64,000 nucleotides of DNA from a bacterium (GTDB lineage Bacteria; UBA9089; CG2-30-40-21; SBAY01). A program made the translations under genes and the position numbers. The DNA lies in NCBI GenBank assembly GCA_040755795.1, contig JBFLXS010000002.1:5109-69108 (forward strand). The letters run 5' to 3'. The notes under the pieces were generated by a model. The model did not search any database. It was not told the origin of the DNA and worked only from the letters and a program-made list of their open reading frames with translations. Positions within the stretch are counted from its first letter, which is position 1. Each line of letters begins with the position of its first letter. This document shows positions 1-64,000 of this stretch, one piece after another.

Positions 1-1
1 T

Positions 2-3000
2 TTTGTTAAGGGGATTAATTCTAATAATAGTGATACGAGATACTTTGTGATTAATCGGGGCATAACAGTATTTAGTCCTGCGGTTGGTAGTGTAGGGACG
101 CTTGTAACTATAGAGGGTTGTGGATATACTCCATCAGAGGAGATAGTTGTTGGATTTGGAGAAAATCCTGTCATTGCTACGACTACTGTTTTAAATGATG
201 GTGTATTTGAGATCTCATTTACCGTTGATACACAACCGGTTGGTGCAAAGGTAGTTACTATAAAAGGTTCTATTACTCCAGGGACGATAACACAGTCGTT
301 CCAAATTGTAGGGAATATAACCTTAGTTAGTCCTGCGTCAGCGACAATTGGGACTATTGTTACGGTTAAAGGAGATGGATACGGAGTAACTGAGCTTATT
401 AGAATCCATTTTGGACAAACTCGCAACATTAATATTACCTATAGTGATTATAGAGGGGTTTTCATCACGACATTTACCGTTGATACGCAAACATACGGAA
501 GTAAGACAGTAATTGCGGCAAGTGGAGGTCAAGAGATTAGCAGATACTTTACAATTATTGGTAGAGTTTGGCAGGTGTCACCTACAAGTGGGAGTGTAGG
601 GACAATTATAACTATCTGGGGTGATGGATATAGTGAGAACGAGAAGATAGGAGTTTATTTTGGGAAAGGAACTTCCTCGCAATATTTCGTTGGCACAACT
701 ACGGCGGCATCTACTCTATACGGTGGAACATTCTCAACGACATTTACAATAACTACCCAACCTGTAGGAACGACAACGGTTATTGCTAAAGGTGCGGGTG
801 CTTCATATCAAGAAACCTTGAATTTTGTAGCCATAATAGGTAATATTATCCTTATTTCACCTCCACAAGGAACCGTAGGCTCACGCGTTACGGTAGCGGG
901 TAATGGATATGGAATACAGGAACGAGTATTTATTGATTTTGGCACGACTAATACTATTATGGTTACTACTACTGATAATATCGGGTCATTTACTACTTTC
1001 TTTACTATTGATACACAAATTTATGGAACGACAACGGTGGTTGCAACAGGTAAAGAATCCGGACAAATATCCACAGACCCATTTGTGATTATTCCAGAAA
1101 TTACTCTTATTTCACCAACAAAGGGTCCTGCCTGGACAATCGTTTCAGTAACCGGTAATGGTTATGGTAACTCAGAACTTGTGAGAATAAGTTTTGGGAC
1201 AACGGTGACGATTGCTCTTACTTCTTCTAATTATCGTGGTGAATTTGAGACCACATTTAGCGTGGATACGCAACTTTATTATAAGAATACTATTGTCGCT
1301 ACAGGTATCTTCACCGGGCAGGCAAGTGTTAAACAAGGAGTGTTCTTTGTTACCCCAAGAATTGTTTTAGTAACTCCTGATCGTGGTTCTGTTGGTTGTA
1401 TGCTGACAGTTATTGGTAATGGTTATTCAAGTAATGAGACAGTAAAACTATTTTTGGGTATCTTTGACTATCGCTATCAAGGGATGGGTGGGACACCTAT
1501 TAGTACTTGTGTCGCAACTAATTTTGGCACCTTCTCAACTACCTTTACAATTGATATAGAACCAGCAGGAACAAAATCTGTTACTTCACGGGGTGGGTCA
1601 TCGGCTGCAACTTCTACTTATGATATCTTTATTGTAGGTGAAATTACTTTGGTTTCTCCTTCACAAGCGACTGTGGGAACAATAATTACCGTGAGAGGTA
1701 ATGGTTTTGATGCCAGTGAGCTTATCCAGATTGATTTTGGAACATTCCTAACCATAACTACGGTGACGACAAATATCAGAGGGACTTTTACCACGACATT
1801 TACCATTGATACACAACCTGCCGGAAGCACTACTGTGCGGGCAACTGGATTAAGAATGGGGCTGGTGAGTGAAAAGACATTGTTCATTTATGGAAATATT
1901 ATTAAAGTTACACCTACTTCGGGTTCATTAGGGACTATTATCACCGTTGTCGGCGATGGATTTGGCAGGACGGAGACGATTTATATTGATTTTGGAACCA
2001 GTAGAACTGTGGGGATTGGTTTGACTAATAGTCTGGGGACATTCTCAACTACATTTACCGTAGATATTCAGCCTTATGGTCGAACAACGATTAAAGCAAC
2101 AGGCTCTGAGACGACTTTAGTCGCATTAGGGTCATTTACGATTACAGGTCGGGTAACGGTTGTTTCACCTTCACAAGGTTCGGTTGGTAGTATAGTTACT
2201 GTAGAAGGCACAGGATATGGTGTCAGTGAGTTAATTGGTATAGATTTTGGTACACATCCGACCATTACTATTACCTCATCTGATTGGAATGGTCAATTTA
2301 GAACCACATTTACTATCGATACCCAGATTGCCGCTACAAAGACGGTTGTGGCGAGAGATAAGAATACTTCCGCCGCAAACTTCTTTGCAGTTAGAGGTGA
2401 TGTAACCCGTATCTGGTATGATAGTGGTCCAGTGGGAACTGTGGTTACTGTATGGGGTAATGGTTATGGTGCGACTGAGGATATATTTGTCCAGTTTGGT
2501 ACGACACTTACTATTACTACTTCTACCTCCAATGGCATTGGTGAATTTATTGCTAATTTCACGGTTGATGAGCAGGCAGTTGCTTCTGTTACTGTAACTG
2601 TAAGAGGGATTCCTTCAGAAGAAAAGGCGATTACACACTTTCTTATCAGGCCAGGTATTTCCATGCTTGTTCCAACTGAAGGAACCGTCGGAACAATCAT
2701 TAATATAGAAGGAAAAGGATATGATCCTATAGAACCTATTCAAATCGTTTTTGGACAGACACAAACCATTACTACCACTACCACAGATGGAGTAGGAAGA
2801 TTTTTGACTACCTTTATCATTGATACCCAGGTTTATGGGACAACTTCGGTTACACCTATTGGACTTGATTCAGGCAAACAGGATACAAGATATATCTTTA
2901 TCTTCCAGGAAATTGCTGTGGTAAGTCCAGATGGGGGGACAGTAGGGACTATTGTTAGTATTGTTGGCACAGGATTTTATGCCACAGAACTTATTCAGAT

Positions 3001-6000
3001 TGATTTTGGCACGACAAAGACTATTACTAAAGTAACGACAGAACCAAATGGTAGATTCAGTACTACCTTTACTATTGATACCCAGATTGTGGGCACAACT
3101 ACTATTAAAGTTACGGGTATGACATCTCAGTTAATCTCTACACGAACATTTACGATTATTCCACAAATCCATACAGTTACATCAAATATTGGGACAGTGG
3201 GAACAATTATTACCATTTGTGGAGATGGTTATAGTCCGATTTCAAACATTCAAGTTGACTTTGGCAGACACAATACTATTACTACTGTTACCACGACCGA
3301 TGTAGGAACATTTGCAGTAACATTTACGATAAATACTCAACCTAATGGTAGCACGACCATAACGGCAACAGATGCAAAAGGTAACTTTGCCATTAATAAA
3401 TTCGATATTATCCCGGATATTATCCTTTCTACCCCAACGATTGGCACAGTGGGAACGATTGTTACATTAGAGGCAACCGGATATGGCGATTCAGAACTCG
3501 TTAGAATTACCTTTGGTGAAAATGTTACTATTCATACGACCAATGCTAATACCGAAGGGTCTTTCTCGGTTACCTTTACCATTGATACCCAACCAGCAGG
3601 CACTACGACTATTAGACTTACCGGCACAACCATTGATAGAATGGATTCAAGTCTATTTAATATCATTTCAGATATTATCATCTTTACACCTACTCAAGGA
3701 ACCGTAGGCACAATTGTTACCCTGGAAGGGACAGGTTATGGTATTACTGAACCAATCACTGTTCACTTTGGCACAACACCTACTATTGTTACCGTAGAAA
3801 CAAATAGATGGGGAACATTTACCACCACATTTACTATTGATACTCAACCTTATGGTTGGACAACTATTGTCGTTAAGGGTGAGGAGACTAAGTTGTCAAA
3901 TACAATGAATTTCTTGATTACAGAGGTAATTGAATCGATTACGCCTACACAAGGTTCTGTAGGGACAATAGTAACAATTATCGGTAATGGATTTGATGCC
4001 ACAGATAATATATATATTAAGTTTGGAACTAAAGATAATATAGCTTCTTACAAGACGGATGCAGGTGGTAGATTTACCGGCACCTTTACCATAAATACAC
4101 AGCCAGCAGGGACTACGACTATTAGAGCAACAGAATCAGATGGTCCAAAACAGGCTTATGCCTATTACTTTATTACCGGCAGGATAATTTATATTAACCC
4201 ATTAGAAGGTGTCATAGGGACAATTGTGACTGTCAAGGGTAATGGTTATGGGGCAAGTGAGGTCATTCAAATTGATTTTGGCACAACCTACACTATAACT
4301 TCAACGGTATCTAGTAACATTGGAACATTTAATGTTACCTTTACCGTTGATACCCAACCTTGTGGCACTACGACTATTAAAGCTACTGGGATGAATACCC
4401 AGGAGGTTGATACCGGGACATTTACGATTAAAGCCGGTATTGCGATTGTTTCGCCTACCTTTGGAACTGTAGGGACAGAGGTATTGGTAGAAGGTAGAGG
4501 TTATGAGGCGACAGAGCAGATAGGTATTCAATTTGGCACAAATGGAACTATTACTTATGCTACTACTAATGATAAGGGTGTCTTTGTGGGGACATTTACC
4601 GTTGATACGCAACCTTACGGGTCAACAACTATTTTAGCTACCGGCCTTACATCTGGTTTATCAGATAAGTTTATTTTCAAGATAAAAGGGAATATCATTG
4701 ACATCACTCCTGCAACTGGAACTATTGGTACTAATGTGGTAGTGAAAGGTAATGGTTTTGGGTCAAGTGAGACGATTAAATTCAAACAGGGAAGTGTTCT
4801 ATTATCTCAGATAACTAATACTTTGATAGATGGTAGTTTTGTAGGCACAATTACCATTATTACTCAGATAGAGGGCGCCAGGATAATTGAGGCAAAAGGT
4901 CTGAATACCAATGAGAGGGCTACATCTACCTTTGTTATCATTGCCAATATTACTCAAGTTACACCTACATCAGGAACTGTCGGTAGTTTTGTTACGATTA
5001 AGGGTGATGGATATGGCAATGGTGAGCGGATAGAGATTAACTTTGGGACTACGCCAACGATTATCTTTGTTAGTAGTTCAACTGCGGGAACATTCTCAAT
5101 TAAATTTACAATTGATACCCAATCTTATGGCACAACTACCATAGTAGCGGCAGGTATTGCTTCTGGTGAAAGTGCTCAAAGTGCCTTCCGAATTACTGAA
5201 GAGATAATTCTCATAACTCCTATTTCAGGGACCGTCGGAAGTATAGTTACTGTGGCAGGTAATGGCTATGGTGCTACAGAGAGAATTCAGATTGACTTTG
5301 GAAAAACAAGCAGTATTATGTTCACGACAACAGATGCCTATGGTTCATGGACAACTACCTTTACCGTTGATACGCAGGTTTATTGCAATAAGACAGTATC
5401 TGCCAGTGGACGGACTACCCCGACAAGGGATACGGTTATATTCTGTATTACGCCAAAGATTATTATTACACCTACTATTGGCACAGTAGGGATTTCGGTG
5501 ACCGTAAACGGGAATGGTTATGATGCGGTTGAATATATTGGTATTTATCAGAGAGAGACTTTAGTTCATACCTCTGGTAATCCGACTTCAAATGATGGGA
5601 CATTTACTACGGTCTTTATTATGACTAATCAGCCGATAGCAACTACGACTATAAAGGCAGTAGGACTTACAGATCCATTACAATCAGCCACAGATTTATT
5701 CTTCATCATACCTCATATCCGGCAGTATGCCCCGCTTGAAGGAACTATTGGAACAATGGTTACAATAGACGGAACAGGCTATGGAGCAAATGAATTAGTC
5801 CGAATAGATTTTGGGACGACACAATCAATTACTACTAAAGAGGCATCTGCAGACGGTCAGCTAAATGTTACCTTTACAGTTGATACCCAGCCCTATAGTA
5901 CCAAGACTATTACCGCAGAGGGAACTATTTATCACCTAAAGGATGAAGTTACCTTCAAACTAAAATCCCGTATTTGGTCAATTACCCCTGTTTCCGGGAC

Positions 6001-9000
6001 AGTAGGAACGATAGTAGAGGTAAATGGAGATGGATTTAGTGCTACAGAACTTATCCAAATTGATTTTGGTCAACATAGGACTATAACCACAGTAACCACA
6101 AATGAGATTGGGACATTTACGGTTACCTTTACGGTAGATACTCAGGTTTGTGGTGCAAAATCTGTTGTAGCCACCGGACTTAGTTCACAACAAATAGGTA
6201 CATCTACCTTTAATATTATTGCCGATATTATTCTTGTTTCACCAACTGAAGGAACGGTGGGAGCTCAAGTAGAGATACGCGGGACAGGTTATGATGCAAA
6301 CGAAGAGATAGAGGTTAGATTTGGTCAGACTGCTCCAATTTCAATTGAGCCTTTAGGCATATCCACTTCACCTGATGGGACATTTACTGCCTTCTTTAAT
6401 GTTGATACCCAGCCAGCAGGTGTAACAACCATAGTGGTTAGAGGTTATGATGGTTTACCATCGGCTGATGGAACATTTACTATCAAGGCAGTTATTACCG
6501 GTGTTGCACCGCGTAGTGGGTCTGTTGGGACAATAGTTACCATTCAAGGTGGTGGGTATCAACAAATAGAGGGAATTAGAATCGACTTTGGTTCAACGCA
6601 AACTATTGCTACGACTATGACTGATGGTAATGGTTCATTTACCGTTACCTTTACCGTCGATACCCAACCAACAGGTAGAACAACAATTACTGCCACTGGC
6701 TTAAATGGTGGAGCACCTGCTTATGATACATTCTCTATTACTGGTAATATAACTCAAGTTACTCCGAATACAGGTTCTGTTGGCACAATAGTTAGTGTTT
6801 ATGGAGATGGTTTTGGTCAGACAGAATTGATTCAGATTGACTTTGGAAAGACAATGACTATCGGGATGGTATCGACTAATGTTAATGGTACCTTTGGAAC
6901 GACATTTACCATTGATTCACAACATTGTGGAGTAAAGACAATTGTTGCTATTGGGATGATGAGTGAACAAAGAGGGACTATTACCTTCACGGTTACCCAA
7001 AGAATTACATCTATCTCACCGACAATTGGGACAGTAGGAACACAGGTAACCCTGATTGGTAATGGCTATGGTTCTCAAGAGAATTTGACTATTCGATTTG
7101 GTAATGCGACACCTATTATAAATCAAGGACCAACAAGTATAGATGGGACATGGACTATTTACTTTACAGTTGATACCCAGTATATTGGAATAAAGAATGT
7201 TACGGTGGAAGGACAAGCAACTGGAGTTTCTGATACCAGACAATTTAGAATTATACCTAATCTATATCTGGTAACACCGAATACAGGAACAGTAGGAACT
7301 CAAATTACGGTGAAAGGAAATGGTTATAACCCAACAGAATTTGTTCAGATTGATTTCGGGACATCTCTGGATATGGTAAATAATCCACAGCCAAAGACAG
7401 ATGCTGTAGGTAGTTGGACAACTACATTTATTATTAGTACCCAGCCTTATGGAGCAACTACTGTTAAAGCAACAGGTGTAGTCAGTGGAGAAAAAGCGGA
7501 TAATTTAACCTTCTTTATCTTACCAAATGTAGTTTTAGTTACACCAGCTCATGCTACGGTGGGGACTTTAATTACGGTTAGAGGTAATGGTTATGGGGCA
7601 TCCAGGACAATTCGGATAGAGTTTGGAACAACACAAACAATTCAATGGACATCTACCTATGCTGAAGGAAGTTTCACTACTACCTTTACCCTTGACACCC
7701 AACCTTATGGCAAGACAACCATTGTTGCCCATGAAGATGATATTTCTATTGAGGCTTACGGCACATTAAGTATTCAACCTAACATTGTTTCAGTTACACC
7801 TACGGAAGGAACGGTAGGGACAATAATCACTATTCGCGGAAATGGTTATGGTATAACTAAGACCTTGAGGATAGAATTTGGCACTACTAATAATATAAGA
7901 AATGTTATTAGTGATATAGAAGGAAGTTTCACGACAACATTTACGATTGATACCCAGCCGTATGGAACAACAACTATATTTGCACATCAAGATGATATTT
8001 CAATTAAGGCGACCGCAACACTGCGTATCTTACCTAATATCATCCTTATTTCGCCAAATTCAGGGACAGTAGGTCTGGTGATTACCGTTAAAGGTAATGG
8101 TTATAGTGCTACGCGAGCTATCCGAATAGAATTTGGCACGACACCTACCATTGTTATGGCATCGACCTATGCGGCAGGTATGTTTGAAACAACATTCACT
8201 ATTAATACCCAACCTTATGGTGTAACGACGATTATTGCTCATCAGGATATTACTCCACGACTTAAGGCGTATGGGACATTTGCTATTGAATCTAATATTA
8301 TCTTGATAAGTCCAAAAGAGGGGACAGTAGGAACGATAATTACGGTTGCTGGTAATGGATTTGTTGCCTCTCATACTATTAAACTTGATTTTGGTATAAC
8401 AACGACTATTCAAACAACATCGACTTATGCTCATGGCAGTTGGACGACGACATTTACCATTAATACACAACCTTATGGCATTACCACAATTAAGGCTTAT
8501 GGTAGTGAAGAGGCAGAAGGGACATTTACTATCCTGCCAAATATTATACTTGTAACTCCAGATGCGGCTACAGTGGGAACGGTAATTACTGTGGCAGGTA
8601 ATGGATTTGGTGCATCAAAGACTATCAGGATAGAATTTGGCACGACTCAGACAATTCAATTGACCTCTACCTATGCCGAAGGGAGTTTTTCAACGACATT
8701 TACTGTTGATACTCAACCTTACGGTAGGACTACGGTTACAGCCCATGATGATGACAATGTGATAGCGGCAACCAGTAGTGTTACGATTAAACCAGAAATA
8801 ATTCTGATTCAACCAGAAAAAGGCACTATCGGAACAACGGTTACCGTCAAAGGTAATGGTTATGGAGCGCACGAGATAGTCCAACTCGTGTTTGGCACCG
8901 CACCTACTCGTGATGTTGATACAACAGAAGGAGTAGGGTCATTTACATTTACCTTTACCGTAGATAGACAAACATTAGGGACAACGACTATTATTGTGAG

Positions 9001-12000
9001 GGGAATAAATACAGGTCAAAGCGTCCTTAAATATCACTTCCGTATAATTCCACATCTAACTGCGGTAATTCCAACTATTGGTTCAGTAGGGACAGTCGTT
9101 TTATTAAAGGGTGATGGTTATTTACAGAATGAGTTGGTGAGGATAGAATTTGGAACAACCAGAACTATAACTACAGTGACTGCAGATATAGATGGATTGT
9201 TTGAAACTACCTTTACTATTGATACGCAACCTTATGCTACAACTACTGTTAAGGGTGTGGTTGTTAGAACAGATGACTTCGCAGATAATCTGACTGTATT
9301 TATTACGCCTCGGATTATTCTTATTACTCCACCTGAAGGCTCAGTAGGGCAGATAATTACGGTTAGAGGTAATGGTTATCCTGCATCAAGCACTATTCGG
9401 ATAGAATTTGGCACAACACGGACAATTCATACCGTCTCGACCTATGCTGAAGGTAGCTTCACCACTACCTGGACAATAGATACCCAGCCTTATGGCACAA
9501 CAACACTTATTGCCCATGAGGATACTAATGCCATTAGTGATATAGGTAGTGTTACTATATTAGCTAACCTCTTTGCAGTTATTCCACCATCTGCACCAGT
9601 AGATACGGTAATTACTATTCGAGGTAATGGATATAGTGCAACGGAGCGTATCCAGATTGACTTTGGTTTAACAAAGAGTATCACCTTTGTTACTACTGAA
9701 TCTGTTGGTTCCTGGACGACTATCTTTACGGTTGATACCCAGAAAGTAGGAATAACCACTATTAAGGCTACGGGATTGAGTTCCGGACAGGTAGCCATTA
9801 ACTTCCTGACCATTACTCCAAGAATCTATCAAGTTACACCTGATTCAGGGACAGTAGGTTTGATAATTACCATTTCTGGTAATGGTTATGATGCCAGTCA
9901 ACTAATTCAGATTGACTTTGGCACAACACGAACAATTATGACCGTTACCGCTTCCGATGGAGGGTCGTTCACCACTACCTTTACCATTGATACTCAGCCT
10001 GCAGGTGTAACTACGATTGCGGCTCTTGGCGTAGGGTTAGCAGGACGCAGTGAGAAATACTTCACTATCCATTGCCGAATTATCCTGGTAACGCCATTAG
10101 AAGGAACCGTAGGCAGTTTTGTGACCGTGGCAGGTAATGGTTATGGTGCTAATGAAAAGGTTGATATTGTCTTTGGCACATCAGGCACTCTTACTACCAC
10201 CTCAACGGATAATATCGGTTCATTTACTACTACATTTACCATTGATACCCAGCCAGCAGGTAGGACGACGATTGCGGCAAGAGGGATGAGCACAAATGAG
10301 TTAGATAAAGCGACTTACACTATCCATAGCCGCATCATTTTGGTAACGCCGAAAGATGGGACAGTGGGTAGTTTGGTTACGGTGGCTGGTAATGGTTATG
10401 GTGCGGTTGAAGGAATAGATATTCTATTTGGGACATATGTCGGAACGATTACGGTTACCACTACGGATGCCACCGGGTCATTCACTACTACCTTTACTAT
10501 TGATACGCAACATTCAGGCACGACAAGTATTACCGCAGTAGGTAGAAGGACGGGTGAGCAGGCAGAAGATATTTACAGAATTCATGCTAATATCATATTG
10601 GTAACACCAACTTCAGGCACGGTAGGAACGATAATTACGGTAGCAGGTAATGGCTATGGTTGGTCAACCGAGACGATAACTATTCACTTTGGCACAACGG
10701 AGACTATTACCCAGGTAGTTTGTGAACAAAATGGTTCCTGGACCACTACCTGGACAATTGATACTCAACCAGCAGGTATGACTACGATTACCGCCATAGG
10801 TTATAAGACTCAAGAAATAGCACAGGCAACGATTACCATTCATGCTAATATCATTTTGATAACCCCACTTGAAGGCACAGTAGGTAGTTTGGTGACGGTG
10901 GCTGGTAATGGTTATGGTGCGATTGAAGGAATAGATATTACCTTTGGGACTTATGTGGGCACAATTGCGGTTACAACTACGGATGTAATTGGGTCATTTA
11001 CCGTAACATTTACTATTGATACGCAACATTCAGGAATAACGACGATTGGCGCCAGAGGTGTGAGAACAGATGAATATGATGATGGAACATACACTATTCA
11101 TGCACATATTATTACAGTTACTCTAACCAGTGGAACAGTAGGTAGTATTGTTACGGTTGCGGGTAATGGCTATGGTAATAGTGAACGGATAGAGGTAGTA
11201 TTTGGCACGAATAAGACCATTACGACTACTTCGACAGATGTCACCGGGTCATTTACCACAATATTCACTATTGATACACAGATTGCAGGCACAACAACCA
11301 TTAAAGCTGTGGGAATATCTACCAGTGAAACCGATGATGACATCTACCATATCCATGCTAATATTATCATAGTTTCACCTGATAGAGGAACAGTCGGAAC
11401 AATTATTACCGTAGCGGGTAATGGTTATGGTAAGCAGGAAGGAGTAAATATTGCCTTTGGAACAAATCCAACCATTGCCTGGACGACTACGGATACGATT
11501 GGTTCATGGACGACAACATTTACGGTTGATGTTCAACCTGCAGGTAGAACGACAATTGTTGCCACCGGGGTAGCTACAGCTGAAATCGCGGAGATAGGAT
11601 TTATCATTGGTTCAAAGATAACTGATGTCAGTCCGAATGTTGGGACAGTTGGATTGGTTATTGAGGTGAAAGGTTCAGGTTATATTGCCAGTGAATATAT
11701 TCGGATAGATTTTGGAACAACCAGAACGATTGTGATGACTAAAGCAGATGGGGCAGGGTACTTCTCGACCACATTCACGATTGATACTCAACCTGCGGGT
11801 AAGACAACGATTAAGGCAGAAGGATTACAACAGACTGTTGAGCCACCAATATCTACCTTTGAGATAAAGGCAAATATTATTAAGATAACATCAACTAAAG
11901 GCTCAGTAGGGAGCATAGTTACAGTTGCAGGAAATGGCTATGGTGCCAGTGAGCTAATCCAGATTGACTTTGGGACTACGCGAACTATTGTTACTATCTC

Positions 12001-15000
12001 ATCTGATACCATAGGTTCATTCACAATTAAATTCACCATTGATACGCAACCACAAGGTAGGACAACCATTATGGCAAAAGGTATCAGCACTGGCGAAGAT
12101 GCAGATGGGACATTTACGATTTATGCTAATATCATTCTGGTTACGCCACAAAAAGGTAGTGTCGGAACAATTGTTACATTAGCTGGTAACGGTTATGGGG
12201 CAAGTGAATTGATTGAAATTAACTTCGGAACCTATGCTGGAACGATTGCTACTACCAGCTCAGATAATATTGGTTCATTTACCCTGACCTTTACTATTGA
12301 TACCCAAATAGCAGGCACTACGACTATTACGGCTACGGGTAATCCATCTGGAGAGGTGGCAAAGGATAGATTTGTTATCTATGCTAATATCATCACTTCT
12401 TCACCTGACTCCGGGAGCGTAGGAACGATTGTTACCTTAGCAGGTAATGGTTATGGGGCAACCGAGCTCATTCAGGTTGACTTTGGAACAACACGAACTA
12501 TTACTACCACCACAACCGATTATTGTGGTAGTTTCTCTGTTACCTTTACAGTAGATACTCAACAAAGTGGTGTAACAACGATTAAGGCGACGGGAATTAG
12601 GACTAATGAAACAGCGGTTAGTCTGTTTAATATCGGTGTCAAGATTACCTTAGTTACACCAGAAAAAGGTAGTGTCGGGACACTTATTACTATTGCCGGT
12701 AATGGTTATGGTAGCAATGAGAGAATCTGGGTTGATTTTGGAACTACACCGACCATTATTACTAGCTCTGCAGATACCATTGGGTCATGGACAACTATCT
12801 TTACCATTGATACTCAACCTGCCGGGCTAACTACTATTAAGGCTACAGGTATAATTACGGGTAGAGTATCTTATGAGGCATTGACTATCTTCGCTCATAT
12901 TATTAAGGTTAGTCCAATTGAAGGAACAGTAGGTAGTTTTGTTACCATAGCGGGTAATGGTTATGCCGCTAGAGAATTAATTGAGGTTGTCTTTGGTTCT
13001 ACTCCAACGATTATTACCACCTCAACGGATATAACCGGGTCATTTACCGTCAGGTTCACGATTGATACTCAACCAGCAGGGACAACGACTATTGTAGCCT
13101 CAGGTGCAACGGAAAGAGACGATGATACCTACATTATTCATGCCAATATCATTACCGTTACTCCACAACAGGGTAGTGTCGGAACGAGAATCACTTTACA
13201 GGGTAATGGCTATGGGTCAAGTGAGGATGTTTATGTCCACTTTGGCACTACCTCAAGTATAACTATAGTTTCTTCAACTGTCTATGGAAGCTTTACGGTA
13301 ACCTTTACTATTGATACCCAGCCTTCAGGGCTAACGACTATCTTAGCCAGAGGCATTAACACAGCAGAAAAGGATACCGATGCACTTACAATCTTCTGCA
13401 ATATCATTACTCTCACACCGGATAAAGGCACAGTAGGAATGATTATTACTATGGCGGGTAATGGTTATGAGAAACAGCAGGGTATTACGATTGACTTTGG
13501 GACGACTCGAACTATTACTTCTACCGCAACGGATGTTATCGGTTCATGGACAACCACATTCACCATTGATACTCAACCAGCAGGATTAACTACGGTCAAG
13601 GCAACCGGTAAATTAGAGATAGATAGTCGAACAATTGATATTGAGCCAGCGATATTTAGTGTAGTCCCGTCAGCACAAACCGTGGGGACACTTGTAACGA
13701 TTAAAGGAAATGGATATGGGGCAACAGAGTTTATCCAGGTTGACTTTGGTCTTACAAGCACTATTGCGATGACCTCTACGGATATAACCGGGTTATTCGA
13801 GGCGATATTTACCATAGATATTCAGCAGGCAGGCAAGACAACTATTCGGGCAACAGGACTTAGAACAAATGAGACAGCAACAAATACATTTGAAATTACA
13901 GCAAATATTACACTTGTTACACCTACTTTTGGGACGGTGGGAACAATAATTACTATAACAGGAGAAGGGTTTGGTAACGAAGAAAGATTACGAATTGAGT
14001 TTGGAACCACGAAGAGTATTACCTTTGTTTCTACTACCCCGAGTGGAACTTTCTCGACAACATTTACGATTAATACCCAACAAGCAGGGACAACAACTAT
14101 CGTTGCCAATAGTATCCTTACTCCTGATCTAAAAGCCTACGCCTATCTTATCATCACACCAAAGATTATCTGGGTAACACCGACTATTGGCAGTGTTGGG
14201 CAAATTATTACCTTAGCCGGTAATGGTTATGGGGCAAGTGAGAGTGTTCAGATTGGCTTTGGCACTAATCCCAATATTCAACTAACCTCAACCGATATTA
14301 CCGGGTCATGGACAACTACCTTTACGGTGGATACGCAGGCAGGTGGAATAACACAAATAACAGGAACCGGGACGACTTCTGGCGTAGTAGCGGATAACCA
14401 GATAACCATTCGTGGAAGAATTATTCAGGTTTCGCCGTCAGATGGTTCTGTGGGGACGATAGTTACTGTTTTTGGTAATGGGTTTGGACAAGATGATAAC
14501 TCGATTGATATATACTTTGGATTACTCTTCGATAGATCAGATAAATATCATGCTACTTATGCGGTTTCAAGCCACTTTGGGACATTTGCGGCAATGTTTG
14601 TAGTTGATACACAACCTGCCGGTTCAAAGACAATTGAGGCACAAGGATGGATAGGACCTGAGTGGTATTTGAGAAATGATATCGCATCATTCTTTATTAC
14701 CTCAAATATTATTCAAGTTACCCCTGCCAGTGGCATAGGAGGGACAATAGTTACGGTAGCTGGAAATGGTTATGGTGAATTAGATGATATCAGGATAAGT
14801 TTTGGAACAAATGTTACTATTGCGGTTGGTTCTACAAGTATGAATGGGACATTTAGTCTGACCTTTACCGTTGATGTTCAACCAACAGGGGTAAAGACTA
14901 TTGTAGCACAAGGATTGACCTTTATTCCGACTCAAAAGTCAGAGGCTACATTTACGGTCCTCGCTAAGATTGGATATGTATCACCTACTACTGGTTCAGT

Positions 15001-18000
15001 GGGAACGATTGTTGAAATAACAGGTGAAGGTTATGCGGTTAGTGAAGGAATTCAAATTGACTTTGGTACGACTAAGACTATTGCTCTGACTTCGACAGAT
15101 GCGGCTGGTTACTTCAGGGTTACCTTTACGGTTGATACGCAATATTATGGCACCAAGACTATAGTCATTATTGGCCTTACTACTCAGAATCCATTTACGA
15201 AGAACTTTATGATACTTGGAAATATTACACTAATAACACCGAGTAGAGGAACAGTAGGAACTGTAGTGACAGTTACTGGAAATGGGTATGGTGCTACGGA
15301 GGTAATAGAATTCAGGATTGAGGGAGTTTATAGAGGGACTAATAGTTCTACGGGTGTAGGGACATTCACCGGAACATTTACGGTTAATCCACAAGCAGGA
15401 TATGAACGTGAAGTAACGGCTAATGGGTTATCTACAGGTGACTTGCGACGGGGTACATTTACTATTGACGGTCGAATTAATATTATTACCCCTTCAAGTG
15501 GTAGTGTTGGTTCATGGGTAACGGTGTTAGGTGATGGGTATGAGGATATAGAGGAAATACATATTTTACTTGGGACTACACCTACTATTTGCAGTGTCTG
15601 GACCAGCGGTGGAACATATACCGCTATCTTTACCATTGATACTCAACCTTATGGCACAGCATCTGTTGTAGTTGTTGGTATGACTTCGGGATTAAGGTCT
15701 GAAGGAACATACCGTATTTTAGAAAATCTGATTTTGGTATCACCAAAGACTGGAACTGTAGGTAGTTTTGTCAGTGTAGCTGGTAATGGATATGGTAAGT
15801 CAGAATTAATCCAGATAGATTTTGGAACTAAATCGACTATTACTACTATCTCAACTGATTATAAAGGGGCATTTCAAACTACCTTTACGGTAAATACACA
15901 ATATTATGGGACAAAGACGATTAAAGTAACAGGACTTTCAACTGGTAGAAATCTTATTTCTCTGTTTAAGATTACTCCATGGGTTAGTGTAACACCAACA
16001 ATGGGAACCGTTGGGACTTTGGTTGTAGTAGAAGGTGCAGGTTATAATCCGTATAATGTGCTGGTACAAATTAAATTTGGAGGAGGTATTATTAGAACAG
16101 TTAATCCGAGTCCTGAGGGGACATTCACCAAAACTTTAGCTGTTGATATACAACCGTATGGGACAACTGCTGTTACTGCTAGAGATACATATGGAGAGAC
16201 ACCAATTGCCGCAACAGTATTTAACATCAAATCAAGAATTACACAGGTTAATCCAGGAATTGGTACCATTGGTAGAGTGGTGACTGTTACTGGTGATGGT
16301 TATGGGGCAAATGAACTTATAGCAGTTGATTTTGGGACATATCCAACTATAAATTCTAATGTAAGTCAATCTAACGGGCAAATTAGTATTACCTTTACGG
16401 TATTAGTTACTCCGGCGGGCACAACTACAATACTTGTAAGGGGTATAAATACTAATCAGCAACAACTTGCTACATTCACTGTTATCGGGAATATTATTCT
16501 ATTAACTCCAGATACCGGGACAGTAGGAACTATTATTTCTATCGCGGGTGATGGATTTAGTTCGCAAGAGGCAATAGATATAGTCTTTGGAACAAAAGGA
16601 ACTATTACCTCTACCTCTGCTACGGCCGCAGGAACATTCACCACTACCTTTACGATTAATACACAAATTTATGGGGCAAAGAGTGTAACAGTAGTTGGAA
16701 TGACTTCACAGTTAAAGGCAACTGCTACGGTGAATATCATATCAGATATTATTCTCATTTCGCCAACTTCTGGGACAGTAGGAACGACAATAACGGTAGA
16801 GGGGACAGGTTATGGTGAGCACGAGACGATAGAGGTTTATTTTGGCACTGAAGGACCAATTTCACCGGCACAAGATTCCAGTCAAGATGGGACATTCAAT
16901 GTTACCTTTAATGTTACTTCTCAACCAATGGGTATAACTACAATTAAAGCTCAAGGGCAGATTTCTGGTGGTGTAGATTATGGGACATTTAATATCACTC
17001 CTGCTATTATTGTTACTCCAACCTCAGGTTCTGTAGGTTTAACAGTGGCGGTGCAAGGGACTGGTTATCCCATAGGTGAGGATGTCTATATTCATTTTGG
17101 TATAACTTCAACCATTACGGCTACGCCGGCTCATACCAATGCCAGTGGTGTCTTTAATAAGAATTTTGTAGTTGATGCTCAGGTATATGGAACAACTACT
17201 GTAGAGGCGATAAGTGTATCAGGAGCAAAGGCATTAACTACCTTTATTATCTTAGCTAATATTGCCCAGGTTACTCCAACTGAAGGAACAGTAGGAACGA
17301 TTGTCACTATTTATGGTGATGGATTAGGTGCATCTGAGGTAGTGAATGTTGACTTTGGACGTAGTTCTACTTTAGCCACTGCTGTTACTACCCAACGCGG
17401 GACATGGACAACTACCTTTACTATTGATACACAGGCTTATGGCTTGACAACTATAAGTGCTACGGGTAGTATGACTCAACAAGTAGGCAGAGATTACTTT
17501 ACTATCTTAAGTCATATTACTTTAGTAACACCAACAAGGGGAACAGTTGGAAGTAAGGTTAGGGTCTATGGTGATGGATATAGACCGTGTGGAATTAATG
17601 AGTTGCGTATTGATTTTGGTTCAATGGTATGGATGGGTATTGGTAATGCTGTTGTGGGTGAATTTGGTACCTTTGCGGCTATCTTTGAAGTTGATGTCCA
17701 ACCGGGTGGAATGACAACAATTAAAGCAATCAGTGGTGGGTCGGATATAGATTCCTTCTGGATTGAAGGCAAGATTGTTTATGTGACACCACAAGGGGCA
17801 ACCGTAGGAACACTTGTAGAAATTGGTGGTAATGGTTATGGCGCATCAGAGTTAGTTCAGATTGACTTTGGAACGATAAAGACTATTACCCAGGTTACGG
17901 CTAATAGTGATGGAACATTTACTACTACCTTTACCGTTAATGCTCAACCTAATGGTCCAACTACTATTATGGCAACGGGTCTTGTGACCAGGAATATAGA

Positions 18001-21000
18001 CACTGAAATATTTAACATTGGTGCGGAAATTATCTTTATTTCACCCAGAGCAGGCACAGTAGGAACGATTATTAGTTTAGAAGGAACAGGGTATCAGACC
18101 GGTGAAATTATGCGAATTAGCTTTGGCACGATTAAGACAATTACTACTACCACGCCTGATGCACAAGGTAGATTTAGCACTACCTTTACCATTGATACAC
18201 AACGCTATGGCATTACGACGATTACTGCTTATGGCATAAATTCAACAGCACAGGCAAAAGGAACAGTGACAATTCTGCCCAATATAATCCTGATTACTCC
18301 AACAGAAGGTAGTGTGGGCACTATTGTTACGGTTAGAGGTAATGGATTCAATGCCACCAGTCCCGTAGCCATTAAATTCGGCGACACTTCAAGTATTACC
18401 ATTGTTACTTCAACCGCCTTTGGCAGCTTTACGGTTACCTTTACTGTAGATACACAGAAGATAGGATTAAAGAATATTAGAGTAGTAGATGGAGTTGGAA
18501 TAGATTATACCGGCACATTTAATATCGTTCCGGCAATTCATGTCAGTCCTACCTGCGGGACAGTGGGAACAGTGGTCATTCTCTGGGGTGATGGTTTTGA
18601 TAGTCTCGAGACGGTAAGGGTTGAATTTGGAACAACATTAGTGGGTATTGGATTGTGTTTCAATAGTAATAATGGATCTTTCTCAACTACCTTTACTATC
18701 ACTACACAACCTTTTGGAACTACCACATTTAGAGCAGGTAGAACAGTAGCAGAAGCAACAATTACCACTACCTTTGTTATCGAACCTAATATTATCCAAT
18801 TACAACCTGATTCTGGTAATGTAGATACTGTGGTAACGGTGGCTGGTAATGGATTTGGTGCAACAGAAACTATTCGAATTACCTTTGGCACTAATGTGAC
18901 CATAGTTATGACTACTTCTACTGCTTATGGTTCATTCAGCACTACCTTTACAGTTGATATTCAGCCAGTAGGTTCAACCACAGTTTTAGCTACAGGATTA
19001 ACGACTAATCAAAAGGCATATCGGTTCTTCCAGATAATGACGCGTATTACTAAACTCTCACCGGATAAAGGTACGGTAGGAACTATTGTTACATTAGAAG
19101 GAGATGGTTACCATTCTGGAGAAGATATTAGGATTACCTTTGGAACAACTACCACTATAAAGACTACTACGGGTGATATAAGGGGTGCGTTTAGTGTAAC
19201 CTTTACCATAGATACTCAAAGATATGGGACAACAACAGTAATTGCTACGGGAATTACCTCAGATGCAACCGCACAAACATTATTTGGCATTCTACCGAAT
19301 ATTATCCGTGTATCACCTTCAACCGGGTCAGTGGGAACAATAGTTACTTTAGCCGGTAATGGGTTTGATGACAATGAGCAAGTCAGGATTGAATTTGGAA
19401 CTAATCCTACTATTGTTACGGCGATGACAGATGTCTATGGTTCATTTACTACCACCTGGACAGTTGATACTCAAGTTTATGGCACCACAACTATTACTGC
19501 CTATAATGATACCATAGGGATATTTGCCACCAGCACATTTACCATTCTACCTCATATTGTTGAATTAACACCAACTTCAGGCAGTGTGGGAACAGTAGTA
19601 ACCTTAAGTGGAACTGGTTATGGCAAGTCAGCAGAAGCAATAAAGATTAAATTCGGTATTACACAAACGATAACCCTTACCACTACCTCGGACTTTGGGA
19701 GCTTTACCACAACCTTTACTATCAATGGACAGCCGTATGGAACTACTACGGTAGAGGTTAGAGGATTGACTACCTCACAGGTTCAGGAAACGACCTTTGT
19801 TATTCTACCTAATATTGTCTTGATGACATCAACAGTAGGCGTAATTACAGATATTGTTTATATCACTGGCAATGGGTTTGGAGTAACAGAGGATATTCAA
19901 ATTGACTTTGGAATAACCAATAGCATTACCGTTACAAGGACAGATGAATATGGTTCATTTGCCACTACATTTACAGTCAACCTGCAAGTTTTTGGGACAA
20001 AATCTGTTAAAGTTACTGGCTTAAAGACAAATTTTGTTCTATATCAGAGTTTCTTACTGAGGGGTAGAATTGCTGTTGTTTCACCTTCTTGTGGAACTAT
20101 TGGCACGGTGGTGAGTATTTCTGGTGATGGGTTTGGTAATCAAGAGCTGATGGAATATAGTTTTGGTTGGACTAATTATGCACCACCTACAAATCTAACC
20201 GATGGTCTTGGTAGATATAGTTTTGTCTTTACAGTTGATATACAACCAGGAGGAACTACTACCATTAAGGCTAAAGGAGCACTTAAGACTAAGGAAGAGG
20301 CATTTAATTACTTCTTTATCCAGGCTAAGATTGAGTTGTTCACACCGACTATTGGAACGGTAGGAAGTGTGGTGACAGTGGAAGGAAGTGGCTTTGGCGG
20401 TTCACAAACCGTGCAGGTTGATTTGGGCACGACTGTATCTATAACCTCACAGTTTGTCAAAAGAGCAGGAACATGGACACTGACCTTCACTATTGATACT
20501 CAAAATTATGGCAGTACCACTGTGATGGCATTTAGTCCGGGTCTCTCTGGCGTTGGAACTACAGCTACCTTCTTTGTCATACCCAAGATTATTCTTGTTA
20601 GTCCAGAGGCTGGTTCTGTTGGAACGGTCGTGATTGTGGAAGGTAATGGTTATGAGGCGTTAGAAGATATAAGAATAACTTTTGGCAATACGGTTACGAT
20701 TAAACTGACAAGTGTTAGTGCGGGTGGGTCATTCACTACGACCTTTGTAGTTGATTCACAATCTTATGGAACAAAGACTATCAAGGTAACAGGTCTTTCT
20801 ACTCAGGCTAAATATGAGACACAATTTGCTATCCAACAGCATTTAGTCTGGATTTCACCAACTCAAGGTAGTGTAGGGAGTTTAGTAACTATTCTGGGAA
20901 CTGGTTATGATGTTACAGATGATATAGTGGTTAACTTTGGTAAGACCGGGACGATTACGACTACATCTGCTTCAGTAGATGGGACATTCTCTACCACCTT

Positions 21001-22090
21001 TACGATTGATACCCAATCTTATGGGCAAAAGACTGTTACAGCTGTAGGCTTGAAGATAGGGCAGGCATCAAGCGTTATCTTTAATATTCTACCACAATTA
21101 GTTAGTATTTCACCAACTGAAGGTTCGGTTGGCAGGATAGTAACATTATTTGGAACAGGATATAAGACCCAGGAACAGGTGCAAATAGACTTTGGCACAA
21201 CGATGACTATTACCAAAGGACAGACATCAATTGATGGCACATTTAGCGTTACCTTTACCATTGATACTCAACCTTATGGCACAACTACGATTACGGGAAT
21301 AGGTAGAGATAGTGGAGCATCATCTACGATTACCTTCCGTATCTTGCCTAATATTGCCTGGATAACACCCACGCAAGGTAGTGTCGGAACGATAGTTACA
21401 ATTTATGGTAATGGATACAGGACGGCAGAATCCATTAAGGTTAGTTTTGGTAAGGATAGTACAGTGCAGATGACCACTACGGACTCTACTGGTAGCTGGA
21501 CAACTACCTTTACCGTAACAACACAAGTTGCTGGAACAACGACTATTACTGCCACCAATGTAGCGGACGATTTGACCTCACAATCATTCTTTGATATTTT
21601 TGCAAATATTACTGAAGTAGCTCCTCCCGACGGTATGTTAGGAGATGAGGTAACTGTAAGGGGTAATGGTTATGCGGCAAAAGAACAAATTAGAATCAGT
21701 TTTGGGACAACTATAACCCGAGTGGTGGTTACTTCTACACCAGATGGGACATGGACAGCGACATTTACAGTAGATGAGCAAAGATGTGGACCGACTACTA
21801 TTGTGGCGACTGGTTTGGGAAGTGGTGAATCCGCAACTAATACTACATTTGTTGTAGGAGTAAAAATTACCTCTGTATCTCCTGAAGTTGGAACAGTAGG
21901 AACAATTGTTATGGTGCATGGAGCTGGGTTTGGTTCTAGTGAAAGTATCCGCATTGAATTTGGCAATAATCGAACTATTGCTATGGTTACTACTAATGTC
22001 GCAGGAACATTTATTGCTACCTTTACTGTGGATACTCAATCTGCTGGGACTCATACTATTATAGCCACTAATGGCGTAGAGGCTAAAGCA
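2..22090 (+). repeat. About 88 tandem, mutually diverged 83-85 aa IPT/TIG-like units (coding tandem repeat, low nucleotide identity between neighbours). Local subfamilies are visible, e.g. the 'IHANIILVTP...VAGNGYG' units at 10.07-13.45 kb and the 'RIEFGTTxTIQ(W/L)TSTYAEGS' units at 7.5-9.5 kb.
   Basis: Hand translation. Every unit shows the recurrent motifs ...(V/I)(T/S)P-x-x-GTVGT-I-V-T-V-x-G-(N/D)-G-(Y/F)-G..., I-(D/E)-F-G-T-T, and T-F-T-(I/V)-D-T-Q-P-x-G-T-T-T-I. Confidence 0.85.
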
Positions 22091-25000
22091 TTATTTAGAA
22101 TTATTGGCAATATCTATTCGATTACACCTATTTCAGGGTCTGTGGGAACTATTGTTACCATAAGTGGCAATGGTTATCCTGCCTGGGACATAGTTCGAAT
22201 AGAATTTGGAACAACACCAACCATTCAACAGACATCCACTTATGCAGAAGGTAGCTGGACAACTACATTTACAGTAGATACCCAACCGTATGGGAAGACG
22301 ACAATTACGGCTTATGGAAGTGAGAAGGTATCCGGGACATTTACTATTTTACCCAATATTATTCTGATTACACCAACGCAAGGCTCAGTAGGGGCAATCG
22401 TTACAGTTAGAGGCAATGGTTATGTGGCATCTGGAACAATCAGCATAGACTTTGGCACTACACTAACAATCCAGTTGACATCTACCTATGCAGAAGGTAG
22501 CTGGACGACTACATTTACCATAGATACTCAACAATATGGCAGAACAACTATTATTGCTTCTGGAGATGGAATATCATCTGCTGGCACATTGACTATCTTA
22601 CCAGAGATAATACTAATTAGTCCAAAAGAAGGGACAGTAGGGACTATGGTGACCGTAGCTGGTAATGGTTATAAGGCATCAGAGGCAATTCATATAATCT
22701 TTGGGACATCACTAACGATTACTACTGCCTCAACGGATGCAATAGGGTCATTTACGACTACCTTTACCGTTGATGCTCAAAGTGTAGGCACAACTACTAT
22801 TACCGCTGTGGGTATGGATAGTGGCAAGAGTGTATCTAAGTATGAATTTAAGATAGTTCCACAATTGACTCAAGTTTCACCACCTCAAGGAACAGTGGGA
22901 ACAATAGTATCGCTTCAAGGAGATGGTTACCAGGCTAATGAGTTAGTTAAGATAGATTTTGGGACAACATTGACCATAACTACTATTAGTGCCAGTCAGT
23001 CAGGTTCGTTTGCAACTACATTTACCATAGATACGCAACCTTATGGAGTTACGACTATTAATGTAACAGGTCTTACATCTAAGGTTAGTTCTGCTAACTT
23101 AACCTTCTTCATTATGCCTAATGTTATTCTTGTTACTCCAACAGAAGGGACAGTGGGTAGAATAGTAACAATTCGAGGTAATGGTTATGGGGCATCAGAG
23201 ATAATTCGTGTAGAATTTGGCACCACACCGACTATTCAGTTGACATCTACTTATGCAGAAGGGAGCTGGACAACTACCTTTACCATTGATACCCAACCCT
23301 ATGGTCAGACAACGATTATTGCTTATGGTAGTAATAAAGCCGCAGGGACATTGGCTATATTATCGAATATCATCTTAATTTCACCGCCCTCAGGAACAGT
23401 AGGGACGATAGTAACCGTTCGAGGTAATGGTTATGGGGCATCAAAGACAATCCATATCGACTTTGGCACGACATCAACAATACAGATGACCTCTACTTAT
23501 GCCGAAGGGAGCTGGACAACTACCTTTACGATTGATACACAACCCTATGGTCAGACGACTATAGTTGCCTATGGCAGTGAACGAGCATCAGGGACATTTA
23601 CTATCTTGCCCAATATTATTCTTATTACTCCAACAGAAGGAACAGTAGGAACAATAATTACAGTTCGAGGCAATGGTTATGGTGCATCGCGAACAATCCG
23701 CATAGAGTTTGGAACAACACCTACAATCCAGTTGACCTCTACCTATGCCGAAGGGAGTTGGACAACTACATTTACTATAGATACACAACAATATGGTAAG
23801 ACGACCGTAGTGGCTTATGGAGATGGGCTTAAAGTAGAAGGGACAATAACTATATTACCGAATATCATTGTGATTACACCAACCGAAGGAACGGTAGGTA
23901 GAATAATAACCATAAGAGGTAATGGTTATGTTGCATCACGAACAATCCGCATAGAATTTGGAACAACACCGACAATCCAGTTGACCTCTACTTATGCCGA
24001 AGGTAGCTGGACTACGACCTTTACCATCGATACACAACAATATGGTAAGACGACGATTACGGCTTATGGAGATGTAATTAAAGCCGCCGGGACATTAACC
24101 ATATTACCCAATATTATTCTGATTACACCGACGCAAGGTTCGGTAGGGACAATTATTACTATCAGAGGCAATGGTTATGGTGCATCACGGACAATTCGTG
24201 TAGAGTTTGGGACAACACCAACTATTCAGTTGACATCTACCTATGCCGAAGGTAGTTTCACTACTACCTTTACCATAGATACCCAGCAATATGGTAAGAC
24301 AACTATAGTTGCTCACGGAGATGGACTTAAGGTAGAGGGCACTGTAACCATATTACCCAATATCATTTTGATTACACCAACTGAAGGAACGGTAGGAGCA
24401 ATAATAACCATAAGCGGTAATGGTTATGGTGCATCTCGAACAATCAGCCTAGACTTTGGCACTACACTAACAATCCAGTTGACATCTACTTATGCAAAAG
24501 GTAGTTTCACCATGACATTTACCATCGATACACAACCTTATGGCATAACAACTATTGTGGCTTATGGAGATGGTATATCATTCAAAGGCACAGTGACTAT
24601 CTTACCAGAGATAATACTAATTAGTCCAAAGGAAGGAACGGTAGGTAGTGTGGTTACTGTTTGTGGTAATGGATATAGGGCATCAGAGACAATTCATATT
24701 ATCTTTGGAACATCACTAACAATTGCTACTACTTCAACGGATGCCATTGGGTCATGGGCGGTTACCTTTACCGTTGATACCCAGAGTGTTGGGACAACTA
24801 CCATTACGGCTGTAGATATGGGTAGTGGCAGGAGTGTATCGAAGTATGAATTTAGAATAGTGCCACAGTTAACTCAAGTATCGCCACCTCAAGGGACAGT
24901 TGGGACAATAGTAACACTTCAAGGAGATGGTTACTTAGCTAATGAGTTAGTTAAGATAGACTTTGGGACAACATTGACCATAACTACTGTCAGTGCCAGT

Positions 25001-28000
25001 CAATCAGGGTCGTTCACAACTACATTTACCATAGATACTCAACCTTATGGTGTGACTACGGTTAAGGTAACAGGTCTTAGATCTAAGTTTAGTTCTGCTA
25101 ATTTAAACTTCTTCATTACTTCTAATATTATTCTTATTACCCCAACAGAAGGAACGGTTGGCAGAATAATAACCGTTCGAGGTAATGGTTATGGGGCATC
25201 AAAGACAATCCATATAGATTTTGGCACAACACCAACTATTCAATCAGTTTCTACTTATGCAGAAGGGAGTTGGACTACTACCTTTACGATTGATACACAA
25301 CCCTATGGTCAGACGACTATAGTTGCCTATGGAAGTGAACGAGCATCAGGGACATTTACTATCTTGCCCAATATTATTCTTATTACTCCAACAGAAGGAA
25401 CAGTGGGAACAATAATTACAGTTCGAGGTAATGGTTATTCTGCATCAGGGACAATTCGGATAGAATTTGGGACGACACCGACAATTCAATTAACCTCTAC
25501 CTATGCCGAAGGGAGTTGGACGACCACATTTACCATAGATACACAACAATATGGTAAGACGACCATAGTGGCTCAGGGTGATGGGCTTAAGGTAGAAGGG
25601 ACTGTGACTATCTTACCCAACATTATTCTGATTACACCAACAGAAGGAACGGTAGGAACGATAATTACAGTTTGTGGCAATGGTTATTATGCATCTCGAG
25701 CAATTCGCATAGAGTTTGGAACAACACCGACAATCCAGTTGACCTCTACCTATGCCGAAGGTAGTTGGACAACTACATTTACCATCGATACACAACAATA
25801 TGGTCAGACGACCATAGTTGTTCATGGAGATGGACTTAAGGTAGAAGGGACTATAACCATATTGCCAAATATCATTTTAATAACTCCGACAGAAGGAACA
25901 GTAGGGACAATCATTACTATTAGCGGTAATGGTTATGGGGCATCTCGAACAATCCGTATAGAATTTGGGACTACTCCAACAATCCAGTTAACCTCTACTT
26001 ATGCCGAAGGTAGCTGGACTACTACCTTTACCATCGATACCCAGCAATATGGCAAGACGACCATAATGGCTCACGGAGATGGACTTAAGGTAGAAGGGAC
26101 AATAACCATATTGCCCAATATCATTTTGATTACACCAACTGAAGGAACGGTAGGAGCAATAATAACCATAAGCGGTAATGGTTATGTTGCATCTGGAACA
26201 ATCCGCATAAAATTTGGGACTACACCAACCATTCAGTTGACCTCTACTTATGCCGAGGGTAGTTTCACGACTACATTTACCATCGATACGCAACCGTATG
26301 GAATAACAACTATTGTAACTTATGGAGATGGTATATCATTCAAAGGCACAGTGACTATCTTACCAGAGATAATACTAATTAGTCCAAAGGAAGGAACAGT
26401 AGGTAGTATTGTTACCGTTTGTGGTAATGGATATATGGCATCAGAGACAATTCATATTATCTTTGGAACATCACCAACAATTGCTACTACTTCAACGGAT
26501 GCCATTGGGTCATGGACGGTTACCTTTACTGTTGATACCCAGAGTGTTGGGACTACTACCATTACGGCTGTAGATATGGGTAGTGGTAGGAGTGTATCGA
26601 AGTATGAATTTAGAATAGTGCCACAGTTAACTCAAGTATCGCCACCTCAAGGGACAGTTGGGACAATAGTAACACTTCAAGGAGATGGTTACTTAGCTAA
26701 TGAGTTAGTTAAGATAGACTTTGGGACAACATTGACCATAACTACTGTCAGTGCCAGTCAATCAGGGTCGTTCGCAACTACATTTACCATAGATACTCAA
26801 CCTTATGGTGTTACTACGGTTAAGGTAACAGGTCTTACATCTAACTTTAGTTCTGCTAACTTAAACTTCTTCATTACTTCTAATATTATTCTTATTACCC
26901 CAACAGAAGGGACAGTGGGTAGCATAGTAACCGTTCGAGGTAATGGTTATGGGGCATCAAAGACAATTCGTATAGAATTTGGCACAACACCCACTATTCA
27001 ATTAGTTTCTACTTATGCAGAAGGTAGCTGGACAACTACATTTACCATAGATACACAACAATATGGTAAGACAACTATTACTGCTTATGGAAGTGAACAG
27101 GCATCCGGAACATTTACTATCTTGCCCAATATTATTCTGATTACTCCAACAGAAGGAACAGTAGGAACAATAATTACAGTTCGAGGCAATGGTTATGGTG
27201 CATCAAGGACAATTCGGATAGAATTTGGGACGACACCGACAATTCAATTAACCTCTACTTATGCAGAAGGGAGTTGGACGACTACCTTTACCATAGATAC
27301 ACAACAGTATGGTCAGACGACAATAGTTGCTCATCAGGATGACGATGGACTTAAGGTAGAAGGGACAATAACCATATTGCCAAACATCATTCTGATTACG
27401 CCAATTGAAGGAACAGTAGGGACAATTATTACCATAAGTGGTAATGGTTATGTTGCATCTCGAACAATCCGCATAGAGTTGGGGACAACACCGACAATCC
27501 AATTGACCTCTACTTATGCCGAAGGTAGCTGGACAACTACATTTACCATAGATACACAACAATATGGTAAGACGACCATAGTTGCTCATGGAGATGGACT
27601 TAAGGTAGAAGGGACTATAACCATATTGCCGAATATTATTTTAATAACCCCAACAGAAGGAACAGTAGGGACAATCATTACTATTAGCGGCAATGGTTAT
27701 GGTGCATCTCGGACAATCCGTATAGAATTTGGAACCACACCAACAATTCAGTTAACCTCTACTTATGCCGAAGGGAGTTGGACGACGACATTTACTGTGG
27801 ATACTCAACAATATGGTCAGACAACAATTATTGCTCATGGAGATGACCAGGGAATTAAGGCACAAGGGACATTGACAATATTACCGAATATTATTCTCAT
27901 TACCCCAACTAAAGGAACAGTAGGGACAATAATTACTGTTAGAGGTAATGGTTATGGTGCATCGCGGACAATCCGCATAGAATTTGGAACAACTCGCACA

Positions 28001-31000
28001 CACCAGTTAACATCAACCTATGCTGAAGGTAGTTGGACAACGACATTTACCATAAATACACAGCGATATGGAACAACAACTATTATAGCTCATGGAGATA
28101 TACTGGGAATTAAGGCTTATGGAACATTGACGATTGAATCAAATATTATTCTAATTACACCAACTGCTGGCACCGTAGGCAGGACTATTACTATTGCCGG
28201 TAATGGTTTTGGTGCAACGGAAAAAATACAGATTGACTTCGGCACAACTAAGAGTATTGCACTTCCAACATCAACGGCATTTGGGTCATTTAGTACGACC
28301 TTTACTAGAGATACCCAACCTTGTGGGACAACAACTATTAAAGTGACTGGAATAAGCACTAATCAAATACGATATGGTAGCATTACGATTCAACCGAATA
28401 TTATCAGTATTACACCTGTTTCTGGGACGGTAGGAATTGTTACAACCGTAAAAGGAAATGGATATGGAGCAAGTGAACAAATTAAGATTGACTTTGGGAC
28501 GACTTCAACGATTACAAGGACGACATCTAATGGCATTGGGCAATTTGAGGTGTCATTTACGATTATTTCTCAAGTTAAATGTGGTTCAACCACGGTTAGG
28601 GCAACAGGTCTTATATCAGGTGTTGAAGATACAGATGAATTTGTCATTACCGGAATTACCTTAGTTTCACCATCACAAGGAACGGTAGGGACGATGATTA
28701 CTGTGCGAGGTGCAGGATATAAACTTCCCGATCCAATGGGAGAAATAGTCTGGATTGATTTTGGAGCTACTACTCACATTGCTTTTGATATGAGTAATGA
28801 ATTAGGTGAATTTACGGTTATCTTTAGTATTAACACTCAAGTTCGTGGGACACATACTATTACAGCCTCTGGTGCGACAACAGGTAGAGTAGATACAGAT
28901 GACTTTAGGATTTTACCCAATATCCATTCAGTTACACCTACCGCTGGGACAATTGGAAGTTATTACATAACAATTATAGGTACTGGTTTTGATGAAAGTG
29001 GACCGGATGATTCGATAAGGATTGATTTTGGCACTACCGATAATGGTATAGGTGTAGGTATGGATCCTTTTACACCGGTACCGGAGTGGCCAAAAGCATC
29101 AGCTGGGGGAACATTTACCGCCATATTTCGTAATGATATTACACAACCAGGTGGAACGACGACTATTACGGCTATAGAAATTAAGCAATTTGAAGAAAAA
29201 TTCAGGGTTTATAATTACTTCCGTATCCTTGGTAAGATTACTAGCTACCAACCTACATCTGGCTCTGTGGGAACCAATGTTACTATAGAAGGTAGTGGTT
29301 ATGGTGCTACAGAAACAATACAGGTTGATTTTGGGACGACGATGACTATTGGGATAACAACTACATCTGCTTTAGGTAACTTTAATCTTACCTTTACCGT
29401 TGATACTCAAGTCTATGGGACTACCTCAATATCTATTATCGGGCTGAGAACAGATATAGTAAGACAAGAAGAATTTATTGTTATTCCGAATATTACGGTT
29501 GTTTCACCATCTGTTGGTAAGATAGATAGTAGTGTAACTATTTATGGTAATGGTTATAAGGCATCAGAGACATTACAGGTTGACTTTGGAGTTACTTCCA
29601 GTATCACCTTTGTTAGTGCAGATTATCAGGGTAACTTTATGGCTATATTTACTGTTTCACAACAAGGTGCAGGCACAAAGACAATTACTGTTACAGGAAT
29701 TGAATCACAAGGGAAAGCGACTAATGTATTTAGCATATTGGCAGGAATTAATAGAGTTTTACCTATGTCTGGTACTGTGGGAACGACGGTAACAGTAGAG
29801 GGTACAGGTTATACCCCGAATACGGAAGTAAGATTCCACTTTGGTGGAGAACCGGATATAAATCCTCCCCCTCGACCAAAAGTTAGTACCTATGGTACTT
29901 TTACCGGCACCTTTATTGTTAATACTCAACCTTATGGGACGACAACTATTACTGCGGTAGATACTGGTGTACCATCCGTATCAAGCTATGATTACTTCCT
30001 GATTACTTCTAAAATTATTTCTATAACACCCGAATCAGGAACAATAGGTAGAAATGTTACTGTCGAAGGTAACGGTTTTGGGCAAAATGAACTTATACGC
30101 ATTAGTTTTGGGACAACTATAAGTGTAACATTTATAACTACTACAGGGGATGGAACTTTCTCAACTACCTTTACTATTACACCACAACCATATGGGACAA
30201 TTACTATTAGGGCTTTTGGACTTAATACAGCGGCGGAATCTCAAGGTATATTTATTGTTAAAGGGAAAATTATTAGTGTAACACCTACAAAAGGGACGGT
30301 AGGAACTATAGTTACTGTAGAAGGGAATGGTTATGCGGCAATAGAATTAATACGGATTGATTTTGGAACGAATAGAACATTAACTATGGCTACAACAGAC
30401 GATATGGGTGTATTTAGGGCTATATTTACAGCAGATACACAGGCTTATGGAACGACAACGGTCTTTGCTTATGGATTTAATTCTAATCAACTTAAGGAAG
30501 ATGTATTCTTTATCATTACACAACGAATATTTGCTCCTTCACCTACCGTAGGGACAGTGGGAACAATAGTAACGGTTACCGGTAATGGATTTATGGCTTG
30601 GGAAGGACTCCGTGTTGATTTTGGAACTACTCGAACAATTGAAGTAGATGCAGCTGATGAAGATGGGGCATTTGTTCTTACCTTTAAGGTTGATTCCCAA
30701 CCATATGGTGTAAGAACTATTTTGGTTACCGGAATGAATTCACAGGCTACGGATAGCACAACATTTGAAATGAGACCTTCTATTACTTTAGTTACACCTT
30801 CTATTGGTTCGGTGGGAACTATAGTTACTGTTGAAGGTGCTGGACATTATTATGTTACTCCGATAGCAGAAAAAGTATTTATTAAACTTAATTCAATTTC
30901 AATGGCGACCGTAACGGTTTCTGTTGTAGGTACCTATAGTGTTACCTTTACAGTTAATACTCAATCTTATGGAAGTAAGACGGTTAGTTCTAAAGGACAA

Positions 31001-34000
31001 TATACGCCACAAACTTCGGAATCTCCTTTCTTTATTATTTCAAAGATTATATTAGTTTCACCTAATAAAGGTACTGTAGGAACAACAGTAACAATAAGAG
31101 GAACAGGATATGTAGAAAATGATATAGTTCAAATTGATTTTGGATTATATTCCACTATTGCGTTAACCACTGCTTCTATAGATGGTACTTTTGCCACTAC
31201 CTTTACCGTAGATACCCAGAGTTATGGTAGTGTTACTATTACCGCAGGTGGATTGACAGCAGGATCAGATACAAGTATCTTCTTTATTGACATAGGTATA
31301 ACTAAAGTATCACCTGACAGAGGTTCTGTGGGAACAGTGGTTGAGGTTATCGGGACAGGGTATTTACCAAATGAAGGAATAAGTATTACCTTTGGCTTGA
31401 CTTCGACTATAGCGGTGGCTACAACTAATCAAAATGGTAGTTTCAGCGTTTCCTTTACTATTGATACTCAAAAATTTGGCACAACAACTATTATTGCTCT
31501 TGGTAGCCGTGGAGAGGCTAAAGGTTACTTTGCGATTACCACTAATATCATTCAACTGACACCAACAGAAGGAACTGTCGGAACAATAATTACCATTGCT
31601 GGTGATGGTTATGCCTCTTCAGAAATGGTGAGAATTGATTTTGGCACAACCATGTCTATTACTCTTACTCAGACAAGTTCCATGGGGACATTTGCTACTA
31701 CCTTTACTGTTAATACACAACCTGCGGGATTGACTACTGTTAAATCTACTGGTAGTAAATCACTTACACCAGTTACTGTTTACTTTACCATTAAGCCTCA
31801 AATCGGTGTAGTTTCACCAGATAAAGGCACGGTAGGAACAATAGTTACTGTTCATGGTGAAGGGTACCGAGCAAATGAATCCTTAAAACTTGATTTTGGT
31901 GATAAAGCAACGGTTACGGTTACTTCTACTGACCAGACAGGGTCATTTACAACTACATTCACGGTTGATACCCAGGTTTATGGTTCGACAACCATTACCG
32001 TAACTTCAATCGCTGATAATTCAAGGTTTGCTCAGAACTACTTCTTTATTATTCCTCAAATAGTTCAGATAACTCCAACGCAAGGAACAATAGGGACTCA
32101 AGTTATTATTCTTGGTAATGGTTATGGTTCGTCAGATACGGTGCAGGTTGATTTTGGTTTGGCAATAAGTATTACGACCAGTGTAACAAGTTTAGCCGGG
32201 TCATTTACGGTTACATTTACGGTTGATACCCAGGTTTATGCGACAACAACAATTGTCGCGAAGAATCATATCGCCGGGTCAGCGACGATTACCTTCTTTA
32301 TCTTAAATAGAATCATTAGTATAACTCCAACTCAAGGCACGGTGGGGACATCAGTTACTGTAGAGGCAAATGGTTATGGAAAACAAGAAGATGTCCGAAT
32401 TAGTCTTGGTTTGACAAAGACGGTTGCAACTTATTTGACTGGTGAACGCGGGACATTTACGGTTGTCTTTACCATTGATACTCAACCTGCTGGAACAAAC
32501 ACGGTTACAATAACAGGTATTACTTCAGGTGCAACTTATCATGAATTCTTCTTTGTTCGTGCCCAAATTACATCAGTAACACCAACAGTAGGAACTGTGG
32601 GAACAATTGTGTCGATTTCTGCCACAGGTTATGGTGCTACTGAGTTAATCCAGATTAATTTTGGAACTACTCAAACTATTACTACCGTGTCAACCGATGC
32701 TTATGGAAAATTCTCAACGACATTTACGATTAATACCCAATATGTAGGAACAACGACTATTGTGGTAATTGGGATGAGAACTAATTGCCAGGAAACAGAG
32801 TTTGTCAAGATAATTAGTAATATCGTTACCGTAACACCTGACAGTGGGACAGTAGGTTCGGTAGTTACAATTAAAGGAAATGGTTTTGGTGATAGGGAAG
32901 ATATAAATATTGTCTTTGGAACTAATGGAATTATTACCGCTGTATCTTCTACGCCGGATGGAACATTTACCGCGATATTTACTATTGATACTCAACCGTA
33001 TGGCACAACGACAATTGTTATTACTGGTGTTGCAAGTAATGAGGTTCAAATAAGAACTTATAAGATTATGGCAAAGGTAATTAATGTGGAGCCAATAGAA
33101 GGACCCACCAGTGTATTGGTTTTAGTCGAAGGGAACGGTTATGGTATCTCAGAATTAGTCTGGATTGATTTTGGAGCAACACCGACAATTGTGACAACGA
33201 CGACAAATAAACATGGTGAGTTTAAGACTTACTTTACTGTTACTCCTCAGGTAAGTCAGCGGGCCACTGTGACTGCAACTGGCTTGAATACAGGGGTTAA
33301 AGATGATTATGATCTGGTATTCAGGGTTAAACCTGGTATCGTCTCAATGGAACCTACCACCGGGACAGTAGGTAGTTTCATTACACTGGTTGGTGCCTCT
33401 TATTCAGCTACTGAACCAATTAGAATTGACTTTGGAACAACGAGGACTATTTACCTGGTAACCTCAGGGCCTGATGGTGGATTTAACATTACCTTTACCG
33501 TAGATACACAACCAGCAGGAATAACTACAATCAAAGCGACTAATGTTAATAATGGGTCTCAAACTGATACCAGAATATTCACTATTACAGGCAATATTAT
33601 TACCTATACCCCGCAAAGTGGAACAGTAGGGACTATAGTTACTTTGGCTGGTAATGGTTATGGAGCGACTGAATTAGTGGTGATTACATTTGGTACGACC
33701 CAAACTATTGTTACCACTACTTCAACTGCTACCGGTTCATTTACCACTACATTTACCGTCAATACACAACCTTATGGTTCGACTACCATAATAGTTAGAG
33801 GTATTACTTCTGGACAGGTAGTAACAAAGACATTTACCATCCAACATCGAATTGAATATATTACACCTACTAATGGAACGGTTGGAACTTTAGTGACCGT
33901 TTTTGGTGATGGATATAAGGCGTATGATTATATCCGAATTCACTTTGGAACGACCTATTCTATTACTACTACCTCAAGTAATGAAAATGGTTCATTTACC

Positions 34001-37000
34001 GCGCAGTTTAGAGTTGATTCTCAACCTTATGGTTCAACTACTGTCATGGCAGTAGATGTTGAGATGGCGTCAACTATCTTCTCTATCTTGCCACAAATTG
34101 TTAATGTTTCACCTACAGAAGGAACAGTAGGAACGATAATTACCTTAGTAGGGTCAGGTTATGGAGCAATAGAAGATGTCCGAATAGATTTTGGAACCAC
34201 TCAAACTATAACTATGGCTAACTCGAATATAGATGGCACATGGACAATTACCTTTACTGTTACCACACAAGGTTATGGGATTACGACTATTAAAGCTACT
34301 GGTTCAAATACACAGGTATCAAGTATTAATTACTTTAAGATAACGCCACAAGTTGTTAGTGTCAGTCCAGAAATAGGGACAGTGGGAACAATAATTACTA
34401 TCCGTGGTACCGGGTTTATAGGCACCGAAGAAATATACATTAACTTTGGAATAACACAAACTATTACTACTACAATTTCAGATATAGAAGGGAGCTTTAC
34501 CACTACATTTACCATAGATACTCAGGTCTTTGGAACGACTACCATAGCCGCTCGTGGTAAGGTTTCTGATACAGAAGTGGTTAATTACTTCAAGATTATT
34601 CCAGAAATTTACTATGTTACTCCAACAGAAGGTAGTGTGGGAACAATACTGAGGATATCAGGTTCTGGATATAGTGGTTCGGAGAATGTTGTTATAGATT
34701 TGGGTAAGAGAGCAACCGTATCTATAGCCAATACCTCTAATTTTGGCACATTCACTATCGCCTTTACGGTTGAAATCCAACCTTATGGAACAAAGACTAT
34801 TGTTGGAAAGGGAATAGATTCTGCCGCAAAGGCTATTAATTACTTCCGTATTATACCTAATATTACAAATATAATTCCGTCAGCTTCACCTGCTAAGGGC
34901 ACAGTTGGAGCAATAGTAGTAGTAGAAGGTGATGGTTTTGGTGAGAATGAACAATTATTTGTTGAATTTGGCACTACTCATACCATTACTATAACTACAA
35001 GTAGTGAATGGGGGACATTCTCAGCTACCTTTACTGTTGATACTCAACCTTATGGCACGACTACGGTTAAGGTGATAGGTTCAACTACGCCATTAACTGC
35101 TGTCGATTATTTCACTATTCTACCTAATATCTTTGTTACCTCTCCTTCAAAAGGCACGGTAGGAACAATAATTACTATTTGTGGTAATGGTTATGCCGCA
35201 TCAGAAGAAGTGGTAATACAATTTGGCATTACAAAGACTATAACTATTACTTTGACAGATTTGATAGGGTCATGGACAACTACCTTTACAATAAATACAC
35301 AACCTTATGGTTCTACAACAATTATAGCGACAGGATTAAATTGTGGGACTTCTGCCAATAGCTCTTTCAAGATACTACCAGAATTATGGTCAGTGGTGCT
35401 TGCGGAAGGGACAGTAGGGACAATCGTTACAATCCGAGGCACAGGTTATGCGGCGAATGAGTTAGTTTACATCCACTTTGGGACAACAAATACAATCACA
35501 ATGACCTCAGCCGCAATTGAAGGTAGTTTCACGACGACATTTACCATTGATACACAACCTTATGGTTCGACGACAATCACTGCGGTAGGCTTGAGTTCAG
35601 GTGAGGCGATAAACGACTTCAAGATAGTGCCAGAATTATGGTCAGTGGAGTTAGGTGAAGAGACAGTAGGGACAATCGTCACAATCCGAGGCACCGGCTA
35701 TGCGGCGAATGAGTTAATTTACATTCACTTTGGCACAACAAATACAATCACGACGACCTCAGCCGCAATCGAAGGTAGTTGGACTACAACATTTACTATT
35801 GATACACAACCGTATGGTTCGACAACGATAACAGCACTAGGCTTGAATTCAGGTAGTGCCATAAATGACTTCAAGATATTACCAGAGTTATGGTCAGTAG
35901 TGCTTGCCGAAGGGACAGTTGGGACAATCGTCACAATCCGAGGCACCGGCTATGCGGCGAATGAGTTAATTTACATTCACTTTGGCACGACAAAGACAAT
36001 TACGACGACCTCAGCCGCAATCGAAGGTAGTTTTACGACGACATTCACTGTTGATACACAAGGATTTGGCTCGACGACAATAACCGCCGTAGGATTGAAT
36101 TCCGGCAGTGCGATAAATTACTTCAAGATAACTGTTGAGTTATATTCAGTAACACCAACAGAGGGCACAGTAGGGACAATAATTACGATTAAAGGCACAG
36201 GGTATAAAGCCAATGAAGGAATAAGGATAGACTTTGGAGTTAAATCAACAATAACTACAACACAAGCCGATGGAACAGGTAGCTGGACAGTTACCTTTAC
36301 CATCGATACACAGCCTTATGATAGAACTACAATCAAGGCAACAGGATTAACAAGTGGTGGAGAAGGGATTAATTACTTCAAGATACTGCCAGAATTATGG
36401 TCAGTGGTGCTTGCCGAAGGGACAGTTGGGACAATTGTCACGATACGAGGCACCGGGTATGCGGCGAATGAATTAGTTTATATTCACTTTGGCACAACAA
36501 AGACGATTACAACGACCTCAGCCGCAAGCGAAGGTAGTTTCACAACGACATTTACCATTGATACACAACCGTATGGTTCGACGACAATCACTGCGGTAGG
36601 TCTGAGTTCAGGTAGTGCCATAAATGACTTCAAGATATTGCCAGAGTTATGGTCAGTAGTATTAGCCGAAGGGACAGTAGGGACAATTGTGACGATACGA
36701 GGCACAGGGTATGCGGCGAATGAATTAGTTTATATCCACTTTGGCACAACAAAGACAATTACGACGACCTCAGTCGCAATCGAAGGTAGTTGGACTACAA
36801 CATTTACTATTGATACGCAACCGTATGGTTCGACGACGATAACAGCGGTTGGCTTGAATTCAGGCGAGGCGATAAATGATTTCAAGATATTGCCAGAGTT
36901 ATGGTCAGTGGTGTTAGCCGAAGGGACAATAGGGACAATTGTGACAATCCGAGGCACAGGTTATGCGGCGAATGAGTTAGTTTATATCCACTTTGGGACA

Positions 37001-40000
37001 ACGAAGACAATTACGATGACCTCAGCCGCAATCGAAGGTAGTTTCACGACGACATTTACCATTGATACACAACCTTATGGTTCGACGACAATCACTGCGG
37101 TAGGTCTGAGTTCAGGTAGTGCCATAAATGACTTCAAGATACTGCCAGAGTTATGGTCAGTGGTGTTAGCCGAAGGGACAGTTGGGACACTAGTAACGAT
37201 ACGAGGCACCGGCTATGCGGCGAATGAGTTAGTTTATATCCACTTTGGGACGACAAAGACAATTACGACGACCTCAGCCGCAATCGAAGGTAGTTTCACG
37301 ACGACATTTACCATTGATACACAACCTTATGGTTCGACGACAATCACTGCGGTAGGCTTGAGTTCAGGTGAGGCGATAAACGACTTCAAGATAGTGCTAG
37401 AATTATGGTCAGTGGAGTTAGGTGAAGGGACAGTAGGGACAATCGTCACAATCCGAGGCACCGGTTATGCGGCGAATGAGTTAGTTTATATCCACTTTGG
37501 GACGACAAAGACAATCACGACGACCTCAGCGGCAATCGAAGGTAGTTTCACAACAACATTTACTATTAATACACAACCTTATGGTTCGACAACGATAACA
37601 GCAGTCGGATTGAATTCAGGTAGTGCCATAAATGACTTTAAGATATTACCAGAGTTATGGTCAGTAGTGCTTGCCGAAGGGACAGTTGGGACAGTCGTCA
37701 CAATCCGAGGCACAGGCTATGCGGGGAATGAGTTAATTTACATTCACTTTGGCACGACAAAGACAATTACGACGACCTCAGCCGCAATCGAAGGTAGTTT
37801 CACGACGACATTTACCGTTGATACACAAGGGTTTGGCTCGACGACAATAACCGCCGTAGGATTGAATTCTAACAGTGCCATCAATTACTTCAAGATAACT
37901 GTTGAGTTATATTCAGTAACACCAACAGAGGGAACAGTAGGAACAATAATTACGATTAAAGGCACAGGGTATAAAGCCAATGAAGGGATAAGGATAGACT
38001 TTGGAGTTAAATCAACAATAACTACAACACAAGCCGATGGAACAGGTAGCTGGACAGTTACCTTTACTATCGATACACAGCCTTATGATAGAACTACAAT
38101 CAAGGCAACAGGATTAACAAGTGGTGGAGAAGGGATTAATTACTTCAAGATACTGCCAGAGTTATGGTCAGTAGTGCTTGCCGAAGGGACAGTTGGGACA
38201 ATTGTCACGATACGAGGCACCGGTTATACTGCAAATGAGTTAATTTATATTCACTTTGGGACAACAAAGACAATCACAACAACCTCAGCCACAATTGAAG
38301 GTAGTTTCACGACGACATTTACCATTGATACACAACCGTATGGTTCGACGACGATAACAGCAGTTGGATTGAATTCAGGTAGTGCGATAAATAACTTCAA
38401 GATACTGCCAGAGTTATGGTCAGTGGTGCTTGCGGAAGGGACAGTTGGGACAATCGTAACAATACGAGGCACCGGCTATGCGGCAAATGAGTTAGTTTAC
38501 ATTCACTTTGGCACAACAAAGACAATCACGACGACCTCAGCCGCAATCGAAGGTAGTTGGACTACAACATTTACTATTGATACGCAACCGTATGGTTCGA
38601 CGACGATAACAGCAGTTGGATTGAATTCAGGTAGTGCGATAAATAACTTCAAGATACTGCCAGAGTTATGGTCAGTGGTGCTTGCGGAAGGGACAGTTGG
38701 GACAATCGTAACAATCCGAGGCACAGGGTATGCGGCGAATGAGTTAGTTTACATTCACTTTGGCACAACAAAGACAATCACGACAACCTCAGCCGCAATC
38801 GAAGGTAGTTTCACGACGACATTTACCATTGATACACAACCTTATGGTTCGACGACGATAACAGCAGTTGGATTGAATTCAGGTAGTGTGATAAATTACT
38901 TTAAGATACTGCCAGAATTATGGTCAGTGGAGTTAGCCGAAGGGACAGTAAGAACAATCGTGATAATCCGAGGCACCGGCTATGCGGCGAATGAGTTAGT
39001 TTATATTCACTTTGGGACAACAAAGACGATTACAACGACCTCAGCCGCAATCGAAGGTAGTTTCACAACAACATTTACCATTGATACACAACCGTATGGT
39101 TCGACGACAATCACTGCGGTAGGCTTGAGTTCAGGTGAGGCGATAAACGACTTCAAGATACTGCCAGAATTATGGTCAGTGGTGCTTGCGGAAGGGACAG
39201 TAGGGACAATCGTTACAATCCGAGGCACCGGCTATGCGGCGAACGAGTTAATTTACATTCACTTTGGCACAACAAATACAATCACGACGACCTCAGCCGC
39301 AATCGAAGGTAGTTTCACAACGACATTTACTATTGATACACAACCGTCTGGTTCGACAACGATAACAGCAGTAGGCTTGAATTCAGGTAGTGCCATAAAT
39401 GACTTCAAGATACTGCCAGAATTATGGTATGTCAATCCAGCCGAAGGGACAGTTGGTAAGATAGTAACGATTCGAGGGACAGGATATAGTGCCAATGAGT
39501 TAATTTACATTCACTTTGGCACAACAAAGACAATCACAACGACCTCAGCCGCAATCGAAGGTAGTTTCACGACGACATTCACTGTTGATACACAAGGATT
39601 TGGCTCGACGACAATAACCGCTGTAGGATTGAATTCCGGCAGTGCGATAAATTACTTCAAGATAACTGTTGAGTTATATTCAGTAACACCAACAGAGGGC
39701 ACAGTAGGAACAATAATTACGATTAAAGGCACAGGTTATAAAGCCAATGAAGAAGTAAGGATAGACTTTGGCACAACATCAAGTATTACCACAACACAGG
39801 CAGATGGAACAGGTAGCTGGACAGTTACCTTTACCATCGATACACAACCTTATGATAGAACTACAATCAAGGCAACAGGATTAACAAGTGGTGGAGAAGG
39901 GATTAATGACTTCAAGATACTACCAGAGTTATGGTCAGTGGTATTAGCCGAAGGGACAGTTGGAACAATCGTAACGATTCGAGGCACAGGGTATGCGGCG

Positions 40001-43000
40001 AATGAGTTAGTTTACATCCACTTTGGCACAACGAAGACAATCACGACGACCTCAGCCGCAATCGAAGGTAGTTTCACAACGACATTTACTATTGATACAC
40101 AACCGTATGGTTCGACGACGATAACAGCGGTTGGCTTGAATTCAGGTAGTGCGATAAATAACTTCAAGATACTGCCAGAATTATGGTCAGTAGTGCTTGC
40201 CGAAGGGACAGTTGGGACAATCGTCACAATCCGAGGCACCGGCTATGCGGCGAATGAGTTAGTTTACATTCACTTTGGCACAACAAAGACAATCACGACA
40301 ACCTCAGCCGCAATCGAAGGTAGTTTCACGATGACATTTACTATTGATACACAACCTTATGGTTCGACGACAATCACTGCGGTAGGTCTGAGTTCAGGTA
40401 GTGCCATAAATAACTTCAAGATAGTGCCAGAATTATGGTCAGTGGAGTTAGCCGAAGGGACAGTAGGGACAATCGTTACAATCCGAGGCACCGGCTATGC
40501 GGCGAATGAGTTAGTTTACATTCACTTTGGCACAACAAAGACAATCACGACAACCTCAGCCGCAATCGAAGGTAGTTTCACGACAACATTTACCATTGAT
40601 ACACAACCGTATGGTTCGACAACGATAACAGCGGTTGGCTTGAATTCAGGTGAGGCGATAAATGACTTCAAGATACTGCCAGAATTATGGTCAGTGATGC
40701 TTGCCGAAGGGACAGTAGGAACAATCGTAACGATACGAGGCACAGGTTATGCGGCGAATGAGTTAGTCTATATCCACTTTGGGACGACAAAGACAATCAC
40801 GACGACTTCAGCCTCAATCGAAGGTAGTTTCACAACAACATTCACTATTGATACCCAATCTTATGGTTCGACAACAATTACTGCGGTAGGTTTAAATTCA
40901 GGTGAGGCGATAAATGACTTCAAGATACTACCAGAATTATGGTCAGTGGTATTAGCCGAAGGGACAGTAGGGACAATCGTTACAATCCGAGGCACAGGCT
41001 ATGCGGCGAATGAATTAGTTTACATTCACTTTGGGACAACAAAGACAATTACAACAACCTCAGTGGCAATCGAAGGTAGTTTCACAACGACATTTACCAT
41101 TGATACACAACCTTATGGTTCGACGACAATCACTGCGGTAGGTCTGAGTTCAGGTAGTGCCATAAATAACTTCAAGATACTGCCAGAATTATGGTCAGTG
41201 GTGTTAGGTGAAGGGACAGTTGGGACAATCGTAACAATCCGAGGCACAGGCTATGCGGCGAATGAATTAGTTTACATTCACTTTGGGACAACAAAGACAA
41301 TTACAACAACCTCAGTGGCAATTGAAGGTAGTTTCACAACAACATTTACTATTGATACACAACCTTATGGTTCAACAACAATCACTGCGGTAGGTCTGAG
41401 TTCAAGTAGTGCGATAAATAACTTCAAGATACTGCCAGAATTATGGTCAGTGGTGTTAGCCGAAGGGACAGTTGGGACAATCGTAACAATCCGAGGCACC
41501 GGTTATGCGGCGAATGAGTTAGTTTACATCCACTTTGGGACAACAATTACAATCACCACGACCTCAGCCGCAATCGAAGGTAGTTTCACAACGACATTCA
41601 CTATTGATACGCAACCGTATGGTTCGACGACGATAACAGCGGTCGGGTTGAATTCAGGTAGTGCCATAAATGACTTCAAGATACTGCCAGAGTTATGGTC
41701 AGTGGTGCTTGCAGAAGGGACAGTAGGGACAATCGTAACGATACGAGGCACAGGCTATGCGGCGAATGAGTTAATTTACATTCACTTTGGCACAACAAAG
41801 ACAATCACCACAACCTCAGCCGCAATCGAAGGTAGTTTCACGACAACATTTACTATTGATACACAACCGTATGGTTCGACAACGATAACAGTAGTTGGAT
41901 TGAATTCAGATAGTGCCATAAATGACTTCAAGATATTACCGGAATTATGGTCTGTAACACCAAAAGAAGGGACAGTAGGGACAATCGTAACGATACGAGG
42001 CACAGGCTATGCGGCGAATGAGTTAATTTACATTCACTTTGGCACGACAAAGACAATTACGACGACATCAGCCGCAATCGAAGGTAGTTTCACGACGACA
42101 TTCACTGTTGATACACAAGGATTTGGCTCGACGACAATAACCGCCGTAGGATTAAATTCCGGCAGTGCGATAAATTACTTCAAGATAACTGTTGAGTTAT
42201 ATTCAGTAACACCAACAGAGGGCACAGTAGGGACAATAATTACGATTAAAGGCACAGGTTATAAAGCCAATGAAGAAGTAAGGATAGACTTTGGCACAAC
42301 ATCAAGTATTACCACAACACAGGCAGATGGAACAGGTAGCTGGACGGTGACATTTACCATAAATACACAACCTTATGATACAACTACAATCAAGGCAACA
42401 GGATTAACAAGTGGTGGAGAAGGGATTAATTACTTCAAGATACTGCCAGAGTTATGGTCAGTGGTATTAGCCGAAGGGACAGTAGGAACGGTAGTTACAA
42501 TACGAGGCACCGGCTATGCGGCAAATGAGTTAGTTTACATTCACTTTGGGACAACAAAGACAATCACGACGACCTCAGCCGCAATCGAAGGTAGTTTCAC
42601 AACGACATTTACCATTGATACACAACCGTATGGTTCGACAACGATAACAGCAGTTGGCTTGAATTCGGGTAGTGCGATAAATAACTTCAAGATACTGCCA
42701 GAATTATGGTCAGTGGTGCTTGCGGAAGGAACAGTTGGGACAATCGTTACAATCCGAGGCACCGGCTATGCGGCGAATGAGTTAGTTTATATTCACTTTG
42801 GCACAACAAAGACAATCACGACGACCTCAGCCGCAATCGAAGGTAGTTTCACAACGACATTTACCATTGATACACAACCTTATGGTTCGACGACAATCAC
42901 TGCGGTAGGTCTGAGTTCAGGTAGTGCCATAAATGACTTCAAGATATTACCGGAATTATGGTCTGTGGTGCTTGCGGAAGGAACAGTGGGGACAATCGTA

Positions 43001-46000
43001 ACGATACGAGGCACAGGTTATGCGGCGAATGAGTTAATTTATATCCACTTTGGCACAACAAATACGATAACGACAACATCTGTAGATGGACAGGGTAGCT
43101 GGACAACCACCTTTACCATAGATACACAACCTTATGGCTCTACAACCATAACAGCGGTAGGGTTGAGTTCAGGTCAGGCAAGCAATGACTTTAAGATACT
43201 GCCAGAAATATGGTCAGTGGAGTTAGCCGAAGGGACAGTAGGAACAATTGTTACGATACGAGGCACAGGCTATGCGGCGAATGAATTAGTTTATATTCAC
43301 TTTGGGACAACAAAGACAATCACAACGACCTCAGCCGCAATCGAAGGTAGTTTCACGACGACATTTACCGTCGATACACAACCTTATGGTTCGACGACAA
43401 TCACTGCGGTAGGCTTGAGTTCAAGTTCTGCAATAAATGACTTCAAGATACTGCCCGAATTATGGTCAGGGGTGCTTGCCGAAGGGACAGTAGGGACAAT
43501 CGTAACGATACGAGGCACCGGTTATGCGGCGAATGAGTTAGTTTATATCCACTTTGGCACAACAAAGACAATTACCACGACCTCAGCCTCAATCGAAGGT
43601 AGTTTCACGACGACATTTACCATTGATACGCAACCGTATGGTTCGACAACGATAACAGCGGTTGGATTGAATTCAGGTAGTGCCATAAATGACTTCAAGA
43701 TATTACCGGAATTATGGTCTGTAACACCAAAAGAAGGGACAGTAGGGACAATCGTAACGATACGAGGCACAGGCTATGCGGCGAATGAGTTAATTTACAT
43801 TCACTTTGGCACAACAAAGACAATTACCACGACCTCAGCCTCAATCGAAGGTAGCTGGACGACGACATTCACTGTTGATACACAGGGATTTGGCTCAACG
43901 ACAATAACCGCTGTAGGATTAAATTCCGGCAGTGCGATAAATTACTTCAAGATAACTGTTGAGTTATATTCAGTAACACCAACAGAGGGCACAGTAGGAA
44001 CAATAATTACGATTAAAGGCACAGGTTATAAAGCCAATGAAGAAGTAAGAATAGACTTTGGCACAACATCAAGTATTACTACGACGCAGGCAGATGAAAC
44101 AGGTAGCTGGACAGTTACATTTACCATAAATACACAACCTTATGATACAACTACAATCAAGGCAACAGGATTAACCTGTCAGGGAGAAGGGATTAATTAC
44201 TTCAAGATACTGCCAGAGTTATGGTCAGTGGTGTTAGCCGAAGGGACAGTAGGGACAATCATAACGATACGAGGCACAGGCTATGCGGCGAATGAGTTAG
44301 TTTATATTCACTTTGGCACAACAAAGACAATCACGACGACCTCAGCCGCAATCGAAGGTAGCTTCACGACGACATTTACCATCGATACGCAACCTTATGG
44401 TTCGACAACGATAACAGCGGTTGGATTGAATTCAGGTAGTGCCATAAATGACTTCAAGATACTGCCAGAGTTATGGTCAGTAGTATTAGCCCAAGGGACA
44501 GTAGGGACAATTGTAACGATACGAGGTACAGGGTATGCGGCGAATGAGTTAGTCTATATCCACTTTGGCACAACAAAGACAATCACGACGACCTCAGCGG
44601 CAATCGAAGGTAGTTTCACGACGACATTTACCATCGATACGCAACCTTATGGTTCGACGACAATCACTGCGGTAGGTCTGAGTTCAGGTAGTGCCATAAA
44701 TGACTTCAAGATACTGCCAGAATTATGGTCAGTGGTGTTAGCCGAAGGGACAGTAGGGACAATCGTTACAATCCGAGGCACAGGCTATGCGGCGAATGAG
44801 TTAATTTACATCCACTTTGGGACAACAAAGACGATTACCACGACCTCATCGGCAATCGAAGGGAGCTGGACCACAACATTTACTGTTAATACACAACCAT
44901 ATGGTTCAACAACAATTACTGCGGTAGGTTTGAATTCAGGCGAGGCGATAAATGACTTTAAGATAATACCAGAATTATGGTCTGTAACTCCAACTTCCGG
45001 AACAGTAGGTACCAGTATTACTATAAGAGGCACGGGTTATTGTGGGACAGAGGTAGTTTATATCCACTTTGGTATAACCAATACGATTACTACGGTTGTT
45101 TCAGATATAGAGGGTAGTTGGACAATTACATTTACTGCTGATGCTCAACCTTATGCAACTACTACTATAATAGCAGGAGGACAGCATAATGCACATCAGG
45201 CAAGCAATTTCTTCTCTATGAAGAGTAGGATTGTTGAGATAGTGCCACCTAAAGGTGCTATTGGACTTGAAATTACAGTTTATGGTGATGGATTTGGTGC
45301 CTCAGAATCTGTCCGGATTGATTTTAGCGACAAACCGACATTAACTTATGTTACTTCTCAACGAAATGGGCAATTTACCGCTATCTTTACTGTTCCTGAT
45401 GTATCTGCTAATCAAACAGTAACGGCTACAGGTCTTACAACGGGTGCGGAAGGTATAGATACATTTACGGTTATACCTGGTATCTCATTTATATCACCTA
45501 CCTTTGGGACTATTGGAACTATAGTTGATATTAGAGGAAGTGGTTTTGGTGTAGGAAATGAAATAAGAATAGATTTTGGCACAACGAGAAGTATTGTCGT
45601 CCTAACTGCTGATACGAGTGGAAGATTTGTTACTACCTTTACTGTTGATACTCAACCTTCAGGTTCAACTACTGTTATGGTCCAGGATGTGTTAACTTCA
45701 GCTTTTGAAGATAGAATATTTGATATTATTGGAAGAATTACCTATACTACACCTCTCATTGGAACTGTTGGGACAACTATTACCGTGCAAGGAGATGGTT
45801 ATGGAGCTACCGAGACAATACGGATTAGTTTTGGAACAACTACGACTATCGGAACAGCGACTTCAAATGCCGTAGGAACTTATACCGCTATCTTCACCAT
45901 TGATACTCAACCTTATGGAAATACGACTGTGGTAATTAAAGGTTTAACTTCTGGTGAAGAAGAAATAACACAAGTATTTATTATACCTAATATTATTGTA

Positions 46001-49000
46001 GTTACACCTGATAGAGGTAGTGTGGGGACAATAATTACTTTGAAAGGAAATGGATACAAGGCGAATGAAACAGTTCAAATTGACTTTGGTAATTATTCTA
46101 CTATCACTACCACTTCAAGTGATAACATTGGTTCATTTACTACAACCTTTACTATTGATACCCAGAAATATGGTGTTACAACTATTATTGCCAGAGGATT
46201 AGATTCAAGTTATGCTGTTGATGACCTGTTTATTATACCTAATATCATCACCGTTACGCCTTCAATTGGAACTGTGGGAACGATAATAACCGTAGCCGGT
46301 AATGGTTATGGGGCGTCAGAGACAATAACCATTAGTTTTGGAACACATCCAACTATAACGACTACTTCTACGGATGAAATAGGGTCATTCACGACTACCT
46401 TTACGATAGATACCCAGAGATATGGAACAACAACGATTATTGCTACCAATATGAGTTCGGCAGAAGGCTACTTCTTCATTATTCCAAATATAATTAACAT
46501 TACACCTAAGTCTGGAACTGTGGGCACAATAATAACATTGCAAGGTAATGGATTTGGAGCCTCCAAGACTTTAAGCATAGACTTTGGAACTACATCTACT
46601 ATTCAAATTACCTCTACTTATGCCGAAGGCAGCTTTACCACTACCTGGACAATTGATACTCAACCTTATGGTATCACCACTATTACTACCCATGGAAGTA
46701 AGGATGCATCAGGAACATTTACCATCTTACCTAATATCATTCTGATTACACCGAGTTCAGGGACAGTGGGAACGATAATAACCGTGAGAGGAAATGGCTA
46801 TGCCGCATCGGATACGGTAAGAATAGCATTTGGTATCACTCCAACAATTCAATTAGTTTCTACAGAAATATATGGTAGCTTCACTACCACATTTACTATA
46901 GATACTCAACAATATGGCATAACAACGATTGTTGCTCATGGAGATGCACAAGGCATTTCGGCTCAAGGGACTATTAGTATTCAACCCAATATCATTCTTG
47001 TTACACCAACTTCAGGAACCGTAGGAACGATAATAACCTTAAGAGGAAATGGATATTGGGCATCCGAGACAATCAGGGTAGAATTTGGGACTACGCCAAC
47101 TATACAACTAACCTCTACTTATGCAGAAGGTAGTTTCACCACCACATTTACTATAGATACACAACCTTATGGCATAACAACTATTATTGCTCATGGAAAC
47201 GGGATATTATCCGCAGGCACATTAACCATATTACCTAATACCATTTTGATTACACCGAGTTCAGGGACAGTAGGAACGATAATAACTGTGAGAGGGAATG
47301 GATATGAGGCATCGTCGGTAATCAGGGTAGAATTTGGGACTACACCTACAATACAACTAACTTCTACCTATGCCGAAGGCAGCTTTACCACTACATTTAC
47401 TATTGATACACAACCTTATGGCATAACAACTATTATTGCTCATGGAAACTGGATATTAGCAGAAGGGACATTAACCATATTACCTAATATTATTCTGATT
47501 ACACCAGATTCAGGGACAGTAGGAACGATAGTAACATTAAGAGGAAATGGTTATCGGGCATCCGAGAGAATCAGGGTAGAATTTGGGACTACGCCAACAA
47601 TACAGATAACCTCTACCTACGCAGAGGGAAGTTTCACCACCACATTTACCATAGATACACAACAGGCGGGTATAACAACCATTATTGCCTATGGAGACGG
47701 AATATTAGCCGAAGGAACATTAACTGTGTCATCGAATATTGTTCTGGTTACACCAGATTCTGGAACAGTGGGAACAGTAATAACCGTGAGAGGAAATGGA
47801 TTCAGGGCATCAGATACGATAAGGATAGATTTTGGAGTAACTCGAACAATTCAATTAACTTCTACTTATGCCGAAGGGAGCTTTACTACTACATTTACGA
47901 TTGACACGCAAAACTATGGTTCTACAACAATAACAGCATCAGATTTAGATTCACGGCAGGCGGTTAGATACTTTAAGATACTGCCAGAACTTTGGTTTGT
48001 AACTTCAACCGAAGGAACAGTAGGAACTATAGTAACGATAAGAGGGACAGGATATGCGGCGAATGAGTTAGTTTATATCCACTTTGGAACGACAAAGACG
48101 ATAACAACTACATCTTCAGCCAATGAAGGTAGCTTTACCACTACATTTACTATTGATACACAACCTTATGGCTCTACAACCATAACAGCCTTAGGATTAA
48201 GTTCAGATAAGGCAAGCAACTACTTTAAGATACTATCTTCAGTTTATGAAGTTACACCGATTGAAGGGACGGTAGGAACAATCGTTACCATCAGTGGAAT
48301 GGGATATGGGGCGTTCAAAGACATAACCATACATTTTGGCACAACTAATACCATTACTACTACTTCTACGAATATAGCAGGGTCATTTACTACAACATTT
48401 ACCGTAGATACACAACCTTATGGCACGACAACGATAACGGCATTAGGTTCTGTGGCAATTAACCACTTCAAGATACTGCCAGAGTTGTGGTATGTCAATC
48501 CAGCAGAAGGGACAGTAGGTAAGGTAGTAACAATTCGAGGGACAGGCTATGCGGCGAATGAGTTAGTCTATGTCCACTTTGGCACAACTAATACAATAAC
48601 GACAACATCTGTAGATATAGAGGGTAGCTTCACAACAACATTTACCATAGATACACAACCTTATGGCTCTACAACCATAACAGCGGTAGGTTTGAGTTCC
48701 GGTCAGGCAAGCAATGACTTCAAGATACTGCCAGAATTATGGTATGTCAGTCCAGTAGAAGGGACAGGAGGGAGTATAGTAACAATTCGAGGGACAGGCT
48801 ATGCGGCGAATGAGTTAGTCTATATTCACTTTGGCACGACTAACACGATAACAACTACTTCTTCAGCCAATGAAGGTAGTTTCACCACTACATTTACCAT
48901 AGATACACAACCTTATGGTTCTACAACGATTACAGCATTAGGTTTGAGTTCAGATAAGGCAAGTAATTACTTTAAGATACTATCTTCAGTTTATCAAGTT

Positions 49001-52000
49001 ACGCCGACTGAAGGGACGGTAGGGACAATCGTTACCATAAGTGGAATGGGTTATGGGGCGTTCAAAGACATAACCATACATTTTGGCACGACAAACACCA
49101 TTACTACTACTTTATCGAACATAGCAGGTTCATTTACCACTACCTTTACCATAGATACACAACCTTATGGCACGACAACGATAACCGCATTAGGTTCTGT
49201 GGCAATTAACCACTTCAAGATACTGCCAGAGTTGTGGTATGTCAATCCAGCAGAAGGGACGGTAGGTAAGGTAGTAACGATTCGAGGGACAGGATATACG
49301 GCACAGGAATTAGTCTATATCCACTTTGGCACGACCAACACCATAACGACAACATCTGTAGATGAACAGGGTAGCTTCACAACGACATTTACCATAGATA
49401 CACAACCTTATGGCTCTACAACGATAACAGCGTTAGGCTTAAGTTCAGGTCAAGCGATAAATGACTTCAAGATATTGCCAGAATTATGGTCTGTCAATCC
49501 AGCAGAAGGGACAGTAGGGAAGGTAATAACGATTCGCGGGACAGGATATGCGGCACAGGAAACAGTTTACATTCACTTTGGCACGACAAATACGATAACG
49601 ACAGTATCATCCGATGTCCAGGGTAGCTTCACGACTACATTTACCATAGATACACAATCTTATGGCTCTACAACGATAACAGCCGTAGGTTTGAGTTCAG
49701 ATAAGGCTATTAACTACTTTATGATATTATCTTCAGTTTATGAGGTTACGCCAACTGAAGGGACGGTAGGAACAATAGTTACCATCAGTGGAATGGGATA
49801 TGGGGCGTTTAAAGATATAACCATACATTTTGGCACGACCAATACCATTACCACTACCTCATCGAATATAGCCGGTTCATTTACTACTACCTTTACTATA
49901 GATACACAGCCTTATGGGACGACAACGATAATCGCTATAGGTTCTAAGGCAATTAACTATTTCAAGATACTGCCAGAATTATGGTATGTCAATCCAGCAG
50001 AAGGGACGGTAGGTAAGATAATAACGATTCGAGGGACAGGATATGCAGCGAATGAGTTAGTTTATGTTCATTTTGGCACGACTAATACGATAACGACAAC
50101 ATCTGCAGATGTCCAGGGTAGCTTCACCACTACATTTACCATAGATACACAACCTTATGGTTCTACAACTATAACAGCGTTAGGGTTAAGTTCAGGTCAG
50201 GCGAGCAATGACTTCAAGATACTACCAGAATTATGGTCTGTCAATCCAGCAGAAGGAACAGTAGGGAAGGTAGTAACGATTCGAGGGACAGGATATGCGG
50301 CGAATGAGTTAGTCTATATCCACTTTGGGACGACAAAGACGATAACAACTACATCTGCAGATGGACAGGGTAGCTGGACAACAACATTTACCATAGATAC
50401 ACAATCTTATGGTTCTACAACCATAACAGCGGTAGGATTGAATTCAGGTTCAGCTATCAATTATTTCAAGATACTGGTAGAGTTATATTCCATTACACCG
50501 ACAGAAGGAACAGTAGGGACGATAGTTACTATTAAAGGAACAGGATATAACGCTAATGAAGAGATAAGGATAGATTTTGGAGTTAAATCAACGATAACTA
50601 CGACACAAGCAGATGAAACAGGCAGCTGGACAGCTACATTTACCATAGACACGCAACAGTATGGTAGAACAACTATTAAGGCAACTGGATTAACCTGTCA
50701 GGGAGAAGGAATTAACTACTTCAAGATACTGCCAGAATTATGGTATGTTGAGCCAGCAGAAGGAACAGTAGGAAATATCGTAACGATTCGAGGGACAGGC
50801 TATGCGGCGAATGAATTAGTCTATATCCACTTTGGCACAACTAACACGATAACGACTACATCTGTAGATATACAGGGTAGCTTCACCACTACCTTTACCA
50901 TAGATACGCAACCTTATGGCTCTACAACGATAACAGCGTTAGGGTTGAGTTCAGGACAGGCAAGCAATGACTTCAAGATACTGCGAGAATTATGGTCAGT
51001 GGTGCTTGCGGAAGGGACAGTAGGGACAATCGTAACGATACGAGGCACCGGCTATGCGGCAAATGAGTTGATTTATATCCACTTTGGGACAACAAAGACG
51101 ATTACAACGACATCAGCGGCAATTGAAGGTAGTTTCACAACGACATTTACTATTGATACACAACCGTATGGTTCGACGACAATCACTGCGGTAGGTCTGA
51201 GTTCAGGTAGTGCCATAAATAACTTCAAGATACTGCCAGAGTTATGGTCAGTGGTGCTTGCGGAAGGGACAGTAGGAACAATCGTAACGATCCGAGGCAC
51301 CGGTTATGCGGCGAATGAGTTAGTCTATATCCACTTTGGCACAACTAATACTATAACGACTACATCTTCAGATGGACAGGGTAGCTGGACAACAACCTTT
51401 ACCATAGATACACAATCTTATGGCTCTACAACGATAACAGCGTTAGGCTTGAGTTCAGATAAGGCTATTAACTACTTTATGGTATTATCTTCAGTTTATG
51501 AGGTTACGCCAACTGAAGGGACGGTAGGGACGATAGTTACCATCAGTGGAATGGGATTTGGGGCGTTCAAAGATATAACCATACATTTTGGCACGACTAA
51601 TACGATTACGACCACTGTGTCAAATATAGCAGGTTCATTTACCACAACATTTACCATAGATACACAGCCTTATGGCACGACAACGATAATCGCTTTAGGT
51701 TCGAAGGCAATTAACTACTTTAAGATACTGCCAGAATTGTGGTATGTCAATCCAGCAGAAGGGACAGTAGGAAGTATAGTAACGATACGAGGGACAGGGT
51801 ATGCGGCGAATGAGTTAGTTTATATCCACTTTGGCACAACTAATACCATAACAACTACATCTTCAGATATTCAGGGTAGTTTCACCACAACATTTACAAT
51901 TGATACCCAGAATTATGGCTCTACAACCATAACAGCTTTGGGATTAAGTTCAGGCCAGGCTATTAATGATTATAAGATAATGCCAGCTGTCTGGTATGTC

Positions 52001-55000
52001 ATTCCACCAAAGGGAACAGTTGGCAGCACGGTGATGATAAGAGGGACAGGGTATGAAGCCAATGAGTTAGTTTATATCCACTTTGGGACAACAAAGACGA
52101 TAACAACTACATCTGCAGATATAGAAGGTAGCTGGACAACTACATTTACCATAGATACACAACCTTATGGCAGCACAACGATAATCGCATTAGGGTTAAG
52201 TTCAGACAAGGCGACTAATTACTTTATGATTGTTCCAAGATTATGGTATGTGAGTCCAGTAGAAGGGACAGTAGGGAGTGTAGTAACGATTCGTGGAACA
52301 GGATATGCGGCTTATGAGCCAGTAAATATCTTCTTTGGAACTACGGTATTACCTATTATGCAAACCTTAGTAGATGTTGAAGGAAGTTTCACCACGACAT
52401 TTACTGTTGATACACAACCTTATGGCACTACGACGATAGTGGCTACTGGTGTGAATTCTCTTATTCCAGATGCTAATTATTTCAAGATACTGCCAGAATT
52501 ATGGTATGTCAGTCCAGCAGAAGGGACAGTGGGTACGGTAGTAACGATTCGAGGGACAGGCTATGCGGCGAATGAATTAGTCTATATCCACTTTGGCACG
52601 ACTAATACGATAACGACAACATCTGTAGATGGACAGGGTAGCTTCACAACTACATTTACCATAGATACACAATCTTATGGTAGCACAACCATAACAGTCT
52701 TAGGGTTAAGTTCAGGTCAGGCGAGCAATGACTTCAAGATACTGCCAGAATTATGGTCTGTCAATCCAGCAGAAGGGACAGTAGGTAAGATAGTAACGAT
52801 AAGAGGAACAGGCTATGCGGCGAATGAGTTAGTTTATATCCACTTTGGCACAACTAATACCATAACGACTACATCTTCAGCCATAGAAGGTAGCTTTACC
52901 ACTACATTTACCGTAGATACGCAGTCTTATGGTTCTACAACTATTACCGCCGTAGGGTTGAGTTCAGACAAGGCAACTAATTACTTTATGATATTATCTT
53001 CAGTTTATGAGGTTACACCGACTGAAGGAACGGTAGGGACAATCGTTACCATCAGTGGAATGGGATTTGGGGCGTTCAAAGATATAACCATACATTTTGG
53101 CACGACTAAGACGATTACTACTACTTCTTCGGATATAGCCGGTTCATTCACCACTACCTTTACTATAGATACACAACCTTATGGAACGACAACGATAACC
53201 GCTTTAGGTTCGAAGGCAATTAACTACTTCAAGATACTACCAGAATTATGGTATGTTAATCCAGCCGAAGGGACAGTAGGTCAGGTAGTAATGATTCGGG
53301 GGACAGGCTATGCGGCGAATGAGTTGGTCTATATCCACTTTGGCACAGCAAATACAATCACGACGACCTCAGCCGGAATTGAAGGTAGTTTCACGACGAC
53401 ATTTACTATTGATACACAACCTTATGGCTCTACAACCATAACAGCATTAGGTTTGAGTTCAGATAAGGCAATAAATGACTTCAAGATACTGCCAGAGTTA
53501 TGGTCAGTGGTGCTTGCGGAAGGGACAATAGGAACAATCGTAACAATCCGAGGCACCGGCTATGCGGCGAATGAGTTAATTTATATCCACTTTGGCACAA
53601 CAAATACAATCACGACGACCTCAGCGGCAATTGAAGGTAGTTTCACGACGACATTTACTATTGATACACAACCGTATGGTTCGACGACAATCACTGCGGT
53701 AGGTCTGAGTTCAGGTAGTGCCATAAATAACTTCAAGATACTGCCAGAATTATGGTCAGTGGTGTTAGCCGAAGGGACAGTGGGGACAATCGTAACAATC
53801 CGAGGCACCGGCTATGCGGCGAATGAGTTAATTTACATTCACTTTGGCACAACTAATACAATTACGATGACCTCAGCCGCAATCGAAGGTAGTTTCACGA
53901 CGACATTTACTATTGATACACAACCTTATGGCTCTACAACCATAACAGCATTAGGTTTGAGTTCAGATAAGGCAATAAATGACTTCAAGATACTGCCAGA
54001 GTTATGGTCAGTGGTGCTTGCGGAAGGGACAGTTGGAACAATTGTAACGATTCGAGGCACCGGCTATGCGGCGAATGAGTTAATTTACATTCACTTTGGG
54101 ACAACAAAGACAATCACGACGACCTCAGCCGCAATTGAAGGTAGTTTCACGATGACATTTACCATTGATACACAACCTTATGGTTCGACGACGATAACAT
54201 CAGTTGGCTTGCATTCAGGTAGTGCCATAAATGACTTCAAGATATTGCCGGAATTATGGTCTGTAACACCAAAAGAAGGGACAGTTGGGACAATCGTCAC
54301 AATTCGAGGGACAGGATATGCGGCGAATGAGTTAATTTATATCCACTTTGGGACAACAAATACAATCACGACGACCTCATCCGCAATTGAAGGTAGTTTC
54401 ACGACGACATTTACCATTGATACACAACCTTATGGTTCGACGACGATAACAGCGGTTGGATTGAATTCAGGTAGTGCCATAAATGACTTCAAGATACTAC
54501 CAGAATTATGGTCTGTCAGTCCAACAGAAGGGACAGTAGGTAAGATAGTAACAATTCGAGGAACAGGCTATGCGGCGAATGAGTTAATTTACATTCACTT
54601 TGGCACAACTAATACCATAACGACAACATCTGCAGATGGACAGGGTAGCTGGACTACAACCTTTACTATAGATACACAATCTTGTGGCTCTACAATTATT
54701 ACAGCCGTAGGGTTGAGTTCAGGTTCAGCTATCAATTACTTCAAGATAATGGCAGAATTATATTCAGTTACACCGACAGAAGGAACGGTAGGAACTATTG
54801 TTACGATTAGAGGAACAGGGTATTTAGCCAGTGAGCAAATAAGGATAGACTTTGGAGTTAAATCAACGATAACGACAACACAAGCAGATGGAATAGGTAG
54901 TTGGACAGTTACCTTTACCATAGATACCCAGGCCTATGGTAACACTACCATTAAATCTACTGGATTAATATCTCAGGGAGAAGGGATTAACTACTTCAAG

Positions 55001-58000
55001 ATACTACCAGAGTTATGGTCAGTGGTGCTTGCTGAAGGGACAGTAGGAACAATTGTTACAGTCCGAGGCACAGGCTATGCGGCGAATGAGTTGGTCTATA
55101 TCCACTTTGGCACAACTAACACGATAACGACAACATCTGCAGATATAGAAGGTAGCTTCACCACAACATTTACTATTGATACACAACCTTATGGTTCTAC
55201 AACCATAACAGCGTTAGGTTTGAGTTCAGACAAGGCAATAAATGACTTCAAGATACTGCCAGAGTTATGGTCAGTGGTGCTTGCTGAAGGGACAGTAGGA
55301 ACAATTGTTACAATCCGAGGCACAGGCTATGCGGCACAGGAATTAATTTACATCCACTTTGGGACAACAAATACAATCACGACGACCTCAGTCGCAATTG
55401 AAGGTAGTTTCACAACAACATTTACTATTGATACACAACCTTATGGTTCAACGACAATCACTGCGGTAGGTCTGAGTTCAGGTAATGCGATAAATAACTT
55501 CAAGATACTGCCAGAATTATGGTCAGTGGTGTTAGCCGAAGGGACAGTAGGGACAGTAGTGACGATACGAGGCACAGGTTATGCGGCGAATGAATTAATT
55601 TACATTCACTTTGGGACAACAAATACAATTACGACGACCTCAGCCGCAATTGAAGGTAGTTTCACAACGACATTTACTATTGATACACAGCCTTATGGTT
55701 CGACGACGATAACAGCAGTCGGCTTGAATTCAGGTAGTGCGATAAATTACTTCAAGATACTGCCAGAGTTATGGTCAGTGGTGTTAGCCGAAGGGACAGT
55801 GGGGACAGTAGTGACGATACGAGGCACCGGTTATGCGGCGAATGAGTTAATTTACATTCACTTTGGCACAACTAACACGATAACAACAACATCTGCAGAT
55901 GGACAGGGTAGCTGGACAACTACATTTACCATAGATACTCAACGCTATGGTTCAACAACCATTACTGCCGTAGGTTTGAGTTCTTCATCTGCTATTAATT
56001 ACTACAAGATAACTCCTGATTTATGGTATGTAAGTCCAACGCAAGGAACGGTTGGAACAATTGTTACCATTAGAGGCACGGGTTACTCAGTTGGTGATGT
56101 CCGAATAGACTTTGGAACGACAAGAACTATCACCACTACACAGGCGGTTGCAGAAGGTAGTTTCACCACTACATTTACTGTGAATATTCAACCTGTAGGC
56201 AAGACGACTATTGCCGCAGTGGGCATTAATGGCGAAGGAAATATTAACTTCTTTACCATCACAGGTGGAATTAGAATATCACCTACCACTGGGACAGTAG
56301 GAATAGTAGTAACGGTGTTTGGTAATGGATATGCTTCAACAGAGCAGGTGAGGGTTGATTTTGGCACCACTCCTACCCTGTCAATAGTTACAGCGGAGCC
56401 AGTAGGGACATTTATTGCTATGTTCACTGTTACCACTCAACCTTATGGCACGACAACGGTTACGGCTACTGGACCAATAACAGGGTCTGCGATAGACTTC
56501 TTTGTCATTACACCTGAATTATTTAGTGTTATACCAAATGCAGGGACAGTAGGTAGCATAGTAATAATTCGAGGCACAGGTTATGCGGCGAATGAGAGAG
56601 TTTATATCCACTTTGGGACAACTAATACGATAACTACTACATCTTCAGACATAGAAGGAAGCTGGACAACAACATTTACTATAGATACACAACCTTACGG
56701 TTCTACAACCATAATAGCGTTAGGCTTGAGTTCAGGTTCAGCTATTAACTATTGCAAGATACTGCCAGAGTTATGGTCAGTAGTGCTTGCGGAAGGGACA
56801 GTAGGGACAATCGTCACAATCCGAGGCACAGGCTATACGGCGAATGAGTTAGTTTATATTCACTTTGGCACAACTAATACGATAACCACTACATCTGCAG
56901 ATATAGAGGGTAGCTGGACAACTACATTTACTATAGATACTCAACCTTATGGTTCTACAACGATAACCGCCATAGGGTTAAGTTCGGGTTCAGCCATAAA
57001 TGACTTCAAGATACTGCCTGAATTATGGTTCGTCAATCCAGCAGAAGGAACAGTAGGCAAGATAGTGATGATAAGAGGAACAGGCTATGCGGCGAATGAG
57101 GCAGTTTATATCCACTTTGGCACAACAAAGACGATAACAATGGTATCTTCAGTTATTGAAGGTAGTTTCACAACAACATTTACCATAGATACACAACCTT
57201 ATGGCACAACGACCATTGTTGCCTCAGGATTGAATTCAGGAGAGGCGATTAATTACTTCAGAGTCCTGCCGGAGGTATTCAGTGTTACTCCGAAAGAAGG
57301 CACAGTGGGAACAATAGTTACTATTCGTGGGACAGGATATGGTGCAAATAAGATAATTAATGTTCACTTTGGAACAACAAATACTATTACTACGGCGAGT
57401 TCAGATATAATTGGTTCATTTACCGCAACATTTACTGTGGATACGCAACCTTATGGCACAACAACTATTGTTGCTACAGGTTGTTCGGCAATTAACTACT
57501 TCAAGATATTACCAGATGTTTGCTATGTTACGCCTACATCAGGGACTGTGGGAAGTATTGTGACGGTTCGTGGAACAGGCTATGCGGCTTCAGAAGAGGT
57601 CTATGTCCATTTTGGCACAACAAAGACGATTACAACTACGGTTTCTGCTCAAGAAGGTAGCTTCACCACGACATTTACTGTGGATACACAAGTTTATGGC
57701 ACAACAACAATTATTGCGGTAGGATTAGGTTCAGGAGAGGCGATTAATTATTATAGGATAACTCCTGATTTGTGGTATGTCAATCCACAACAAGGCACAG
57801 TAGGAACAATTGTTACGATTAAAGGCACAGGTTATACCCCTGGTGAGGTGCGAATAGACTTTGGCACAACTCAAACTATTACTACTACTCAGGCAGATAA
57901 TACAGGTAGTTTGACGACGACATTTACCATAGATACGCAACCATTAGGTATAACAACTATTGCGGCAGCTGGTGCTAATGCTGAAAGAAATATTAACTTC

Positions 58001-61000
58001 TTCACGATTACTGGTGGTATTAGAATATCGCCAACTACGGGTTCAGTAGGAACGATAGTAACCGTGTTTGGTAATGGTTATGCGGCAACAGAACAAGTCC
58101 GTGTTGATTTTGGGACAACACCAACATTAGCCATAACAACAACTGATAATATAGGTTCATTTACGGTAACCTTTACCGTAACGACACAACCTTATGGAAC
58201 AACAACTATCATTGTTACCGGAGCAGAGGCAGGTTCTGTCTGCATTACCTTCTTCATCACGCCAGATGTATTTATGGTTAGTCCAGATACAGGAACAGTG
58301 GGAACAGTAATTACTATTCGTGGGACAGGTTATGCTGGGAGAGAAGATGTTTATATCCACTTTGGCACAACGCAGACGATTACCATTACTACTTCAGCTA
58401 TTGAAGGCAGTTTCACGACGACATTTACCATTGATACACAGCCGTATGGTAGCACGACCATTACGGGATTAGGCTTAAATTCCAGTTCAGCTATTAATTA
58501 CTTTAAGATTATACCGCAGATTATTCAGGTTACACCAGATACAGGAACAGTTGGAACAATAATTACGATTCGTGGGACAGGATATGGAAATGGCGAAGAT
58601 GTCTTCATCCACTTCGGCACGACACAAACGATTACCAGGACTATTACCGATATAGAAGGCAGCTGGACTACAACATTTACTATTGATACACAACCGTATG
58701 GGACGACGACAATTACTTCTGTGGGAGAGACTACACCGCAGGCGATTAATTACTTTAAGATTACACCAGAAATAATTAGGGTTACGCCAACTCAAGGCAC
58801 AGTGGGAACAATAGTAACAATTCGTGGGACAGGTTATGCCGGGACAGAAGAAGTCTATATCCACTTTGGCACAACGAAGACGATTACGACTACGGTTTCA
58901 GATATCGCTGGTAGCTGGACAACAACATTTACGATTGACCCACAGGCTTATGGCTCAACAACCATTACTGCGCTTGGATTACGGTCAGATTCAAATATTG
59001 CTTACTTCAAAGTGTTAGGCGAATTATACTTAGTTTCACCGAAGGAAGGGACCGTGGGGACGATAGTAACCATTAGTGGAACAGGATATCAATCCAGTGA
59101 GACTGTCCAGATAAGTTTTGGCAACAAGACGACGATAACTACAGGTCATGTAATAGACACAGGCGTCTTTATCCTTACATTTACAATTGATACGCAGGTT
59201 TATGGGTCAACAACAATTATTGCCACTGGTCTCTCATCAGCCATAGAAGGTATTAATTACTTTAAGATAATACCAGATGTAATTATGGTGAGTCCATCAA
59301 TTGGGACTGTGGGGACAATCGTTACCATTCGTGGGACTGGTTATGCCGGATTAGAAGAGTTGTATGTCCATTTTGGCACGACAAAGACAATTACTACAAC
59401 GACTTCAGATATGGAAGGTAGCTGGACAACAACATTTACTATTGATACACAACCGTATGGTTCAACAACAATTACCGTGTTAGGATTTGGTTCTGGAGAG
59501 GATATTTCCTACTTTAAGATAACACCTCAAATTTGGGATGTTACACCGACTTCAGCGACAGTAGGAACAATAATTACCATTCGTGGCACAGGTTATGCCG
59601 GGACAGAGGAGATTTATATCCACTTTGGCACGAATAAGACGATTACTACTACTGTTTCTGCCATAGAAGGAAGTTGCACAACAACATTTACCATTGATAC
59701 ACAACCTTATGGCACGACAACGATTCTCGCAGGAGGCTTGAAGTCTGATGAGGCAATTAATTACCTGAAGATAACTCCACAATTAGTTTCAGTAACACCA
59801 ACAGAGGGAACAATAGGAACACTAATAACTATTTGTGGAACAGGTTATGCCAGCAGTGAGACAGTTTATATCCACTTTGGGATACGCAATACTATTACCA
59901 CTACTGTTTCAGGCATCGAAGGAAGTGTGACAACTACCTTTACCATTGATACTCAACCTTATGGAACGACAACTGTGGTAGCATTAGGCTTGAAGTCCGC
60001 AGTTGCCATTAATTACTTTAAGATATTACCGGCATTGTTTATGGTCAGTCCAACAGAAGGGACTGTGGGCACAATAGTAACAATAAGAGGTAATGGTTAT
60101 ATTGGGACAGAAGAGATTTATATCCACTTTGGCACAACAAGGACGATTGCCACGGTTATCTCAGAGCTACAGGGAAGCTTTACCACAACATTTACAGTGG
60201 ATACACAACCTTATGGGTCAACAACTATCACAGGCGTTGGTAGTTGTGGTGAGTCAATTAACTACTTTAAGATTACACCAGAGTTGTGGTTTGTAACTCC
60301 AACAAAAGGAACAATAGGAACAATTCTAACTATTCGTGGAACTGGTTATACGCCAGGTGAGGTGCGAATAGACTTTGGCACGACAGAATCTATCACCCTT
60401 ACTCAAGCAGAAATAGAGGGAAGTTTCACCACGACATTTACCGTAAATACACAAATATTAGGTAAGACAACAATTAGAGCCACAGGTATTAATCAGGAAA
60501 CCAATATTAACTATTTTGTGATTATTGGTGGAGTTGAGGTATCGCCGACATCTGGCACGGTTGGGTCAATAGTGACGGTATGTGGAACAGGATATGCGGC
60601 AAGTGAAGAGATAAGGATTAATTTTGGCACAACACCTTCAATTACGAAAGTTATCGCTACTGAAGCGGGAACATTTACCGTAACCTTTACCATTGATACA
60701 CAACCTTATGGCACCACCACCGTTAGAACGATAAGTTCAGATACAGGTTCAGCCACAACTTACTTTACCATTCTACCCGACCTGTGGCAAGTTAGTCCAT
60801 CAGAAGGCACAGTAGGAACAATAGTTACTATTCGTGGGACAGGTTATGCCTATCAAGAAACAGTTTCGATACATTTTGGAACAACATTTACCATTACCAC
60901 AGCTCAAGGTTCTAAACAAGGTAGCTGGACGACGAAATTCACAGTAGATATGCAACCTTGTGGTAGCACCACGATTACTGCCGTAGGTGATACATCAGGC

Positions 61001-64000
61001 ACGGCTATTAACTATTTTGTCATAAATCCAGAAATATACTCTGTAACTCCAACTCAAGGGACAGTTGGAACAATAGTTACCATTAAAGGTAGTGGTTACA
61101 GGCTAAGTGATGACATACAGATAGATTTCGGCACTACATTAACTATTATGGTTGCTTCTTCTAATGATGCAGGGACATTTACCGCTACCTTTACTATAGA
61201 TACTCAAGCCTACGGAACTACAACCATAACCGCCAAAGGTTCAGCAGTGGGAATAGCGGTGAATTACTTCAAGATAACTCCAGATGTATTTTTTGTTTCA
61301 CCAACAGAGGGCACCGTTGGGACAATAATTACTATTCGTGGTACAGGTTATGCCGGTGGTGAGACAGTAGATATTCATTTTGGCAGGGCTAAGACCATCA
61401 CCACAGCGTTAGTAGATGCACAGGGCACTTTCACTACTACCTTTACCATAGATACACAACCTTATGGAACAACTACAATTACGGGAGTTGGTCCCACCTC
61501 TTCGCAGGCAATTAATTACTTTAAGATATTATCAGAGATAGTTTCGGTTACTCCAACGGAAGGAACGGTAGGAACAATAGTTACTATCTGCGGAACTGGT
61601 TATAGAGATACAAAGAGAGTTTATATCCACTTTGGCACGACTAATACTATTACAACAACTACTTCAGATTATGAAGGTTCATTTACTACTACCTTTACCA
61701 TTGATACTCAACCTTATGGCACAACAACGATAATGGCAGTAGGGTCTCCACAGGCAATCAACTACTTCAAGATATTACCGGATGTTATCTTTGTCAGTCC
61801 AACATCAGGCACGGTTGGAACTATAGTTACTGTTCGTGGAACGGGTTATGCTGGCACAGAGGAAGTTTATATCCACTTTGGCACTACCAATACCATAACT
61901 ACTACCGTATCCGCTATACAGGGTAGTTGGACAACGACATTTACCATAGATACCCAATCTTATGGAACAACTACAATAATAGCCGTAGGATTAAAGTCAG
62001 GAGAGGATTATAATTACTTCTTTATAAATTCAATGACTTATCTAACTCCTTTACAGGGAACAGTAGGTCAGTTGGTAACCATAAGGGGTGAAGGTTATAA
62101 TGATGGAGAGACTATAGCTATACACTTTGGAGAGATTTTGACTATATGTACTGCACTGGTGGCTCAAGAAGGTTCATTTACGGCTATATTTACTGTTGAT
62201 ACTCAGATTTTTGGGACAAAGACAATAACCGTAGTAAGTGAGATTGAAACGAGAACTCATTTGTTTAAGATAAGAGGTGGAGTGATAGTATCGCCCAGAA
62301 GTGGAATAGTGGCGACACTTGTTACCCTGTATGGAACAGGATATGGAGCCAGTGAGCCAATCATCATAGGTTTTGGTGGTAATCCAACCATATCTTGTGC
62401 AACAACCTCTGATAATGGGACATTCTCAACGCAATTTATGGCTGATGTTCAGGTACCTGGTCCGGTGGTAATTACTGCCAGTGGTTTGATAACCGGTGAA
62501 GTAGCATCTACTACCTTTACGCTGGTCAGAATATTCTTAAATCCAAATGTTGGCTATGGACAAAAAGATGCAATTACTCTAATCTCAGGTAAAGGATTTA
62601 TGGAGGGAGCAACCGTAACTGCTAATTCTATTAAATTCAATGGTGCATTTACCGCACAACATCCCCCAATAACTATTCAACCAGGAGGTAATTTACCAAC
62701 AACTACTTTGACATTACCAGCGATGCCGTGGGGAACTTATACGGTTCATATGATAGTTTCAGGAGAGGAATTTGTATTTGCAGATAGTTATAGAGTTATA
62801 CCGCGGATTATAATGAATCCAGGTGCGGGTAGTGGTCAGACGGGTAATACAAGTACTATAACAGGTTCAGGATTCTATGGGACGACAGGTGGAACGACTA
62901 TACTAATGAATAGTATTAAGGTAGGTGGCAATCCGACTGAACATCCAGAAGTGGTTGTATCTGATGTGGGAACATTCTCAGTTACAGTTGCTCTGTCACA
63001 ACTTAACCAAGCAGGGGGTTATGCGGCAGATATTGTCCAGACTAAGGAAAATATAGGTTCATGGACATATAGATTTGAAAATGTCTATTATCGAACTTCA
63101 CCACCTCAGTTACGATGGACAGGAGAGTCTGGTTATACACAGGATGGACTTAATCCAGAAGAGGGTCTAAATACTACAATTTATACTTACCGTATAAGAT
63201 ATTACGATTTTGATAATGATGACCCATTACCTGGCTATCCAAAGGTGATTATTTATAAAGGTACTAATGTTTATGCTTCATTGACTATGACAAAGATAGA
63301 TAATTATCTACCGAGGTCAGCTCCACGATATGAAGTTCAAACAACCCTTCCAGATGGAATGTACTCCTATTATATTGTGGCGTATGATAAATGGGGAGCG
63401 CCAGCCAATGGTGTCTCAGGAGTATGGCGTGAGGGACCAAGAGTAGGACAATTCCCAACACTTAGATGGGTAGGCGCACCTGACTATATCAATACGGGTG
63501 TATCTCCAAAAGTTGGCTCTGAGGGAACGCTATTTAATTATCGGGTAGTGTATCGAGATTCAAGTAATCGGCCACCAGTATTTGGGACAAATAGCCCAAT
63601 AGTGATTATAGAAAAAGATGGATTACCCTATGCCACTTATACTCTGGGTACTATTTCCTTGCTGGGAGGAACTGCAACTCCTTATCGAGATGGTGTGATT
63701 TATGGTACTGAGACTTCTCTTCTGGTAAGAGGTTCATATACACATAGATTTAAAGTACAAATAGCCATAGGAACGGATACATTTATAGAAGCACAGGGAA
63801 CGCCAACATTAATCAATTCAGGACCGACAGTGGTAACCCTTCCATATCTTAGTTGGTTAGGAGCACTAGGATATACGGATGATGGCGTAGAACCCGATAT
63901 TGGACAGATAGGAGATATCTTTGAATTTAAGGTGAAATATACAGGTTCTACTGCACCTGAATTGATACGACTATATCTTATGAGTCAAAATGGAACAATT
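2..64000 (+). CDS. Internal fragment of a giant repetitive protein gene, partial at both ends, at least 21,333 codons in this window. It encodes tandem IPT/TIG-like Ig-fold domains (extender array) followed by a distinct distal domain module. Probably an extracellular or cell-surface fibrillar adhesin-like protein.
   Basis: Phase-2 reading frame on the + strand hand-translated with no stop codon. Checked in register at 68, 9983, 22022, 36485, 50051, 59942, 63842 and 63998 (all congruent to 2 mod 3). Every unit-length difference is a multiple of 3. The ORF track lists no phase-2 + strand ORF, as expected for a stop-free frame without an in-window terminus. Variation between units is mainly codon third positions and conservative substitutions. 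Neither start nor stop codon is in the window. Confidence 0.9.
22598..24601 (+). repeat. Higher-order repeat copy A (8 units) of the 22.1-28.1 kb block
   Basis: Begins with the PEIILISPKEG and QLTQVSPPQG marker units and ends with the ...GISFKGTVT unit. The next copy starts at 24602. Confidence 0.75.
24602..26359 (+). repeat. Higher-order repeat copy B (7 units)
   Basis: Same ordered succession of unit variants as copy A with one unit fewer. Nucleotide identity to A and C is visibly above 90%. Confidence 0.75.
26360..28140 (+). repeat. Higher-order repeat copy C (7 units). The last unit decays into the diverged units that follow.
   Basis: Same marker pair at 26360-26893. Carries a 3-aa in-frame insertion (HQDDDGLKVEG) in one unit. 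The array diverges after about 28140 (NIILITPTAGTVGRTITIAGNGFGATEKIQIDFG). Confidence 0.7.
28141..35340 (+). repeat. About 29 diverged IPT/TIG-like units, including atypical units with loop insertions (28.7-29.9 kb) and a degenerate unit at 30.84-31.0 kb
   Basis: Hand translation. Same motif skeleton, low inter-unit identity. Confidence 0.8.
35341..56000 (+). repeat. About 82 near-identical 252 bp / 84 aa units. Consensus ELWSVVLAEGTVGTIVTIRGTGYAANELVYIHFGTT(K/N)TITTTSAAIEGS(F/W)TTTFTIDTQPYGSTTITAVGL(N/S)SG(S/E)AINDFKILP. Includes embedded variant units and sub-HORs.
   Basis: Adjacent units, e.g. 38413-38664 vs 38665-38916, differ at only a handful of nucleotides. Antisense artefact ORFs (MPRIVTIVPTVPSASTTDHNSG...) recur with exactly 252-bp or 504-bp spacing (38251 and 38503; 39007 and 39259; 40239-end and 40743-end). 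Confidence 0.9.
56001..62040 (+). repeat. About 24 moderately diverged units related to the 35-56 kb family (..IRGTGYAG(T/L)EE(V/I)YIHFGTT(K/N)TITTTVS(D/A)IEGSWTTTFTIDTQPYG..), punctuated by 'ITPDLWYV(S/N)P..G.VRIDFG' and 'ITGGIRISPTTG..VFGNGYA.TEQVRVDFG' marker units
   Basis: Hand translation. Marker pairs at about 56010/56270, 57760/58020 and 60290/60520. Confidence 0.8.
62041..62527 (+). other. Two terminal, degenerate IPT/TIG-like units closing the extender array (INSMTYLTPLQGTVGQLVTIRGEGYNDGETIAIHFG... and RGGVIVSPRSGIVATLVTLYGTGYGASEPIIIGFGGNPTIS...)
   Basis: The motif skeleton is retained but strongly diverged. They are the last units carrying G-x-G-Y-x-x-x-E and F-T-V-D-T-Q-like motifs. 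Confidence 0.7.
62528..63091 (+). other. Two domains with a more classical IPT/TIG signature (RIFLNPNVGYGQKDAITLISGKGFMEGATVTANSIKFNG...YTVHMIVSGEEF and RIIMNPGAGSGQTGNTSTITGSGFYGTTGGTTILMNSIKVGGNPTEHPEVVVSDVGTFSVTV...)
   Basis: Pattern P-x-x-G-x-x-x-G-x-T-x-I-T-(L/I)-x-G-x-G-F ... (V/I)-K-(F/V)-(N/G)-G ... V-x-V, as in IPT/TIG/plexin-type Ig-like domains. Sequence family differs from the upstream array. Confidence 0.5.
63092..64000 (+). repeat. At least 3 copies (third truncated by the window) of a different repeat of about 120-130 aa: P-x-L-(R/S)-W-x-G-x-x-x-Y-x-x-x-G-(V/L)-x-P-x-x-G-x-x-x-T-x-(F/Y)-x-(Y/F)-(R/K)-(I/V)-x-Y-x-D...P ... (V/I)-x-(I/L)-x-x-x-G-x-x-Y-A. Unnamed beta-rich repeat, a candidate distal functional module.
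   Basis: Copy 1 at 63092-63451 (PPQLRWTGESGYTQDGLNPEEGLNTTIYTYRIRYYDFDNDDPLPGYPKVIIYKGTNVYASLTMT...). Copy 2 at 63452-63838 (FPTLRWVGAPDYINTGVSPKVGSEGTLFNYRVVYRDSSNRPPVFGTNSPIVIIEKDGLPYATYTLG...). Copy 3 from 63839 (LPYLSWLGALGYTDDGVEPDIGQIGDIFEFKVKYTGSTAPELIRLYL...). Confidence 0.6.

Follow-up and report, generated by a model that had tools for sequence, protein, structure and literature searches.

A 64-kb bacterial open frame predicted to encode 246 tandem Ig-like domains, probably the stalk of a giant secreted surface protein

The stretch of DNA analysed here, 64,000 nt in length and referred to below as the window, forms a single reading frame that is open at both edges. Frame 2 of the + strand, whose first codon begins at nt 2, has no stop codon in 21,333 codons, and each of the other five frames contains 855-2,595 stops with a longest open stretch of 555 nt. 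Base composition alone predicts approximately 1,393 stops, so the probability of finding none is on the order of 1e-625. The GC content by codon position (41/51/31%) is strongly periodic. The preliminary description held that the whole window is one open frame and an internal piece of one very large protein-coding gene with a product of at least 2 MDa, and the translation agrees with it on each count, the window alone specifying 21,333 aa and 2.245 MDa. This product has a pI of 4.7 and contains 20.7% Thr, 0.8% His and 0.2% Cys, and it lacks hydrophobic runs of 16 residues or longer and any other transmembrane-like segment. Being acidic, nearly Cys-free and without such a run, it appears to be typical of extracellular stalks. 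A search for RNA elements found no Rfam families in the window.

Most of the frame is occupied by a tandem array of short units, which falls into sections of different age and composition (Table 1). A unit HMM built from the window sequence itself gives 246 matches of 38-122 bits each, with a largest gap between matches of no more than 15 aa, in keeping with the count of roughly 250 offered earlier. The unit consensus is ..FKILPEIISVTPTEGTVGTIVTIRGTGYGANELIYIHFGTTKTITTTS...GSFTTTFTIDTQPYGSTTITAVG. Median protein identity is 46% between units and 54% between neighbours across the array, and 49 of the 245 neighbouring pairs are more than 80% identical; the glycines, core residues and DTQ motif are kept across units that are only 40% identical. 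Units 88-110 show 81% identity at an offset of seven units and hold the longest exact self-repeat of the window, 186 nt at 24829 and 26587. In the family-A core the higher-order repeat consists of 6 x 252 + 255 = 1,767 nt with a variant unit at every seventh place, and identity there is 84-92% for protein and 80-95% for DNA, with diverged synonymous sites (offset-7 median pS 0.32).

Table 1. Features of the window (coordinates in nt)
Feature	Coordinates	Strand	Basis
Single ORF (phase 2), open at both window edges	2..64000	+	0 stops, composition, codon-position GC
246 tandem units, 81-105 aa (mode 84/85 aa, 252/255 nt)	17..62488 (aa 6-20829)	+	unit HMM
Units 1-87, old and diverged; local protein identity ~40-54%	17..22312	+	identity matrix, clustering
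Units 88-110, family-B expansion, 249-nt period, 7-unit blocks	22313..28099	+	TRF, offsets, clusters
Units 111-138, diverged; ~40-50% local identity	28100..35338	+	identity matrix, clustering
Units 139-176, family-A core, 7-unit higher-order repeat	35339..44929	+	TRF, offsets, clusters
Units 177-246, mixed composition	44930..62488	+	TRF, clustering
Units 177-182, diverged (within mixed section)		+	TRF, clustering
Units 183-188, family-B insert	46445..47944	+	TRF, clustering
Units 189-222, family A	47945..56473	+	TRF, clustering
Units after 222 up to 246, progressively diverged		+	TRF, clustering
Two IPT-like modules, aa 20843-20934 and 20935-21032	62528..63097	+	unmatched by unit HMM
Two complete 'LRWTGE.GY..DG..P..G' modules, C1 (63098-63448) and C2 (63449-63835)	63098..63835	+	
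Third such module, first 55 aa, cut by window edge	63836..64000	+	module HMM positions 2-37, E=1.9e-12

The last ~1.5 kb of the window (nt 62489-64000) encodes modules distinct from the array unit in the same frame, and the earlier view of the window as a whole thus stands for the open frame and fails for a uniform repeat. The two IPT-like modules with which this tail begins match Pfam TIG below the cutoff (E=0.0019) and are collinear with modules of two relatives, P0065 and L018. C1 and C2 are Ig/FnIII-like beta-sandwiches belonging to no curated family. The gene continues past nt 64000. A word-indexed protein search with the tail alone returned 0 matches, and one with the tail plus two units returned repeat fragments only; the tail relatives P0065, P0029 and L018 surfaced only through exhaustive profile search and local BLAST.

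An AF2 model of a di-domain has a pLDDT of 96 and a pTM of 0.83, and on this model the unit is predicted to be a divergent IPT/TIG-type seven-stranded beta-sandwich that can be superposed on IPT/TIG structures. Foldseek matches include SiiE, Bap and plexin, and the nearest folds overall are those of giant-adhesin stalks (Lap, SiiE, ice-binding adhesin) and of IPT/TIG domains. Pfam TIG (PF01833) ranks first among the families: 12 of the 123 di-domains match it with E<=0.01, the best at 1.9e-7, most units score nothing, and several homologues carry a precomputed PF01833 match or the NCBI name 'IPT/TIG domain-containing protein'. Pfam searches with 1,000-aa pieces and single di-domains yielded scattered sub-threshold matches only, and an NCBIfam search with the unit gave no meaningful match. 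A Thr-Gln ester-bond domain (PF18202, 'TQ'), suggested by a Pfam match and by the invariant Gln of the DTQ motif, was considered and rejected: it matches 4 of the 123 di-domains (best E 5.9e-4), no ester-bond adhesin is among the listed fold matches, and His, part of the His/Asp/Glu catalytic surroundings expected for the bonded Thr and Gln, is not conserved across the array. A cross-link of a type other than Thr-Gln ester could still be present.

Substitutions between units indicate strong constraint on the protein. The ratio dN/dS is 0.07-0.19 at every level of divergence, including synonymous-saturated pairs. Nearest-neighbour units have a median pS of 0.60 versus a pN of 0.21, and for the 90 unit pairs with at least 95% protein identity the values are 0.286 and 0.024 (dN/dS 0.066). 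The products of units 152 (38621-38872) and 168 (42659-42910) are identical at a pS of 0.23. The concentration of inter-unit substitutions at synonymous positions, which the preliminary description had asserted, is therefore strong, and its conclusion that purifying selection acts on a coding product rather than on a decaying satellite is upheld by these ratios, by the periodic codon-position GC, by a frame that stays open at 46% median identity, by the predicted folded unit and by independent arrays (see below). Its further point that units differ in length by whole codons is accurate, but this follows from the frame being open and is thus no independent evidence of selection. As judged from sequence, the window is predicted to be translated and under purifying selection. 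The array grew as single units and whole 7-unit blocks were duplicated, and the copies then drifted synonymously with their protein sequence held by selection.

Related loci were sought with a tight 31-unit alignment. The array unit is matched by 10,120 cluster representatives, and relatives share 31-76% identity with the window protein; P0010, at 76%, is collinear with window aa 2526-2795 (nt 7577-8386). An exact 50-mer taken from the unique tail had no match among the genome and metagenome contigs searched, which yielded no sister-strain copy of the locus. The source is an uncultivated bacterium that may belong to Candidatus Desantisbacteria or a lineage close to it. The relatives carry varied taxonomic labels (Desantisbacteria, 'Nitrospirae', 'Cyanobacteriota' or simply 'bacterium'). 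None of the relatives lies on a viral contig, and a viral origin was rejected on that ground. Independent public MAG contigs carry stop-free arrays of the unit spanning 10-41 kb, among them JAHIZN010000456.1, with 161 units in 41 kb and a consistent frame over its 55.8 kb, and the JASEHA01 contigs, with 55 and 37 units. In public short-read MAGs the family occurs mostly in pieces of 0.5-6 kb, and the fragmentation of such arrays in short-read assemblies leaves it barely visible in public data.

Complete shorter relatives have the order signal peptide, head, units and C-terminal domain (CTD). N-terminal Sec signal peptides are found in P0023, P0013 and P0029, the heads borne on the units are of beta-helix, FG-GAP, NosD-like and NHL propeller types, and the unit-bearing proteins P0047, P0085 and P0098 contain CHU_C or Por_Secre_tail above the Pfam cutoffs. 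L018 has the same tail order as the window, with units, two IPT-like modules and then 13 modules, and is 34.6% identical to aa 12-490 of the window tail (E 2e-59). Its end is CTD-like with models scoring below their cutoffs (TIGR04183, 18.5 vs 23; FlgD_ig, 22.6 vs 27; CHU_C, 18.3 vs 27), and a PorV/PorQ-family gene lies directly downstream (149 bits, cutoff 90). In L004 a PorV-like gene (37% identity) lies upstream of an array, and PorV-like genes and CTD-like ends are again found with L004, L014 and six further members of the family. The LRWTG modules of P0029 sit between unit arrays; since the order of modules varies in this way, the window tail need not be near the C-terminus. P0043 (7,284 aa) and P0063 (4,377 aa), both complete and both combining PKD domains with a TM anchor at the C-terminus, were set aside as architectural guides because their units score only 7-25 bits on the window's unit model.

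The window is probably an internal-to-3'-proximal fragment of a giant gene for a secreted, fibrillar cell-surface protein, an adhesin or tether, and covers parts of its stalk and base. The structural model indicates that the 246 units would fold independently as beta-sandwich domains of a single-chain stalk, after which other Ig-like modules make up a short base. Within the window, no domain for adhesion or ligand binding was found. By analogy with the relatives, an N-terminal Sec signal peptide would direct the chain through the inner membrane, the far N-terminal end would bear a functional head of the beta-propeller or beta-helix type, and approximately ten further base modules would precede a type-IX-secretion-style C-terminal sorting domain. 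This sorting domain might then be used by a PorV/PorQ-type outer-membrane protein and its partners for export and surface retention. Ig-like domains are ~3.3-4 nm long, and the stalk alone would therefore measure ~0.8-1 micrometre, matching or surpassing a small cell in length and holding the head at a great distance from the surface. It is possible, though rather doubtful when all the parts are taken jointly, that the full gene exceeds 30,000 aa, that no Ig-like homopolymer of a single domain type known from prokaryotes is longer than its product (246 or more units, with a titin-like domain count and a stalk close to a micrometre long), and that T9SS-like CTD/PorV-dependent export occurs outside Bacteroidota. 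If so, the export pathway would handle cargo more than three times the size of SprB, and a small-celled uncultivated bacterium would devote several percent of its genome to a single tether, which might be used, for example, in episymbiotic or cell-cell attachment at a distance.

Alternatively, the gene could specify a real giant secreted repeat protein with a structural role, such as an extracellular matrix, sheath, S-layer-like fibre, spacer or 'Periscope'-type shield of variable length, and its export might not involve the T9SS. This is unlikely, however, given that shorter complete relatives bear distinct N-terminal heads on the same units, which fits a design in which a stalk presents a head. 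The inter-unit DNA identity is also well under the near-100% typical of Periscope proteins, and the synonymous divergence suggests that the copies are old and stable.

An assembly artefact, a possibility that the preliminary description had raised, would mean that a shorter real array had been over-extended or chimerically concatenated and that the true gene has far fewer units or is several genes. Misassembly is a well-known problem of tandem repeats. In the window, 97 different 127-mers and 37 different 150-mers occur more than once, chiefly within the two regions of 7-unit blocks, and the same family is shattered in short-read MAGs, one Desantisbacteria contig (L001) changing frame three times. 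No 200-mer recurs, however, and all 246 units are distinct, even the protein-identical pair differing at 23% of synonymous sites. A single frame open over 64 kb is not expected from random concatenation, and units 1-87 and 111-138, about half of the array, have ~40% inter-unit identity and are trivially assemblable. With stop-free arrays of 10-41 kb present in independent assemblies as well, an artefact is very unlikely. That the locus is a non-functional relic, either a recently inactivated pseudogene or a satellite that is open by chance, is extremely improbable: the frame breaks in L001 and an array in L013 that begins abruptly mid-unit after stop codons would fit such decay, but the window has none of the stops expected from its composition, dN/dS is far below 1 even where synonymous sites are saturated, and the conserved residues and DTQ motif persist among 40%-identical units.

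The favoured reading, a giant gene for a surface stalk, would provide a well-supported bacterial gene of more than 64 kb outside the phyla in which giant genes have mostly been described. The array is in addition a natural experiment on the persistence of repeats, in which near-identical proteins are adjacent and the DNA has drifted at synonymous sites. The unit and the tail module are without curated models, and new profile models would therefore improve the annotation of thousands of proteins. Confirmation of T9SS-like export would be relevant to the size limit of the T9SS and to its phylogenetic reach.

Among known systems, SprB of Flavobacterium johnsoniae, a giant T9SS-exported surface adhesin of ~6,500 aa, and other adhesins with CHU_C or Por_Secre_tail domains resemble the predicted protein in being very large, single-chain, repeat-rich surface filaments. 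Like the SprB type, the window's relatives begin with a Sec signal, end in a T9SS-type sorting domain and have a PorV/PorQ-family gene next to them. Unlike SprB, the window fragment is more than three times longer, its repeat unit and tail module are of other families that are absent from Pfam and NCBIfam, and its lineage is not Bacteroidota; a sorting domain in the window gene is predicted from its relatives. The RTX adhesins exported by the T1SS have extender regions of tandem Ig-like domains, with ~53 (SiiE) or ~120 (MpIBP, the Marinomonas ice-binding adhesin) copies, compared with 246 in the window. An assignment to this class, which also includes LapA, was rejected for lack of RTX motifs, a search for the nonapeptide (GGxGxDxUx) having found none across the window's 21,333 aa or in the complete C-terminal 2,711 aa of L018, and the window's relatives differ from it in having N-terminal signal peptides and a CTD with no C-terminal T1SS signal. 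Titin is intracellular, mixes Ig and FnIII domains and has no homology with the window product beyond the fold class. Neighbouring domains of titin are usually less than 40% identical, which is also given as the usual rule for neighbouring domains, and the adjacency of near-identical copies in the window (one fifth of neighbouring pairs, 49/245, above 80%) runs counter to it.

Fibrillar adhesin-like proteins are recognized by a stalk of repeated domains, an extracellular location and an adhesive region that is usually at a terminus (Monzon et al. 2021, PMC8286594), and the 246 Ig-like units supply a stalk-like rod of this kind. Periscope proteins have highly identical tandem repeats whose number varies between related strains (Whelan/Potts; review PMC9704523); for the window, the corresponding values are the identities given above for the family-A core and for neighbours array-wide, together with a longest exact repeat of 186 nt.

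In the terminology of West-Roberts et al. (2023, bioRxiv 10.1101/2023.11.21.568195), a gene is 'large' if its predicted protein has 10,000 aa or more and 'giant' from 30,000 aa upwards, and the 21,333 codons of the window exceed the lower of these thresholds. Bacterial proteins with predicted lengths of 85,804 and 147,155 aa are on record, and a single long-read study presents a corpus of 916 very long proteins (Nielsen & Lui 2026, bioRxiv 10.64898/2026.06.07.730766). The window is far shorter than these records, and its placement in the preliminary description among the largest proteins known was overstated. Like the published giants, it exceeds 10,000 aa, is metagenome-derived, comes from an uncultivated lineage and has an inferred role at the surface or in attachment, and it resembles the 'tandem-repeat scaffold' class and the giants built from a single repeated domain (RCC1-type, SwmB, titin). 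Most Omnitrophota giants are mosaics that combine several enzymes, multiple transmembrane segments and SecA-like domains, in contrast to the pure Ig-like homopolymer without hydrophobic segments described here. The type of giant protein is already known and its size is no record, but 246 copies of one domain are exceptional, the highest copy number of a single Pfam domain in the published giants being 36-41 (10.64898/2026.06.07.730766).

On the best-supported reading, the window encodes part of a giant secreted fibrillar surface protein, namely its stalk and the beginning of its cell-proximal base, within a single translated open reading frame of at least 64 kb that includes 246 Ig-like stalk domains. 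Frame 2 of the + strand, which the preliminary description had reported as uninterrupted, indeed has 0 stops in 64,000 nt (21,333 codons from nt 2), whereas about 1,393 would be expected in such a frame from base composition. The remaining five frames contain 855 to 2,595 stops each with a longest open stretch of at most 555 nt, and no alternative open frame exceeding 555 nt was found on either strand. GC content at codon positions 1, 2 and 3 is 41%, 51% and 31%, a strong periodicity, and GC skew is positive along the entire length. No Rfam family was detected on either strand. The encoded protein (2.245 MDa, pI 4.7) is rich in Thr (20.7%), Gly (11.5%) and Ile (11.4%), has 0.2% Cys, and lacks hydrophobic runs of 16 residues or longer.

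A profile HMM of the unit, derived from the window sequence itself, delimits the array and its subdivisions (see table). Units are 81-105 aa long, most commonly 84 or 85 aa, with the consensus ..FKILPEIISVTPTEGTVGTIVTIRGTGYGANELIYIHFGTTKTITTTS...GSFTTTFTIDTQPYGSTTITAVG and, as an example of a unit peptide, GTGYAANELVYIHFGTTK; variation is slight or absent at several glycines and at the Gln of a 'DTQ' motif. The last ~1.5 kb does not consist of this unit; other modules continue there in the same frame. The third of the Ig/FnIII-like LRWTG modules in this tail is cut by the window edge, indicating that the gene runs beyond nt 64000.

Unit array and tail modules of the window protein
Feature	Position (nt)	Strand	Description
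246 tandem units	17-62488	+	aa 6-20829; gaps of at most 15 aa
Units 1-87 and 111-138			identity to neighbouring units only ~40-54%
Units 88-110			family B, 249-nt period; 7-unit blocks; 81% identity at 7-unit offset
Units 139-176			family A, 252-nt period; 7-unit blocks of 1,767 nt; 92% identity at offset 7
Units 183-188			family B again
Units 189-222			family A again
Two IPT-like modules	62528-63097	+	Pfam TIG E=0.0019, below cutoff
Two complete 'LRWTGE.GY..DG' modules	63098-63835	+	117-129 aa
Third LRWTG module		+	initial 55 aa, cut at window edge

The array expanded through duplication of units and of 7-unit blocks, and in the family A core (units 139-176) a variant recurs at every 7th unit. 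Protein identity exceeds 80% in 49 of the 245 adjacent unit pairs. Neighbouring units of the core (35339-44929) are 84-92% identical as protein, far above the ~30-40% that has been reported between neighbours in mammalian tandem-domain systems, where such low identity is thought to limit misfolding. Synonymous sites of neighbouring core units are 9-77% diverged, and this drift may stem from selection against long stretches of identical DNA, favoring recombination stability, on top of protein constraint.

Nei-Gojobori estimates on codon-aligned units bear out the purifying selection proposed earlier, with dN/dS of 0.07-0.19 between units at all divergence levels. Among the 90 unit pairs that are 95% or more identical as protein, median pS is 0.286 and median pN 0.024; units 152 (38621-38872) and 168 (42659-42910) encode identical protein while differing at 23% of synonymous sites. 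Gene conversion would homogenize both classes of sites and neutral decay would strike both, so only selection acting on the protein produces the combination of high pS and low pN. The gene is translated and has been under long-term purifying selection. Exact self-repeats in the window reach 186 nt at most and no 200-mer occurs twice, so that every unit is distinguishable and the array is neither a collapsed nor a concatenated identical repeat. An assembly artefact is unlikely, but the number of units in the two regions of 7-unit blocks could still be wrong.

An AlphaFold2 model of one di-domain, with 123 di-domains from the window as the input alignment, predicts two tandem 7-stranded beta-sandwiches (pLDDT 96, pTM 0.83). 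Foldseek comparison with the PDB returned tandem Ig-like shafts, namely SiiE, Bap, plexin IPT, Lap extender, SGBP-B and TEP1. The best Pfam family by sequence was TIG, yet it reached only 12 of the 123 di-domains, and the top sequence match of solved structure was to CGTase residues 494-604 (E=0.02), which correspond to its IPT-type domain D. The predicted fold, read together with the TIG and CGTase matches, points to the unit being a divergent IPT/TIG-type domain without a curated model of its own. The Gln of 'DTQ' is invariant across the 123-row alignment, which includes units down to 40% identical, and its neighbours Asp and Thr are strongly conserved (for example, DTQPYG of unit 213, 54164-54181). 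Strand order puts the motif in the E-F loop, and because this loop shares a sandwich end with the conserved GTVGT and FG turns, the motif probably sits where one unit meets the next; it may form an interface, a metal site or a cross-link.

A word-indexed protein search returned only 20-28 proteins, all short partial fragments and many labelled Candidatus Desantisbacteria; at E<=1e-3 an exhaustive profile search with the unit returned 10,120 cluster representatives, of which 1,106 reach E<=1e-30. Judged by these matches, the unit is widespread. Among the best 150 profile matches, protein length reaches at most 7,284 aa. Most close matches consist of units with nothing at either terminus, and such fragments derive from larger arrays that assembly has broken up. 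Independent genomes share the architecture of the window: species-representative genomes hold long stop-free arrays of its unit, including 161 units in a single consistent frame in the 41 kb examined of JAHIZN010000456.1 (55.8 kb), 55 and 37 units on JASEHA01 contigs, and 39 on JAHIZN010000457.1. These arrays are ~41% identical to the window, and their longest exact DNA repeats are 20-92 nt, a self-similarity low enough for short reads to assemble them. No relatives were found on viral contigs.

The closest relative, P0010, is 76% identical to, and collinear with, window aa 2526-2795 as against 65% at the best paralogous position, and is therefore likely to be a positional orthologue in a related organism. 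On its contig (JACQXC010000180.1) it starts mid-unit at ~6498, straight after in-frame stops and unrelated sequence; the gene may be truncated or interrupted by an insertion, or the contig may be a chimeric join. The Nitrospirae label of this MAG may result from a binning error. Labels of relatives, though mixed, point mostly to Desantisbacteria from groundwater, a possible source lineage. In Ca. Desantisbacteria PCSH01000146.1 (11.7 kb), 42 units tile the contig with three reading-frame switches (~450-580, 2446 and 10100), which reflect errors of assembly or consensus in a short-read MAG, or else decay of this copy. On JACQYP010000063.1 (7994-9922 and 10001-10651), a complete paralogue of 642 aa and 7 units, which has its own signal peptide, lies immediately upstream of where a larger array gene starts; further upstream are a 922-aa multi-pass membrane protein with a faint DUF4350 match and a ResIII helicase/N6_N4 methyltransferase pair. 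The family member with the best score, P0029 (MEW6606183.1, 4,177 aa, partial), has a signal peptide, an N-terminal region named '6-bladed beta-propeller' by NCBI, and LRWTG modules between unit arrays, which indicates that module order has been shuffled among paralogues.

Complete shorter relatives share a layout of signal peptide, head (Beta_helix, FG-GAP or NosD-like), units and C-terminal sorting domain, the last matching CHU_C and Por_Secre_tail slightly over the Pfam cutoffs. Sec-type signal peptides occur at the N-termini of three relatives (P0023, P0013 and P0029). On metagenome contig L018 a relative is represented by its 3' end, whose 10 units, 2 IPT-like modules and 13 LRWTG modules follow exactly the order of the window tail (34.6% identity over window-tail aa 12-490, E 2e-59). 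Its protein ends '...ANGVYIYRMIVEYNDKREVKIGKIAVIR*', with matches to T9SS C-terminal-domain (CTD) models all below cutoffs, and the next genes encode a PorV/PorQ-family protein (NF033709, 149 bits, cutoff 90) followed by a response regulator and a GAF/HD-GYP protein. Two further loci (L004 and L014) and six other unit-bearing proteins likewise show a PorV-like gene, CTD-like ends and an HD-GYP neighbour. No RTX motifs were found, nor an LPxTG motif near the C-terminus. By analogy with these relatives, an N-terminal Sec signal would carry the chain out, the stalk would bear an N-terminal head, and export and anchoring would be T9SS-like and dependent on the CTD and PorV. The gene would extend on its 5' side into further units before the head and signal peptide, and on its 3' side into about ten additional LRWTG modules of ~115 aa and a ~95-aa T9SS-type CTD, with a PorV/PorQ-family gene and possibly a response-regulator/HD-GYP gene close by. 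Genes of c-di-GMP-type signalling adjoin unit-bearing genes on two unrelated contigs, L018 (9545-11220) and L014 (3258-4802, a response regulator-GGDEF-HD_5 protein), and the HD-GYP parts of the two proteins share 40% identity. Such proximity hints at control by c-di-GMP, as in other large adhesins.

Ig-like domains of SiiE and MpIBP rise ~3.3-4 nm each, and on that assumption the stalk would be ~0.8-1 micrometre long. At 21,333+ aa the protein is 'large' by published definition (West-Roberts et al. 2023, bioRxiv 10.1101/2023.11.21.568195). To place it among the largest proteins known, as had been done, was an overstatement, given that giant bacterial genes are established, with predicted products of 85,804 aa and 147,155 aa (the latter in Nielsen & Lui 2026, bioRxiv 10.64898/2026.06.07.730766). 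Its length is thus no record. Giants built from a single repeated domain are likewise known already (RCC1-type, SwmB). Its copy number is out of the ordinary, at 246 in the window versus 36-41 for the most extreme tandem-repeat scaffolds (10.64898/2026.06.07.730766), and so are the homopolymer purity and the fact that both module types are without curated models. In architecture it resembles a scaled-up fibrillar adhesin (criteria of Monzon et al. 2021, PMC8286594), which places the window protein within an already known type.

Follow-up and report, generated by a model that had tools for sequence, protein, structure and literature searches.

The window, the whole 64-kb stretch of DNA analyzed here, is occupied by one open reading frame of 21,333 codons, which contains no stop and is open at both window ends. 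The coding frame holds 0 stop codons across the whole window, against 855–2595 in the other five frames. Neither terminus of the gene lies in the window, and the gene extends beyond both ends, to more than 21,333 codons and more than 64 kb. Segmentation of the translated frame with an HMM, which sets the unit boundaries used throughout, resolved about 246 tandem Ig-like (IPT/TIG-like) units of about 85 residues, followed by a different C-terminal region.

We used AF2 to explore the fold of the units. A single unit was modeled with seven strands (pLDDT 92.1) and three consecutive units (pLDDT 92.6, pTM 0.79) were joined by 2-residue linkers, and each unit is predicted to form an Ig-like seven-strand β-sandwich. 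The units carry the motif GTVGT...GxGY...FG...TFTxDTQPYG. The best unit scores against the Pfam TIG family (PF01833) were 15.4 and 13.6 bits, below the gathering cutoff of 20.9; multi-unit queries gave no match to Pfam TIG, and the units gave only spurious or sub-threshold Pfam matches. The best PDB sequence match of the unit profile was CGTase domain D (1cyg 497–538, E = 0.003). Among the homologues, P0002 and P0003 carry a precomputed PF01833 assignment, and NCBI lists P0009 as an "IPT/TIG domain-containing protein". The link of the units to TIG is distant, and we therefore call them no more than TIG-like. Foldseek searches with the one-unit model returned generic Ig-like and E-set matches, including CGTase, CARDB, PKD and BIg, none of them at E ≤ 0.001, and those with the three-unit model returned generic Ig-like matches only, with SiiE and MpIBP fragments among them.

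We also considered a Thr-Gln ester-bond domain (Pfam TQ PF18202/VaFE), for which only summed scores of 33.2 and 25.3 bits were obtained, with no single stretch passing. Such domains, as described by Kwon et al. in 2014, reportedly have a conserved catalytic His, Asp or Glu, with the Thr on the first strand and the Gln on the last. In our units every His, Asp and Glu column falls short of 90% conservation, and the conserved Q62 sits between strands 5 and 6 rather than on the last strand; the ester-bond domain in the PDB (7ui8) scores only E = 0.64. We rejected this assignment.

Within the array, we concentrated on a block of 24 units (U87–U110, 22100–28132), in which Tandem Repeats Finder (TRF) placed a 249-bp array at 23120–28071 (19.7 copies, 70% matches). 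The original prediction described 24 near-identical copies, which overstates their likeness. A repeat search found 18 in-register copies of one "STYAEGS" family, with mean identities of 77% in nucleotides (66–91%) and 80% in amino acids, and the remaining six units belong to two separate marker subfamilies, M1 and M2, which are only 53–58% identical to the family in nucleotides. The 18 family units are spaced, start to start, by 246, 765, 246, 246, 249, 249, 249, 765, 246, 249, 249, 249, 765, 246, 255, 249 and 255 bp, and each of the three 765-bp gaps accommodates one family unit and a two-unit marker pair. The marker pairs begin at 22595, 24599 and 26357, each 3 nt from its predicted position (22598, 24602 and 26360), and the unit map reproduces exactly the predicted periods of 2004 bp (8 units) and 1758 bp (7 units). 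There are three higher-order copies (H1–H3), as had also been predicted. They are contiguous, head to tail and in frame, with lengths of 2004, 1758 and 1770 bp. Amino acid identity is 70% across adjacent pairs in the block and is 80–92% between adjacent family units. The array ends with U110, and the following unit, U111, shares no more than 60% identity with any unit of the block.

Table 1 Features of the repeat array, with coordinates in the window.
Feature	Coordinates	Strand	Basis
Single open reading frame, about 246 units and C-terminal region	2–64000	+	Stop counts; HMM segmentation
Older diverged paralogue of the same syntax, U30–U37: five family units, M1-like and M2-like units (8786–9301), one family unit	7517–9556	+	Segmentation; dS about 1–1.7; tree
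U87, diverged family unit leading into the block, 3' two-thirds A-like	22100–22345	+	Segmentation; identities; per-third comparison
Higher-order copy 1 (H1), U88–U95, 2004 bp, 8 units: P, M1, M2, A, A', B and two less clearly assigned	22346–24349	+	Segmentation; identities; tree
Marker pair M1+M2 of copy 1, U89/U90, 86 aa each	22595–23110	+	84–89% nt identity to other marker pairs, 50–61% to family units
Higher-order copy 2 (H2), U96–U102, 1758 bp, 7 units: P, M1, M2, A, B, C, D	24350–26107	+	Segmentation; identities; tree
Marker pair of copy 2, U97/U98	24599–25114	+	96% and 98% nt identity to U104 and U105; dS 0.09 and 0.03
First arm of a 186-bp exact repeat, the longest in the window (second arm at 26588–26773)	24830–25015	+	Exact-repeat search
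Higher-order copy 3 (H3), U103–U109, 1770 bp, 7 units, closest to copy 2	26108–27877	+	Segmentation; identities; dS; tree
Marker pair of copy 3, U104/U105	26357–26872	+	Segmentation; dS
U110, terminal family unit where a fourth P is expected; diverged, 75–82% nt identity to other units	27878–28132	+	Segmentation; identities; tree
Dispersed patch of the 249-bp family, U183–U188, embedded in the 252-bp array	46478–47977	+	TRF row 46578–47898, period 249; segmentation

Similarity within the block follows the higher-order register. Between H2 and H3, in-register nucleotide identities were 96, 98, 88, 91, 89 and 86%, against about 70–80% for out-of-register family pairs, and the in-register mean of 0.89 ranked first of 120 permutations (permutation mean 0.80). 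The in-register pairing also ranked first of 120 for H1/H3 and second for H1/H2, and the lag profile of the block peaks at 7–8, 14–15 and 22 units. In a neighbor-joining (NJ) tree the units cluster by their position in the higher-order repeat, with the topology (H1,(H2,H3)), in the clades (88,(96,103)), (89,(97,104)), (90,(98,105)), (99,106), (100,107), (101,108) and (102,109). U35 and U36, from the older copy at 7517–9556, are the outgroups of M1 and M2, while U94, U95 and U110 have no clear place in the tree and are weakly assigned to higher-order positions. The unit phylogeny and the register comparison had both been proposed as checks of the original prediction, and both came out in its favor. 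The block is a higher-order tandem repeat, with in-register similarity, a position-wise phylogeny and at least two complete head-to-tail copies.

The 6-kb stretch is older and more patchy than had been supposed. Marker-unit dS is 0.03–0.09 for H2/H3, 0.40–0.52 for H1 and at least 1 (about 1–1.7) for the copy at 7517–9556, and the H1 duplication is clearly older than that of H2/H3. For the family units, in-register synonymous divergence is 0.23–0.9. The block had been called homogenized, a term that does not fit these values; homogenization would have been patchy, through short-tract conversion. Third codon positions hold 288 of the 426 in-register differences, and dN/dS of 0.05–0.3 points to strong purifying selection. 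From this one sequence, in which copy number, conversion direction and timing are all read, we infer duplications of several ages. The youngest duplicated tract, at roughly 24551–25150, contains the 186-bp exact repeat. An alternative order of events, in which an older H2/H3 duplication was followed by one recent conversion of about 600 bp between H2 and H3 over the marker pair, is disfavored on one ground alone, the match between the high-identity tract and the marker pair in their boundaries.

The copies differ from one another by 2% to 25%, in a mosaic pattern in which tracts connect all three of them, and the units appear to have been made mosaic by short-tract gene conversion. A pure birth-and-death process would instead combine old block duplications with independent point mutation, and would ascribe the uneven divergence to different constraints on marker and family units. 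Such a process is consistent with the divergence of all copies, the uniformly low dN/dS and the fact that no two units in the window are identical. However, H2/H3 third-position divergence is 9/172 in the markers and 99/414 in the family units (Fisher p = 1e-8), an approximately 4.6-fold difference between units of the same duplication. Identity also switches abruptly inside units, where the nearest neighbor changes from one third to the next; in U92, for example, the final third matches U99 at 99%, whereas nothing matches the first third at more than 78%. In a site-permutation test, 10 of the 153 unit pairs had runs of identity at p ≤ 0.01, where about 1.5 were expected. Furthermore, for most in-register differences (12–29 of 22–33) both alleles are present in out-of-register units, and private substitutions are few in each unit. 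We consider birth-and-death without conversion to be quite improbable.

We compared the block to the 252-bp array of the same gene. The original prediction held the two unit families to be unrelated, but they share the Ig-like domain of about 85 residues and its consensus, and are 55% identical in nucleotides and 52% in amino acids, the latter above the background of 42% between units. They are one domain in two diverged versions, and a patch of the 249-bp family even sits inside the 252-bp array. No cyclic shift brought out positional homology between the 249-bp and 252-bp higher-order repeats (0.552–0.565), and the claim of separate block amplifications is supported. Within the block, youth is confined to the H2/H3 marker pair. 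Likewise, recurrent growth of the array is borne out by duplications of the same syntax at three or more time depths, while growth that is still ongoing is not demonstrable from one sequence.

A period of 7 units recurs in both young arrays, with lags of 7, 8 and 15 in the 249-bp block and of 7 and 17 in the 252-bp array, where 85-aa marker units are spaced by 7, 7, 10 and 7, and the order of family units followed by M1 and M2 is shared with the old copy and with a further MAG. A period of about 7 domains might be functionally required, for lattice or partner spacing as in titin, rather than an accident of recombination. We treat the shared period as a coincidence, since the two higher-order repeats lack positional homology, and 7 from two independent draws is only a mild one. 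The lag-7 signal is absent from roughly 160 older units (flat at 52–54%), H1 has 8 units, the 252-bp array also has 10- and 17-unit periods, and one relative (L013) has one old 4-unit period. There is a slim chance that the period, which arose independently in the two young arrays, and the conserved family–M1–M2 syntax mark a selected structural super-repeat of a micrometer-long bacterial surface fiber, by analogy to the 7/11-domain super-repeats of titin; the number of blocks would then tune the length of the fiber, quantum by quantum, from strain to strain. A structurally required period as such seems to us hardly credible.

It is very improbable that one or two real copies were inflated in assembly, by concatenation of strain variants of the higher-order repeat or misjoining of repeat reads: arrays of this gene family do break short-read assemblies, with contigs of relatives ending inside them, and the H2/H3 differences are mostly synonymous, as for strain variants, but collapse or inflation is unlikely because the longest exact repeat anywhere in the window is 186 bp, leaving every unit individually distinguishable, and the 64-kb frame has no stop or frameshift, the copies are unequal in length, H1 is clearly older than H2/H3, and concatenated haplotypes would not give mosaic divergence with tracts shared by all three copies.

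The block is very probably a genuine in-frame higher-order repeat in a giant gene, built by at least two head-to-tail duplications of a 7–8-domain block, with layered ages and a later conversion mosaic. We propose that a block with M1 and M2 markers among "STYAEGS"-family domains was duplicated head to tail two or more times, the likely driver being unequal homologous recombination, in which similar units paired out of register while the reading frame was kept. The dispersed copy at 7517–9556 (dS ≥ 1) would form the oldest layer and would predate the split from the MAG lineage with the same family–M1–M2 order; the duplication separating H1 from H2/H3 (marker dS about 0.45) would form the middle layer, and that of H2/H3 the youngest. 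Conversion tracts of about 80–190 bp may then have shuffled the family units, in and out of register. Short conversion tracts would account for the mosaic and for the eroded in-register identity elsewhere, while in-register identity would be kept only in the marker pair because the markers have no other similar donor. Strong purifying selection would keep each copy a foldable domain, and each block would add about 590–670 residues to the rod-like extracellular stalk of a putative surface fiber or adhesin.

This mechanism is an ordinary, textbook one, the usual way in which such repeat genes grow, and it changes no open question; it is the gene itself that is notable. Giant repeat genes are almost invisible in short-read MAGs, and the window is a rare intact TIG-like array of about 246 domains, probably from a Candidatus Desantisbacteria-like lineage. 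The array suggests, at the resolution of single units, how growth proceeds in a bacterial gene longer than 64 kb, by repeated duplication of multi-domain blocks, scrambling of the copies by short-tract conversion and selection that preserves the domain fold. The marker domains serve as an internal clock that separates the age of duplication from conversion.

Periscope proteins and fibrillar adhesin stalks, including SasG/Aap, Rib, the SHIRT arrays of Sgo_0707, Esp and CdrA (PMC8201768, Whelan et al. 2021; PMC8286594, Monzon et al. 2021), are similarly built of tandem, similar β-sandwich domains that form a rod, and the likeness of the units in DNA sequence allows recombination within the gene to insert or delete complete domains without breaking the frame. 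Neighboring domains in multidomain proteins are usually less than 50% alike (PMC8201768), a level that our adjacent units far exceed. Unlike in Periscope proteins, DNA identity is much lower here (mean 77%, with only one tract of about 0.6 kb at 96–98%), the repeat quantum is a 7–8-domain block with internal markers rather than a single domain, and the protein, from an uncultivated, non-pathogen lineage, exceeds them in length by one to two orders of magnitude. Periscope proteins also vary in repeat number from strain to strain and are surface proteins, anchored at one end and carrying a functional domain at the other.

Titin contains a triplicated multi-exon block of Ig domains, with copies more than 99% identical, and its A-band super-repeats of 7 and 11 domains are tied to thick-filament geometry; nebulin has a triplicate region. 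These giant chains resemble ours, of Ig-like domains, in having a multi-domain block in three tandem copies that are more similar in register than neighbors are. The "triplicated" region of TTN is mentioned in PMC11514934. Whereas titin is eukaryotic and exon-structured, the array here is a bacterial single reading frame with copies 2–25% diverged and a period of no apparent structural meaning. As in α-satellite higher-order repeats, monomers differ by 20–45% within a block and blocks are far more alike in register, and unequal crossing-over and conversion would be the generators; unlike satellites, the array is coding, apparently under strong purifying selection, and has only three, substantially diverged copies.

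Giant bacterial surface proteins include MpIBP, with about 120 BIg repeats, SiiE, with 53 BIg, and the T9SS gliding adhesin SprB. The protein here is likewise very long, predicted to be extracellular and dominated by Ig-like repeats, but is unrelated in sequence to the repeats of the BIg, RTX and SprB types, and its chain of at least 21,333 residues with one domain type is longer than any of the three. The giant genes of Omnitrophota encode multi-enzyme "Archaeovorins" or dockerin-type proteins, and assemblies of the latter fragment at repeats (bioRxiv 10.1101/2023.11.21.568195), as do those of the relatives of this gene, whereas our array is TIG-like and neither multi-enzyme nor dockerin-type.

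Finally, we investigated relatives of the gene, searching loci with the 29-unit family alignment. They are fragmentary giant reading frames, on contigs that are reading frame throughout, in Candidatus Desantisbacteria-like MAGs. The nearest DNA match to the window is 82% over 336 bp, and metagenome relatives are only 47–51% identical, which makes them of no use for dating. A search of the relatives for young higher-order repeats found, on short-read contigs, only diverged units (at most 64–76% aa identity) and the old 4-unit period in L013, and so is uninformative on recurrence. In one relative (L002/P0046), M1-like and M2-like units come after four family units and are closer to U97/U98 than U35/U36 are. 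The C-terminal 483 residues had no homologue in a word-indexed search of 5.8 billion proteins; by tblastn on fetched loci, and only so, the C-terminal region proved homologous to L019 and L023, at 33–35% amino acid identity. The L019 frame appears to end in a T9SS-like tail, with 20.4 bits to TIGR04183 (sub-threshold, cutoff 23) and 41 bits to the C-terminal part of the PorU model, and a PorV/PorQ-family gene lies directly downstream (NF033709, 141 bits, cutoff 90), an arrangement similar to SprB-type cargo. By analogy to these relatives, whose C-terminal region is conserved only at the identity given above, we infer a role as the stalk of a surface fiber or adhesin. The relatives also have N-terminal sequences that, judged by eye, resemble signal peptides.

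One open reading frame spans the window on the + strand (nt 2-64000; 21,333 codons, 0 stops), and the remaining five frames contain 855-2595 stops. No internal ORF of at least 150 aa was listed. Since the stop-free frame continues beyond both window ends, the gene is longer than 64 kb and its product is among the largest bacterial proteins reported. Using an HMM built from the window's own sequence, we segmented the translated frame into ~246 tandem units, most of them 82-86 aa long (range 79-105 aa), with the consensus I..I..VTP..GTVGTIVT..GNGY.A.E.I.I.FGTT.TI....T...G.FTTTFT.DTQPYG.TTI.A.G. The C-terminal region carries instead a ~120-aa repeat with a motif like W.G..GY..DGV.P, for which we found no Pfam or NCBIfam match and 0 matches among 5.8 billion proteins searched by word index. 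The gene as a whole is more remarkable than the 249-bp block that it contains.

Within the block, TRF places a 249-bp array at 23120-28071. A repeat search found 18 in-register copies of the 'STYAEGS' family, the spacing of which is broken three times by 765 bp, each gap holding one family unit and two marker units. Successive marker pairs start exactly 2004 and 1758 bp apart, corresponding to periods of 8 and 7 units, and the higher-order repeat (HOR) coordinates and lengths of the original prediction are correct within 3 nt. The phasing that fits best starts each HOR copy (H1, H2, H3) with the unit ahead of the marker pair.

Features of the giant gene and its relatives (U, Ig-like units counted along the translated window; P, unit preceding the marker pair M1 M2; A-D, family positions; L019 and L023, related contigs)
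Feature	Position	Strand	Composition or basis
249-bp block, U87-U110, 24 units	22100-28132	+	HMM segmentation
Marker-pair starts	22595, 24599, 26357	+	HMM segmentation
H1, U88-U95			P M1 M2 A A' B x x
H2, U96-U102			P M1 M2 A B C D
H3, U103-U109			P M1 M2 A B C D, order as H2
U87, U110			Diverged family units flanking the HOR copies
Older diverged block, including U35/U36	7517-9556	+	Family x5, M1-like, M2-like, family x1
252-bp array	35372-57262		Own higher-order structure
249-family patch, U183-U188, six units	46478-47977		Middle of the 252-bp array
C-terminal region, different and also repetitive	62522-64000	+	Change of sequence past nt 62,522
C-terminal homologous regions	L019 1577-7180; L023 2563-7782		Sequence comparison with window 62522-64000
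Sorting-domain-like tail, then PorV/PorQ-family gene	L019 6281-8325		

We compared the HOR copies unit by unit. H2 and H3 share 96, 98, 88, 91, 89 and 86% nucleotide identity in register, and 91% in the units preceding the marker pairs (U96/U103). H1 shares 82-90% with H2/H3 in register, and out-of-register family pairs mostly share 70-80%. Mean identity peaks at lags of 7 (81%), 8 (76%), 15 (81%) and 22 (75%) units and is 64-70% elsewhere. When identity was summed over five family positions for all 120 permutations, the in-register assignment ranked first for H2/H3 and H1/H3 and second for H1/H2. A neighbour-joining tree clusters units by block position with a consistent topology (H1,(H2,H3)). 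Thus, the comparison of in- and out-of-register similarity and the unit phylogeny both bear out the proposed higher-order structure. Contrary to the earlier claim, the 24 units are not near-identical: only 18 belong to the family, averaging 77% nucleotide (66-91%) and 80% aa identity, and the six markers form two further subfamilies with 53-58% nucleotide identity both between the two and to the family. The longest exact repeat within the whole window is 186 bp (24830-25015 = 26588-26773). Nor are the 249- and 252-bp families unrelated, since they share the domain consensus and 55% nucleotide and 52% aa identity, against a 42% aa background among old units.

The differences between H2 and H3 are unevenly distributed, with third-position divergence of 9/172 for markers versus 99/414 for family units (Fisher p = 1e-8). 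The HOR alignment is a mosaic, in which some tracts are 95-100% identical between H1 and H2 where H2 and H3 share just 80-85%, and the reverse is also seen. In a Sawyer-type site-permutation test, 10/153 family-unit pairs had shared runs at p <= 0.01 (~1.5 expected), including the out-of-register pairs U106-U108 and U88-U95. The nearest neighbour changes between thirds of a single unit: in U92, the final third shares 99% identity with U99 and the first has no match above 78%, and U93 is 99% identical to U107 in its first third and closest to U101 in its middle third. Most units have 1-5 private substitutions among 139 polymorphic sites, and of the 22-33 in-register differences, 12-29 have each allele represented in out-of-register units. 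We propose that the H2/H3 duplication was recent and that conversion from out-of-register donors may afterwards have eroded the family units; marker units, without such donors, would have been spared. The alternative is an older H2/H3 duplication followed by a single recent conversion across the markers. We favour recent duplication with family-unit erosion because the youngest high-identity tract (~24551-25150) nearly matches the extent of the marker pair. The mechanism is ordinary, comprising unequal recombination, short-tract conversion and purifying selection. An assembly artefact is an unlikely source of the three copies, given a frame intact across 64 kb, no exact repeat above 186 bp, unequal copy lengths and divergence that is graded and reticulate among all three.

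Nei-Gojobori estimates place the events at different depths. For the marker units, dS is 0.09 and 0.03 between H2 and H3, 0.40-0.52 between H1 and H2/H3, and 1.0-1.7 between the markers and U35/U36 of the older copy. In-register family units give 0.23-0.61 for H2/H3 and 0.35-1.1 for H1 versus H2/H3. Across all comparisons dN/dS is 0.05-0.34, and third codon positions hold 288/426 in-register differences; the copies are evolved, selected paralogues rather than error-laden copies. Block duplication is indeed recurrent, at no fewer than three time depths. Of the predicted recent, recurrent amplification, recurrence therefore stands and 'recent' fits the last event only (marker dS 0.03-0.09).

At the DNA level, nothing matched the window better than 82% over 336 bp. 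U33, in the older block, is 82% nucleotide and 89% aa identical to a 537-bp MAG contig (L001/L003, isolate Yes70-11), and no public sequence matches the window more closely in any part. A 1548-bp contig of another MAG (L002 = P0046) consists entirely of ORF and encodes four family-like units, then an M1-like and an M2-like unit. These share 61-68% aa identity with U97/U98, more than the 48-55% that U35/U36 share with U97/U98; therefore, the domain syntax and the split between old and new blocks predate the lineage split. L002 (1-1548, MAG099) is labelled Cyanobacteriota and L005/L008/L016 Nitrospira, which may be mis-binning since the best protein relatives come from Desantisbacteria MAGs.

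The 252-bp array has 85-aa marker units (U142, 149, 156, 166, 173, 199, 216 and 233) spaced by 7, 7, 10, 7, 26, 17 and 17 units, with identity peaks of 87-88% at lags 7 and 17 and in-register pairs of up to 98%. It has the 7-unit period in common with the 249-bp block and no positional homology to it. The U183-U188 patch, whose units share 72-84% identity among themselves and up to 80% with U96, represents a dispersed duplication or an insertion within the gene.

We used AlphaFold2, with the window's own units as alignment input, to explore the fold. One unit was predicted to form a seven-strand β-sandwich (pLDDT 92.1), and in a three-unit model (pLDDT 92.6, pTM 0.79) two residues separate the last strand from the first strand of the next unit. 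Structure searches returned only generic Ig-like/E-set domains and multi-Ig chains, including CGTase, CARDB, PKD, BIg, plexin IPT, SiiE and MpIBP. The units score below the Pfam TIG threshold. Domain D of cyclodextrin glucanotransferase, which is TIG-type, is the best PDB sequence match of the unit profile (E = 0.003), and homologues are annotated with PF01833 or named 'IPT/TIG domain-containing protein' by NCBI. The TTTFTxDTQPYG motif (positions 54-65 of every unit, e.g. the unit at 25361-25609) contains a Gln that at least 90% of ~150 units share, and gives summed weak scores to the NCBIfam VaFE repeat models and to Pfam TQ (Thr-Gln ester bond). On sequence grounds, an ester cross-link is unlikely, as the units have no conserved His and no single-domain TQ/VaFE match passes threshold.

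A full HMMER scan found the unit in 8042 representative proteins (656 with E <= 1e-30). Ten top matches were looked up, and those with names are mostly partial proteins from Candidatus Desantisbacteria MAGs. Contigs of GTDB relatives are one ORF end to end, as in the 57-kb and 33-kb contigs of MAG Yes70-11 (~80 units per 20 kb), and many short ones terminate inside arrays. The C-terminal region is 33-35% identical to its counterparts in L019 and L023, with 30-36% aa identity to the C-terminal parts of these two relatives. The L019 ORF ends in a T9SS-type sorting-domain-like tail (TIGR04183, 20.4 bits, under the 23-bit cutoff; C-terminal part of PorU, 41 bits), and a PorV/PorQ-family outer-membrane protein gene lies directly downstream (141 bits), which suggests T9SS-like export outside Bacteroidota-type organisms. 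Several relatives begin with signal-peptide-like sequences, judged by eye. From these features of its relatives, we infer that the gene product is probably a secreted, surface-attached fibre, in which case each HOR would add ~590-670 residues of rod.

The block resembles satellite DNA in its formal higher-order repeat and differs in being coding and under purifying selection. The nearest biological concepts are the stalks of Periscope proteins (PMC8201768) and fibrillar adhesins (PMC8286594), in which similar DNA repeats recombine and change domain number. Titin has a triplicated Ig-domain block, which is also close. Relative to these stalks and titin, the gene differs in scale (at least 21,333 residues of one domain type), in a duplication quantum of several domains that includes internal markers, and in how low the DNA identity is for most copies. 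Omnitrophota giant genes have been described with other architectures (10.1101/2023.11.21.568195).

Finally, P0004, a partial 4177-aa protein from a MAG named 'bacterium', has an N-terminal signal-like sequence, an NHL/β-propeller-like region and, at the C-terminal end where it is truncated, tandem units that are nearly identical; this is a further young array cut by assembly. Units 25-33 of L013 (Yes70-11 NODE_59) have an old 4-unit period, with lag-4 pairs at 58-75% aa identity; thus, block duplication has taken place elsewhere in the gene family as well.

Follow-up and report, generated by a model that had tools for sequence, protein, structure and literature searches.

A young, mosaic block of Ig-like repeats in a giant gene of an uncultivated bacterium, probably shaped by misaligned recombination and short-tract gene conversion

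How does a bacterial gene come to carry some 20 kb of tandem units with a 252-bp period, and what keeps these units alike? The question is raised by a block at 35–56 kb of the analyzed 64,000-nt stretch of DNA (hereafter, the window), which the initial annotation described as about 82 near-identical units produced by recent expansion and concerted evolution. The block lies within a single reading frame that fills the window, and the main features of this frame are as follows (window coordinates).

2–64000, + strand: giant gene, partial; a single ORF of 21,333 codons with 0 stops, open at both ends of the window
50–62521, + strand: 246 Ig-like (E-set, IPT/TIG-like) units, back-to-back, 81–105 aa, typically ~84 aa
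22100–28132, + strand: separate, older-type homogenised block, 24 units long, in which a period of seven units (CDAEBBF) occurs twice; TRF call at 23,120–28,071
62522–64000, + strand: region outside the unit array, towards the C-terminus, carrying ‘YxYRxxYxDxDNxxP...YP’-type modules

Across the 64-kb window, frame +2 contains no stops, and the remaining five frames contain 855–2,595; no complete ORFs of at least 150 aa were found within the window. The giant ORF has GC12 of 0.46 vs GC3 of 0.24–0.41. Across the 246 units, the first part of the consensus reads IxxxIxxVTPxxGTVGTIVTxxGNGYxAxExIxIxFGTTxTI, and the last part ...GSFTTTFTIDTQPYGxTTI. The units of the early window are far less alike than those discussed below, as initially proposed, with mean nucleotide identity of 52% at 1–22 kb. 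In the older-type block, corresponding units are 86–98% identical, and GC3 (0.285) is at the background level; here lies also the longest exact repeat of the window (186 bp, copies at 24,830 and 26,588). By row sums, tandem repeats that TRF detects make up about 45% of the window. The region following the units is similar to residues 3468–3922 of a relative, L007 (31% identity, E 9e-51), that is, to the stretch after L007's own unit array; beyond L007, the homologue search and Pfam at threshold gave nothing for this region.

The structure model of one unit has pLDDT of 93.5; the three-unit model has pLDDT of 97.1 and pTM of 0.85, with 2-residue linkers joining the last strand of a unit to the first strand of the next one. 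The units of the main family of the block, denoted G, are hence predicted from the models to be folded domains forming a rigid rod. A unit scores 18.6–18.9 bits against Pfam TIG (PF01833), below the gathering threshold of 20.9. The Thr–Gln ester-bond domain (Pfam PF18202, TQ), suggested by a Pfam hit and by the nearly invariant Gln62, was rejected as the family assignment. The TQ match (40.6 bits) is summed over repeats, with no single stretch passing, and spans profile positions 67–98 of 127; the HxDxxDxxQ motif has 0 occurrences in the giant ORF; and the PDB ester-bond domain 7ui8 is matched at E 0.82 only, the PDB alignment otherwise yielding nothing relevant.

Neither LPxTG or TM-like segments nor RTX nonapeptides were found within the 21,333 residues in view, the gene ends being outside the window and its 3' end beyond nt 64,000; hence, secretion, anchoring, and the distal domain are seen only through relatives at most 54% identical. 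In relatives P0026 and P0024, units start directly after an N-terminus resembling a signal peptide; in L007, units are followed by C-terminal modules and, at the very end, by a T9SS type A sorting domain (TIGR04183; 24.6 bits vs the curated cut-off of 23). By analogy, the giant protein is probably secreted, with its array probably serving as an extracellular stalk. Close relatives are missing from the searched data: the best match in the protein database has 54% identity, genome contigs gave only three fragments (at most 50%), and metagenome contigs only two loci (at most 52%).

The 252-bp-period array is called at 35,366–55,983 with 81.9 copies (TRF-type repeat call), and HMM segmentation yields 82 units, U139–U220, at 35,372–56,008. 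An array with 82 units is thus indeed present; however, the units are not near-identical, and comprise heterogeneous classes (34 G, five H, five I, smaller J, K, L, M, and N classes) and 12 island units. The block consists of two younger sub-arrays of 38 and 32 units, with a 3-kb, 12-unit divergent island between them.

35372–44962, + strand: sub-array 1, 38 units, U139–U176 (clustering, identity by lag)
36128–36382, + strand: the first of five I units, 85 aa, punctuating sub-array 1
37,895–38,149; 39,662–39,916; 42,185–42,439; 43,952–44,206, + strand: I units 2–5
44963–47977, + strand: divergent island, 12 units, U177–U188, splitting the block
47978–56008, + strand: sub-array 2, 32 units, U189–U220 (clustering, identity by lag)

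The order of units in sub-array 1 (GGHI GGGGGHI GGGGGHI GGGGGGGGHI GGJGGHI GGG) reveals a higher-order repeat of seven units (1,767 bp), with one variant of 10 units, and unit identity peaks at lag 7 (0.878 vs about 0.80). The five I units are 90–98% identical to each other and about 62% identical to G, and their GC3 (0.26) is at the background level. The island units have best matches of 55–84% and mean pairwise identity of 58%; several belong to the ‘NIILITP...GNGY’ type, as at 22–28 kb. In sub-array 2 (KLMKLM.LMN.MGJL...MKL.GGGGN.JGG. in the same notation), a K-L-M three-unit period is followed by a mixture of K, L (81 aa), M, N, and J with seven G units; identity by lag peaks here at 3 and 6. 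The best matches of these G units to G units of sub-array 1 are 88–94%, equal to the internal closeness of the latter.

The initial claim that neighbouring units are more than 90–95% identical does not hold: the mean nucleotide identity of the 81 adjacent pairs in the block is 75%, none reaches 95%, seven reach 90%, and 36 fall below 70%. The closest pair in the block is formed by two I units seven positions apart (98.4%). Within the G family, mean pairwise identity is 88.6% for DNA and 92.9% for protein; the G units are 84 aa long, the longest run of neighbours at least 80% identical spans nine domains (in U139–U176), and 73% of adjacent pairs in U139–U176 reach this level. The third codon position carries 69% of the G-unit variation, with pS of 0.33, pN of 0.04, and pN/pS of 0.13; purifying selection on the G-family protein is strong.

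GC3 of the G family is 0.415 vs 0.276 in the background, and the polymorphism spectrum implies that it is falling towards about 0.29; judging by both, the G family is younger than the remaining array. The expansion is recent only in comparison with the remaining units, as the synonymous difference between G units has already reached 33%. The high GC3, which points to a GC3-rich founder unit, was not explained by GC-biased gene conversion: the frequencies of derived alleles polarised as W→S and as S→W do not differ (Mann–Whitney p 0.62), and the excess of S→W changes implies decay towards the background GC3, so that an ongoing bias was rejected.

Mosaic tests for the 34 G units, based on 74 informative sites, reveal that 67% of informative site pairs are incompatible in the four-gamete test, with the fraction increasing from 0.39 at distances below 6 nt to 0.70 above 30 nt; linkage among G units is lost within about 30 nt. 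In the PHI test, the observed value is reached in 0/2000 permutations, or in 1/1000 with one site per codon (z from –4.4 to –5.7), and Rmin is 31. Distances between 5'-halves and 3'-halves of G units are uncorrelated (r = –0.09), all four combinations of multi-site haplotype blocks are seen in five of six block pairs, and 37 pairs of G units have long concordant runs, as compared to 5.6 expected. One long recent conversion tract was considered and rejected, as the global maximum concordant run is reached in 18/200 permutations and is not significant; the signal thus comes from numerous short tracts. These statistics agree with the initial description of variation as linked blocks in varying combinations. 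The four strings quoted there as example haplotypes are all present (3–19 matches each, 0 expected by chance), but the two pairings, F with LSS and W with LNS, are not fixed: F+LSS occurs 15 times, F+LNS 14, W+LNS four, and W+LSS 0.

Simple nearest-neighbour duplication lacking a shared mosaic is not observed, as the G–G identity is 0.88–0.90 at every lag, without nearest-neighbour structure. Moreover, in the closest two 7-unit copies the I unit differs at 4/255 sites, and positional G pairs at 18–28/252 sites (Fisher p 1.3e-6), that is, 5–6 times more; for 90% of the differences between positional G pairs, the allele occurs elsewhere in the G family. Given the mosaic statistics, the 7-unit and 3-unit periods, and this copy comparison, unequal crossing-over and gene conversion, as originally suggested, are the best explanation.

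We consider it probable that this part of a giant fibre stalk arose by blockwise amplification of the G family via misaligned recombination, followed by short-tract conversion under purifying selection. The block would then be the youngest part of the stalk in a giant, putatively secreted fibre protein, in which 246 or more Ig-like domains follow one another with rigid linkage. The G family, together with its derivatives (H, J, K, L, M, and N), would have been amplified in 7-unit and 3-unit steps by misaligned homologous recombination between repeats (unequal crossing-over). Later, the copies would have swapped many short tracts by gene conversion, with roughly 10–30 nt of linkage, shuffling a common pool of mostly synonymous variants, while purifying selection would have kept the G protein identity at about 93%. 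Lengths of the units in the block range from 243 to 258 nt and are all multiples of 3, so that misaligned recombination keeps the frame; in-frame variation of the array length between cells of the population is plausible, while phase variation, also proposed initially, has no support. The longest in-register exact match between G units has the median of 32 nt; hence, recombination today may be slow.

A rather unlikely elaboration assigns a function to this architecture: the I domain at every seventh (once tenth) position might act as a folding and recombination insulator, conversion and selection might tune the identity, and the result might be a stalk of about 1 micrometre with tunable length. 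If true, runs of up to nine near-identical adjacent domains would be tolerated, while DNA identity of about 89% would allow for occasional in-frame length changes and, being intermediate, would avoid rapid RecA-mediated collapse.

The mosaic could also have come mainly from homologous recombination, possibly misaligned, between diverged alleles of different strains. Strain mixtures are common in natural populations of uncultivated bacteria, and four-gamete failures and short linkage blocks look identical under both models; however, the variants are common to paralogous units in one gene copy, 34 units across the 3-kb island, and hence non-allelic exchange is needed at some stage, whichever molecule donated. 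As the main source of the mosaic, exchange between strains is unlikely.

Still less likely is an assembly or polishing artefact, be it expansion of the array by an assembler loop or a mosaic that stems from mis-phasing of reads, or from polishing with short reads, across repeat copies or co-existing strains. Repeat arrays are notorious for misassembly, the source is evidently uncultivated and missing from the searched collections, and the relatives are MAG fragments on 1–7-kb contigs, which break at such arrays. Here, however, all 82 units of the block have distinct sequences, no 150-mer of the block recurs anywhere in the window, and exact repeats within the block reach at most 147 bp, which leaves no room for a looped duplicate. 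The reading frame stays open over all 21,333 codons, and the third-position share of variation together with the low pN/pS forms a biological signature. Linkage decays at a scale far under the read or k-mer lengths relevant to mis-phasing, and majority-vote polishing of multi-mapped reads would be expected to remove variants, rather than leave intermediate-frequency combinations.

Successive duplication with no recombination, the incompatibilities being homoplasy at a limited number of synonymous sites, is highly improbable. The pS value is indeed high enough for multiple hits, and in a divergence-matched, strongly transition-biased null without recombination 36–40% of site pairs are already incompatible; but the simulated maximum is 47.5%, well short of the observed fraction. 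Homoplasy is distance-independent, yet the observed incompatibility climbs with distance, and the null PHI z is about 0 (minimum –2.55); the half-unit correlation expected under this null, r of about 0.27, is not seen, nor is nearest-neighbour structure, and blocks of 2–4 linked substitutions are found in all four combinations. Equally hard to credit is convergent constraint on old units (the same protein need plus codon preference) in place of recent ancestry and homogenisation: it would fit the low pN/pS and the distinct GC3 of the G family, but synonymous sites are much closer within G than could be expected from ordinary units, only 52% identical overall, I units inside the block retain the background GC3, expression-linked codon bias is equal among units of one gene, and the elevated GC3 is decaying rather than maintained.

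Blockwise amplification with subsequent short-tract conversion yields a quantitative picture of giant stalk growth and upkeep, combining block duplication, conversion in very short tracts, and strong protein constraint. This is a known mode of evolution for repeat-rich surface proteins, not a new one, in a very large instance. The lineage is known only from fragmented MAGs, with relatives split into 1-kb contigs at these arrays, so that such genes stay unseen in short-read assemblies; the locus is well suited for long-read population data on repeat-number change.

Multi-unit periods over a monomer repeat are found in titin and nebulin super-repeats and in satellite higher-order repeats, all of them eukaryotic systems. 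The 7-unit and 3-unit periods are likewise the footprint expected of multi-unit unequal crossing-over; however, the giant gene is bacterial, and conversion seems to have largely wiped the positional correspondence of G units between copies. Giant genes of other uncultivated bacteria (West-Roberts et al., 2023, bioRxiv 10.1101/2023.11.21.568195; Omnitrophota survey, bioRxiv 10.64898/2026.06.07.730766) resemble this one, longer than 64 kb, in being probably extracellular and repeat-rich, and in being hidden by assembly fragmentation. Most of the giants described there have multi-enzyme or HEAT/TPR/dockerin/TSP3 architectures, in which a single Pfam family reaches about 41 copies at the most, and in the Omnitrophota survey (bioRxiv 10.64898/2026.06.07.730766) nucleotide-level tandem repeats are mostly dissolved; here, in contrast, almost the entire protein is built from one Ig-like domain, and tandem repeats persist over the share of the window given above (~45%).

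Among adhesins, BIg-extender proteins (LapA/Lap, 6xi3; the Marinomonas primoryensis ice-binding protein region II, 4p99; Salmonella SiiE, 2yn3) have only 15–20% identity to the units. Such type 1-secreted giant adhesins are characterised by RTX nonapeptides, a T1SS C-terminal signal, and BIg extender domains rigidified by calcium, whereas the giant gene has no RTX nonapeptides in view and its relative has a T9SS-type C-terminal sorting domain; a calcium-binding acidic linker motif is, judging by the sequence, not evident in the giant gene. From the IPT-TIG stalks of fibrillar adhesins (Monzon et al., 2021, PMC8286594; PF01833) the units differ in scoring below the TIG threshold, and no adhesive domain was found alongside them in the window. 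Periscope Proteins, such as SasG, Aap, Rib, Sgo_0707 (SHIRT), CdrA, and Esp, have tandem arrays of folded domains that exceed 50 residues, are 80% or more identical in protein sequence, and are highly identical in DNA; the arrays form a rod-like stalk between a cell-surface anchor and a functional domain exposed at the opposite end, and violate the rule of less than about 50% identity between adjacent domains of one chain; their copy number is thought to change through intragenic recombination, the reported maximum being more than 40 repeats (Whelan et al., 2021, PNAS, PMC8201768). The giant gene shares with them G units of 84 aa with 93% protein identity, runs of up to nine domains, and a modelled rod. 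It differs in that its G units are less alike in DNA (89%) than the repeats of those Periscope proteins that vary most; homogenisation extends over only about a third of its 246-unit, otherwise divergent array; the host is uncultivated and environmental; and strain-to-strain length variation, by which Periscope Proteins are defined, is for the giant gene a plausible expectation. Among known kinds, the Periscope stalks of fibrillar adhesins, variable in length, come closest, and the giant gene, far exceeding the cultured-pathogen examples behind the Periscope idea, looks like an unusually large case.

The whole 64,000 bases form a single reading frame: frame +2 has no stops in 21,333 codons, versus 855 to 2,595 stops in the other five frames of the 64-kb window, hence no ORF of at least 150 aa is contained wholly within the window. 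As this frame is open at both ends, the repeat block at 35,372–56,008 lies in the interior of a giant gene of more than 64 kb, both ends of which are outside the window. No antisense stretch stays open for longer than the 184 codons at 55387–55938 (minus strand), inside the block; rather than being a gene, this stretch most likely reflects the repetition of units whose antisense strand has few stops. Segmentation with an HMM built from the window's own repeat units yields 246 contiguous units of 81–105 aa, each one Ig-like domain, from nucleotide 50 to 62,521; non-unit sequence is confined to the final 1.5 kb. The features discussed here, all on the forward strand, are as follows (letters denote unit classes obtained by clustering).

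22100–28132, forward: second, independent homogenised block with a seven-unit period, classes CDAEBBF twice, about 1,758 bp
35,372–44,962, forward: sub-array 1, 38 units, GGHI GGGGGHI GGGGGHI GGGGGGGGHI GGJGGHI GGG
44,963–47,977, forward: island of 12 divergent units, best matches 55–84%
47,978–56,008, forward: sub-array 2, 32 units, a K-L-M three-unit period, then K, L, M, N, and J units plus seven G units
62522–64000, forward: post-array module region, homologous (E 9e-51) to the region following the units of L007, a relative on a metagenome contig

The post-array module (~110–140 aa, with a motif like 'YTYRIRYYDFDNDDPLPGYPKV') belongs to no Pfam family; its type recurs about ten times in L007 (10441–14781) and is present in P0037, a relative found by protein profile search. 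Unit 114 of the array (28910–29224) has 105 aa instead of the usual ~85, includes some 20 inserted residues ('...PDDSIRIDFGTTDNGIGVGMDPFTPVPEWPKASAGG...'), and scores much lower with the unit HMM (37.7 bits).

Tandem Repeats Finder places 81.9 copies of a 252-bp period at 35,366–55,983, and the HMM segmentation assigns 82 units (U139–U220) to 35,372–56,008. The block of about 82 units described in the initial annotation is therefore real, its four quoted haplotype strings are all present (3–19 matches each, 0 expected by chance), and the mean nucleotide identity of 52% among units at 1–22 kb agrees with its figure. The near-identity of the units, with neighbors said to exceed 90–95%, fails, because the block has internal structure, being composed of distinct unit classes and a divergent island: of 81 adjacent pairs none reaches 95%, seven are at least 90%, and 36 are below 70% identical (mean 75%), and no two of the 82 units are identical. 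Units of the main family G and of its close variant H have 84 aa; I units have 85 aa and are only ~62% identical to G. The 34 G units show mean identities of 88.6% (DNA) and 92.9% (protein), the seven from sub-array 2 matching those of sub-array 1 as closely as the latter match one another.

Each of the 34 G units measures exactly 252 nt, and variation among them is strongly mosaic, as the annotation had proposed. Of their sites, 110 vary and 74 are informative, with 51 informative ones in third codon positions; the four-gamete test is failed by 67% of informative site pairs, the fraction rising from 0.39 at spacings below 6 nt to 0.70 beyond 30 nt. The observed PHI statistic is below all 2000 site permutations, and the signal is retained with one site per codon (1/1000 permutations). 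The minimum number of recombination events within 252 bp is 31, and unit distances in the 5′ half do not correlate with those in the 3′ half (r = −0.09). Among haplotype blocks A, C, D, and E, each defined by two to four linked substitutions, which makes parallel mutation implausible, five of six pairs show all four combinations. In a GENECONV-style test, concordant runs are unusually long in 37 unit pairs (p ≤ 0.01; 5.6 expected) and no single tract is globally significant; the mosaic signal thus comes from many short tracts. Divergence-matched simulation on the inferred tree without recombination, with a strong transition bias, falls short of the data: 36–40% incompatible pairs (maximum 47.5%) against 67%, PHI z near 0 (minimum −2.55) against −4.4 to −5.7, and a half-to-half r of ~0.27 against −0.09. 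Simple nearest-neighbor duplication without mosaicism is not seen either, since G–G identity is flat along the array, at 0.88–0.90 for every lag.

It is very improbable that the array and its mosaic were created by the assembly. The longest exact repeat within the block is only 147 bp, each of its 150-mers occurs only once in the window, and exact copies of a unit are absent; the frame is unbroken across 64 kb; the variation carries a clear signature of selection; and linkage decays over ~30 nt, far below the scale of read or k-mer mis-phasing.

The simplest reading of the block is duplication of multi-unit segments by misaligned recombination, followed by conversion among G copies. Units of sub-array 1 resemble each other most at a lag of 7 (identity 0.878 versus ~0.80), and sub-array 2 shows identity maxima at lags 3 and 6. 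In the two most similar seven-unit copies, compared base by base, I shows 4 differences in 255 sites and H shows 12, as opposed to 18–28 in 252 sites for the five same-position G pairs (Fisher p = 1.3e-6); for 90% of these G differences both alleles already occur in other G units. Seven-unit blocks would thus have been duplicated, one copy being lengthened to ten units, and subsequent conversion among the many G copies would have erased positional correspondence, while I units, with few conversion partners, may have stayed near their state at duplication. Of the mechanism suggested initially, conversion and unequal crossing-over are supported and length variation of the fibre would be plausible; phase variation is not supported, since every unit is a multiple of three nucleotides long.

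The expansion had also been called recent, which is overstated. Relative to the remaining array the G family is young, but not in absolute terms: its units have diverged at 33% of synonymous sites and 4% of non-synonymous ones (pN/pS 0.13), and their protein is under strong constraint. GC content stays level along the array at the first two codon positions (0.45–0.47), while GC3 is 0.415 in G units versus 0.276 ± 0.050 in 114 divergent units, which supports the relative youth of the family. GC3 is 0.36–0.44 in G, H, K, L, and M units (35372–56008) and 0.24–0.29 elsewhere, with background levels in I units within the block (0.26) and in the separate homogenised block at 22–28 kb (0.285). When G polymorphisms are polarised with 17 outgroup units, 18 W→S and 30 S→W changes imply an equilibrium GC3 of ~0.29, equal to the background value, so the family derives from a GC3-rich founder and is relaxing toward equilibrium. 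Ongoing GC-biased gene conversion is not supported, derived alleles of the two types sharing one frequency distribution (p = 0.62). In the 22100–28132 block, corresponding units are 86–98% identical; no exact repeat in the window is longer than the 186-bp one that this block holds, at 24,830 and 26,588.

Pfam TIG matches the unit below threshold (18.6–18.9 bits, cut-off 20.9), and the match of Pfam TQ to the window protein is partial and repeat-summed; a motif scan of this protein finds no RTX, LPxTG, ester-bond, or transmembrane motifs. If each domain is taken to be about 4 nm long, as assumed from known Ig-like domains, 246 domains would span roughly 1 μm and the 82-unit block about one third of that. 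Gln of the 'DTQ' motif at unit position 62 (e.g., 38585–38587) is conserved in 242 of 246 units, being as invariant as the structural glycines, which is unusual for a loop residue of an Ig-like domain; a link to Thr–Gln ester-bond domains did not hold, the window having no ester-bond motif. Position 10 ('VTP'; e.g., 38429–38431) is Pro in 200 units and Leu in 41 of 246, and the G and H units examined read 'SVVLAEG' here; Pro10 to Leu looks like a substitution peculiar to the family, close to the junction between domains and at a site that otherwise hardly varies. The window protein contains 20.7% threonine and only 0.2% cysteine; glycosylation may occur at its Thr-rich strands ('TTTFT', 'TITTT'), or these may just follow from beta-strand propensity.

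In 5.8 billion sequences, identity to the closest proteins does not exceed 54%; almost all of these are partial fragments on contigs of 1–7 kb, mostly from Candidatus Desantisbacteria MAGs. Two relatives have a signal-peptide-like N-terminus followed directly by units; several start close to a contig end and run off the contig. L007, on a 23-kb contig, has a 4,914-aa ORF with 41 units, whose nucleotide identity (mean 53%, maximum 70%) indicates no homogenised block; its post-unit region, homologous to 62,522–64,000, is followed by a C-terminal T9SS type A sorting domain (TIGR04183, NCBIfam; 24.6 bits, cut-off 23). In an exhaustive profile search of 1.84 billion representative proteins, 8,294 cluster representatives contain the unit family; among the 150 best matches listed, the largest arrays have 75 and 65 units, so the 246 units of the window are more than threefold the largest of these. 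Adjacent domains are 40–52% identical in most relatives. In P0093 (6,156 aa), another profile-search relative, 35 of 64 units have a twin at ≥95% protein identity, only at lags 2–8, with adjacent domains at most 71% identical. In P0037, which also has NHL-like and beta-propeller-like regions, the last three units are near-identical and located exactly where the sequence stops, probably an assembly break. Homogenised blocks thus recur in this class of Ig-like-unit proteins and are one likely cause of its fragmentation in short-read assemblies.

The closest described concept for the block is that of Periscope Proteins, surface proteins whose stalk is a tandem array of folded domains with high mutual similarity; they are recognised by repeats of >50 aa with ≥80% identity, their domain number differs between strains, presumably through intragenic recombination, and they break the rule that adjacent domains are less than ~50% identical (Whelan et al., 2021; PMC8201768). 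The G block agrees with this class in sequence (84 aa, 92.9% protein identity) and, by prediction, in forming a rod; the defining feature of the class is strain-to-strain variation in number, and the likeness here lies in sequence and predicted rod. Compared with described giant genes of uncultivated bacteria, the gene is unusual in consisting almost entirely of one Ig-like domain and in keeping nucleotide-level tandem structure over ~45% of the window (summed Tandem Repeats Finder rows). It is not a new mechanism but a very large addition to an already known kind, of interest mainly for its scale, clear conversion signal, and lineage.

Follow-up and report, generated by a model that had tools for sequence, protein, structure and literature searches.

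Marker domains at seven- and ten-unit spacing in a giant bacterial Ig-like repeat gene as probable remnants of multi-domain block duplication

The window analysed here (the whole stretch of DNA, 64 kb) consists of one uninterrupted reading frame on the forward strand (2..64000; 21,333 codons, 0 stops in a six-frame stop count). Both ends of the frame are open within the window and no ORF is wholly contained in it; the frame is a fragment of a giant gene of more than 21,333 codons. HMM segmentation divides it into at least 249 tandem units of ~84 aa, all in this single frame, and these units are IPT/TIG-like Ig-fold domains. The marker unit described below scores 21.2 bits against IPT/TIG (Pfam PF01833), above the curated cut-off of 20.9, and hits to the Pfam TIG model at E≤0.01 were obtained for 40 of 150 units, the strongest at 1.2e-7. 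Many units fall below the Pfam threshold, which indicates a divergent IPT/TIG subfamily. The unit profile also matches the TIG-like domain of CGTase (E=0.003). An AlphaFold2 model of the unit is a 7-stranded Ig-like sandwich (pLDDT 91.6), for which Foldseek returned weak matches to Ig-like sandwiches in the PDB, including the IPT/TIG domain of EBF3 and domain D of CGTase, all with E>1e-3. The encoded protein is repetitive and fibre-like, and probably extracellular. The main features of the window are as follows.

24350..27877, forward strand: array 1, a clean higher-order repeat (HOR) with a period of 1758 nt, in which units 95-101 and units 102-108 form the two 7-unit copies
35372..44962, forward strand: array 2, in which five markers interrupt a series of near-identical 'ILPELWSVVLAEG...YIHFG' units (38 units in all, indices 138-175)
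47978..50218, forward strand: head of array 3, where a 3-unit HOR that includes an 81-aa unit (ILSSVYEVTPTEG…SGMGYGAFKDITIHFG) occurs three times
54746..62266, forward strand: an old 17-unit periodicity, units 215-231 against units 232-245, with best-match offsets of 7, 10 and 17
62480..64000, forward strand: where the TIG array ends, with two atypical TIG-like domains followed by three or more copies of a ~115-aa unannotated module (…LRWTGESGYTQDGLNPEEG…)

The terminal ~115-aa modules are 30-36% identical to repeats of a relative, P0036; they are context and lie outside the higher-order repeat.

Array 2 is a tandem array of monomers of a single length class, each of its 38 units being 252 or 255 nt long. 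It is punctuated by a distinct D-type marker unit and by a variant of the unit directly upstream, both located by segmentation and by translation of the frame.

36128..36382, forward strand: marker copy 1 (D-type, 85 aa)
37895..38149, forward strand: marker copy 2
39662..39916, forward strand: marker copy 3 (TTS/EV subtype)
42185..42439, forward strand: marker copy 4
43952..44206, forward strand: marker copy 5
35876..36127, 37643-37894, 39410-39661, 41933-42184 and 43700-43951, forward strand: pre-marker unit variant (…VDTQGFGS…AINYFK)
50471..50725, forward strand: diverged D-type marker, unit 198, 87% identical in amino acids to unit 141
54746..55000, forward strand: diverged D-type marker, unit 215, 17 units beyond unit 198

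The preliminary description of this DNA had placed the marker peptide at five positions in array 2, with diverged versions at ~50470 and ~54750, and translation in the frame beginning at nt 2 confirmed all of them. The starts given there fall 3 nt later than those of the segmentation, the leading Ile having been omitted. The spacings reported there were reproduced exactly by the segmentation: 1767, 1767, 2523 and 1767 nt, or 7, 7, 10 and 7 units, the sum of 252-nt units (x7 or x10) and one extra codon from the 85-aa marker. Repeat detection independent of the segmentation gives 252-nt steps, with steps of 507 nt at the places where a marker is skipped. When all 249 units were clustered without supervision, exactly the five markers and the two diverged copies came out as one family. 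Marker copies 1 and 2 share 98.4% DNA identity, with 4 of 4 differences synonymous, and copies 3 and 4 are 96.9% identical.

All five markers of array 2 follow a unit ending FTVDTQGFGSTTITAVGLNS(G/N)SAINYFK. The units preceding the two diverged markers retain only ...AINYFK. Pre-marker units 140 and 147 are 95.2% identical, units 164 and 171 are 96.0% identical, and pre-marker unit 154 carries a 5' half of array-3 type. The idea that the marker is a more 'ancestral' or differently charged unit was rejected, since markers and standard units did not differ in charge, pI or distance from the family consensus.

The relative ages of the units bear on how this pattern arose. Although the marker copies are not neighbours, marker-marker dS is 0.07-0.2 with a mean of 0.20 (0.067 for the pair 141/148), compared with 0.42 between standard units, which have a dN/dS of ≈0.09 and a DNA identity of ~89%. 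For the markers dN/dS is 0.19, with zero non-synonymous change between 141 and 148, and copies differ mostly at synonymous sites (pN 0-0.04 vs pS 0.07-0.32). The term 'homogenized block', applied earlier to this array, is therefore apt for the protein but not for the DNA. Three low-divergence tracts in the array extend over several units.

35424..36527, forward strand: 1104 nt, 94.5% identical, paired with 37191-38294 at an offset of 1767; ~4 units including a marker
39464..40452, forward strand: 989 nt, 94.3% identical, paired with 41987-42975 at an offset of 2523
41753..42489, forward strand: 737 nt, 94.8% identical, paired with 43520-44256 at an offset of 1767

The longest low-divergence tracts of the array (737-1104 nt, ~94.5%) contain a marker in every case and are restricted to diagonals of 7, 10 and 14 units; tracts on single-unit diagonals reach at most 448 nt. 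Tracts of 3-4.4 units at 7- and 10-unit offsets constitute multi-domain tandem duplication as defined by Björklund (2006). Among standard units, 12 of 28 best matches are in register, compared with 4.8±2.4 expected (p≈0.007). Ordered correspondence extends over positions -3, -2, -1 and 0 relative to the marker in units 138-141, 145-148 and 152-155, and over positions 0, +1 and +2 in units 155-157 and 165-167. The low marker dS, the upstream variant that travels with the marker, the tracts and the in-register matches all sustain the proposal that array 2 grew by multi-unit duplication, and they support the view that segments of several units must have been duplicated or transferred. The marker periodicity is probably what is left of tandem duplications, in frame and in register, of blocks of several domains within the giant gene.

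The same data bear on the reading that the markers are old 85-aa domains that resisted homogenisation while standard units expanded singly, the regular spacing being coincidental. Single-unit duplications do occur: units 150/151 and 160/161 are adjacent mutual best pairs, with 408-448-nt tracts at an offset of 252, and with these events the addition to the earlier growth claim, that the array did not grow one unit at a time, is unsupported in that form. The lack of positional correspondence in the block interiors also agrees with this reading. However, the markers are closer to one another in dS than the standard units are, the flanking units match in order, and five markers placed at random among 38 units would give three equal gaps of four with a probability of only 0.01-0.02. 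It is already disfavoured and we consider it very unlikely.

Block duplication is only partly legible in array 2. In alpha-satellite-type HORs, monomers are nested in multi-monomer repeats, in-register identity is far above out-of-register identity, and the copies are 95-100% identical. The monomer/multi-monomer hierarchy is shared, the origin is probably likewise unequal crossing-over, and array 2 has a reproducible multi-monomer period, as the preliminary comparison with satellite HORs implied. That comparison fails for the block interiors, where in-register identity at non-marker positions is 0.86-0.89 against 0.85-0.86 out of register (positional permutation p=0.05-0.26), and only ~2-4 of 7 block positions keep ordered correspondence when the blocks are aligned. 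In-register identity well above identity within a copy is confined to the marker, the pre-marker unit and some flanks. Further differences from satellites are that the repeats code for protein and evolve under purifying selection (dN/dS about 0.1), that copy-to-copy identity is 85-98%, and that there are only 2-5 block copies. When protein identity is plotted against offset, maxima fall at 7, 17 and 24 units (0.90-0.92 vs 0.84), and for standard units alone identity at offset 7 is 0.903 vs 0.891. These unit-aligned identities replace raw nucleotide autocorrelation, which gives a peak at 1767 nt (0.82, vs 0.76 at 252 nt), a peak inflated because each 85-aa marker moves the register by 3 nt. Array 2 is thus a decayed higher-order repeat and not a clean one. 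Since in-register identity equals the array background at 3-5 of 7 block positions, copying of whole 7-unit blocks is not demonstrable, and the high-identity tracts (~0.7-1.1 kb) could be products of later marker-to-marker gene conversion instead of relics of duplication.

Mosaicism is evident at 46 informative biallelic sites, of which 36 fall on the third base of a codon. Failures of the four-gamete test become more frequent with distance (0.48 rising to 0.87), and a minimum Rm of 23 is reached within 252 nt. This mosaicism of variants fits gene conversion, although at a dS of 0.42 part of the four-gamete failures may reflect recurrent mutation instead of recombination. Within the 10-unit block, only the pair 157/160 (0.933) hints at an internal duplication of three units; the pairs 158/161 and 159/162 give no support for one.

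Three observations go beyond the preliminary description: the window is one ORF, cleaner HORs lie elsewhere in it, and the markers described as diverged (50471 and 54746) belong to an older 17-unit periodicity. Array 1 is a clean higher-order repeat in the classic sense, cleaner than the marker-bearing array 2, with an in-register identity of 0.905 vs 0.66 out of register and 7 of 7 best matches at ±7. It carries its own pair of 86-aa marker units, and an older 8-unit copy lies at 22595-24598. Additional 81-aa units of the type found in array 3 lie at 51482 and 52991. In the old periodicity, offset 17 has a permutation p≈5e-5, units 225/242 and 226/243 are 17-unit counterparts, a two-unit module recurs at 56009-56506, 57758-58255 and 60272-60769 (spacings of 7 and 10), and position 59012 has a weakly D-like unit. 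The same process as in array 2 thus appears in clean form at 24350-27877, with 3-unit and 17-unit periods elsewhere.

This recurrence of periods would also be expected if selection kept a specialised domain every 7-10 (17) domains along the fibre, in the way that titin and nebulin super-repeats follow a structural period, the spacing itself being the selected trait. Three arrays that differ in unit type share the 7-unit period (24350, 1758 nt; 36128, 1767 nt; 56009-57758, 1749 nt), the pattern 7+10=17 recurs (markers 148/155/165; module 220/227/237; D-type units 198/215/(232); E-like units 208/225/242), and the markers are under the purifying selection noted above. However, the spacings are irregular overall (8, 7 / 7, 7, 10, 7 / 26, 17, 17 / 3, 3, 7, 6), and a global 7-unit super-repeat is absent from the 115 older divergent units, where identity is flat at 0.41-0.46 with no periodicity at any offset. 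Nor do the markers stand apart from standard units in the properties compared above, and in fragmentary relatives the period is either 11 units or absent, with no case of 7 or 10. A functional super-repeat is accordingly judged unlikely. In its more specific form, the spacings of 7, 10 and 17 domains, which occur in three sub-arrays of different unit types, would owe nothing to chance recombination: selection would maintain them as a structural super-repeat in a ~micrometre-long bacterial Ig-domain fibre, with the distinct domains as periodic hinges or docking sites. This form is a long shot; if true, it would be a prokaryotic analogue of titin/nebulin super-repeats.

Mis-joining or artificial expansion of the array by the assembler is highly improbable. 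The array is long and repetitive, and public relatives are all split into contigs of 1-5 kb. A 38-nt marker-specific string common to all five copies had no match in the genome and metagenome contigs searched, and degenerate protein patterns (the C-terminal region; pre-marker, marker and standard unit in series) had none either, so that no independent copy or second assembly was found there. Against this, the longest exact repeat of the window is only 186 nt (in array 1, 24830/26588; 135 nt in array 2), which leaves an assembler without identical repeats on the kb scale that it could collapse or join wrongly. The predominance of synonymous differences between copies is unlike sequencing error, and the 64 kb are free of any frameshift or stop.

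Periodic anatomy, relative ages, tract locations, mosaicism and purifying selection are observed directly in array 2; how the repeats recombined and in what sequence is inferred as follows. Under block duplication, a segment of ~7 units (1767 nt), made up of one 85-aa Ig-like domain, the upstream neighbour typical of it and some five standard domains nearly identical to each other, would have been copied several times, either by slippage during replication or by unequal homologous recombination between repeats that were out of register, and a gain of three units would have produced the 10-unit copy. Later short-tract gene conversion or recombination among the many near-identical standard units, with occasional single-unit duplications, would have shuffled the interiors of the blocks. 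For the divergent marker and the sequence next to it, only other markers would have served as exchange partners, which would have kept the register, and purifying selection on every domain would have held the protein near-constant while synonymous sites diverged.

SiiE and MpIBP are examples of fibrillar adhesins with Ig-like stalk domains. Such adhesins share with this protein long runs of Thr-rich, acidic Ig-like beta-sandwiches (Monzon et al. 2021, PMC8286594); the present gene has about 5-fold more domains than the largest characterised ones. Both gene ends lie outside the window, and the signal-peptide-like N-terminus of P0036, which also carries NHL, FlgD_ig and PD40 domains, is only an indirect hint of secretion. 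Giant tandem-repeat scaffold proteins of uncultivated bacteria are likewise very long ORFs dominated by copies of one domain (West-Roberts et al. 2023, 10.1101/2023.11.21.568195), with relatives fragmented in short-read assemblies, and a preprint on Omnitrophota describes synonymous substitutions that blur nucleotide tandems while protein architecture persists (10.64898/2026.06.07.730766), as in this gene. Here, however, the domain is IPT/TIG and not HEAT, WD, dockerin or TSP3, the closest relatives are annotated as Candidatus Desantisbacteria and not Omnitrophota, and multi-unit periodicity is not described in those two papers. Protein searches found only fragments with at most 50% identity, and no orthologue with a long array was found in the sequences searched.

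Domain repeats commonly expand several domains at once (Björklund et al. 2006, PMC1553488), and super-repeats of 7 modules in nebulin and of 7/11 domains in titin are established (PMC1553488; PMC7754682; PMC10665226). Shared with these proteins are tandem domains of one family in one polypeptide and an internal similarity that is highest between domains several places apart (here 7, 10, 17 and 3), the number 7 being that of nebulin; an 11-unit block duplication is present in the relative P0038. Unlike nebulin and titin, this gene belongs to a prokaryotic host without introns, so exon shuffling cannot be involved, there is no known periodic binding partner, the periodicity is limited to young sub-arrays and partly erased, and the scale is much larger (at least 249 domains). 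Growth by multi-domain blocks is a known evolutionary mode and the novelty is modest. The gene itself (>21,333 codons, at least 249 TIG domains) is of greater interest than its periodicity, because public data for this family hold only fragments of at most 74 units. The marker units provide natural landmarks for long-read assembly checks and for comparison of copy number between strains. The array illustrates that a protein-level 'homogenized' appearance is compatible with old DNA (dS 0.42), and it offers a prokaryotic case, at nucleotide-level resolution, of how a giant repeat gene grows: by block duplications at nested scales (3, 7, 10 and 17 domains), whose outlines gene conversion subsequently blurs while purifying selection remains strong.

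A single frame on the + strand is free of stops over all 64,000 nt of the window (2–64000, starting at nt 2; 21,333 codons), and each of the other frames contains 855–2595 stops in a six-frame count. Because this frame overruns both ends of the window, no ORF is contained inside it; the window thus covers part of a giant gene encoding 249 or more Ig-like domains. Segmentation of the translation with a profile HMM derived from the window's own sequence yields 249 units in succession, 81–89 aa in length apart from a few longer ones. The Pfam family IPT/TIG (PF01833) is matched by 40 of 150 sampled units at E≤0.01, and its curated cut-off is just passed by the marker, the 85-aa D-type variant that punctuates array 2 (units 138–175, 35372–44962). 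The AlphaFold2 model of the marker, whose input alignment consisted of the window's own units, confidently shows a beta-sandwich of seven strands (pLDDT 91.6), with weak structural matches to Ig-like sandwiches. The near-identical ~84-aa (252-nt) standard units of array 2 lack Pro10, otherwise nearly invariant in the domain family, with SVVLAEG replacing SVTPTEG; Pro10 is kept in the marker and in some pre-marker units.

The periodic marker is confirmed, and its interpretation as the product of block duplication is partly supported. The marker peptide quoted in the preliminary description is found in the translation wherever it was stated to be, in units beginning at 36128, 37895, 39662, 42185 and 43952. 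The spacing is, as described, 7, 7, 10 and 7 units (1767, 1767, 2523 and 1767 nt), corresponding to 7 or 10 units of 252 nt and the one codon by which the marker is longer, and the same punctuation emerges from independent repeat finding. The constant upstream unit is also present, an ending of the form …VDTQGFGS…AINYFK preceding each marker. Clustering of all units places 141, 148, 155, 165, 172, 198 and 215 in one family, and the closest unit outside it shows only 67% identity. Under random marker placement, three equal gaps out of four would arise with a chance of 0.01–0.02.

Growth by multi-unit duplication is supported by the synonymous divergence of the markers, by long tracts of low divergence, by ordered flanks and by the distribution of best matches. 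dS is 0.067 between markers 141 and 148 and 0.086 between 155 and 165 (mean 0.20), compared with 0.42 among standard units; non-adjacent markers are young relative to the standard units. Every longest low-divergence tract of array 2 contains a marker.

Low-divergence tracts in array 2 (+ strand coordinates)
35424–36527, 1104 nt at 94.5%, offset 1767
39464–40452, 989 nt at 94.3%, offset 2523
41753–42489, 737 nt at 94.8%, offset 1767

A tract of 1050 nt is found at offset 3534, and offset 252 yields 448 nt at most. Ordered correspondence between blocks holds at positions −3 to 0 in units 138–141, 145–148 and 152–155 and at positions 0 to +2 in units 155–157 and 165–167, where corresponding units share diagnostic synonymous haplotypes. 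Of 28 standard units, 12 find their best match in register, where 4.8±2.4 would be expected (p≈0.007).

However, the proposed likeness to a satellite higher-order repeat (HOR) is not borne out in a clean form, as mean identity at non-marker positions is 0.86–0.89 in register and hardly lower, 0.85–0.86, out of register. A test of positional correspondence across the array also gives a weak result (p 0.05–0.26). Nor does the array grow exclusively by blocks, since the adjacent mutual best pairs 150/151 and 160/161 represent single-unit events. The block described as homogenized is so as protein (dN 0.038, dN/dS 0.09) but not as DNA, the standard units showing ~95% protein and only ~89% DNA identity. 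They vary chiefly at synonymous sites (of 46 informative biallelic sites, 36 lie in third codon positions), and the synonymous variants form a mosaic shuffled among units. Four-gamete failures become more frequent as sites lie further apart (0.48 below 40 nt, 0.87 at 160–200 nt), and at least 23 recombination events are required within one 252-nt unit. The mosaic is consistent with short conversion tracts from many near-identical donors, and some of the four-gamete failures may reflect recurrent mutation, given a dS of 0.42. Synonymous diversity might itself be favoured as a brake on recombination. The marker differs from the standard units by ~35% at the protein level, and exchange would therefore be possible with other markers only. 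Short-tract conversion between near-identical standard units would thus scramble the block interiors while the marker and its flanks stay in register.

Unit 168 of array 2 (42944–43195) best matches unit 201 of array 3. A-type units 200 (50978–51229), 210–213 (53486–54493) and 217–218 (55253–55756) are embedded in array 3 and best match array-2 units at 0.92–0.94. Both are signs of long-range exchange between arrays.

An array layout created by mis-assembly is unlikely, because exact repeats reach no more than 186 nt in the window as a whole and 135 nt within array 2, copies differ chiefly at synonymous sites, and the frame is unbroken across 64 kb. No independent copy of the array was found in the searched collections of genome and metagenome contigs by nucleotide string or protein-pattern searches.

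The multi-unit copying of array 2 is also at work elsewhere in the gene, with periods of 7, 3 and 17 units.

Other arrays and the end of the TIG array (+ strand frame)
22595–24598, older 8-unit copy upstream of array 1
24350–27877, array 1, a textbook two-copy, 7-unit HOR (units 95–101 and 102–108; period 1758 nt)
47978–50218, head of array 3, three copies of a 3-unit block (units 188–196) with an 81-aa unit (ILSSVYEVTPTEG…GMGYGAFKDITIHFG)
54746–62266, old 17-unit correspondence (units 215–245; permutation p≈5e-5)
62480–64000, two atypical TIG-like domains, then at least three copies of an unannotated ~115-aa module (…LRWTGESGYTQDGLNPEEG…YRIRYYD…)

Identity in array 1 is 0.905 in register versus 0.66 out of register, with all best matches at ±7. 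Two 86-aa markers of its own belong to this array, and the positions of such units are 22595, 24599 and 26357. Units 184–186 (46979–47725), ~20 kb downstream, are of array-1 type: units 95 and 102 match them at 0.76–0.80 on the DNA level. They are either a dispersed copy or the product of an old segmental duplication. The 81-aa unit always follows one that ends in …SSDKA.NYF(K/M), and two more copies are dispersed at 51482 and 52991. A two-unit module (ITPDLWYV… and TITGGIRISP…) occurs at units 220, 227 and 237 (56009, 57758 and 60272); these gaps of 7 and then 10 units repeat the 7/10 pattern of the array 2 markers. D-type units are found at 198, 215 and, weakly, 232, and E-like units at 208, 225 and 242. 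No periodicity was seen among the 115 older units tested.

The TIG array stops at ~nt 62480. The ~115-aa module that follows has no Pfam match, and is also repeated, at 30–36% identity, in a related protein of 4177 aa (P0036) carrying NHL, FlgD_ig and PD40 domains. The nearest relatives are fragments at ≤50% identity, mostly labelled as Candidatus Desantisbacteria MAGs, which makes the taxonomic placement an inferred one. In a profile search covering 1.84 billion representative proteins, the domain subtype turns up in 7,963, each with 74 units or fewer, far below the at least 249 seen here. One relative (P0038) contains an 11-unit block duplication; the others show single-unit duplications only, or none.

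Björklund et al. (PMC1553488) showed that expansion of domain repeats usually adds several domains in one step, seven in the case of nebulin. Titin and nebulin are the classic super-repeat cases. Among giant bacterial proteins, recent work describes tandem-repeat scaffolds whose nucleotide repeats are dissolved by synonymous change (10.1101/2023.11.21.568195; 10.64898/2026.06.07.730766). Arrays of different unit types share the number 7 (and 7+10=17), and this is the only hint of a functional period. The mechanism itself is not new; the gene is a new, very large prokaryotic case of a known multi-domain expansion.

What the first reader, a model, noticed from the sequence alone, without database searches (positions are those of the whole stretch)
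62041..64000. End of the extender array and switch to a different domain module (candidate distal or ligand-binding region)
After about 248 units the TIG-like array degenerates over two units (62.04-62.53 kb). The protein then continues in frame into two classical-looking IPT domains and a new repeat family that runs off the window. In giant RTX-type adhesins the long extender of Ig-like repeats is followed, toward the C-terminus, by ligand-binding domains and then RTX repeats with a T1SS signal. The order seen here (extender then a different module at the 3' side) matches that organisation. The transition is the most informative part of the window for function.
Basis: partly seen in the sequence, partly recalled or inferred. 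Interest (0 to 1): 0.7.

Follow-up and report, generated by a model that had tools for sequence, protein, structure and literature searches.

The report
Cell-proximal base of a giant surface fibre
The last 2 kb of the window is where a 246-unit Ig-like repeat array in one enormous surface protein gives way to a different repeat, and relatives suggest this is the stalk next to the cell-surface anchor, not the far ligand-binding tip.

Summary
The whole window is one open frame of 21,333 aa. It contains 246 complete ~84-aa TIG-like units plus one partial unit. The last two units (nt 62042-62539) are divergent but are predicted to fold normally. Two further TIG-related domains follow (62540-63100). 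After them come 2.5 copies of an unrelated ~118-aa beta-rich repeat, here called "NR" (63101-64000), which no Pfam or NCBIfam model matched.

The RTX/T1SS "distal ligand-binding module" reading is not supported. The same junction (extender, two TIG domains, NR) is collinear at 31-35% identity in four other lineages. In the three lineages that reach the gene end, 10-13 NR units follow. Next comes a ~100-aa T9SS type-A-like C-terminal sorting domain, then the stop codon, then immediately a PorV/PorQ-family gene. No RTX repeats occur in the window or in these relatives.

Across 150 NR-containing proteins, the NR array usually sits directly against the C-terminal anchor, either the sorting domain or a transmembrane helix. 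The region is therefore most likely the cell-proximal stalk of a roughly micron-long fibre, with the functional head at the unseen N-terminus.

The protein's own C-terminus lies outside the window, so this is inference from homologues. Closest named relatives are fragmentary Candidatus Desantisbacteria proteins.

The parts
2..64000 (+). Single uninterrupted open reading frame (21,333 codons), an internal fragment of a giant gene that is open at both ends
   Evidence: Six-frame stop count: frame 2 of the + strand has 0 stops, while every other frame has 855-2595
71..62041 (+). 244 TIG-like extender units of ~84 aa. Unit 244, the last canonical one, is nt 61793-62041
   Evidence: hmmsearch with a unit HMM. 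36 of 120 units hit Pfam TIG PF01833 at E<=1, best 4.7e-6. The unit profile hits CGTase domain D (1cyg)
62042..62287 (+). Extender unit 245: divergent, but predicted to fold as an intact beta sandwich
   Evidence: 77 bits against ~120 for its neighbours. Pfam TIG E=0.009. AF2 pLDDT >90
62288..62539 (+). Extender unit 246: the most divergent of the terminal units, still predicted to fold as an intact beta sandwich
   Evidence: 44 bits. Best identity to any other unit is 47%, rank 7 of 246. AF2 pLDDT 97-98
62540..62803 (+). Adaptor domain IPT-A (aa 20847-20934), a TIG-related beta sandwich
   Evidence: Pfam TIG E=0.008, 16.5 bits, below cutoff. hhalign to the extender gives 95%. The aligned domain in relative P0006 hits TIG at 35.4 bits, above the 20.9 cutoff
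62804..63100 (+). Adaptor domain IPT-B (aa 20935-21033), a more diverged TIG-related domain
   Evidence: No Pfam hit. hhalign to IPT-A gives 97% and to the extender 74%. It is collinear in P0006, P0024 and P0087
63101..63451 (+). NR repeat 1 (aa 21034-21150). It keeps the family's acidic YxDxDNDxP motif
   Evidence: 107 bits to the NR family HMM. 906 representative proteins match the terminal module in a search of 1.84 billion, mostly over the NR region
63452..63838 (+). NR repeat 2 (aa 21151-21279). It has insertions and has lost the acidic motif
   Evidence: 82 bits to the NR HMM; alignment
63839..64000 (+). NR repeat 3 (aa 21280-21333), only the first ~43 profile positions, cut off by the window end
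   Evidence: 38 bits, HMM positions 2-43

Best explanation
The region is the C-proximal transition of a giant secreted cell-surface fibre. A >20,000-aa rod of TIG-like Ig domains ends in two divergent units and two further-diverged TIG-type adaptor domains. The chain then switches to a tandem array of an unrelated, uncatalogued ~118-aa beta-sandwich repeat (NR).

By homology, about 7-11 more NR units (roughly 3-4 kb) should lie just beyond the window. After them I expect a ~100-aa T9SS type-A-like C-terminal sorting domain, the stop codon, and a PorV/PorQ-family outer-membrane gene.

The proposed mechanism is as follows. The protein is exported across the inner membrane by Sec. The C-terminal domain is recognised by a T9SS-like or PorV-dependent pathway. 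The C-terminal end is then left attached at the outer membrane. On this model the NR array is the cell-proximal stalk, and the TIG rod projects the unseen N-terminal head away from the cell. With 246 units at about 4 nm each, the rod would be on the order of 1 micrometre long.

Shown here: the domain anatomy in the window, the homology of the junction, and the architecture and gene neighbourhood of the relatives.

Inferred: that this protein has the same C-terminus, the direction of anchoring, and the stalk role of NR.
For: Junction homology:
- IPT-A, IPT-B, NR1, NR2 and NR3 align collinearly at 31-36% identity with P0006/P0151, P0024/L006, P0087 and P0163.

Architecture of relatives, mapped with my own HMMs:
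- P0151 is EXTx6, IPTA, IPTB, NRx10, CTD.
- L006 is EXTx40, IPTA, IPTB, NRx10, CTD.
- P0163 is EXTx6, IPTA, IPTB, NRx13, CTD.
- P0151 and P0163 are only 32% identical at the junction, yet share the full architecture and gene order. The arrangement is therefore ancestral to a group as divergent as the window.

C-terminal domain:
- TIGR04183 Por_Secre_tail scores 23.1 and 27.3 bits against a 23-bit cutoff in P0006 and P0001. Both also match the C-terminal-domain parts of the PorU and PorZ models.
- Pfam Por_Secre_tail scores 27.7 against 27 in P0001.
- NCBI names cluster-mate P0152 'T9SS type A sorting domain-containing protein'.

Downstream gene:
- It matches the PorV/PorQ family model NF033709 at 136.8 bits against a 90-bit cutoff.
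- A PorV-like gene is present in L001, L002 and L006, and in L004 at 58% identity.

NR position relative to the anchor:
- In 31 of 66 CTD-terminated proteins the last NR lies within 30 aa of the CTD, and in 53 of 66 within 150 aa.
- In 11 of 15 proteins with a C-terminal TM helix, the NR array ends 5-21 aa before the helix.

N-terminal heads in relatives:
- P0160, P0191, P0202 and P0219 have a signal peptide, then a right-handed beta-helix, then the EXT array.

Extender fold:
- The AF2 model has pLDDT 94.8, with Ig-like beta sandwiches arranged as beads on a string.
Against: - The C-terminus, the signal peptide and the flanking genes of this protein are all outside the window. The source contig was not found in any collection searched.
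- Identity to the relatives is only 31-35%.
- In two more distant relatives (P0051, P0086) a block of 3-4 NR units sits between extender arrays, so the array can resume after NR.
- The C-terminal-domain and PorV matches are at or just around the curated thresholds for some models. Examples are Pfam PorV at 20.5 against 27 and Por_Secre_tail at 26.9 against 27 in L006.
- PorV/PorQ belongs to the wider FadL-like barrel family.
- Whether these genomes carry a complete T9SS (PorK/L/M/N, Sov, PorU) was not tested. T9SS is classically confined to the FCB group (my own knowledge), whereas the named relatives are Candidatus Desantisbacteria.
- The structure model of the NR region is poor (pLDDT 54).
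Confidence: 0.6

Rival explanations
1. Internal spacer. The 2 TIG adaptors plus a few NR units are an interruption, and the TIG-like extender array resumes further downstream. On this reading the window end is not near the C-terminus.
For: P0051 (4177 aa) has EXTx2, NRx4, then EXT arrays of at least 24 units. P0086 has EXT, NRx3, EXT. These show that NR blocks can be internal in this superfamily.
Against: Those two proteins lack the IPT-A/IPT-B adaptor pair. Every relative that has the same IPT-A, IPT-B, NR junction as the window and also reaches its gene end terminates after 10-13 NR units and a C-terminal sorting domain. These are P0151/P0006, L006 and P0163.
Confidence: 0.15
2. NR repeats are themselves ligand-binding modules, for example glycan-binding or CBM-like. 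On this reading the region is a binding module, whichever end is anchored.
For: - The NR profile has a single solved relative: residues 821-916 of the Paenibacillus GH9 xanthanase PspXan9 (6fhj_A, E=1.8e-9).
- That segment lies next to, and partly inside, the stretch that PMC10049358 cloned as the xanthan-binding 'PspCBM84'. Their forward primer encodes DGRVYT, which I map to residue 876.
- The conserved acidic YTDADNDAP loop could bind Ca2+ (inference).
Against: - No binding has been shown for the NR-like part of 6FHJ, and the domain boundaries of CBM84 could not be checked because Moroz et al. 2018 is not held.
- NR occurs as 2-49 tandem copies placed directly against membrane anchors. That is the pattern of a spacer or stalk.
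- Window NR2 and NR3 have lost the acidic motif.
Confidence: 0.15
3. RTX-type T1SS adhesin (LapA/MpIBP-like). The extender is followed by distal ligand-binding domains, RTX repeats and a T1SS signal beyond the window.
For: - The order 'long Ig-like extender, then a different module on the 3' side' matches RTX adhesins.
Against: - There are zero GGxGxDxUx motifs in the 21,333 aa of the window, and none in P0151, P0006, P0163, P0024, P0009, P0002 or P0087.
- Relatives end in a T9SS-type sorting domain, and the next gene is PorV-like rather than T1SS.
- Fold similarity to Ig-like extenders is generic. Invasin, complement MG domains and S-layer proteins score the same.
Confidence: 0.05
4. Assembly artefact. 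The switch at ~62.5 kb is a chimeric join between a collapsed or expanded repeat array and an unrelated gene.
For: - The array contains near-identical units, up to 100% amino-acid identity. Such arrays are hard to assemble.
- Public relatives are almost all fragments that fill whole short contigs.
Against: - The frame is continuous.
- The same junction, in the same domain order, is found in four independent lineages from different samples.
- Divergence rises gradually across units 245 and 246 and then IPT-A and IPT-B, rather than changing abruptly.
Confidence: 0.03

Closest known systems
T9SS type-A CTD cargo adhesins and surface proteins of the FCB group, such as Flavobacterium SprB-type giant adhesins and Porphyromonas CTD proteins
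   Same: - Relatives with the same junction end in a ~100-aa Ig-like C-terminal domain that matches TIGR04183/PF18962 and the C-terminal-domain parts of the PorU and PorZ models.
- A PorV/PorQ-family gene lies immediately downstream in those relatives.
- The body of the protein is a very long repetitive beta-sandwich chain.
   Different: - No sorting domain is visible in this window.
- The protein is more than three times longer than SprB, which is about 6,500 aa (my own knowledge).
- The named relatives are Candidatus Desantisbacteria, not FCB.
- SprB uses a type-B sorting domain (my own knowledge).
- The presence of the T9SS core machinery was not tested.
RTX giant adhesins secreted by T1SS (LapA, MpIBP, SiiE)
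   Same: - A rod of roughly a hundred or more tandem Ig-like extender domains, followed on the 3' side by a different module.
- Structural similarity of the extender unit to 6xi3 and 4p99.
- A probable role as a long surface fibre.
   Different: - No RTX repeats occur in the window or in the relatives.
- Relatives carry a T9SS-type sorting domain and a PorV-like neighbour instead of T1SS genes.
- The implied polarity is opposite: the C-terminus is cell-attached, whereas in RTX adhesins the N-terminus is retained (my own knowledge of LapA and MpIBP).
Fragmentary 'IPT/TIG domain-containing protein, partial' entries of Candidatus Desantisbacteria and unclassified groundwater MAGs (MBU1262907.1, MBU1599396.1; COZ71_*, COZ13_*, HY792_*, AAB296_*)
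   Same: - The same extender unit family, typically 13-39 units filling an entire short contig.
- The same sequence of IPT-A, IPT-B and NR at the junction (P0087, P0151, P0006).
   Different: - Identity to the window at the junction is only 31-35%.
- Those entries are short fragments, whereas the window shows 246 units in one frame.
Penultimate beta module of Paenibacillus GH9 xanthanase PspXan9 (PDB 6FHJ/6FHN, residues 821-916), adjacent to CBM84
   Same: It is the only solved structure with sequence-detectable homology to the NR repeat (profile E=1.8e-9). It shares the F-x-Y-x-x-x-Y-T-D-A-N-N-x-A-P and Y-S-D-G-x-x-Y-T-Y motifs.
   Different: - It is a single copy in a secreted enzyme, not a tandem array next to a membrane anchor.
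- Its own function is not established in the papers I could read.
Giant proteins of Omnitrophota (West-Roberts et al. 2023, bioRxiv 10.1101/2023.11.21.568195; bioRxiv 10.64898/2026.06.07.730766)
   Same: Bacterial genes of tens of kilobases recovered from groundwater metagenomes, including tandem-repeat scaffold classes.
   Different: - Those papers do not mention TIG/IPT, T9SS or Desantisbacteria.
- The architectures they describe are multi-enzyme, TM-rich, or WD/HEAT/TSP3 repeats, not a TIG rod with an NR stalk.

Membership tests
RTX adhesin / T1SS substrate | Tandem GGxGxDxUx nonapeptide (RTX) repeats near the C-terminus | tested here: not met
   There are 0 matches in the 21,333 aa of the window (0.4 expected by chance), and 0 in the relatives P0151, P0006, P0163, P0024, P0009, P0002 and P0087. 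The protein's own C-terminus lies outside the window, so absence there is inferred from homologues.
RTX adhesin / T1SS substrate | Adjacent T1SS genes (ABC transporter, membrane fusion protein, TolC-like) | not testable with these tools
   The window is entirely intragenic, and the source contig was not found. In relatives the next gene is PorV/PorQ-like, not T1SS.
T9SS type-A CTD cargo | C-terminal ~80-100 aa sorting domain (TIGR04183 / PF18962) | not testable with these tools
   It would lie beyond the window end. In relatives with the same junction it is present: P0006 scores 23.1 against a 23-bit cutoff and P0001 scores 27.3. Pfam gives 27.7 against 27 in P0001 and 26.9 against 27 in L006.
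T9SS type-A CTD cargo | T9SS components in the genome (PorV shuttle, PorU sortase, PorK/L/M/N, Sov) | not testable with these tools
   Only a PorV/PorQ-family gene next to the relatives' genes could be seen (NF033709 at 136.8 bits against a 90-bit cutoff). The core machinery was not searched, and the genome of the window is unknown.
T9SS type-A CTD cargo | N-terminal Sec signal peptide | not testable with these tools
   The N-terminus is outside the window. Relatives P0160, P0191, P0197 and P0219 start with signal-peptide-like sequences.
IPT/TIG domain (Pfam PF01833) | Match to the PF01833 profile at or above the gathering score (20.9 bits) | tested here: inconclusive
   - 36 of 120 extender units hit TIG at E<=1, best 4.7e-6.
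- Unit 245 scores 16.4 bits, IPT-A scores 16.5 bits, and IPT-B and unit 246 have no hit.
- The IPT-A equivalent in P0006 scores 35.4 bits.
- Overall the units are distant TIG relatives, not 'classical' ones.
NR repeat family (uncatalogued; defined here) | Match to an HMM built from 613 repeat units taken from the 150 best-matching proteins (W-x-G...Y-x-x-D-G-x-x-P...F-x-Y-x-V-x-Y-x-D...Y-x-Y-x-F-x-A-x-D) | tested here: met
   The three window copies score 107, 82 and 38 bits, the last one truncated. No Pfam or NCBIfam family reaches threshold on them.
CBM84 (xanthan-binding module) | Homology to the CBM84 module of PspXan9 and demonstrated glycan binding | tested here: inconclusive
   The NR profile matches 6fhj_A residues 821-916. 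This overlaps only the first ~40 residues of the construct used as PspCBM84 in PMC10049358. The true CBM84 boundaries could not be checked.

The most novel reading that the evidence does not exclude
The window is the base of a surface fibre of more than 21,000 aa in a Desantisbacteria-like bacterium outside the FCB group. The fibre is exported and tethered through a T9SS-like C-terminal domain and PorV pathway. If so, it would be by far the largest substrate of that pathway, and evidence for T9SS-type sorting outside its classical phyla.

In addition, NR would be an undescribed and widespread 'membrane-proximal stalk' domain. It would be shared by bacterial proteins anchored through a sorting domain and by proteins anchored through a C-terminal TM helix, which look archaeal.
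Probability: 0.35. Interest if true: 0.6.

Novelty: new variant of a known kind. Interest (0 to 1): 0.45.

Why it matters
It reverses the expected polarity of the fibre. If the 3' module is the cell-proximal stalk, the functional head has to be sought at the unseen 5' end. Relatives there carry a beta-helix head.

It gives a concrete, cheaply testable prediction for the next ~4-5 kb of the source assembly: more NR units, a T9SS-type sorting domain, then a porV-like gene.

It also defines an uncatalogued repeat domain, with about 900 representative clusters, that marks the anchor-proximal end of many large surface proteins. It shows too that the many 'partial IPT/TIG' fragments in Desantisbacteria MAGs are pieces of giant genes of this type.

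Giant bacterial proteins and T9SS cargo are themselves known, so the advance is incremental.

Tried and rejected
**Finding the source contig or downstream sequence**
- The search for related loci with the terminal 487 aa found nothing in genome contigs or in metagenome contigs.
- The same search with alignment A1 in genome contigs also found nothing.
- Only the second metagenome scan gave a relative, L006.

**Word-indexed protein search**
- The window module returned nothing.
- Alignment A1 returned only P0087.
- The index is swamped by low-complexity words. The exhaustive HMMER search was what worked.

**Family and sequence scans**
- Pfam and NCBIfam scans of 1000-aa stretches gave only chance hits such as NqrA, Rol_Rep_N and a holin.
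- TIG became visible only when units were scanned singly.
- phmmer of the module against PDB sequences gave nothing.

**Structure work**
- AF2 of the terminal 487 aa with a 4-row alignment gave pLDDT 54.
- The Foldseek search with that model returned only generic multi-Ig chains at TM<=0.22. I disregard it.
- Foldseek with the extender model was likewise generic.

**Other checks**
- Self-BLAST of the terminal module did not detect the NR repeats. They needed a profile.
- There are no Rfam matches in nt 60000-64000 on either strand.
- There are no LPXTG, PEP-CTERM-like or GlyGly-CTERM-like motifs in the last 487 aa.
- The reverse-strand open stretch at 63563-64000 (146 codons) was treated as a shadow of the strongly supported + strand frame.
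- Moroz et al. 2018, which gives the 6FHJ domain boundaries, is not held.


Full report
**1. What is in the sequence**

The whole 64-kb window is one open frame. It lies on the + strand in frame 2 (nt 2-64000), gives 21,333 codons with no stop, and is open at both ends. All other frames carry 855-2595 stops.

A profile built from eight units finds 246 complete repeat units of 81-89 aa from aa 24 to aa 20846, plus a partial unit at the window start.

The last canonical unit ends at nt 62041. The next two units (nt 62042-62287 and 62288-62539) score 77 and 44 bits, against about 120 bits for their neighbours. Tandem Repeats Finder loses the DNA repeat at nt 61979.

Two qualifications apply:
- Equally divergent units occur elsewhere in the array. 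By best identity to any other unit, the last two rank 61st and 7th lowest of 246.
- AlphaFold2, run with an 82-row alignment of unit triplets taken from the window, models unit 244 and both 'degenerate' units as intact seven-strand beta sandwiches. Mean pLDDT is 94.8, with blocks of 95-98 over the last two units.

The two units have diverged. They have not decayed.

**2. The units are distant TIG relatives**

Pfam finds nothing when 1000-aa stretches are scanned. Scanned one unit at a time, 36 of 120 units hit PF01833 (TIG), with a best E-value of 4.7e-6.

The unit profile's best PDB sequence hit is residues 501-540 of cyclodextrin glucanotransferase 1cyg. From my own knowledge this is its domain D, an IPT/TIG-type domain.

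- invasin

This supports 'works like an adhesin extender'. It is not specific to any one family.

**3. The transition is graded, then abrupt**

Two roughly 90-100 aa domains follow unit 246: IPT-A (nt 62540-62803) and IPT-B (nt 62804-63100).

| Domain | Direct Pfam TIG test | hhalign to extender |
|---|---|---|
| IPT-A | E=0.008, 16.5 bits, below the 20.9-bit cutoff | 95% |
| IPT-B | no hit | 74% |

IPT-A and IPT-B match each other at 97%. The IPT-A equivalent in relative P0006 hits TIG at 35.4 bits.

From nt 63101 the protein changes to a different repeat, which I call NR:
- aa 21034-21150, 107 bits against a family HMM
- aa 21151-21279, 82 bits
- aa 21280-21333, 38 bits, truncated by the window end

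NR is unrelated to the TIG domains (hhalign <2%). No Pfam or NCBIfam model reaches threshold on it.

**4. NR is a large uncatalogued family**

An exhaustive HMMER search of 1.84 billion representative proteins with the terminal 487 aa gave 906 hits at E<=1e-3 and 118 at E<=1e-30. Almost all hits fall on query residues ~187-487, which is the NR region.

In the 150 best hits NR always occurs in tandem, with 2-49 copies.

The only solved relative is residues 821-916 of the Paenibacillus GH9 xanthanase PspXan9 (6fhj_A, profile E=1.8e-9). That segment abuts the xanthan-binding CBM84. One paper's 'PspCBM84' construct starts inside it, at DGRVYT (PMC10049358). The original structure paper is not held. 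I therefore treat a glycan-binding role as a lead only.

**5. What relatives show downstream**

The window's IPT-A, IPT-B, NR1, NR2 and NR3 align collinearly at 31-36% identity with four other lineages:
- P0151/P0006 (NCBI MBU1262907.1 and MBU1599396.1)
- P0024/L006
- P0087 (Candidatus Desantisbacteria)
- P0163 (JGI)

Domain maps made with my own HMMs:

| Relative | Architecture |
|---|---|
| P0151 | EXTx6, IPTA, IPTB, NRx10, CTD |
| L006 | EXTx40, IPTA, IPTB, NRx10, CTD, stop |
| P0163 | EXTx6, IPTA, IPTB, NRx13, CTD |

The C-terminal domain (CTD) meets NCBIfam TIGR04183, the T9SS type A sorting domain. It scores 23.1 and 27.3 bits against a 23-bit cutoff, and it also matches the CTD portions of the PorU and PorZ models. 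NCBI names cluster-mate P0152 accordingly.

In all three lineages whose gene end is seen, the next gene is PorV-like:
- The gene is 12 nt downstream in L001 and L002, and 168 nt downstream in L006.
- NF033709 'PorV/PorQ family' scores 136.8 bits against a 90-bit cutoff for the L001 copy.
- The truncated neighbour in L004 is 58% identical to the L001 copy.

P0151 and P0163 are as far from each other (32%) as either is from the window. Even so, they share the complete architecture and gene order. The simplest inference is that the window's protein has the same architecture. That predicts roughly 950-1,360 more residues before the stop codon.

**6. RTX model tested**

No GGxGxDxUx motif occurs anywhere in the 21,333 aa of the window, nor in the relatives that reach their C-terminus. 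The neighbouring gene in relatives is PorV-like, not T1SS. The RTX/T1SS reading is therefore not supported.

**7. Which end is which**

In T9SS type-A cargo the C-terminal domain is removed and the new C-terminus is tethered to the outer membrane. This comes from established knowledge of Porphyromonas and Flavobacterium, and was not tested here.

Independently of that, NR arrays sit against the C-terminal anchor across the family:
- In 31 of 66 CTD-terminated proteins the last NR is within 30 aa of the CTD, and in 53 of 66 within 150 aa.
- In 11 of 15 proteins with a C-terminal TM helix and an acidic tail, the NR array ends 5-21 aa before the helix.

Relatives that keep an N-terminus show a signal peptide, a right-handed beta-helix head, and then the EXT array (P0160, P0191, P0202, P0219).

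The best model is therefore head (N-terminal, distal), TIG rod, two adaptors, NR stalk, then the C-terminal sorting domain (proximal). With 246 units at about 4 nm each, the rod would be on the order of a micrometre long. That length is my estimate.

**8. Caveats**

- The protein's own ends and flanking genes are not in the window, and the source contig is absent from the collections searched.
- In P0051 and P0086, blocks of 3-4 NR units lie between extender arrays, without the IPT-A/IPT-B pair. An internal-spacer outcome therefore remains possible; I put it at about 0.15.
- Some Pfam scores for the C-terminal domain and for PorV are just under threshold.
- A complete T9SS was not demonstrated. 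The named relatives are Candidatus Desantisbacteria, which lies outside the phyla where T9SS is classically described.
- The AF2 model of the terminal module is poor (pLDDT 54). The fold search run with it is uninformative.

**9. Context and novelty**

Most public relatives of the extender are 'partial' proteins that fill entire 3-10 kb contigs of Desantisbacteria and unclassified groundwater MAGs. They are unassembled pieces of giant genes of this kind.

Giant bacterial proteins are now reported in large numbers, especially in Omnitrophota. The two papers I read describe other architectures and do not mention TIG, T9SS or Desantisbacteria.

I rate the finding as a new variant of a known kind: a giant Ig-repeat surface fibre, probably sorted through a T9SS-type C-terminal domain. 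It carries an uncatalogued anchor-proximal repeat domain. Interest is moderate.

Noticed in passing
window 35393-44983 (units 139-176) and 22121-28153 (units 87-110): There is a higher-order repeat of 7 units (~1.77 kb). Mean unit identity at offset 7 is 0.92, against ~0.84 at other offsets, and 0.81 against ~0.65 in the second block. One pair of units (142 and 149) is 100% identical in protein. This suggests recent expansion or homogenisation by 7-unit blocks. It coincides with a GC rise to 0.44 at 36-44 kb, against ~0.40 elsewhere.
   Followed up: partly
L003 (GCA_016208205.1 JACQYP010000058.1, Candidatus Desantisbacteria), 1-15961: A 23.5-kb contig is filled by two consecutive gene calls of 5,854 aa and 1,987 aa, separated by 20 nt. 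The second call starts inside an extender unit. This is probably one giant extender gene of more than 7,800 aa, split by a frameshift or stop.
   Followed up: no
L001 6865-7382 and L002 6113-6630: A small toxin-antitoxin pair (Unstab_antitox / ParE_toxin) sits directly after the PorV-like gene that follows the giant gene in two related MAGs.
   Followed up: no
P0051 (MEW6606183.1, 4177 aa) and P0086 (MEW6609717.1): In these relatives, blocks of 3-4 NR units are inserted between extender arrays without the IPT-A/IPT-B adaptors. P0051 also has a CTD-like domain at residues 316-414, far from its C-terminus. This is a different modular arrangement of the same parts.
   Followed up: partly
window 63101-64000 (NR1-NR3): The family's conserved acidic loop (consensus Y-T-D-A-D-N-D-A-P, possibly a Ca2+ site) is kept in NR1 as YYDFDNDDP. 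It is lost in NR2 (YRDSSNRPP) and NR3 (YTGSTAPE).
   Followed up: no
Among the 150 best NR-containing hits (for example P0025, P0026, P0028, P0031, P0032): A second class of NR proteins has exactly 7 NR units, followed by a TM helix and a long acidic, Glu/Pro-rich cytoplasmic tail. These look like archaeal type-I surface proteins. The NR domain therefore appears to be shared across domains of life, or transferred between them.
   Followed up: partly
window 63563-64000, minus strand: An open stretch of 146 codons on the reverse strand runs off the window end. It is most likely a shadow of the coding + strand.
   Followed up: no

What the first reader, a model, noticed from the sequence alone, without database searches (positions are those of the whole stretch)
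63092..64000. Unassigned repeat of about 120-130 aa with a W-x-G-x-x-x-Y-x-x-x-G-(V/L)-x-P ... Y-(R/K)-V-x-Y-x-D ... P signature (3 copies visible)
The three copies share a strict skeleton. They are PPQLRWTGESGYTQDGLNPEEGLNTTIYTYRIRYYDFDNDDPLPGYPKVIIYKGTNVYASLTMT, FPTLRWVGAPDYINTGVSPKVGSEGTLFNYRVVYRDSSNRPPVFGTNSPIVIIEKDGLPYATYTLG and LPYLSWLGALGYTDDGVEPDIGQIGDIFEFKVKYTGSTAPELIRLYL. Overall identity is low, implying an old, functionally constrained domain rather than a recent duplication. I cannot assign it to a named family from memory. It might be a previously uncharacterised beta-sandwich module of giant surface proteins.
Basis: seen in the sequence. Interest (0 to 1): 0.55.

Follow-up and report, generated by a model that had tools for sequence, protein, structure and literature searches.

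The report
Unnamed Ig-like repeat in giant protein
The three repeats are real copies of a widespread but unnamed immunoglobulin-like beta-sandwich module. They start a second repeat array at the end of a giant, probably extracellular, bacterial protein, which makes this a tidy but fairly ordinary find.

Summary
Nt 63098-64000 encode three tandem copies (117 aa, 129 aa, and 55 aa cut by the window end).

They lie at the 3' end of one open frame filling the whole window (>=21,333 codons), after 246 back-to-back IPT/TIG-like units.

Neither Pfam-A nor NCBIfam matches the copies (E<=1). A profile of the three copies finds 1,688 protein clusters, 952 of them at E<=1e-10. Named relatives are mostly uncultivated Elusimicrobiota and neighbouring phyla, with up to ~27 confident copies per protein. 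About half of a scanned subset end in a type IX secretion (T9SS)-type C-terminal sorting domain.

An acidic loop, D-x-D-[N/G]-D-x-P, co-varies with a distal Asp. Copy 1 has both and copy 2 has neither.

I read this as a structural stalk or spacer repeat, possibly Ca2+-stiffened, not an enzyme or a proven carbohydrate binder. It is a new member of a known kind, of low to moderate interest.

The parts
63098..63448 (+). Copy 1 (aa 21033-21149, 117 aa). A complete unit with all family hallmarks, including the acidic loop DFDNDDP and the distal Asp.
63206..63226 (+). Copy 1 acidic loop D-F-D-N-D-D-P (aa 21069-21075), between the second and third main strands (B and C). It is a candidate Ca2+ ligand loop.
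   Evidence: Family columns 37-43: D 90%, D 70%, N/G 85%, D 67%, P 96%. The loop co-varies with the distal Asp.
63386..63388 (+). Copy 1 distal Asp (aa 21129, family column 99), at the start of the loop between the last two strands (F and G). It is coupled to the acidic loop.
   Evidence: Asp is present in 310/319 units with an intact loop and in 20/41 units that lost the loop (Fisher p=4e-16).
63449..63835 (+). Copy 2 (aa 21150-21278, 129 aa). A complete unit with the same fold. Its acidic loop has degenerated to DSSNRPP and the distal Asp is replaced by Ile.
   Evidence: The tandem AlphaFold2 model of copies 1+2 has pLDDT 92.6 and pTM 0.73, and copy 2 shows the same strand order.
63836..64000 (+). 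Copy 3 (aa 21279-21333). Only the first 55 aa are present because the window ends. It has the N-terminal arm and the B strand, and the acidic loop is lost (TGSTAPE).
62534..63097 (+). Junction region (aa 20845-21032): two divergent IPT-like units plus a short linker, between the TIG array and the new repeat.
   Evidence: Read from the sequence. These units match only themselves in self-BLAST. The IPT-like label is by eye (G-x-G-F pattern) and was not tested with a model.
65..62533 (+). Context: 246 back-to-back IPT/TIG-like units (median 84 aa) in the same open frame (aa 22-20844).

Best explanation
Nt 63098-64000 encode the first three units of a second tandem array in a giant, probably extracellular, protein. 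The whole window is one open frame of >=21,333 codons. 246 IPT/TIG-like units precede the new repeat.

Each unit is a ~117-130-aa, seven-strand Ig-like beta-sandwich. It has a family-specific N-terminal arm (P-x-L-x-W-x-G-x3-Y-x2-D-G-x2-P-x2-G). It belongs to a large family with no Pfam or NCBIfam model. The only solved member of that family is the second-to-last all-beta module of the Paenibacillus GH9 xanthanase PspXan9.

Most likely role (inferred): a structural stalk or spacer, with possible adhesive capacity, that strings into a rod and holds other parts of a cell-surface or secreted protein away from the cell. In relatives the units sit between enzymatic or beta-propeller head domains and a T9SS-type C-terminal sorting domain.

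In typical family units an acidic loop D-x-D-[N/G]-D-x-P and a distal Asp probably form a Ca2+ site. By canonical Ig topology this site would lie at the N-terminal end of the sandwich, facing the preceding unit. A site there would stiffen the junction, as in cadherins and the Salmonella adhesin SiiE. In this window only copy 1 retains that site.

Shown: the repeats are real; they are homologous to the family and to the 6FHJ module; the fold; the domain architectures of relatives; the loop-Asp co-variation. Inferred: extracellular location of this particular protein, the stalk role, Ca2+ binding, and the position of the site at the junction.
For: - Repeats are real and significant.
- The window is a single giant open frame with 246 TIG-like units upstream.
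- A profile of the three copies finds 1,688 representative proteins at E<=1e-3, 952 at <=1e-10 and 208 at <=1e-30. A local re-scan at domain E<=1e-3 gives up to 27 units per protein.
- Neither Pfam nor NCBIfam has a model covering the units, in the window or in relatives.
- The AlphaFold2 model of copy 1 has pLDDT 97.6. The tandem of copies 1+2 has pLDDT 92.6 and pTM 0.73, with the same strand order in both units.
- Of 59 family proteins scanned, 28 carry FlgD_ig, 8 Por_Secre_tail and 7 CHU_C sorting domains. They also carry peptidase, propeller, fn3 and PKD head domains.
- Conserved aromatics alternate along strands (F-x-Y-x-V-x-Y and Y-x-Y-x-F-x-A), the pattern of a buried core, not a surface sugar platform.
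- Acidic loop and distal Asp co-vary: 310/319 versus 20/41, p=4e-16. Copy 1 has both and copy 2 has lost both.
- PspXan9 activity and thermostability depend on Ca2+ (table in the review PMC10881899).
Against: - No experiment or coordinate inspection links the acidic loop to Ca2+.
- The Fisher test ignores phylogenetic non-independence. The 41 loop-lost units come from 29 proteins.
- Copies 2 and 3 lack the acidic loop, so Ca2+ stiffening cannot be general here.
- The C-terminus and N-terminus of this protein are outside the window. No sorting domain, signal peptide or anchor is seen for it.
- No close relative or source contig could be found to read downstream.
- The only solved homologue sits in a polysaccharide-degrading enzyme directly next to a xanthan-binding module. 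A glycan-binding role therefore cannot be dismissed.
Confidence: 0.6

Rival explanations
1. The units are carbohydrate-binding modules, either CBM84-like or a new CBM family. On this view the array provides multivalent attachment of the giant protein to a polysaccharide such as a cell wall, capsule or biofilm matrix.
For: - The only solved homologue is a module of a GH9 xanthanase, immediately adjacent to the xanthan-binding CBM84.
- The 'PspCBM84' construct used in PMC10049358 starts at DGRVYT. That is inside the homologous module (SEQRES 876), so the published binding construct overlaps it by about 40 residues.
- Deleting the N-terminal beta2+beta3 modules of the related Cohnella xanthanase cut activity 17-fold (PMC11002231).
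Against: - The family profile and the isolated 6FHJ module (822-915) do not match the xanthan lyase PXL, which the review PMC10881899 says carries a CBM84, even at E<=10.
- The profile aligns to 822-915 and not to the last 94 residues of the chain.
- Cohnella variants that keep beta1-3 but lack the C-terminal CBM showed no xanthan binding.
- Conserved aromatics follow a buried-core alternation, and no conserved surface aromatic patch is evident.
- Long same-type tandem arrays of tens of units per protein (up to 27 at domain E<=1e-3) are more typical of stalks.
Confidence: 0.2
2. The units are just divergent members of an already named Ig-like family (Filamin/ABP280, IPT/TIG, cadherin, PKD or fn3) that the models narrowly miss.
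For: - Weak sub-threshold Filamin hits occur in 11 of 59 relatives.
- One relative gives a cadherin hit at E=0.039.
- The general fold is Ig-like/E-set.
- The units follow 246 TIG-like units in the same protein.
Against: - Where inspected, the Filamin matches cover only the last 20-30 of 93 profile positions. They correspond to the mid-domain motif 'E-I-S-G-S-P-F-x-M', so they are not collinear with a Filamin repeat. No single stretch passes on its own.
- The window copies lack that motif and give no Pfam hit at all at E<=1.
- phmmer of the copies against the upstream TIG units finds nothing significant (best E=0.0015, 12 bits).
- Sequence identity to all structural neighbours other than 6FHJ/6FHN is 3-23%.
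Confidence: 0.1
3. The similarity is chance or low-complexity, or the frame is not really coding.
For: None found.
Against: - The 64-kb frame has no stop codon.
- Pairwise E-values are down to 4e-11.
- The motif is expected 0.0006 times by chance.
- 1,688 homologous clusters exist elsewhere.
- The AlphaFold2 model is near-perfect in confidence.
Confidence: 0.01

Closest known systems
Second-to-last all-beta module ('beta3' in the nomenclature of PMC11002231) of the Paenibacillus sp. 62047 GH9 xanthanase PspXan9, PDB 6FHJ/6FHN, SEQRES residues ~808-915
   Same: - True homologue. Family profile E=6e-12 over profile positions 15-118.
- It shares the D-G...P...G arm, the F-x-Y-x-x-x-Y-x-D strand, the Y-x-D-G-x-x-Y-x-Y motif, the Y-F-x-x-x-D strand and the terminal G-P-x-V.
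- It has no name and no demonstrated function.
   Different: - It occurs there as a single module inside a secreted enzyme, not in a tandem array.
- The N-terminal P-x-L-x-W-x-G part is not matched at sequence level.
- Its acidic loop reads D-A-N-N-Q-A-P rather than D-x-D-N-D-x-P.
- The host is a cultivated Firmicute rather than uncultivated Elusimicrobiota-like lineages.
CBM84 (xanthan-binding module of PspXan9, the xanthan lyase PXL and Microbacterium MiXen)
   Same: It is adjacent in the same enzyme. The published 141-aa-class 'PspCBM84' construct begins inside the homologous module. Both are small beta modules.
   Different: The profile does not align to the C-terminal 94 residues of PspXan9. 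It also does not hit the PXL lyase chain at E<=10. Membership is therefore not supported, and the exact CAZy boundaries could not be read here.
Ca2+-stiffened Ig-like repeats of giant bacterial adhesins (SiiE BIg domains) and cadherin repeats
   Same: - Long tandem arrays of ~90-120-aa Ig-like sandwiches in very large surface proteins.
- A conserved acidic motif resembling the cadherin D-x-N-D-N-x-P.
   Different: - No sequence homology (9-15% identity).
- The acidic motif lies mid-sequence, after the second main strand, not at the C-terminal linker.
- Ca2+ binding is untested here.
Ig-like domains that precede the C-terminal sorting domain in T9SS cargo proteins (gingipains, the P. gingivalis peptidylarginine deiminase PPAD, PorU)
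   Different: This is fold-level resemblance only. Those proteins carry one such domain, not arrays. The window does not reach the C-terminus, so a sorting domain is not shown for this protein.

Membership tests
Unnamed 'W-x-G / D-x-D-N-D' Ig-like repeat family (xanthanase beta3-like), defined here from 497 units in 250 proteins | Significant profile similarity across the full unit | tested here: met
   A profile of the three window copies retrieves the family. BLASTP of copy 1 reaches 1.9e-24 (51% identity), copy 2 reaches 1.3e-16 and copy 3 reaches 1.4e-12 against family proteins.
Unnamed 'W-x-G / D-x-D-N-D' Ig-like repeat family (xanthanase beta3-like), defined here from 497 units in 250 proteins | N-terminal arm P3-x-L5-x-W7-x-G9-x3-Y13-x2-D16-G17-x2-P20-x2-G23 | tested here: met
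   All three copies have P, L, W, G, Y, G, P and G at these columns. D16 is present in copies 1 and 3 and is T in copy 2.
Unnamed 'W-x-G / D-x-D-N-D' Ig-like repeat family (xanthanase beta3-like), defined here from 497 units in 250 proteins | Acidic loop D37-x-D39-[N/G]40-D41-x-P43 together with the distal D99 | tested here: inconclusive
   Met in copy 1 (DFDNDDP plus D99). Lost in copy 2 (DSSNRPP, I99). The loop is lost in copy 3, whose column 99 lies beyond the window. 41 of 497 family units also lack the loop, so it is typical but not obligatory.
Unnamed 'W-x-G / D-x-D-N-D' Ig-like repeat family (xanthanase beta3-like), defined here from 497 units in 250 proteins | Seven-strand Ig-like sandwish superposable on the 6FHJ/6FHN module | tested here: met
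CBM84 (CAZy) | Sequence similarity to the xanthan-binding C-terminal modules of PspXan9 and PXL | tested here: not met
   The family profile aligns to SEQRES 822-915, not 916-1009. Neither the profile nor the 822-915 segment hits the PXL lyase chain at E<=10. Caveats: the CAZy boundaries and the dbCAN model were not available, and a published CBM84 construct overlaps residues 876-915.
CBM84 (CAZy) | Demonstrated xanthan or other glycan binding | not testable with these tools
   This needs binding assays.
Pfam PF00630 Filamin/ABP280 repeat | Full-length match above the gathering score (26.9 bits) | tested here: not met
   No hit in the window tail at E<=1. In the relatives inspected, only profile positions ~64-93 match and no single stretch passes on its own. 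One of the 59 proteins scanned scored 2.8e-21, and the position of that match was not inspected.
Pfam PF01833 IPT/TIG | Match to the TIG model, or to the 246 upstream TIG-like units | tested here: not met
   No Pfam hit. phmmer of the copies against tiles of the upstream protein gives E>=0.0015 and <=12 bits.
Pfam PF00028 Cadherin, PF00801/PF18911 PKD, PF00041 fn3 | Match above the gathering score | tested here: not met
   None in the tail. Cadherin scores E=0.039 in one relative. The PKD and fn3 hits in relatives fall on other, separate domains.
T9SS-type cargo protein | C-terminal sorting domain (Por_Secre_tail, FlgD_ig or CHU_C) and an N-terminal signal peptide | not testable with these tools
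   Both ends of the protein lie outside the window, and no source contig or close relative was found. A sorting domain is present in many relatives.

The most novel reading that the evidence does not exclude
The units define a new, large domain family, with over 1,600 clusters at 50% identity and no Pfam or NCBIfam model. Its conserved D-x-D-[N/G]-D loop plus distal Asp would form a previously undescribed inter-domain Ca2+ site, making rigid rods in T9SS-type surface proteins of Elusimicrobiota and neighbouring uncultivated phyla. Alternatively, the family could be a new glycan-binding (CBM) family whose founding structure is already in the PDB, unrecognised, inside the xanthanase 6FHJ.
Probability: 0.35. 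Interest if true: 0.4.

Novelty: new member of a known kind. Interest (0 to 1): 0.3.

Why it matters
Tandem Ig-like modules in huge bacterial surface proteins are a well-known kind, so this changes no concept. The practical value is in annotation. The family covers at least 1,688 protein clusters and is invisible to Pfam and NCBIfam, so many proteins from uncultivated phyla are labelled 'hypothetical' or named only after a flanking domain. A curated model, with 6FHJ as its structural anchor, would annotate thousands of domains. It would also give a name to an unnamed module of an industrially used xanthanase. The loop-Asp co-variation offers a cheap, testable Ca2+-site hypothesis. The surrounding gene, more than 64 kb of one frame with 246 TIG-like units, is the more striking object, but it was not the finding under review.

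Tried and rejected
- **Word-indexed homologue search with the 303-aa tail:** no hit. With the 46-sequence alignment it found only two short fragments. The exhaustive profile search was needed.
- **Exact-match search for the window's last 90 nt** in genome, metagenome and viral contig collections: nothing.
- **Protein-guided locus searches** in genome and metagenome contigs with the tail and the junction: nothing. As a result, neither downstream sequence nor taxon could be obtained.
- **AFDB Foldseek library:** not available.
- **Moroz et al. 2018 (ACS Catal 8:6021):** not held. Module boundaries of PspXan9 had to be inferred from secondary papers and from the alignments.
- **Gene neighbourhood of the closest relative P0123:** housekeeping genes only, uninformative.
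- **Giant-gene literature:** no description of this repeat.
- **Filamin, cadherin, TIG, PKD and fn3 membership:** rejected, see the membership table.
- **Pfam hits in the upstream TIG array to Flg_hook, SBDS_C and similar:** probably artefacts of summed weak matches, because no single stretch passes on its own.
Full report
**1. What is at the coordinates**

The frame does not start nearby. Walking back from 63092 finds no stop codon until the start of the window. Nt 2-64000 are therefore one open frame of 21,333 codons, open at both ends, and no other frame has an open stretch of 250 codons or more.

All three are in the last 300 residues, 117 and 129 aa apart, and in this frame only. Composition predicts 0.0006 occurrences. 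Pairwise BLASTP E-values between the copies are 4e-11, 2e-8 and 1e-9. No further copies lie upstream, and there is no DNA-level repeat.

Refined unit boundaries:

| Copy | aa | nt | Note |
|---|---|---|---|
| 1 | 21033-21149 | 63098-63448 | complete, 117 aa |
| 2 | 21150-21278 | 63449-63835 | complete, 129 aa |
| 3 | 21279-21333 | 63836-64000 | first 55 aa, cut by the window end |

**2. Context**

Self-comparison shows that aa 1 to about 20,800 are one kind of repeat. An HMM built from those units finds 246 back-to-back units of median 84 aa, from aa 22 to 20,844, with no gap over 30 aa.

Pfam recognises these units as IPT/TIG in the first 5,000 aa (E=2.2e-47, summed over weak stretches). Random unit pairs are 47% identical. 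A few pairs reach 97.6%, and 3,400 40-mers recur, so some duplications are recent.

Two divergent IPT-like units (aa 20,845-21,030) then lead into the new repeat. The finding is therefore the start of a second array type in a giant tandem-repeat protein.

**3. Is it a known family?**

- Pfam-A and NCBIfam give nothing for the tail at E<=1.
- A word-indexed search found nothing.
- An exhaustive HMMER search with a profile of the three copies found 1,688 representative proteins at E<=1e-3, 952 at <=1e-10 and 208 at <=1e-30.
- Top hits carry many matched stretches. P0001 (4,089 aa) has 25, and P0005 lists up to 45. A local re-scan at domain E<=1e-3 gives at most 27 units per protein.
- The repeats in these proteins are also blank in Pfam and NCBIfam. 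P0002, with 12 copies, matches no Pfam family at all.

Only a local motif of consensus-type units ('E-I-S-G-S-P-F-x-M') weakly matches the last 20-30 positions of the Filamin model. Where inspected, no single stretch passes on its own. The match is also not collinear with a Filamin repeat, and the window copies lack the motif.

Source names, where given, are Elusimicrobia/Endomicrobia, Firestonebacteria, Sumerlaeia, Nitrospiria and Planctomycetota MAGs. The proteins are labelled hypothetical or are named after a flanking domain.

**4. Family signature**

Aligning 497 full-length units from 250 proteins gives this consensus:

x-P-x-L-x-W-t-G-e-x2-Y-x2-D-G-x2-P-x2-G-x3-t-x-F-x-y-r-v-k-Y-t-D-x-d-n-d-x-P-x2-g-y-p-k-v-x-I ... 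M ... y-x2-G-x2-Y-x-y ... L ... Y-x-Y-x-F-e-A-x-D ... A-x-G-x-P-t ... g-P-x-V

Copy 1 is closer to units in other organisms (51% to P0123) than to copy 2. That confirms ancient divergence.

**5. Fold**

With a 50-sequence alignment, AlphaFold2 models copy 1 at pLDDT 97.6 and pTM 0.89. The model has seven strands, preceded by a ~25-residue N-terminal arm. A tandem model of copies 1+2 reaches pLDDT 92.6 and pTM 0.73, and copy 2 has the same strand order.

Structural and sequence matches to the PDB:

| Search | Best hit | Score |
|---|---|---|
| Foldseek, copy 1 | 6FHN/6FHJ | E=2e-5, TM 0.72, 28% identity |
| Family sequence profile | 6FHJ SEQRES 822-915 | E=6e-12 |

**6. What the solved homologue is**

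6FHJ/6FHN is the GH9 endo-xanthanase PspXan9 of Paenibacillus sp. 62047 (Moroz et al. 2018, cited in PMC10049358, PMC11002231 and PMC10881899). Its architecture is an Ig-like module, the GH9 catalytic module, modules beta1, beta2 and beta3, and a C-terminal xanthan-binding CBM84.

The homologous module ends at SEQRES 915, leaving 94 residues. It is therefore the second-to-last module (beta3), which has no assigned function. In the related Cohnella enzyme, variants that retain beta1-3 but lack the C-terminal CBM do not bind xanthan. Deleting an extra N-terminal beta2+beta3 pair lowers activity 17-fold.

Neither the family profile nor the isolated 822-915 segment hits the xanthan lyase PXL, which the review PMC10881899 says carries a CBM84. 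CBM84 membership is thus not supported.

One loose end remains. The 'PspCBM84' construct of PMC10049358 starts at DGRVYT, which is SEQRES 876 and lies inside this module. The published binding construct therefore overlaps it by about 40 residues.

**7. How it probably works**

Of 59 family proteins scanned, 28 have a FlgD_ig-type sorting domain, 8 have Por_Secre_tail and 7 have CHU_C. Head domains include subtilases, clostripain-like peptidases, beta-propellers (SBBP, BNR, RCC1, Kelch), fn3, PKD and BACON. The units typically lie between the head domain and the sorting domain, or form long arrays.

The conserved aromatics alternate along strands, as buried core residues do. This fits a structural stalk or spacer better than a sugar platform.

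The acidic loop D37-x-D39-[N/G]40-D41-x-P43 (D 90%, D 70%, N/G 85%, D 67%, P 96%) follows the second main strand. It has the 1-3-5 spacing of DxDxD-type Ca2+ loops. Column D99, just after the sixth strand, is Asp in 310/319 loop-intact units but in only 20/41 loop-lost units (Fisher p=4e-16, uncorrected for phylogeny).

In canonical Ig topology the loops after the second and sixth strands lie side by side at the N-terminal end of the sandwich. In a tandem array that end faces the preceding unit. I therefore infer a junctional Ca2+ site that stiffens the array, as in cadherins and SiiE. PspXan9 is Ca2+-dependent for activity and stability.

In the window, copy 1 keeps both the loop and the Asp. 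Copy 2 has lost both (DSSNRPP, Ile). Copy 3 has lost the loop. This step is inference only, because I could not inspect coordinates.

**8. Verdict**

The repeat is real. It is an Ig-like beta-sandwich and belongs to a large family with no Pfam or NCBIfam model and one unrecognised crystal structure.

It is a new member of a known kind, namely tandem Ig-like modules of large bacterial surface proteins. Interest is low to moderate, mainly for annotation and for a testable Ca2+-site hypothesis.

Downstream sequence, taxon and protein termini could not be obtained.

Noticed in passing
window 2-64000 (+): The entire 64-kb window is a single open reading frame of 21,333 codons, open at both ends. 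No other frame has an open stretch of 250 codons or more. The gene is therefore longer than 64 kb and the protein longer than 21,333 aa, in the size class reported for Omnitrophota-type giant genes. The taxon here is unknown.
   Followed up: partly
window 65-62533 (+): There are 246 back-to-back IPT/TIG-like units (median 84 aa) with no spacer over 30 aa. The Pfam TIG model scores only in the first 5,000 aa; later units are recognised by self-similarity alone. Random unit pairs are 47% identical.
   Followed up: partly
window, within 65-62533: Some TIG-like units are up to 97.6% identical, and 3,400 40-mers occur more than once. A few blocks were therefore duplicated recently, or the assembly collapsed or expanded repeats there. 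The affected blocks were not mapped.
   Followed up: no
window 62534-63097 (+): Two divergent IPT-like units (aa 20,845-21,030) match neither the 246-unit array nor the new repeat in self-BLAST. They form the junction between the two arrays.
   Followed up: no
window 15002-60001 (+): Pfam reports Flg_hook (4.6e-8), SBDS_C (3.6e-14) and BACOVA_00961-like hits inside the TIG array, each with no single stretch passing on its own. They look like artefacts of summing weak matches over many near-identical repeats.
   Followed up: no
PDB 6FHJ chain A, SEQRES 876-915: The 'PspCBM84' construct used in PMC10049358 begins at DGRVYT. This lies inside the module homologous to this repeat (roughly its last three strands), not at a domain boundary. 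The published CBM84 fusion therefore appears to carry about 40 residues of the preceding module.
   Followed up: partly
P0001 (4,089 aa): This is the best-scoring relative. It has a signal-peptide-like N-terminus, then three blocks of Pur_ac_phosph_N-like plus fn3 domains, each followed by one unit. About 22 tandem units follow, and then a Por_Secre_tail sorting domain. It is a plausible template for what lies downstream of the window.
   Followed up: partly
L001 10001-12091 (P0123, Elusimicrobia MAG): This is the closest relative of copy 1 (51% identity). Its architecture is an SBBP beta-propeller, two units, a BACON_2 domain and a weak T9SS-type sorting domain. Its neighbours are housekeeping genes (Lon, ClpX, PFK), so there is no operon-level clue to function.
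   Followed up: yes
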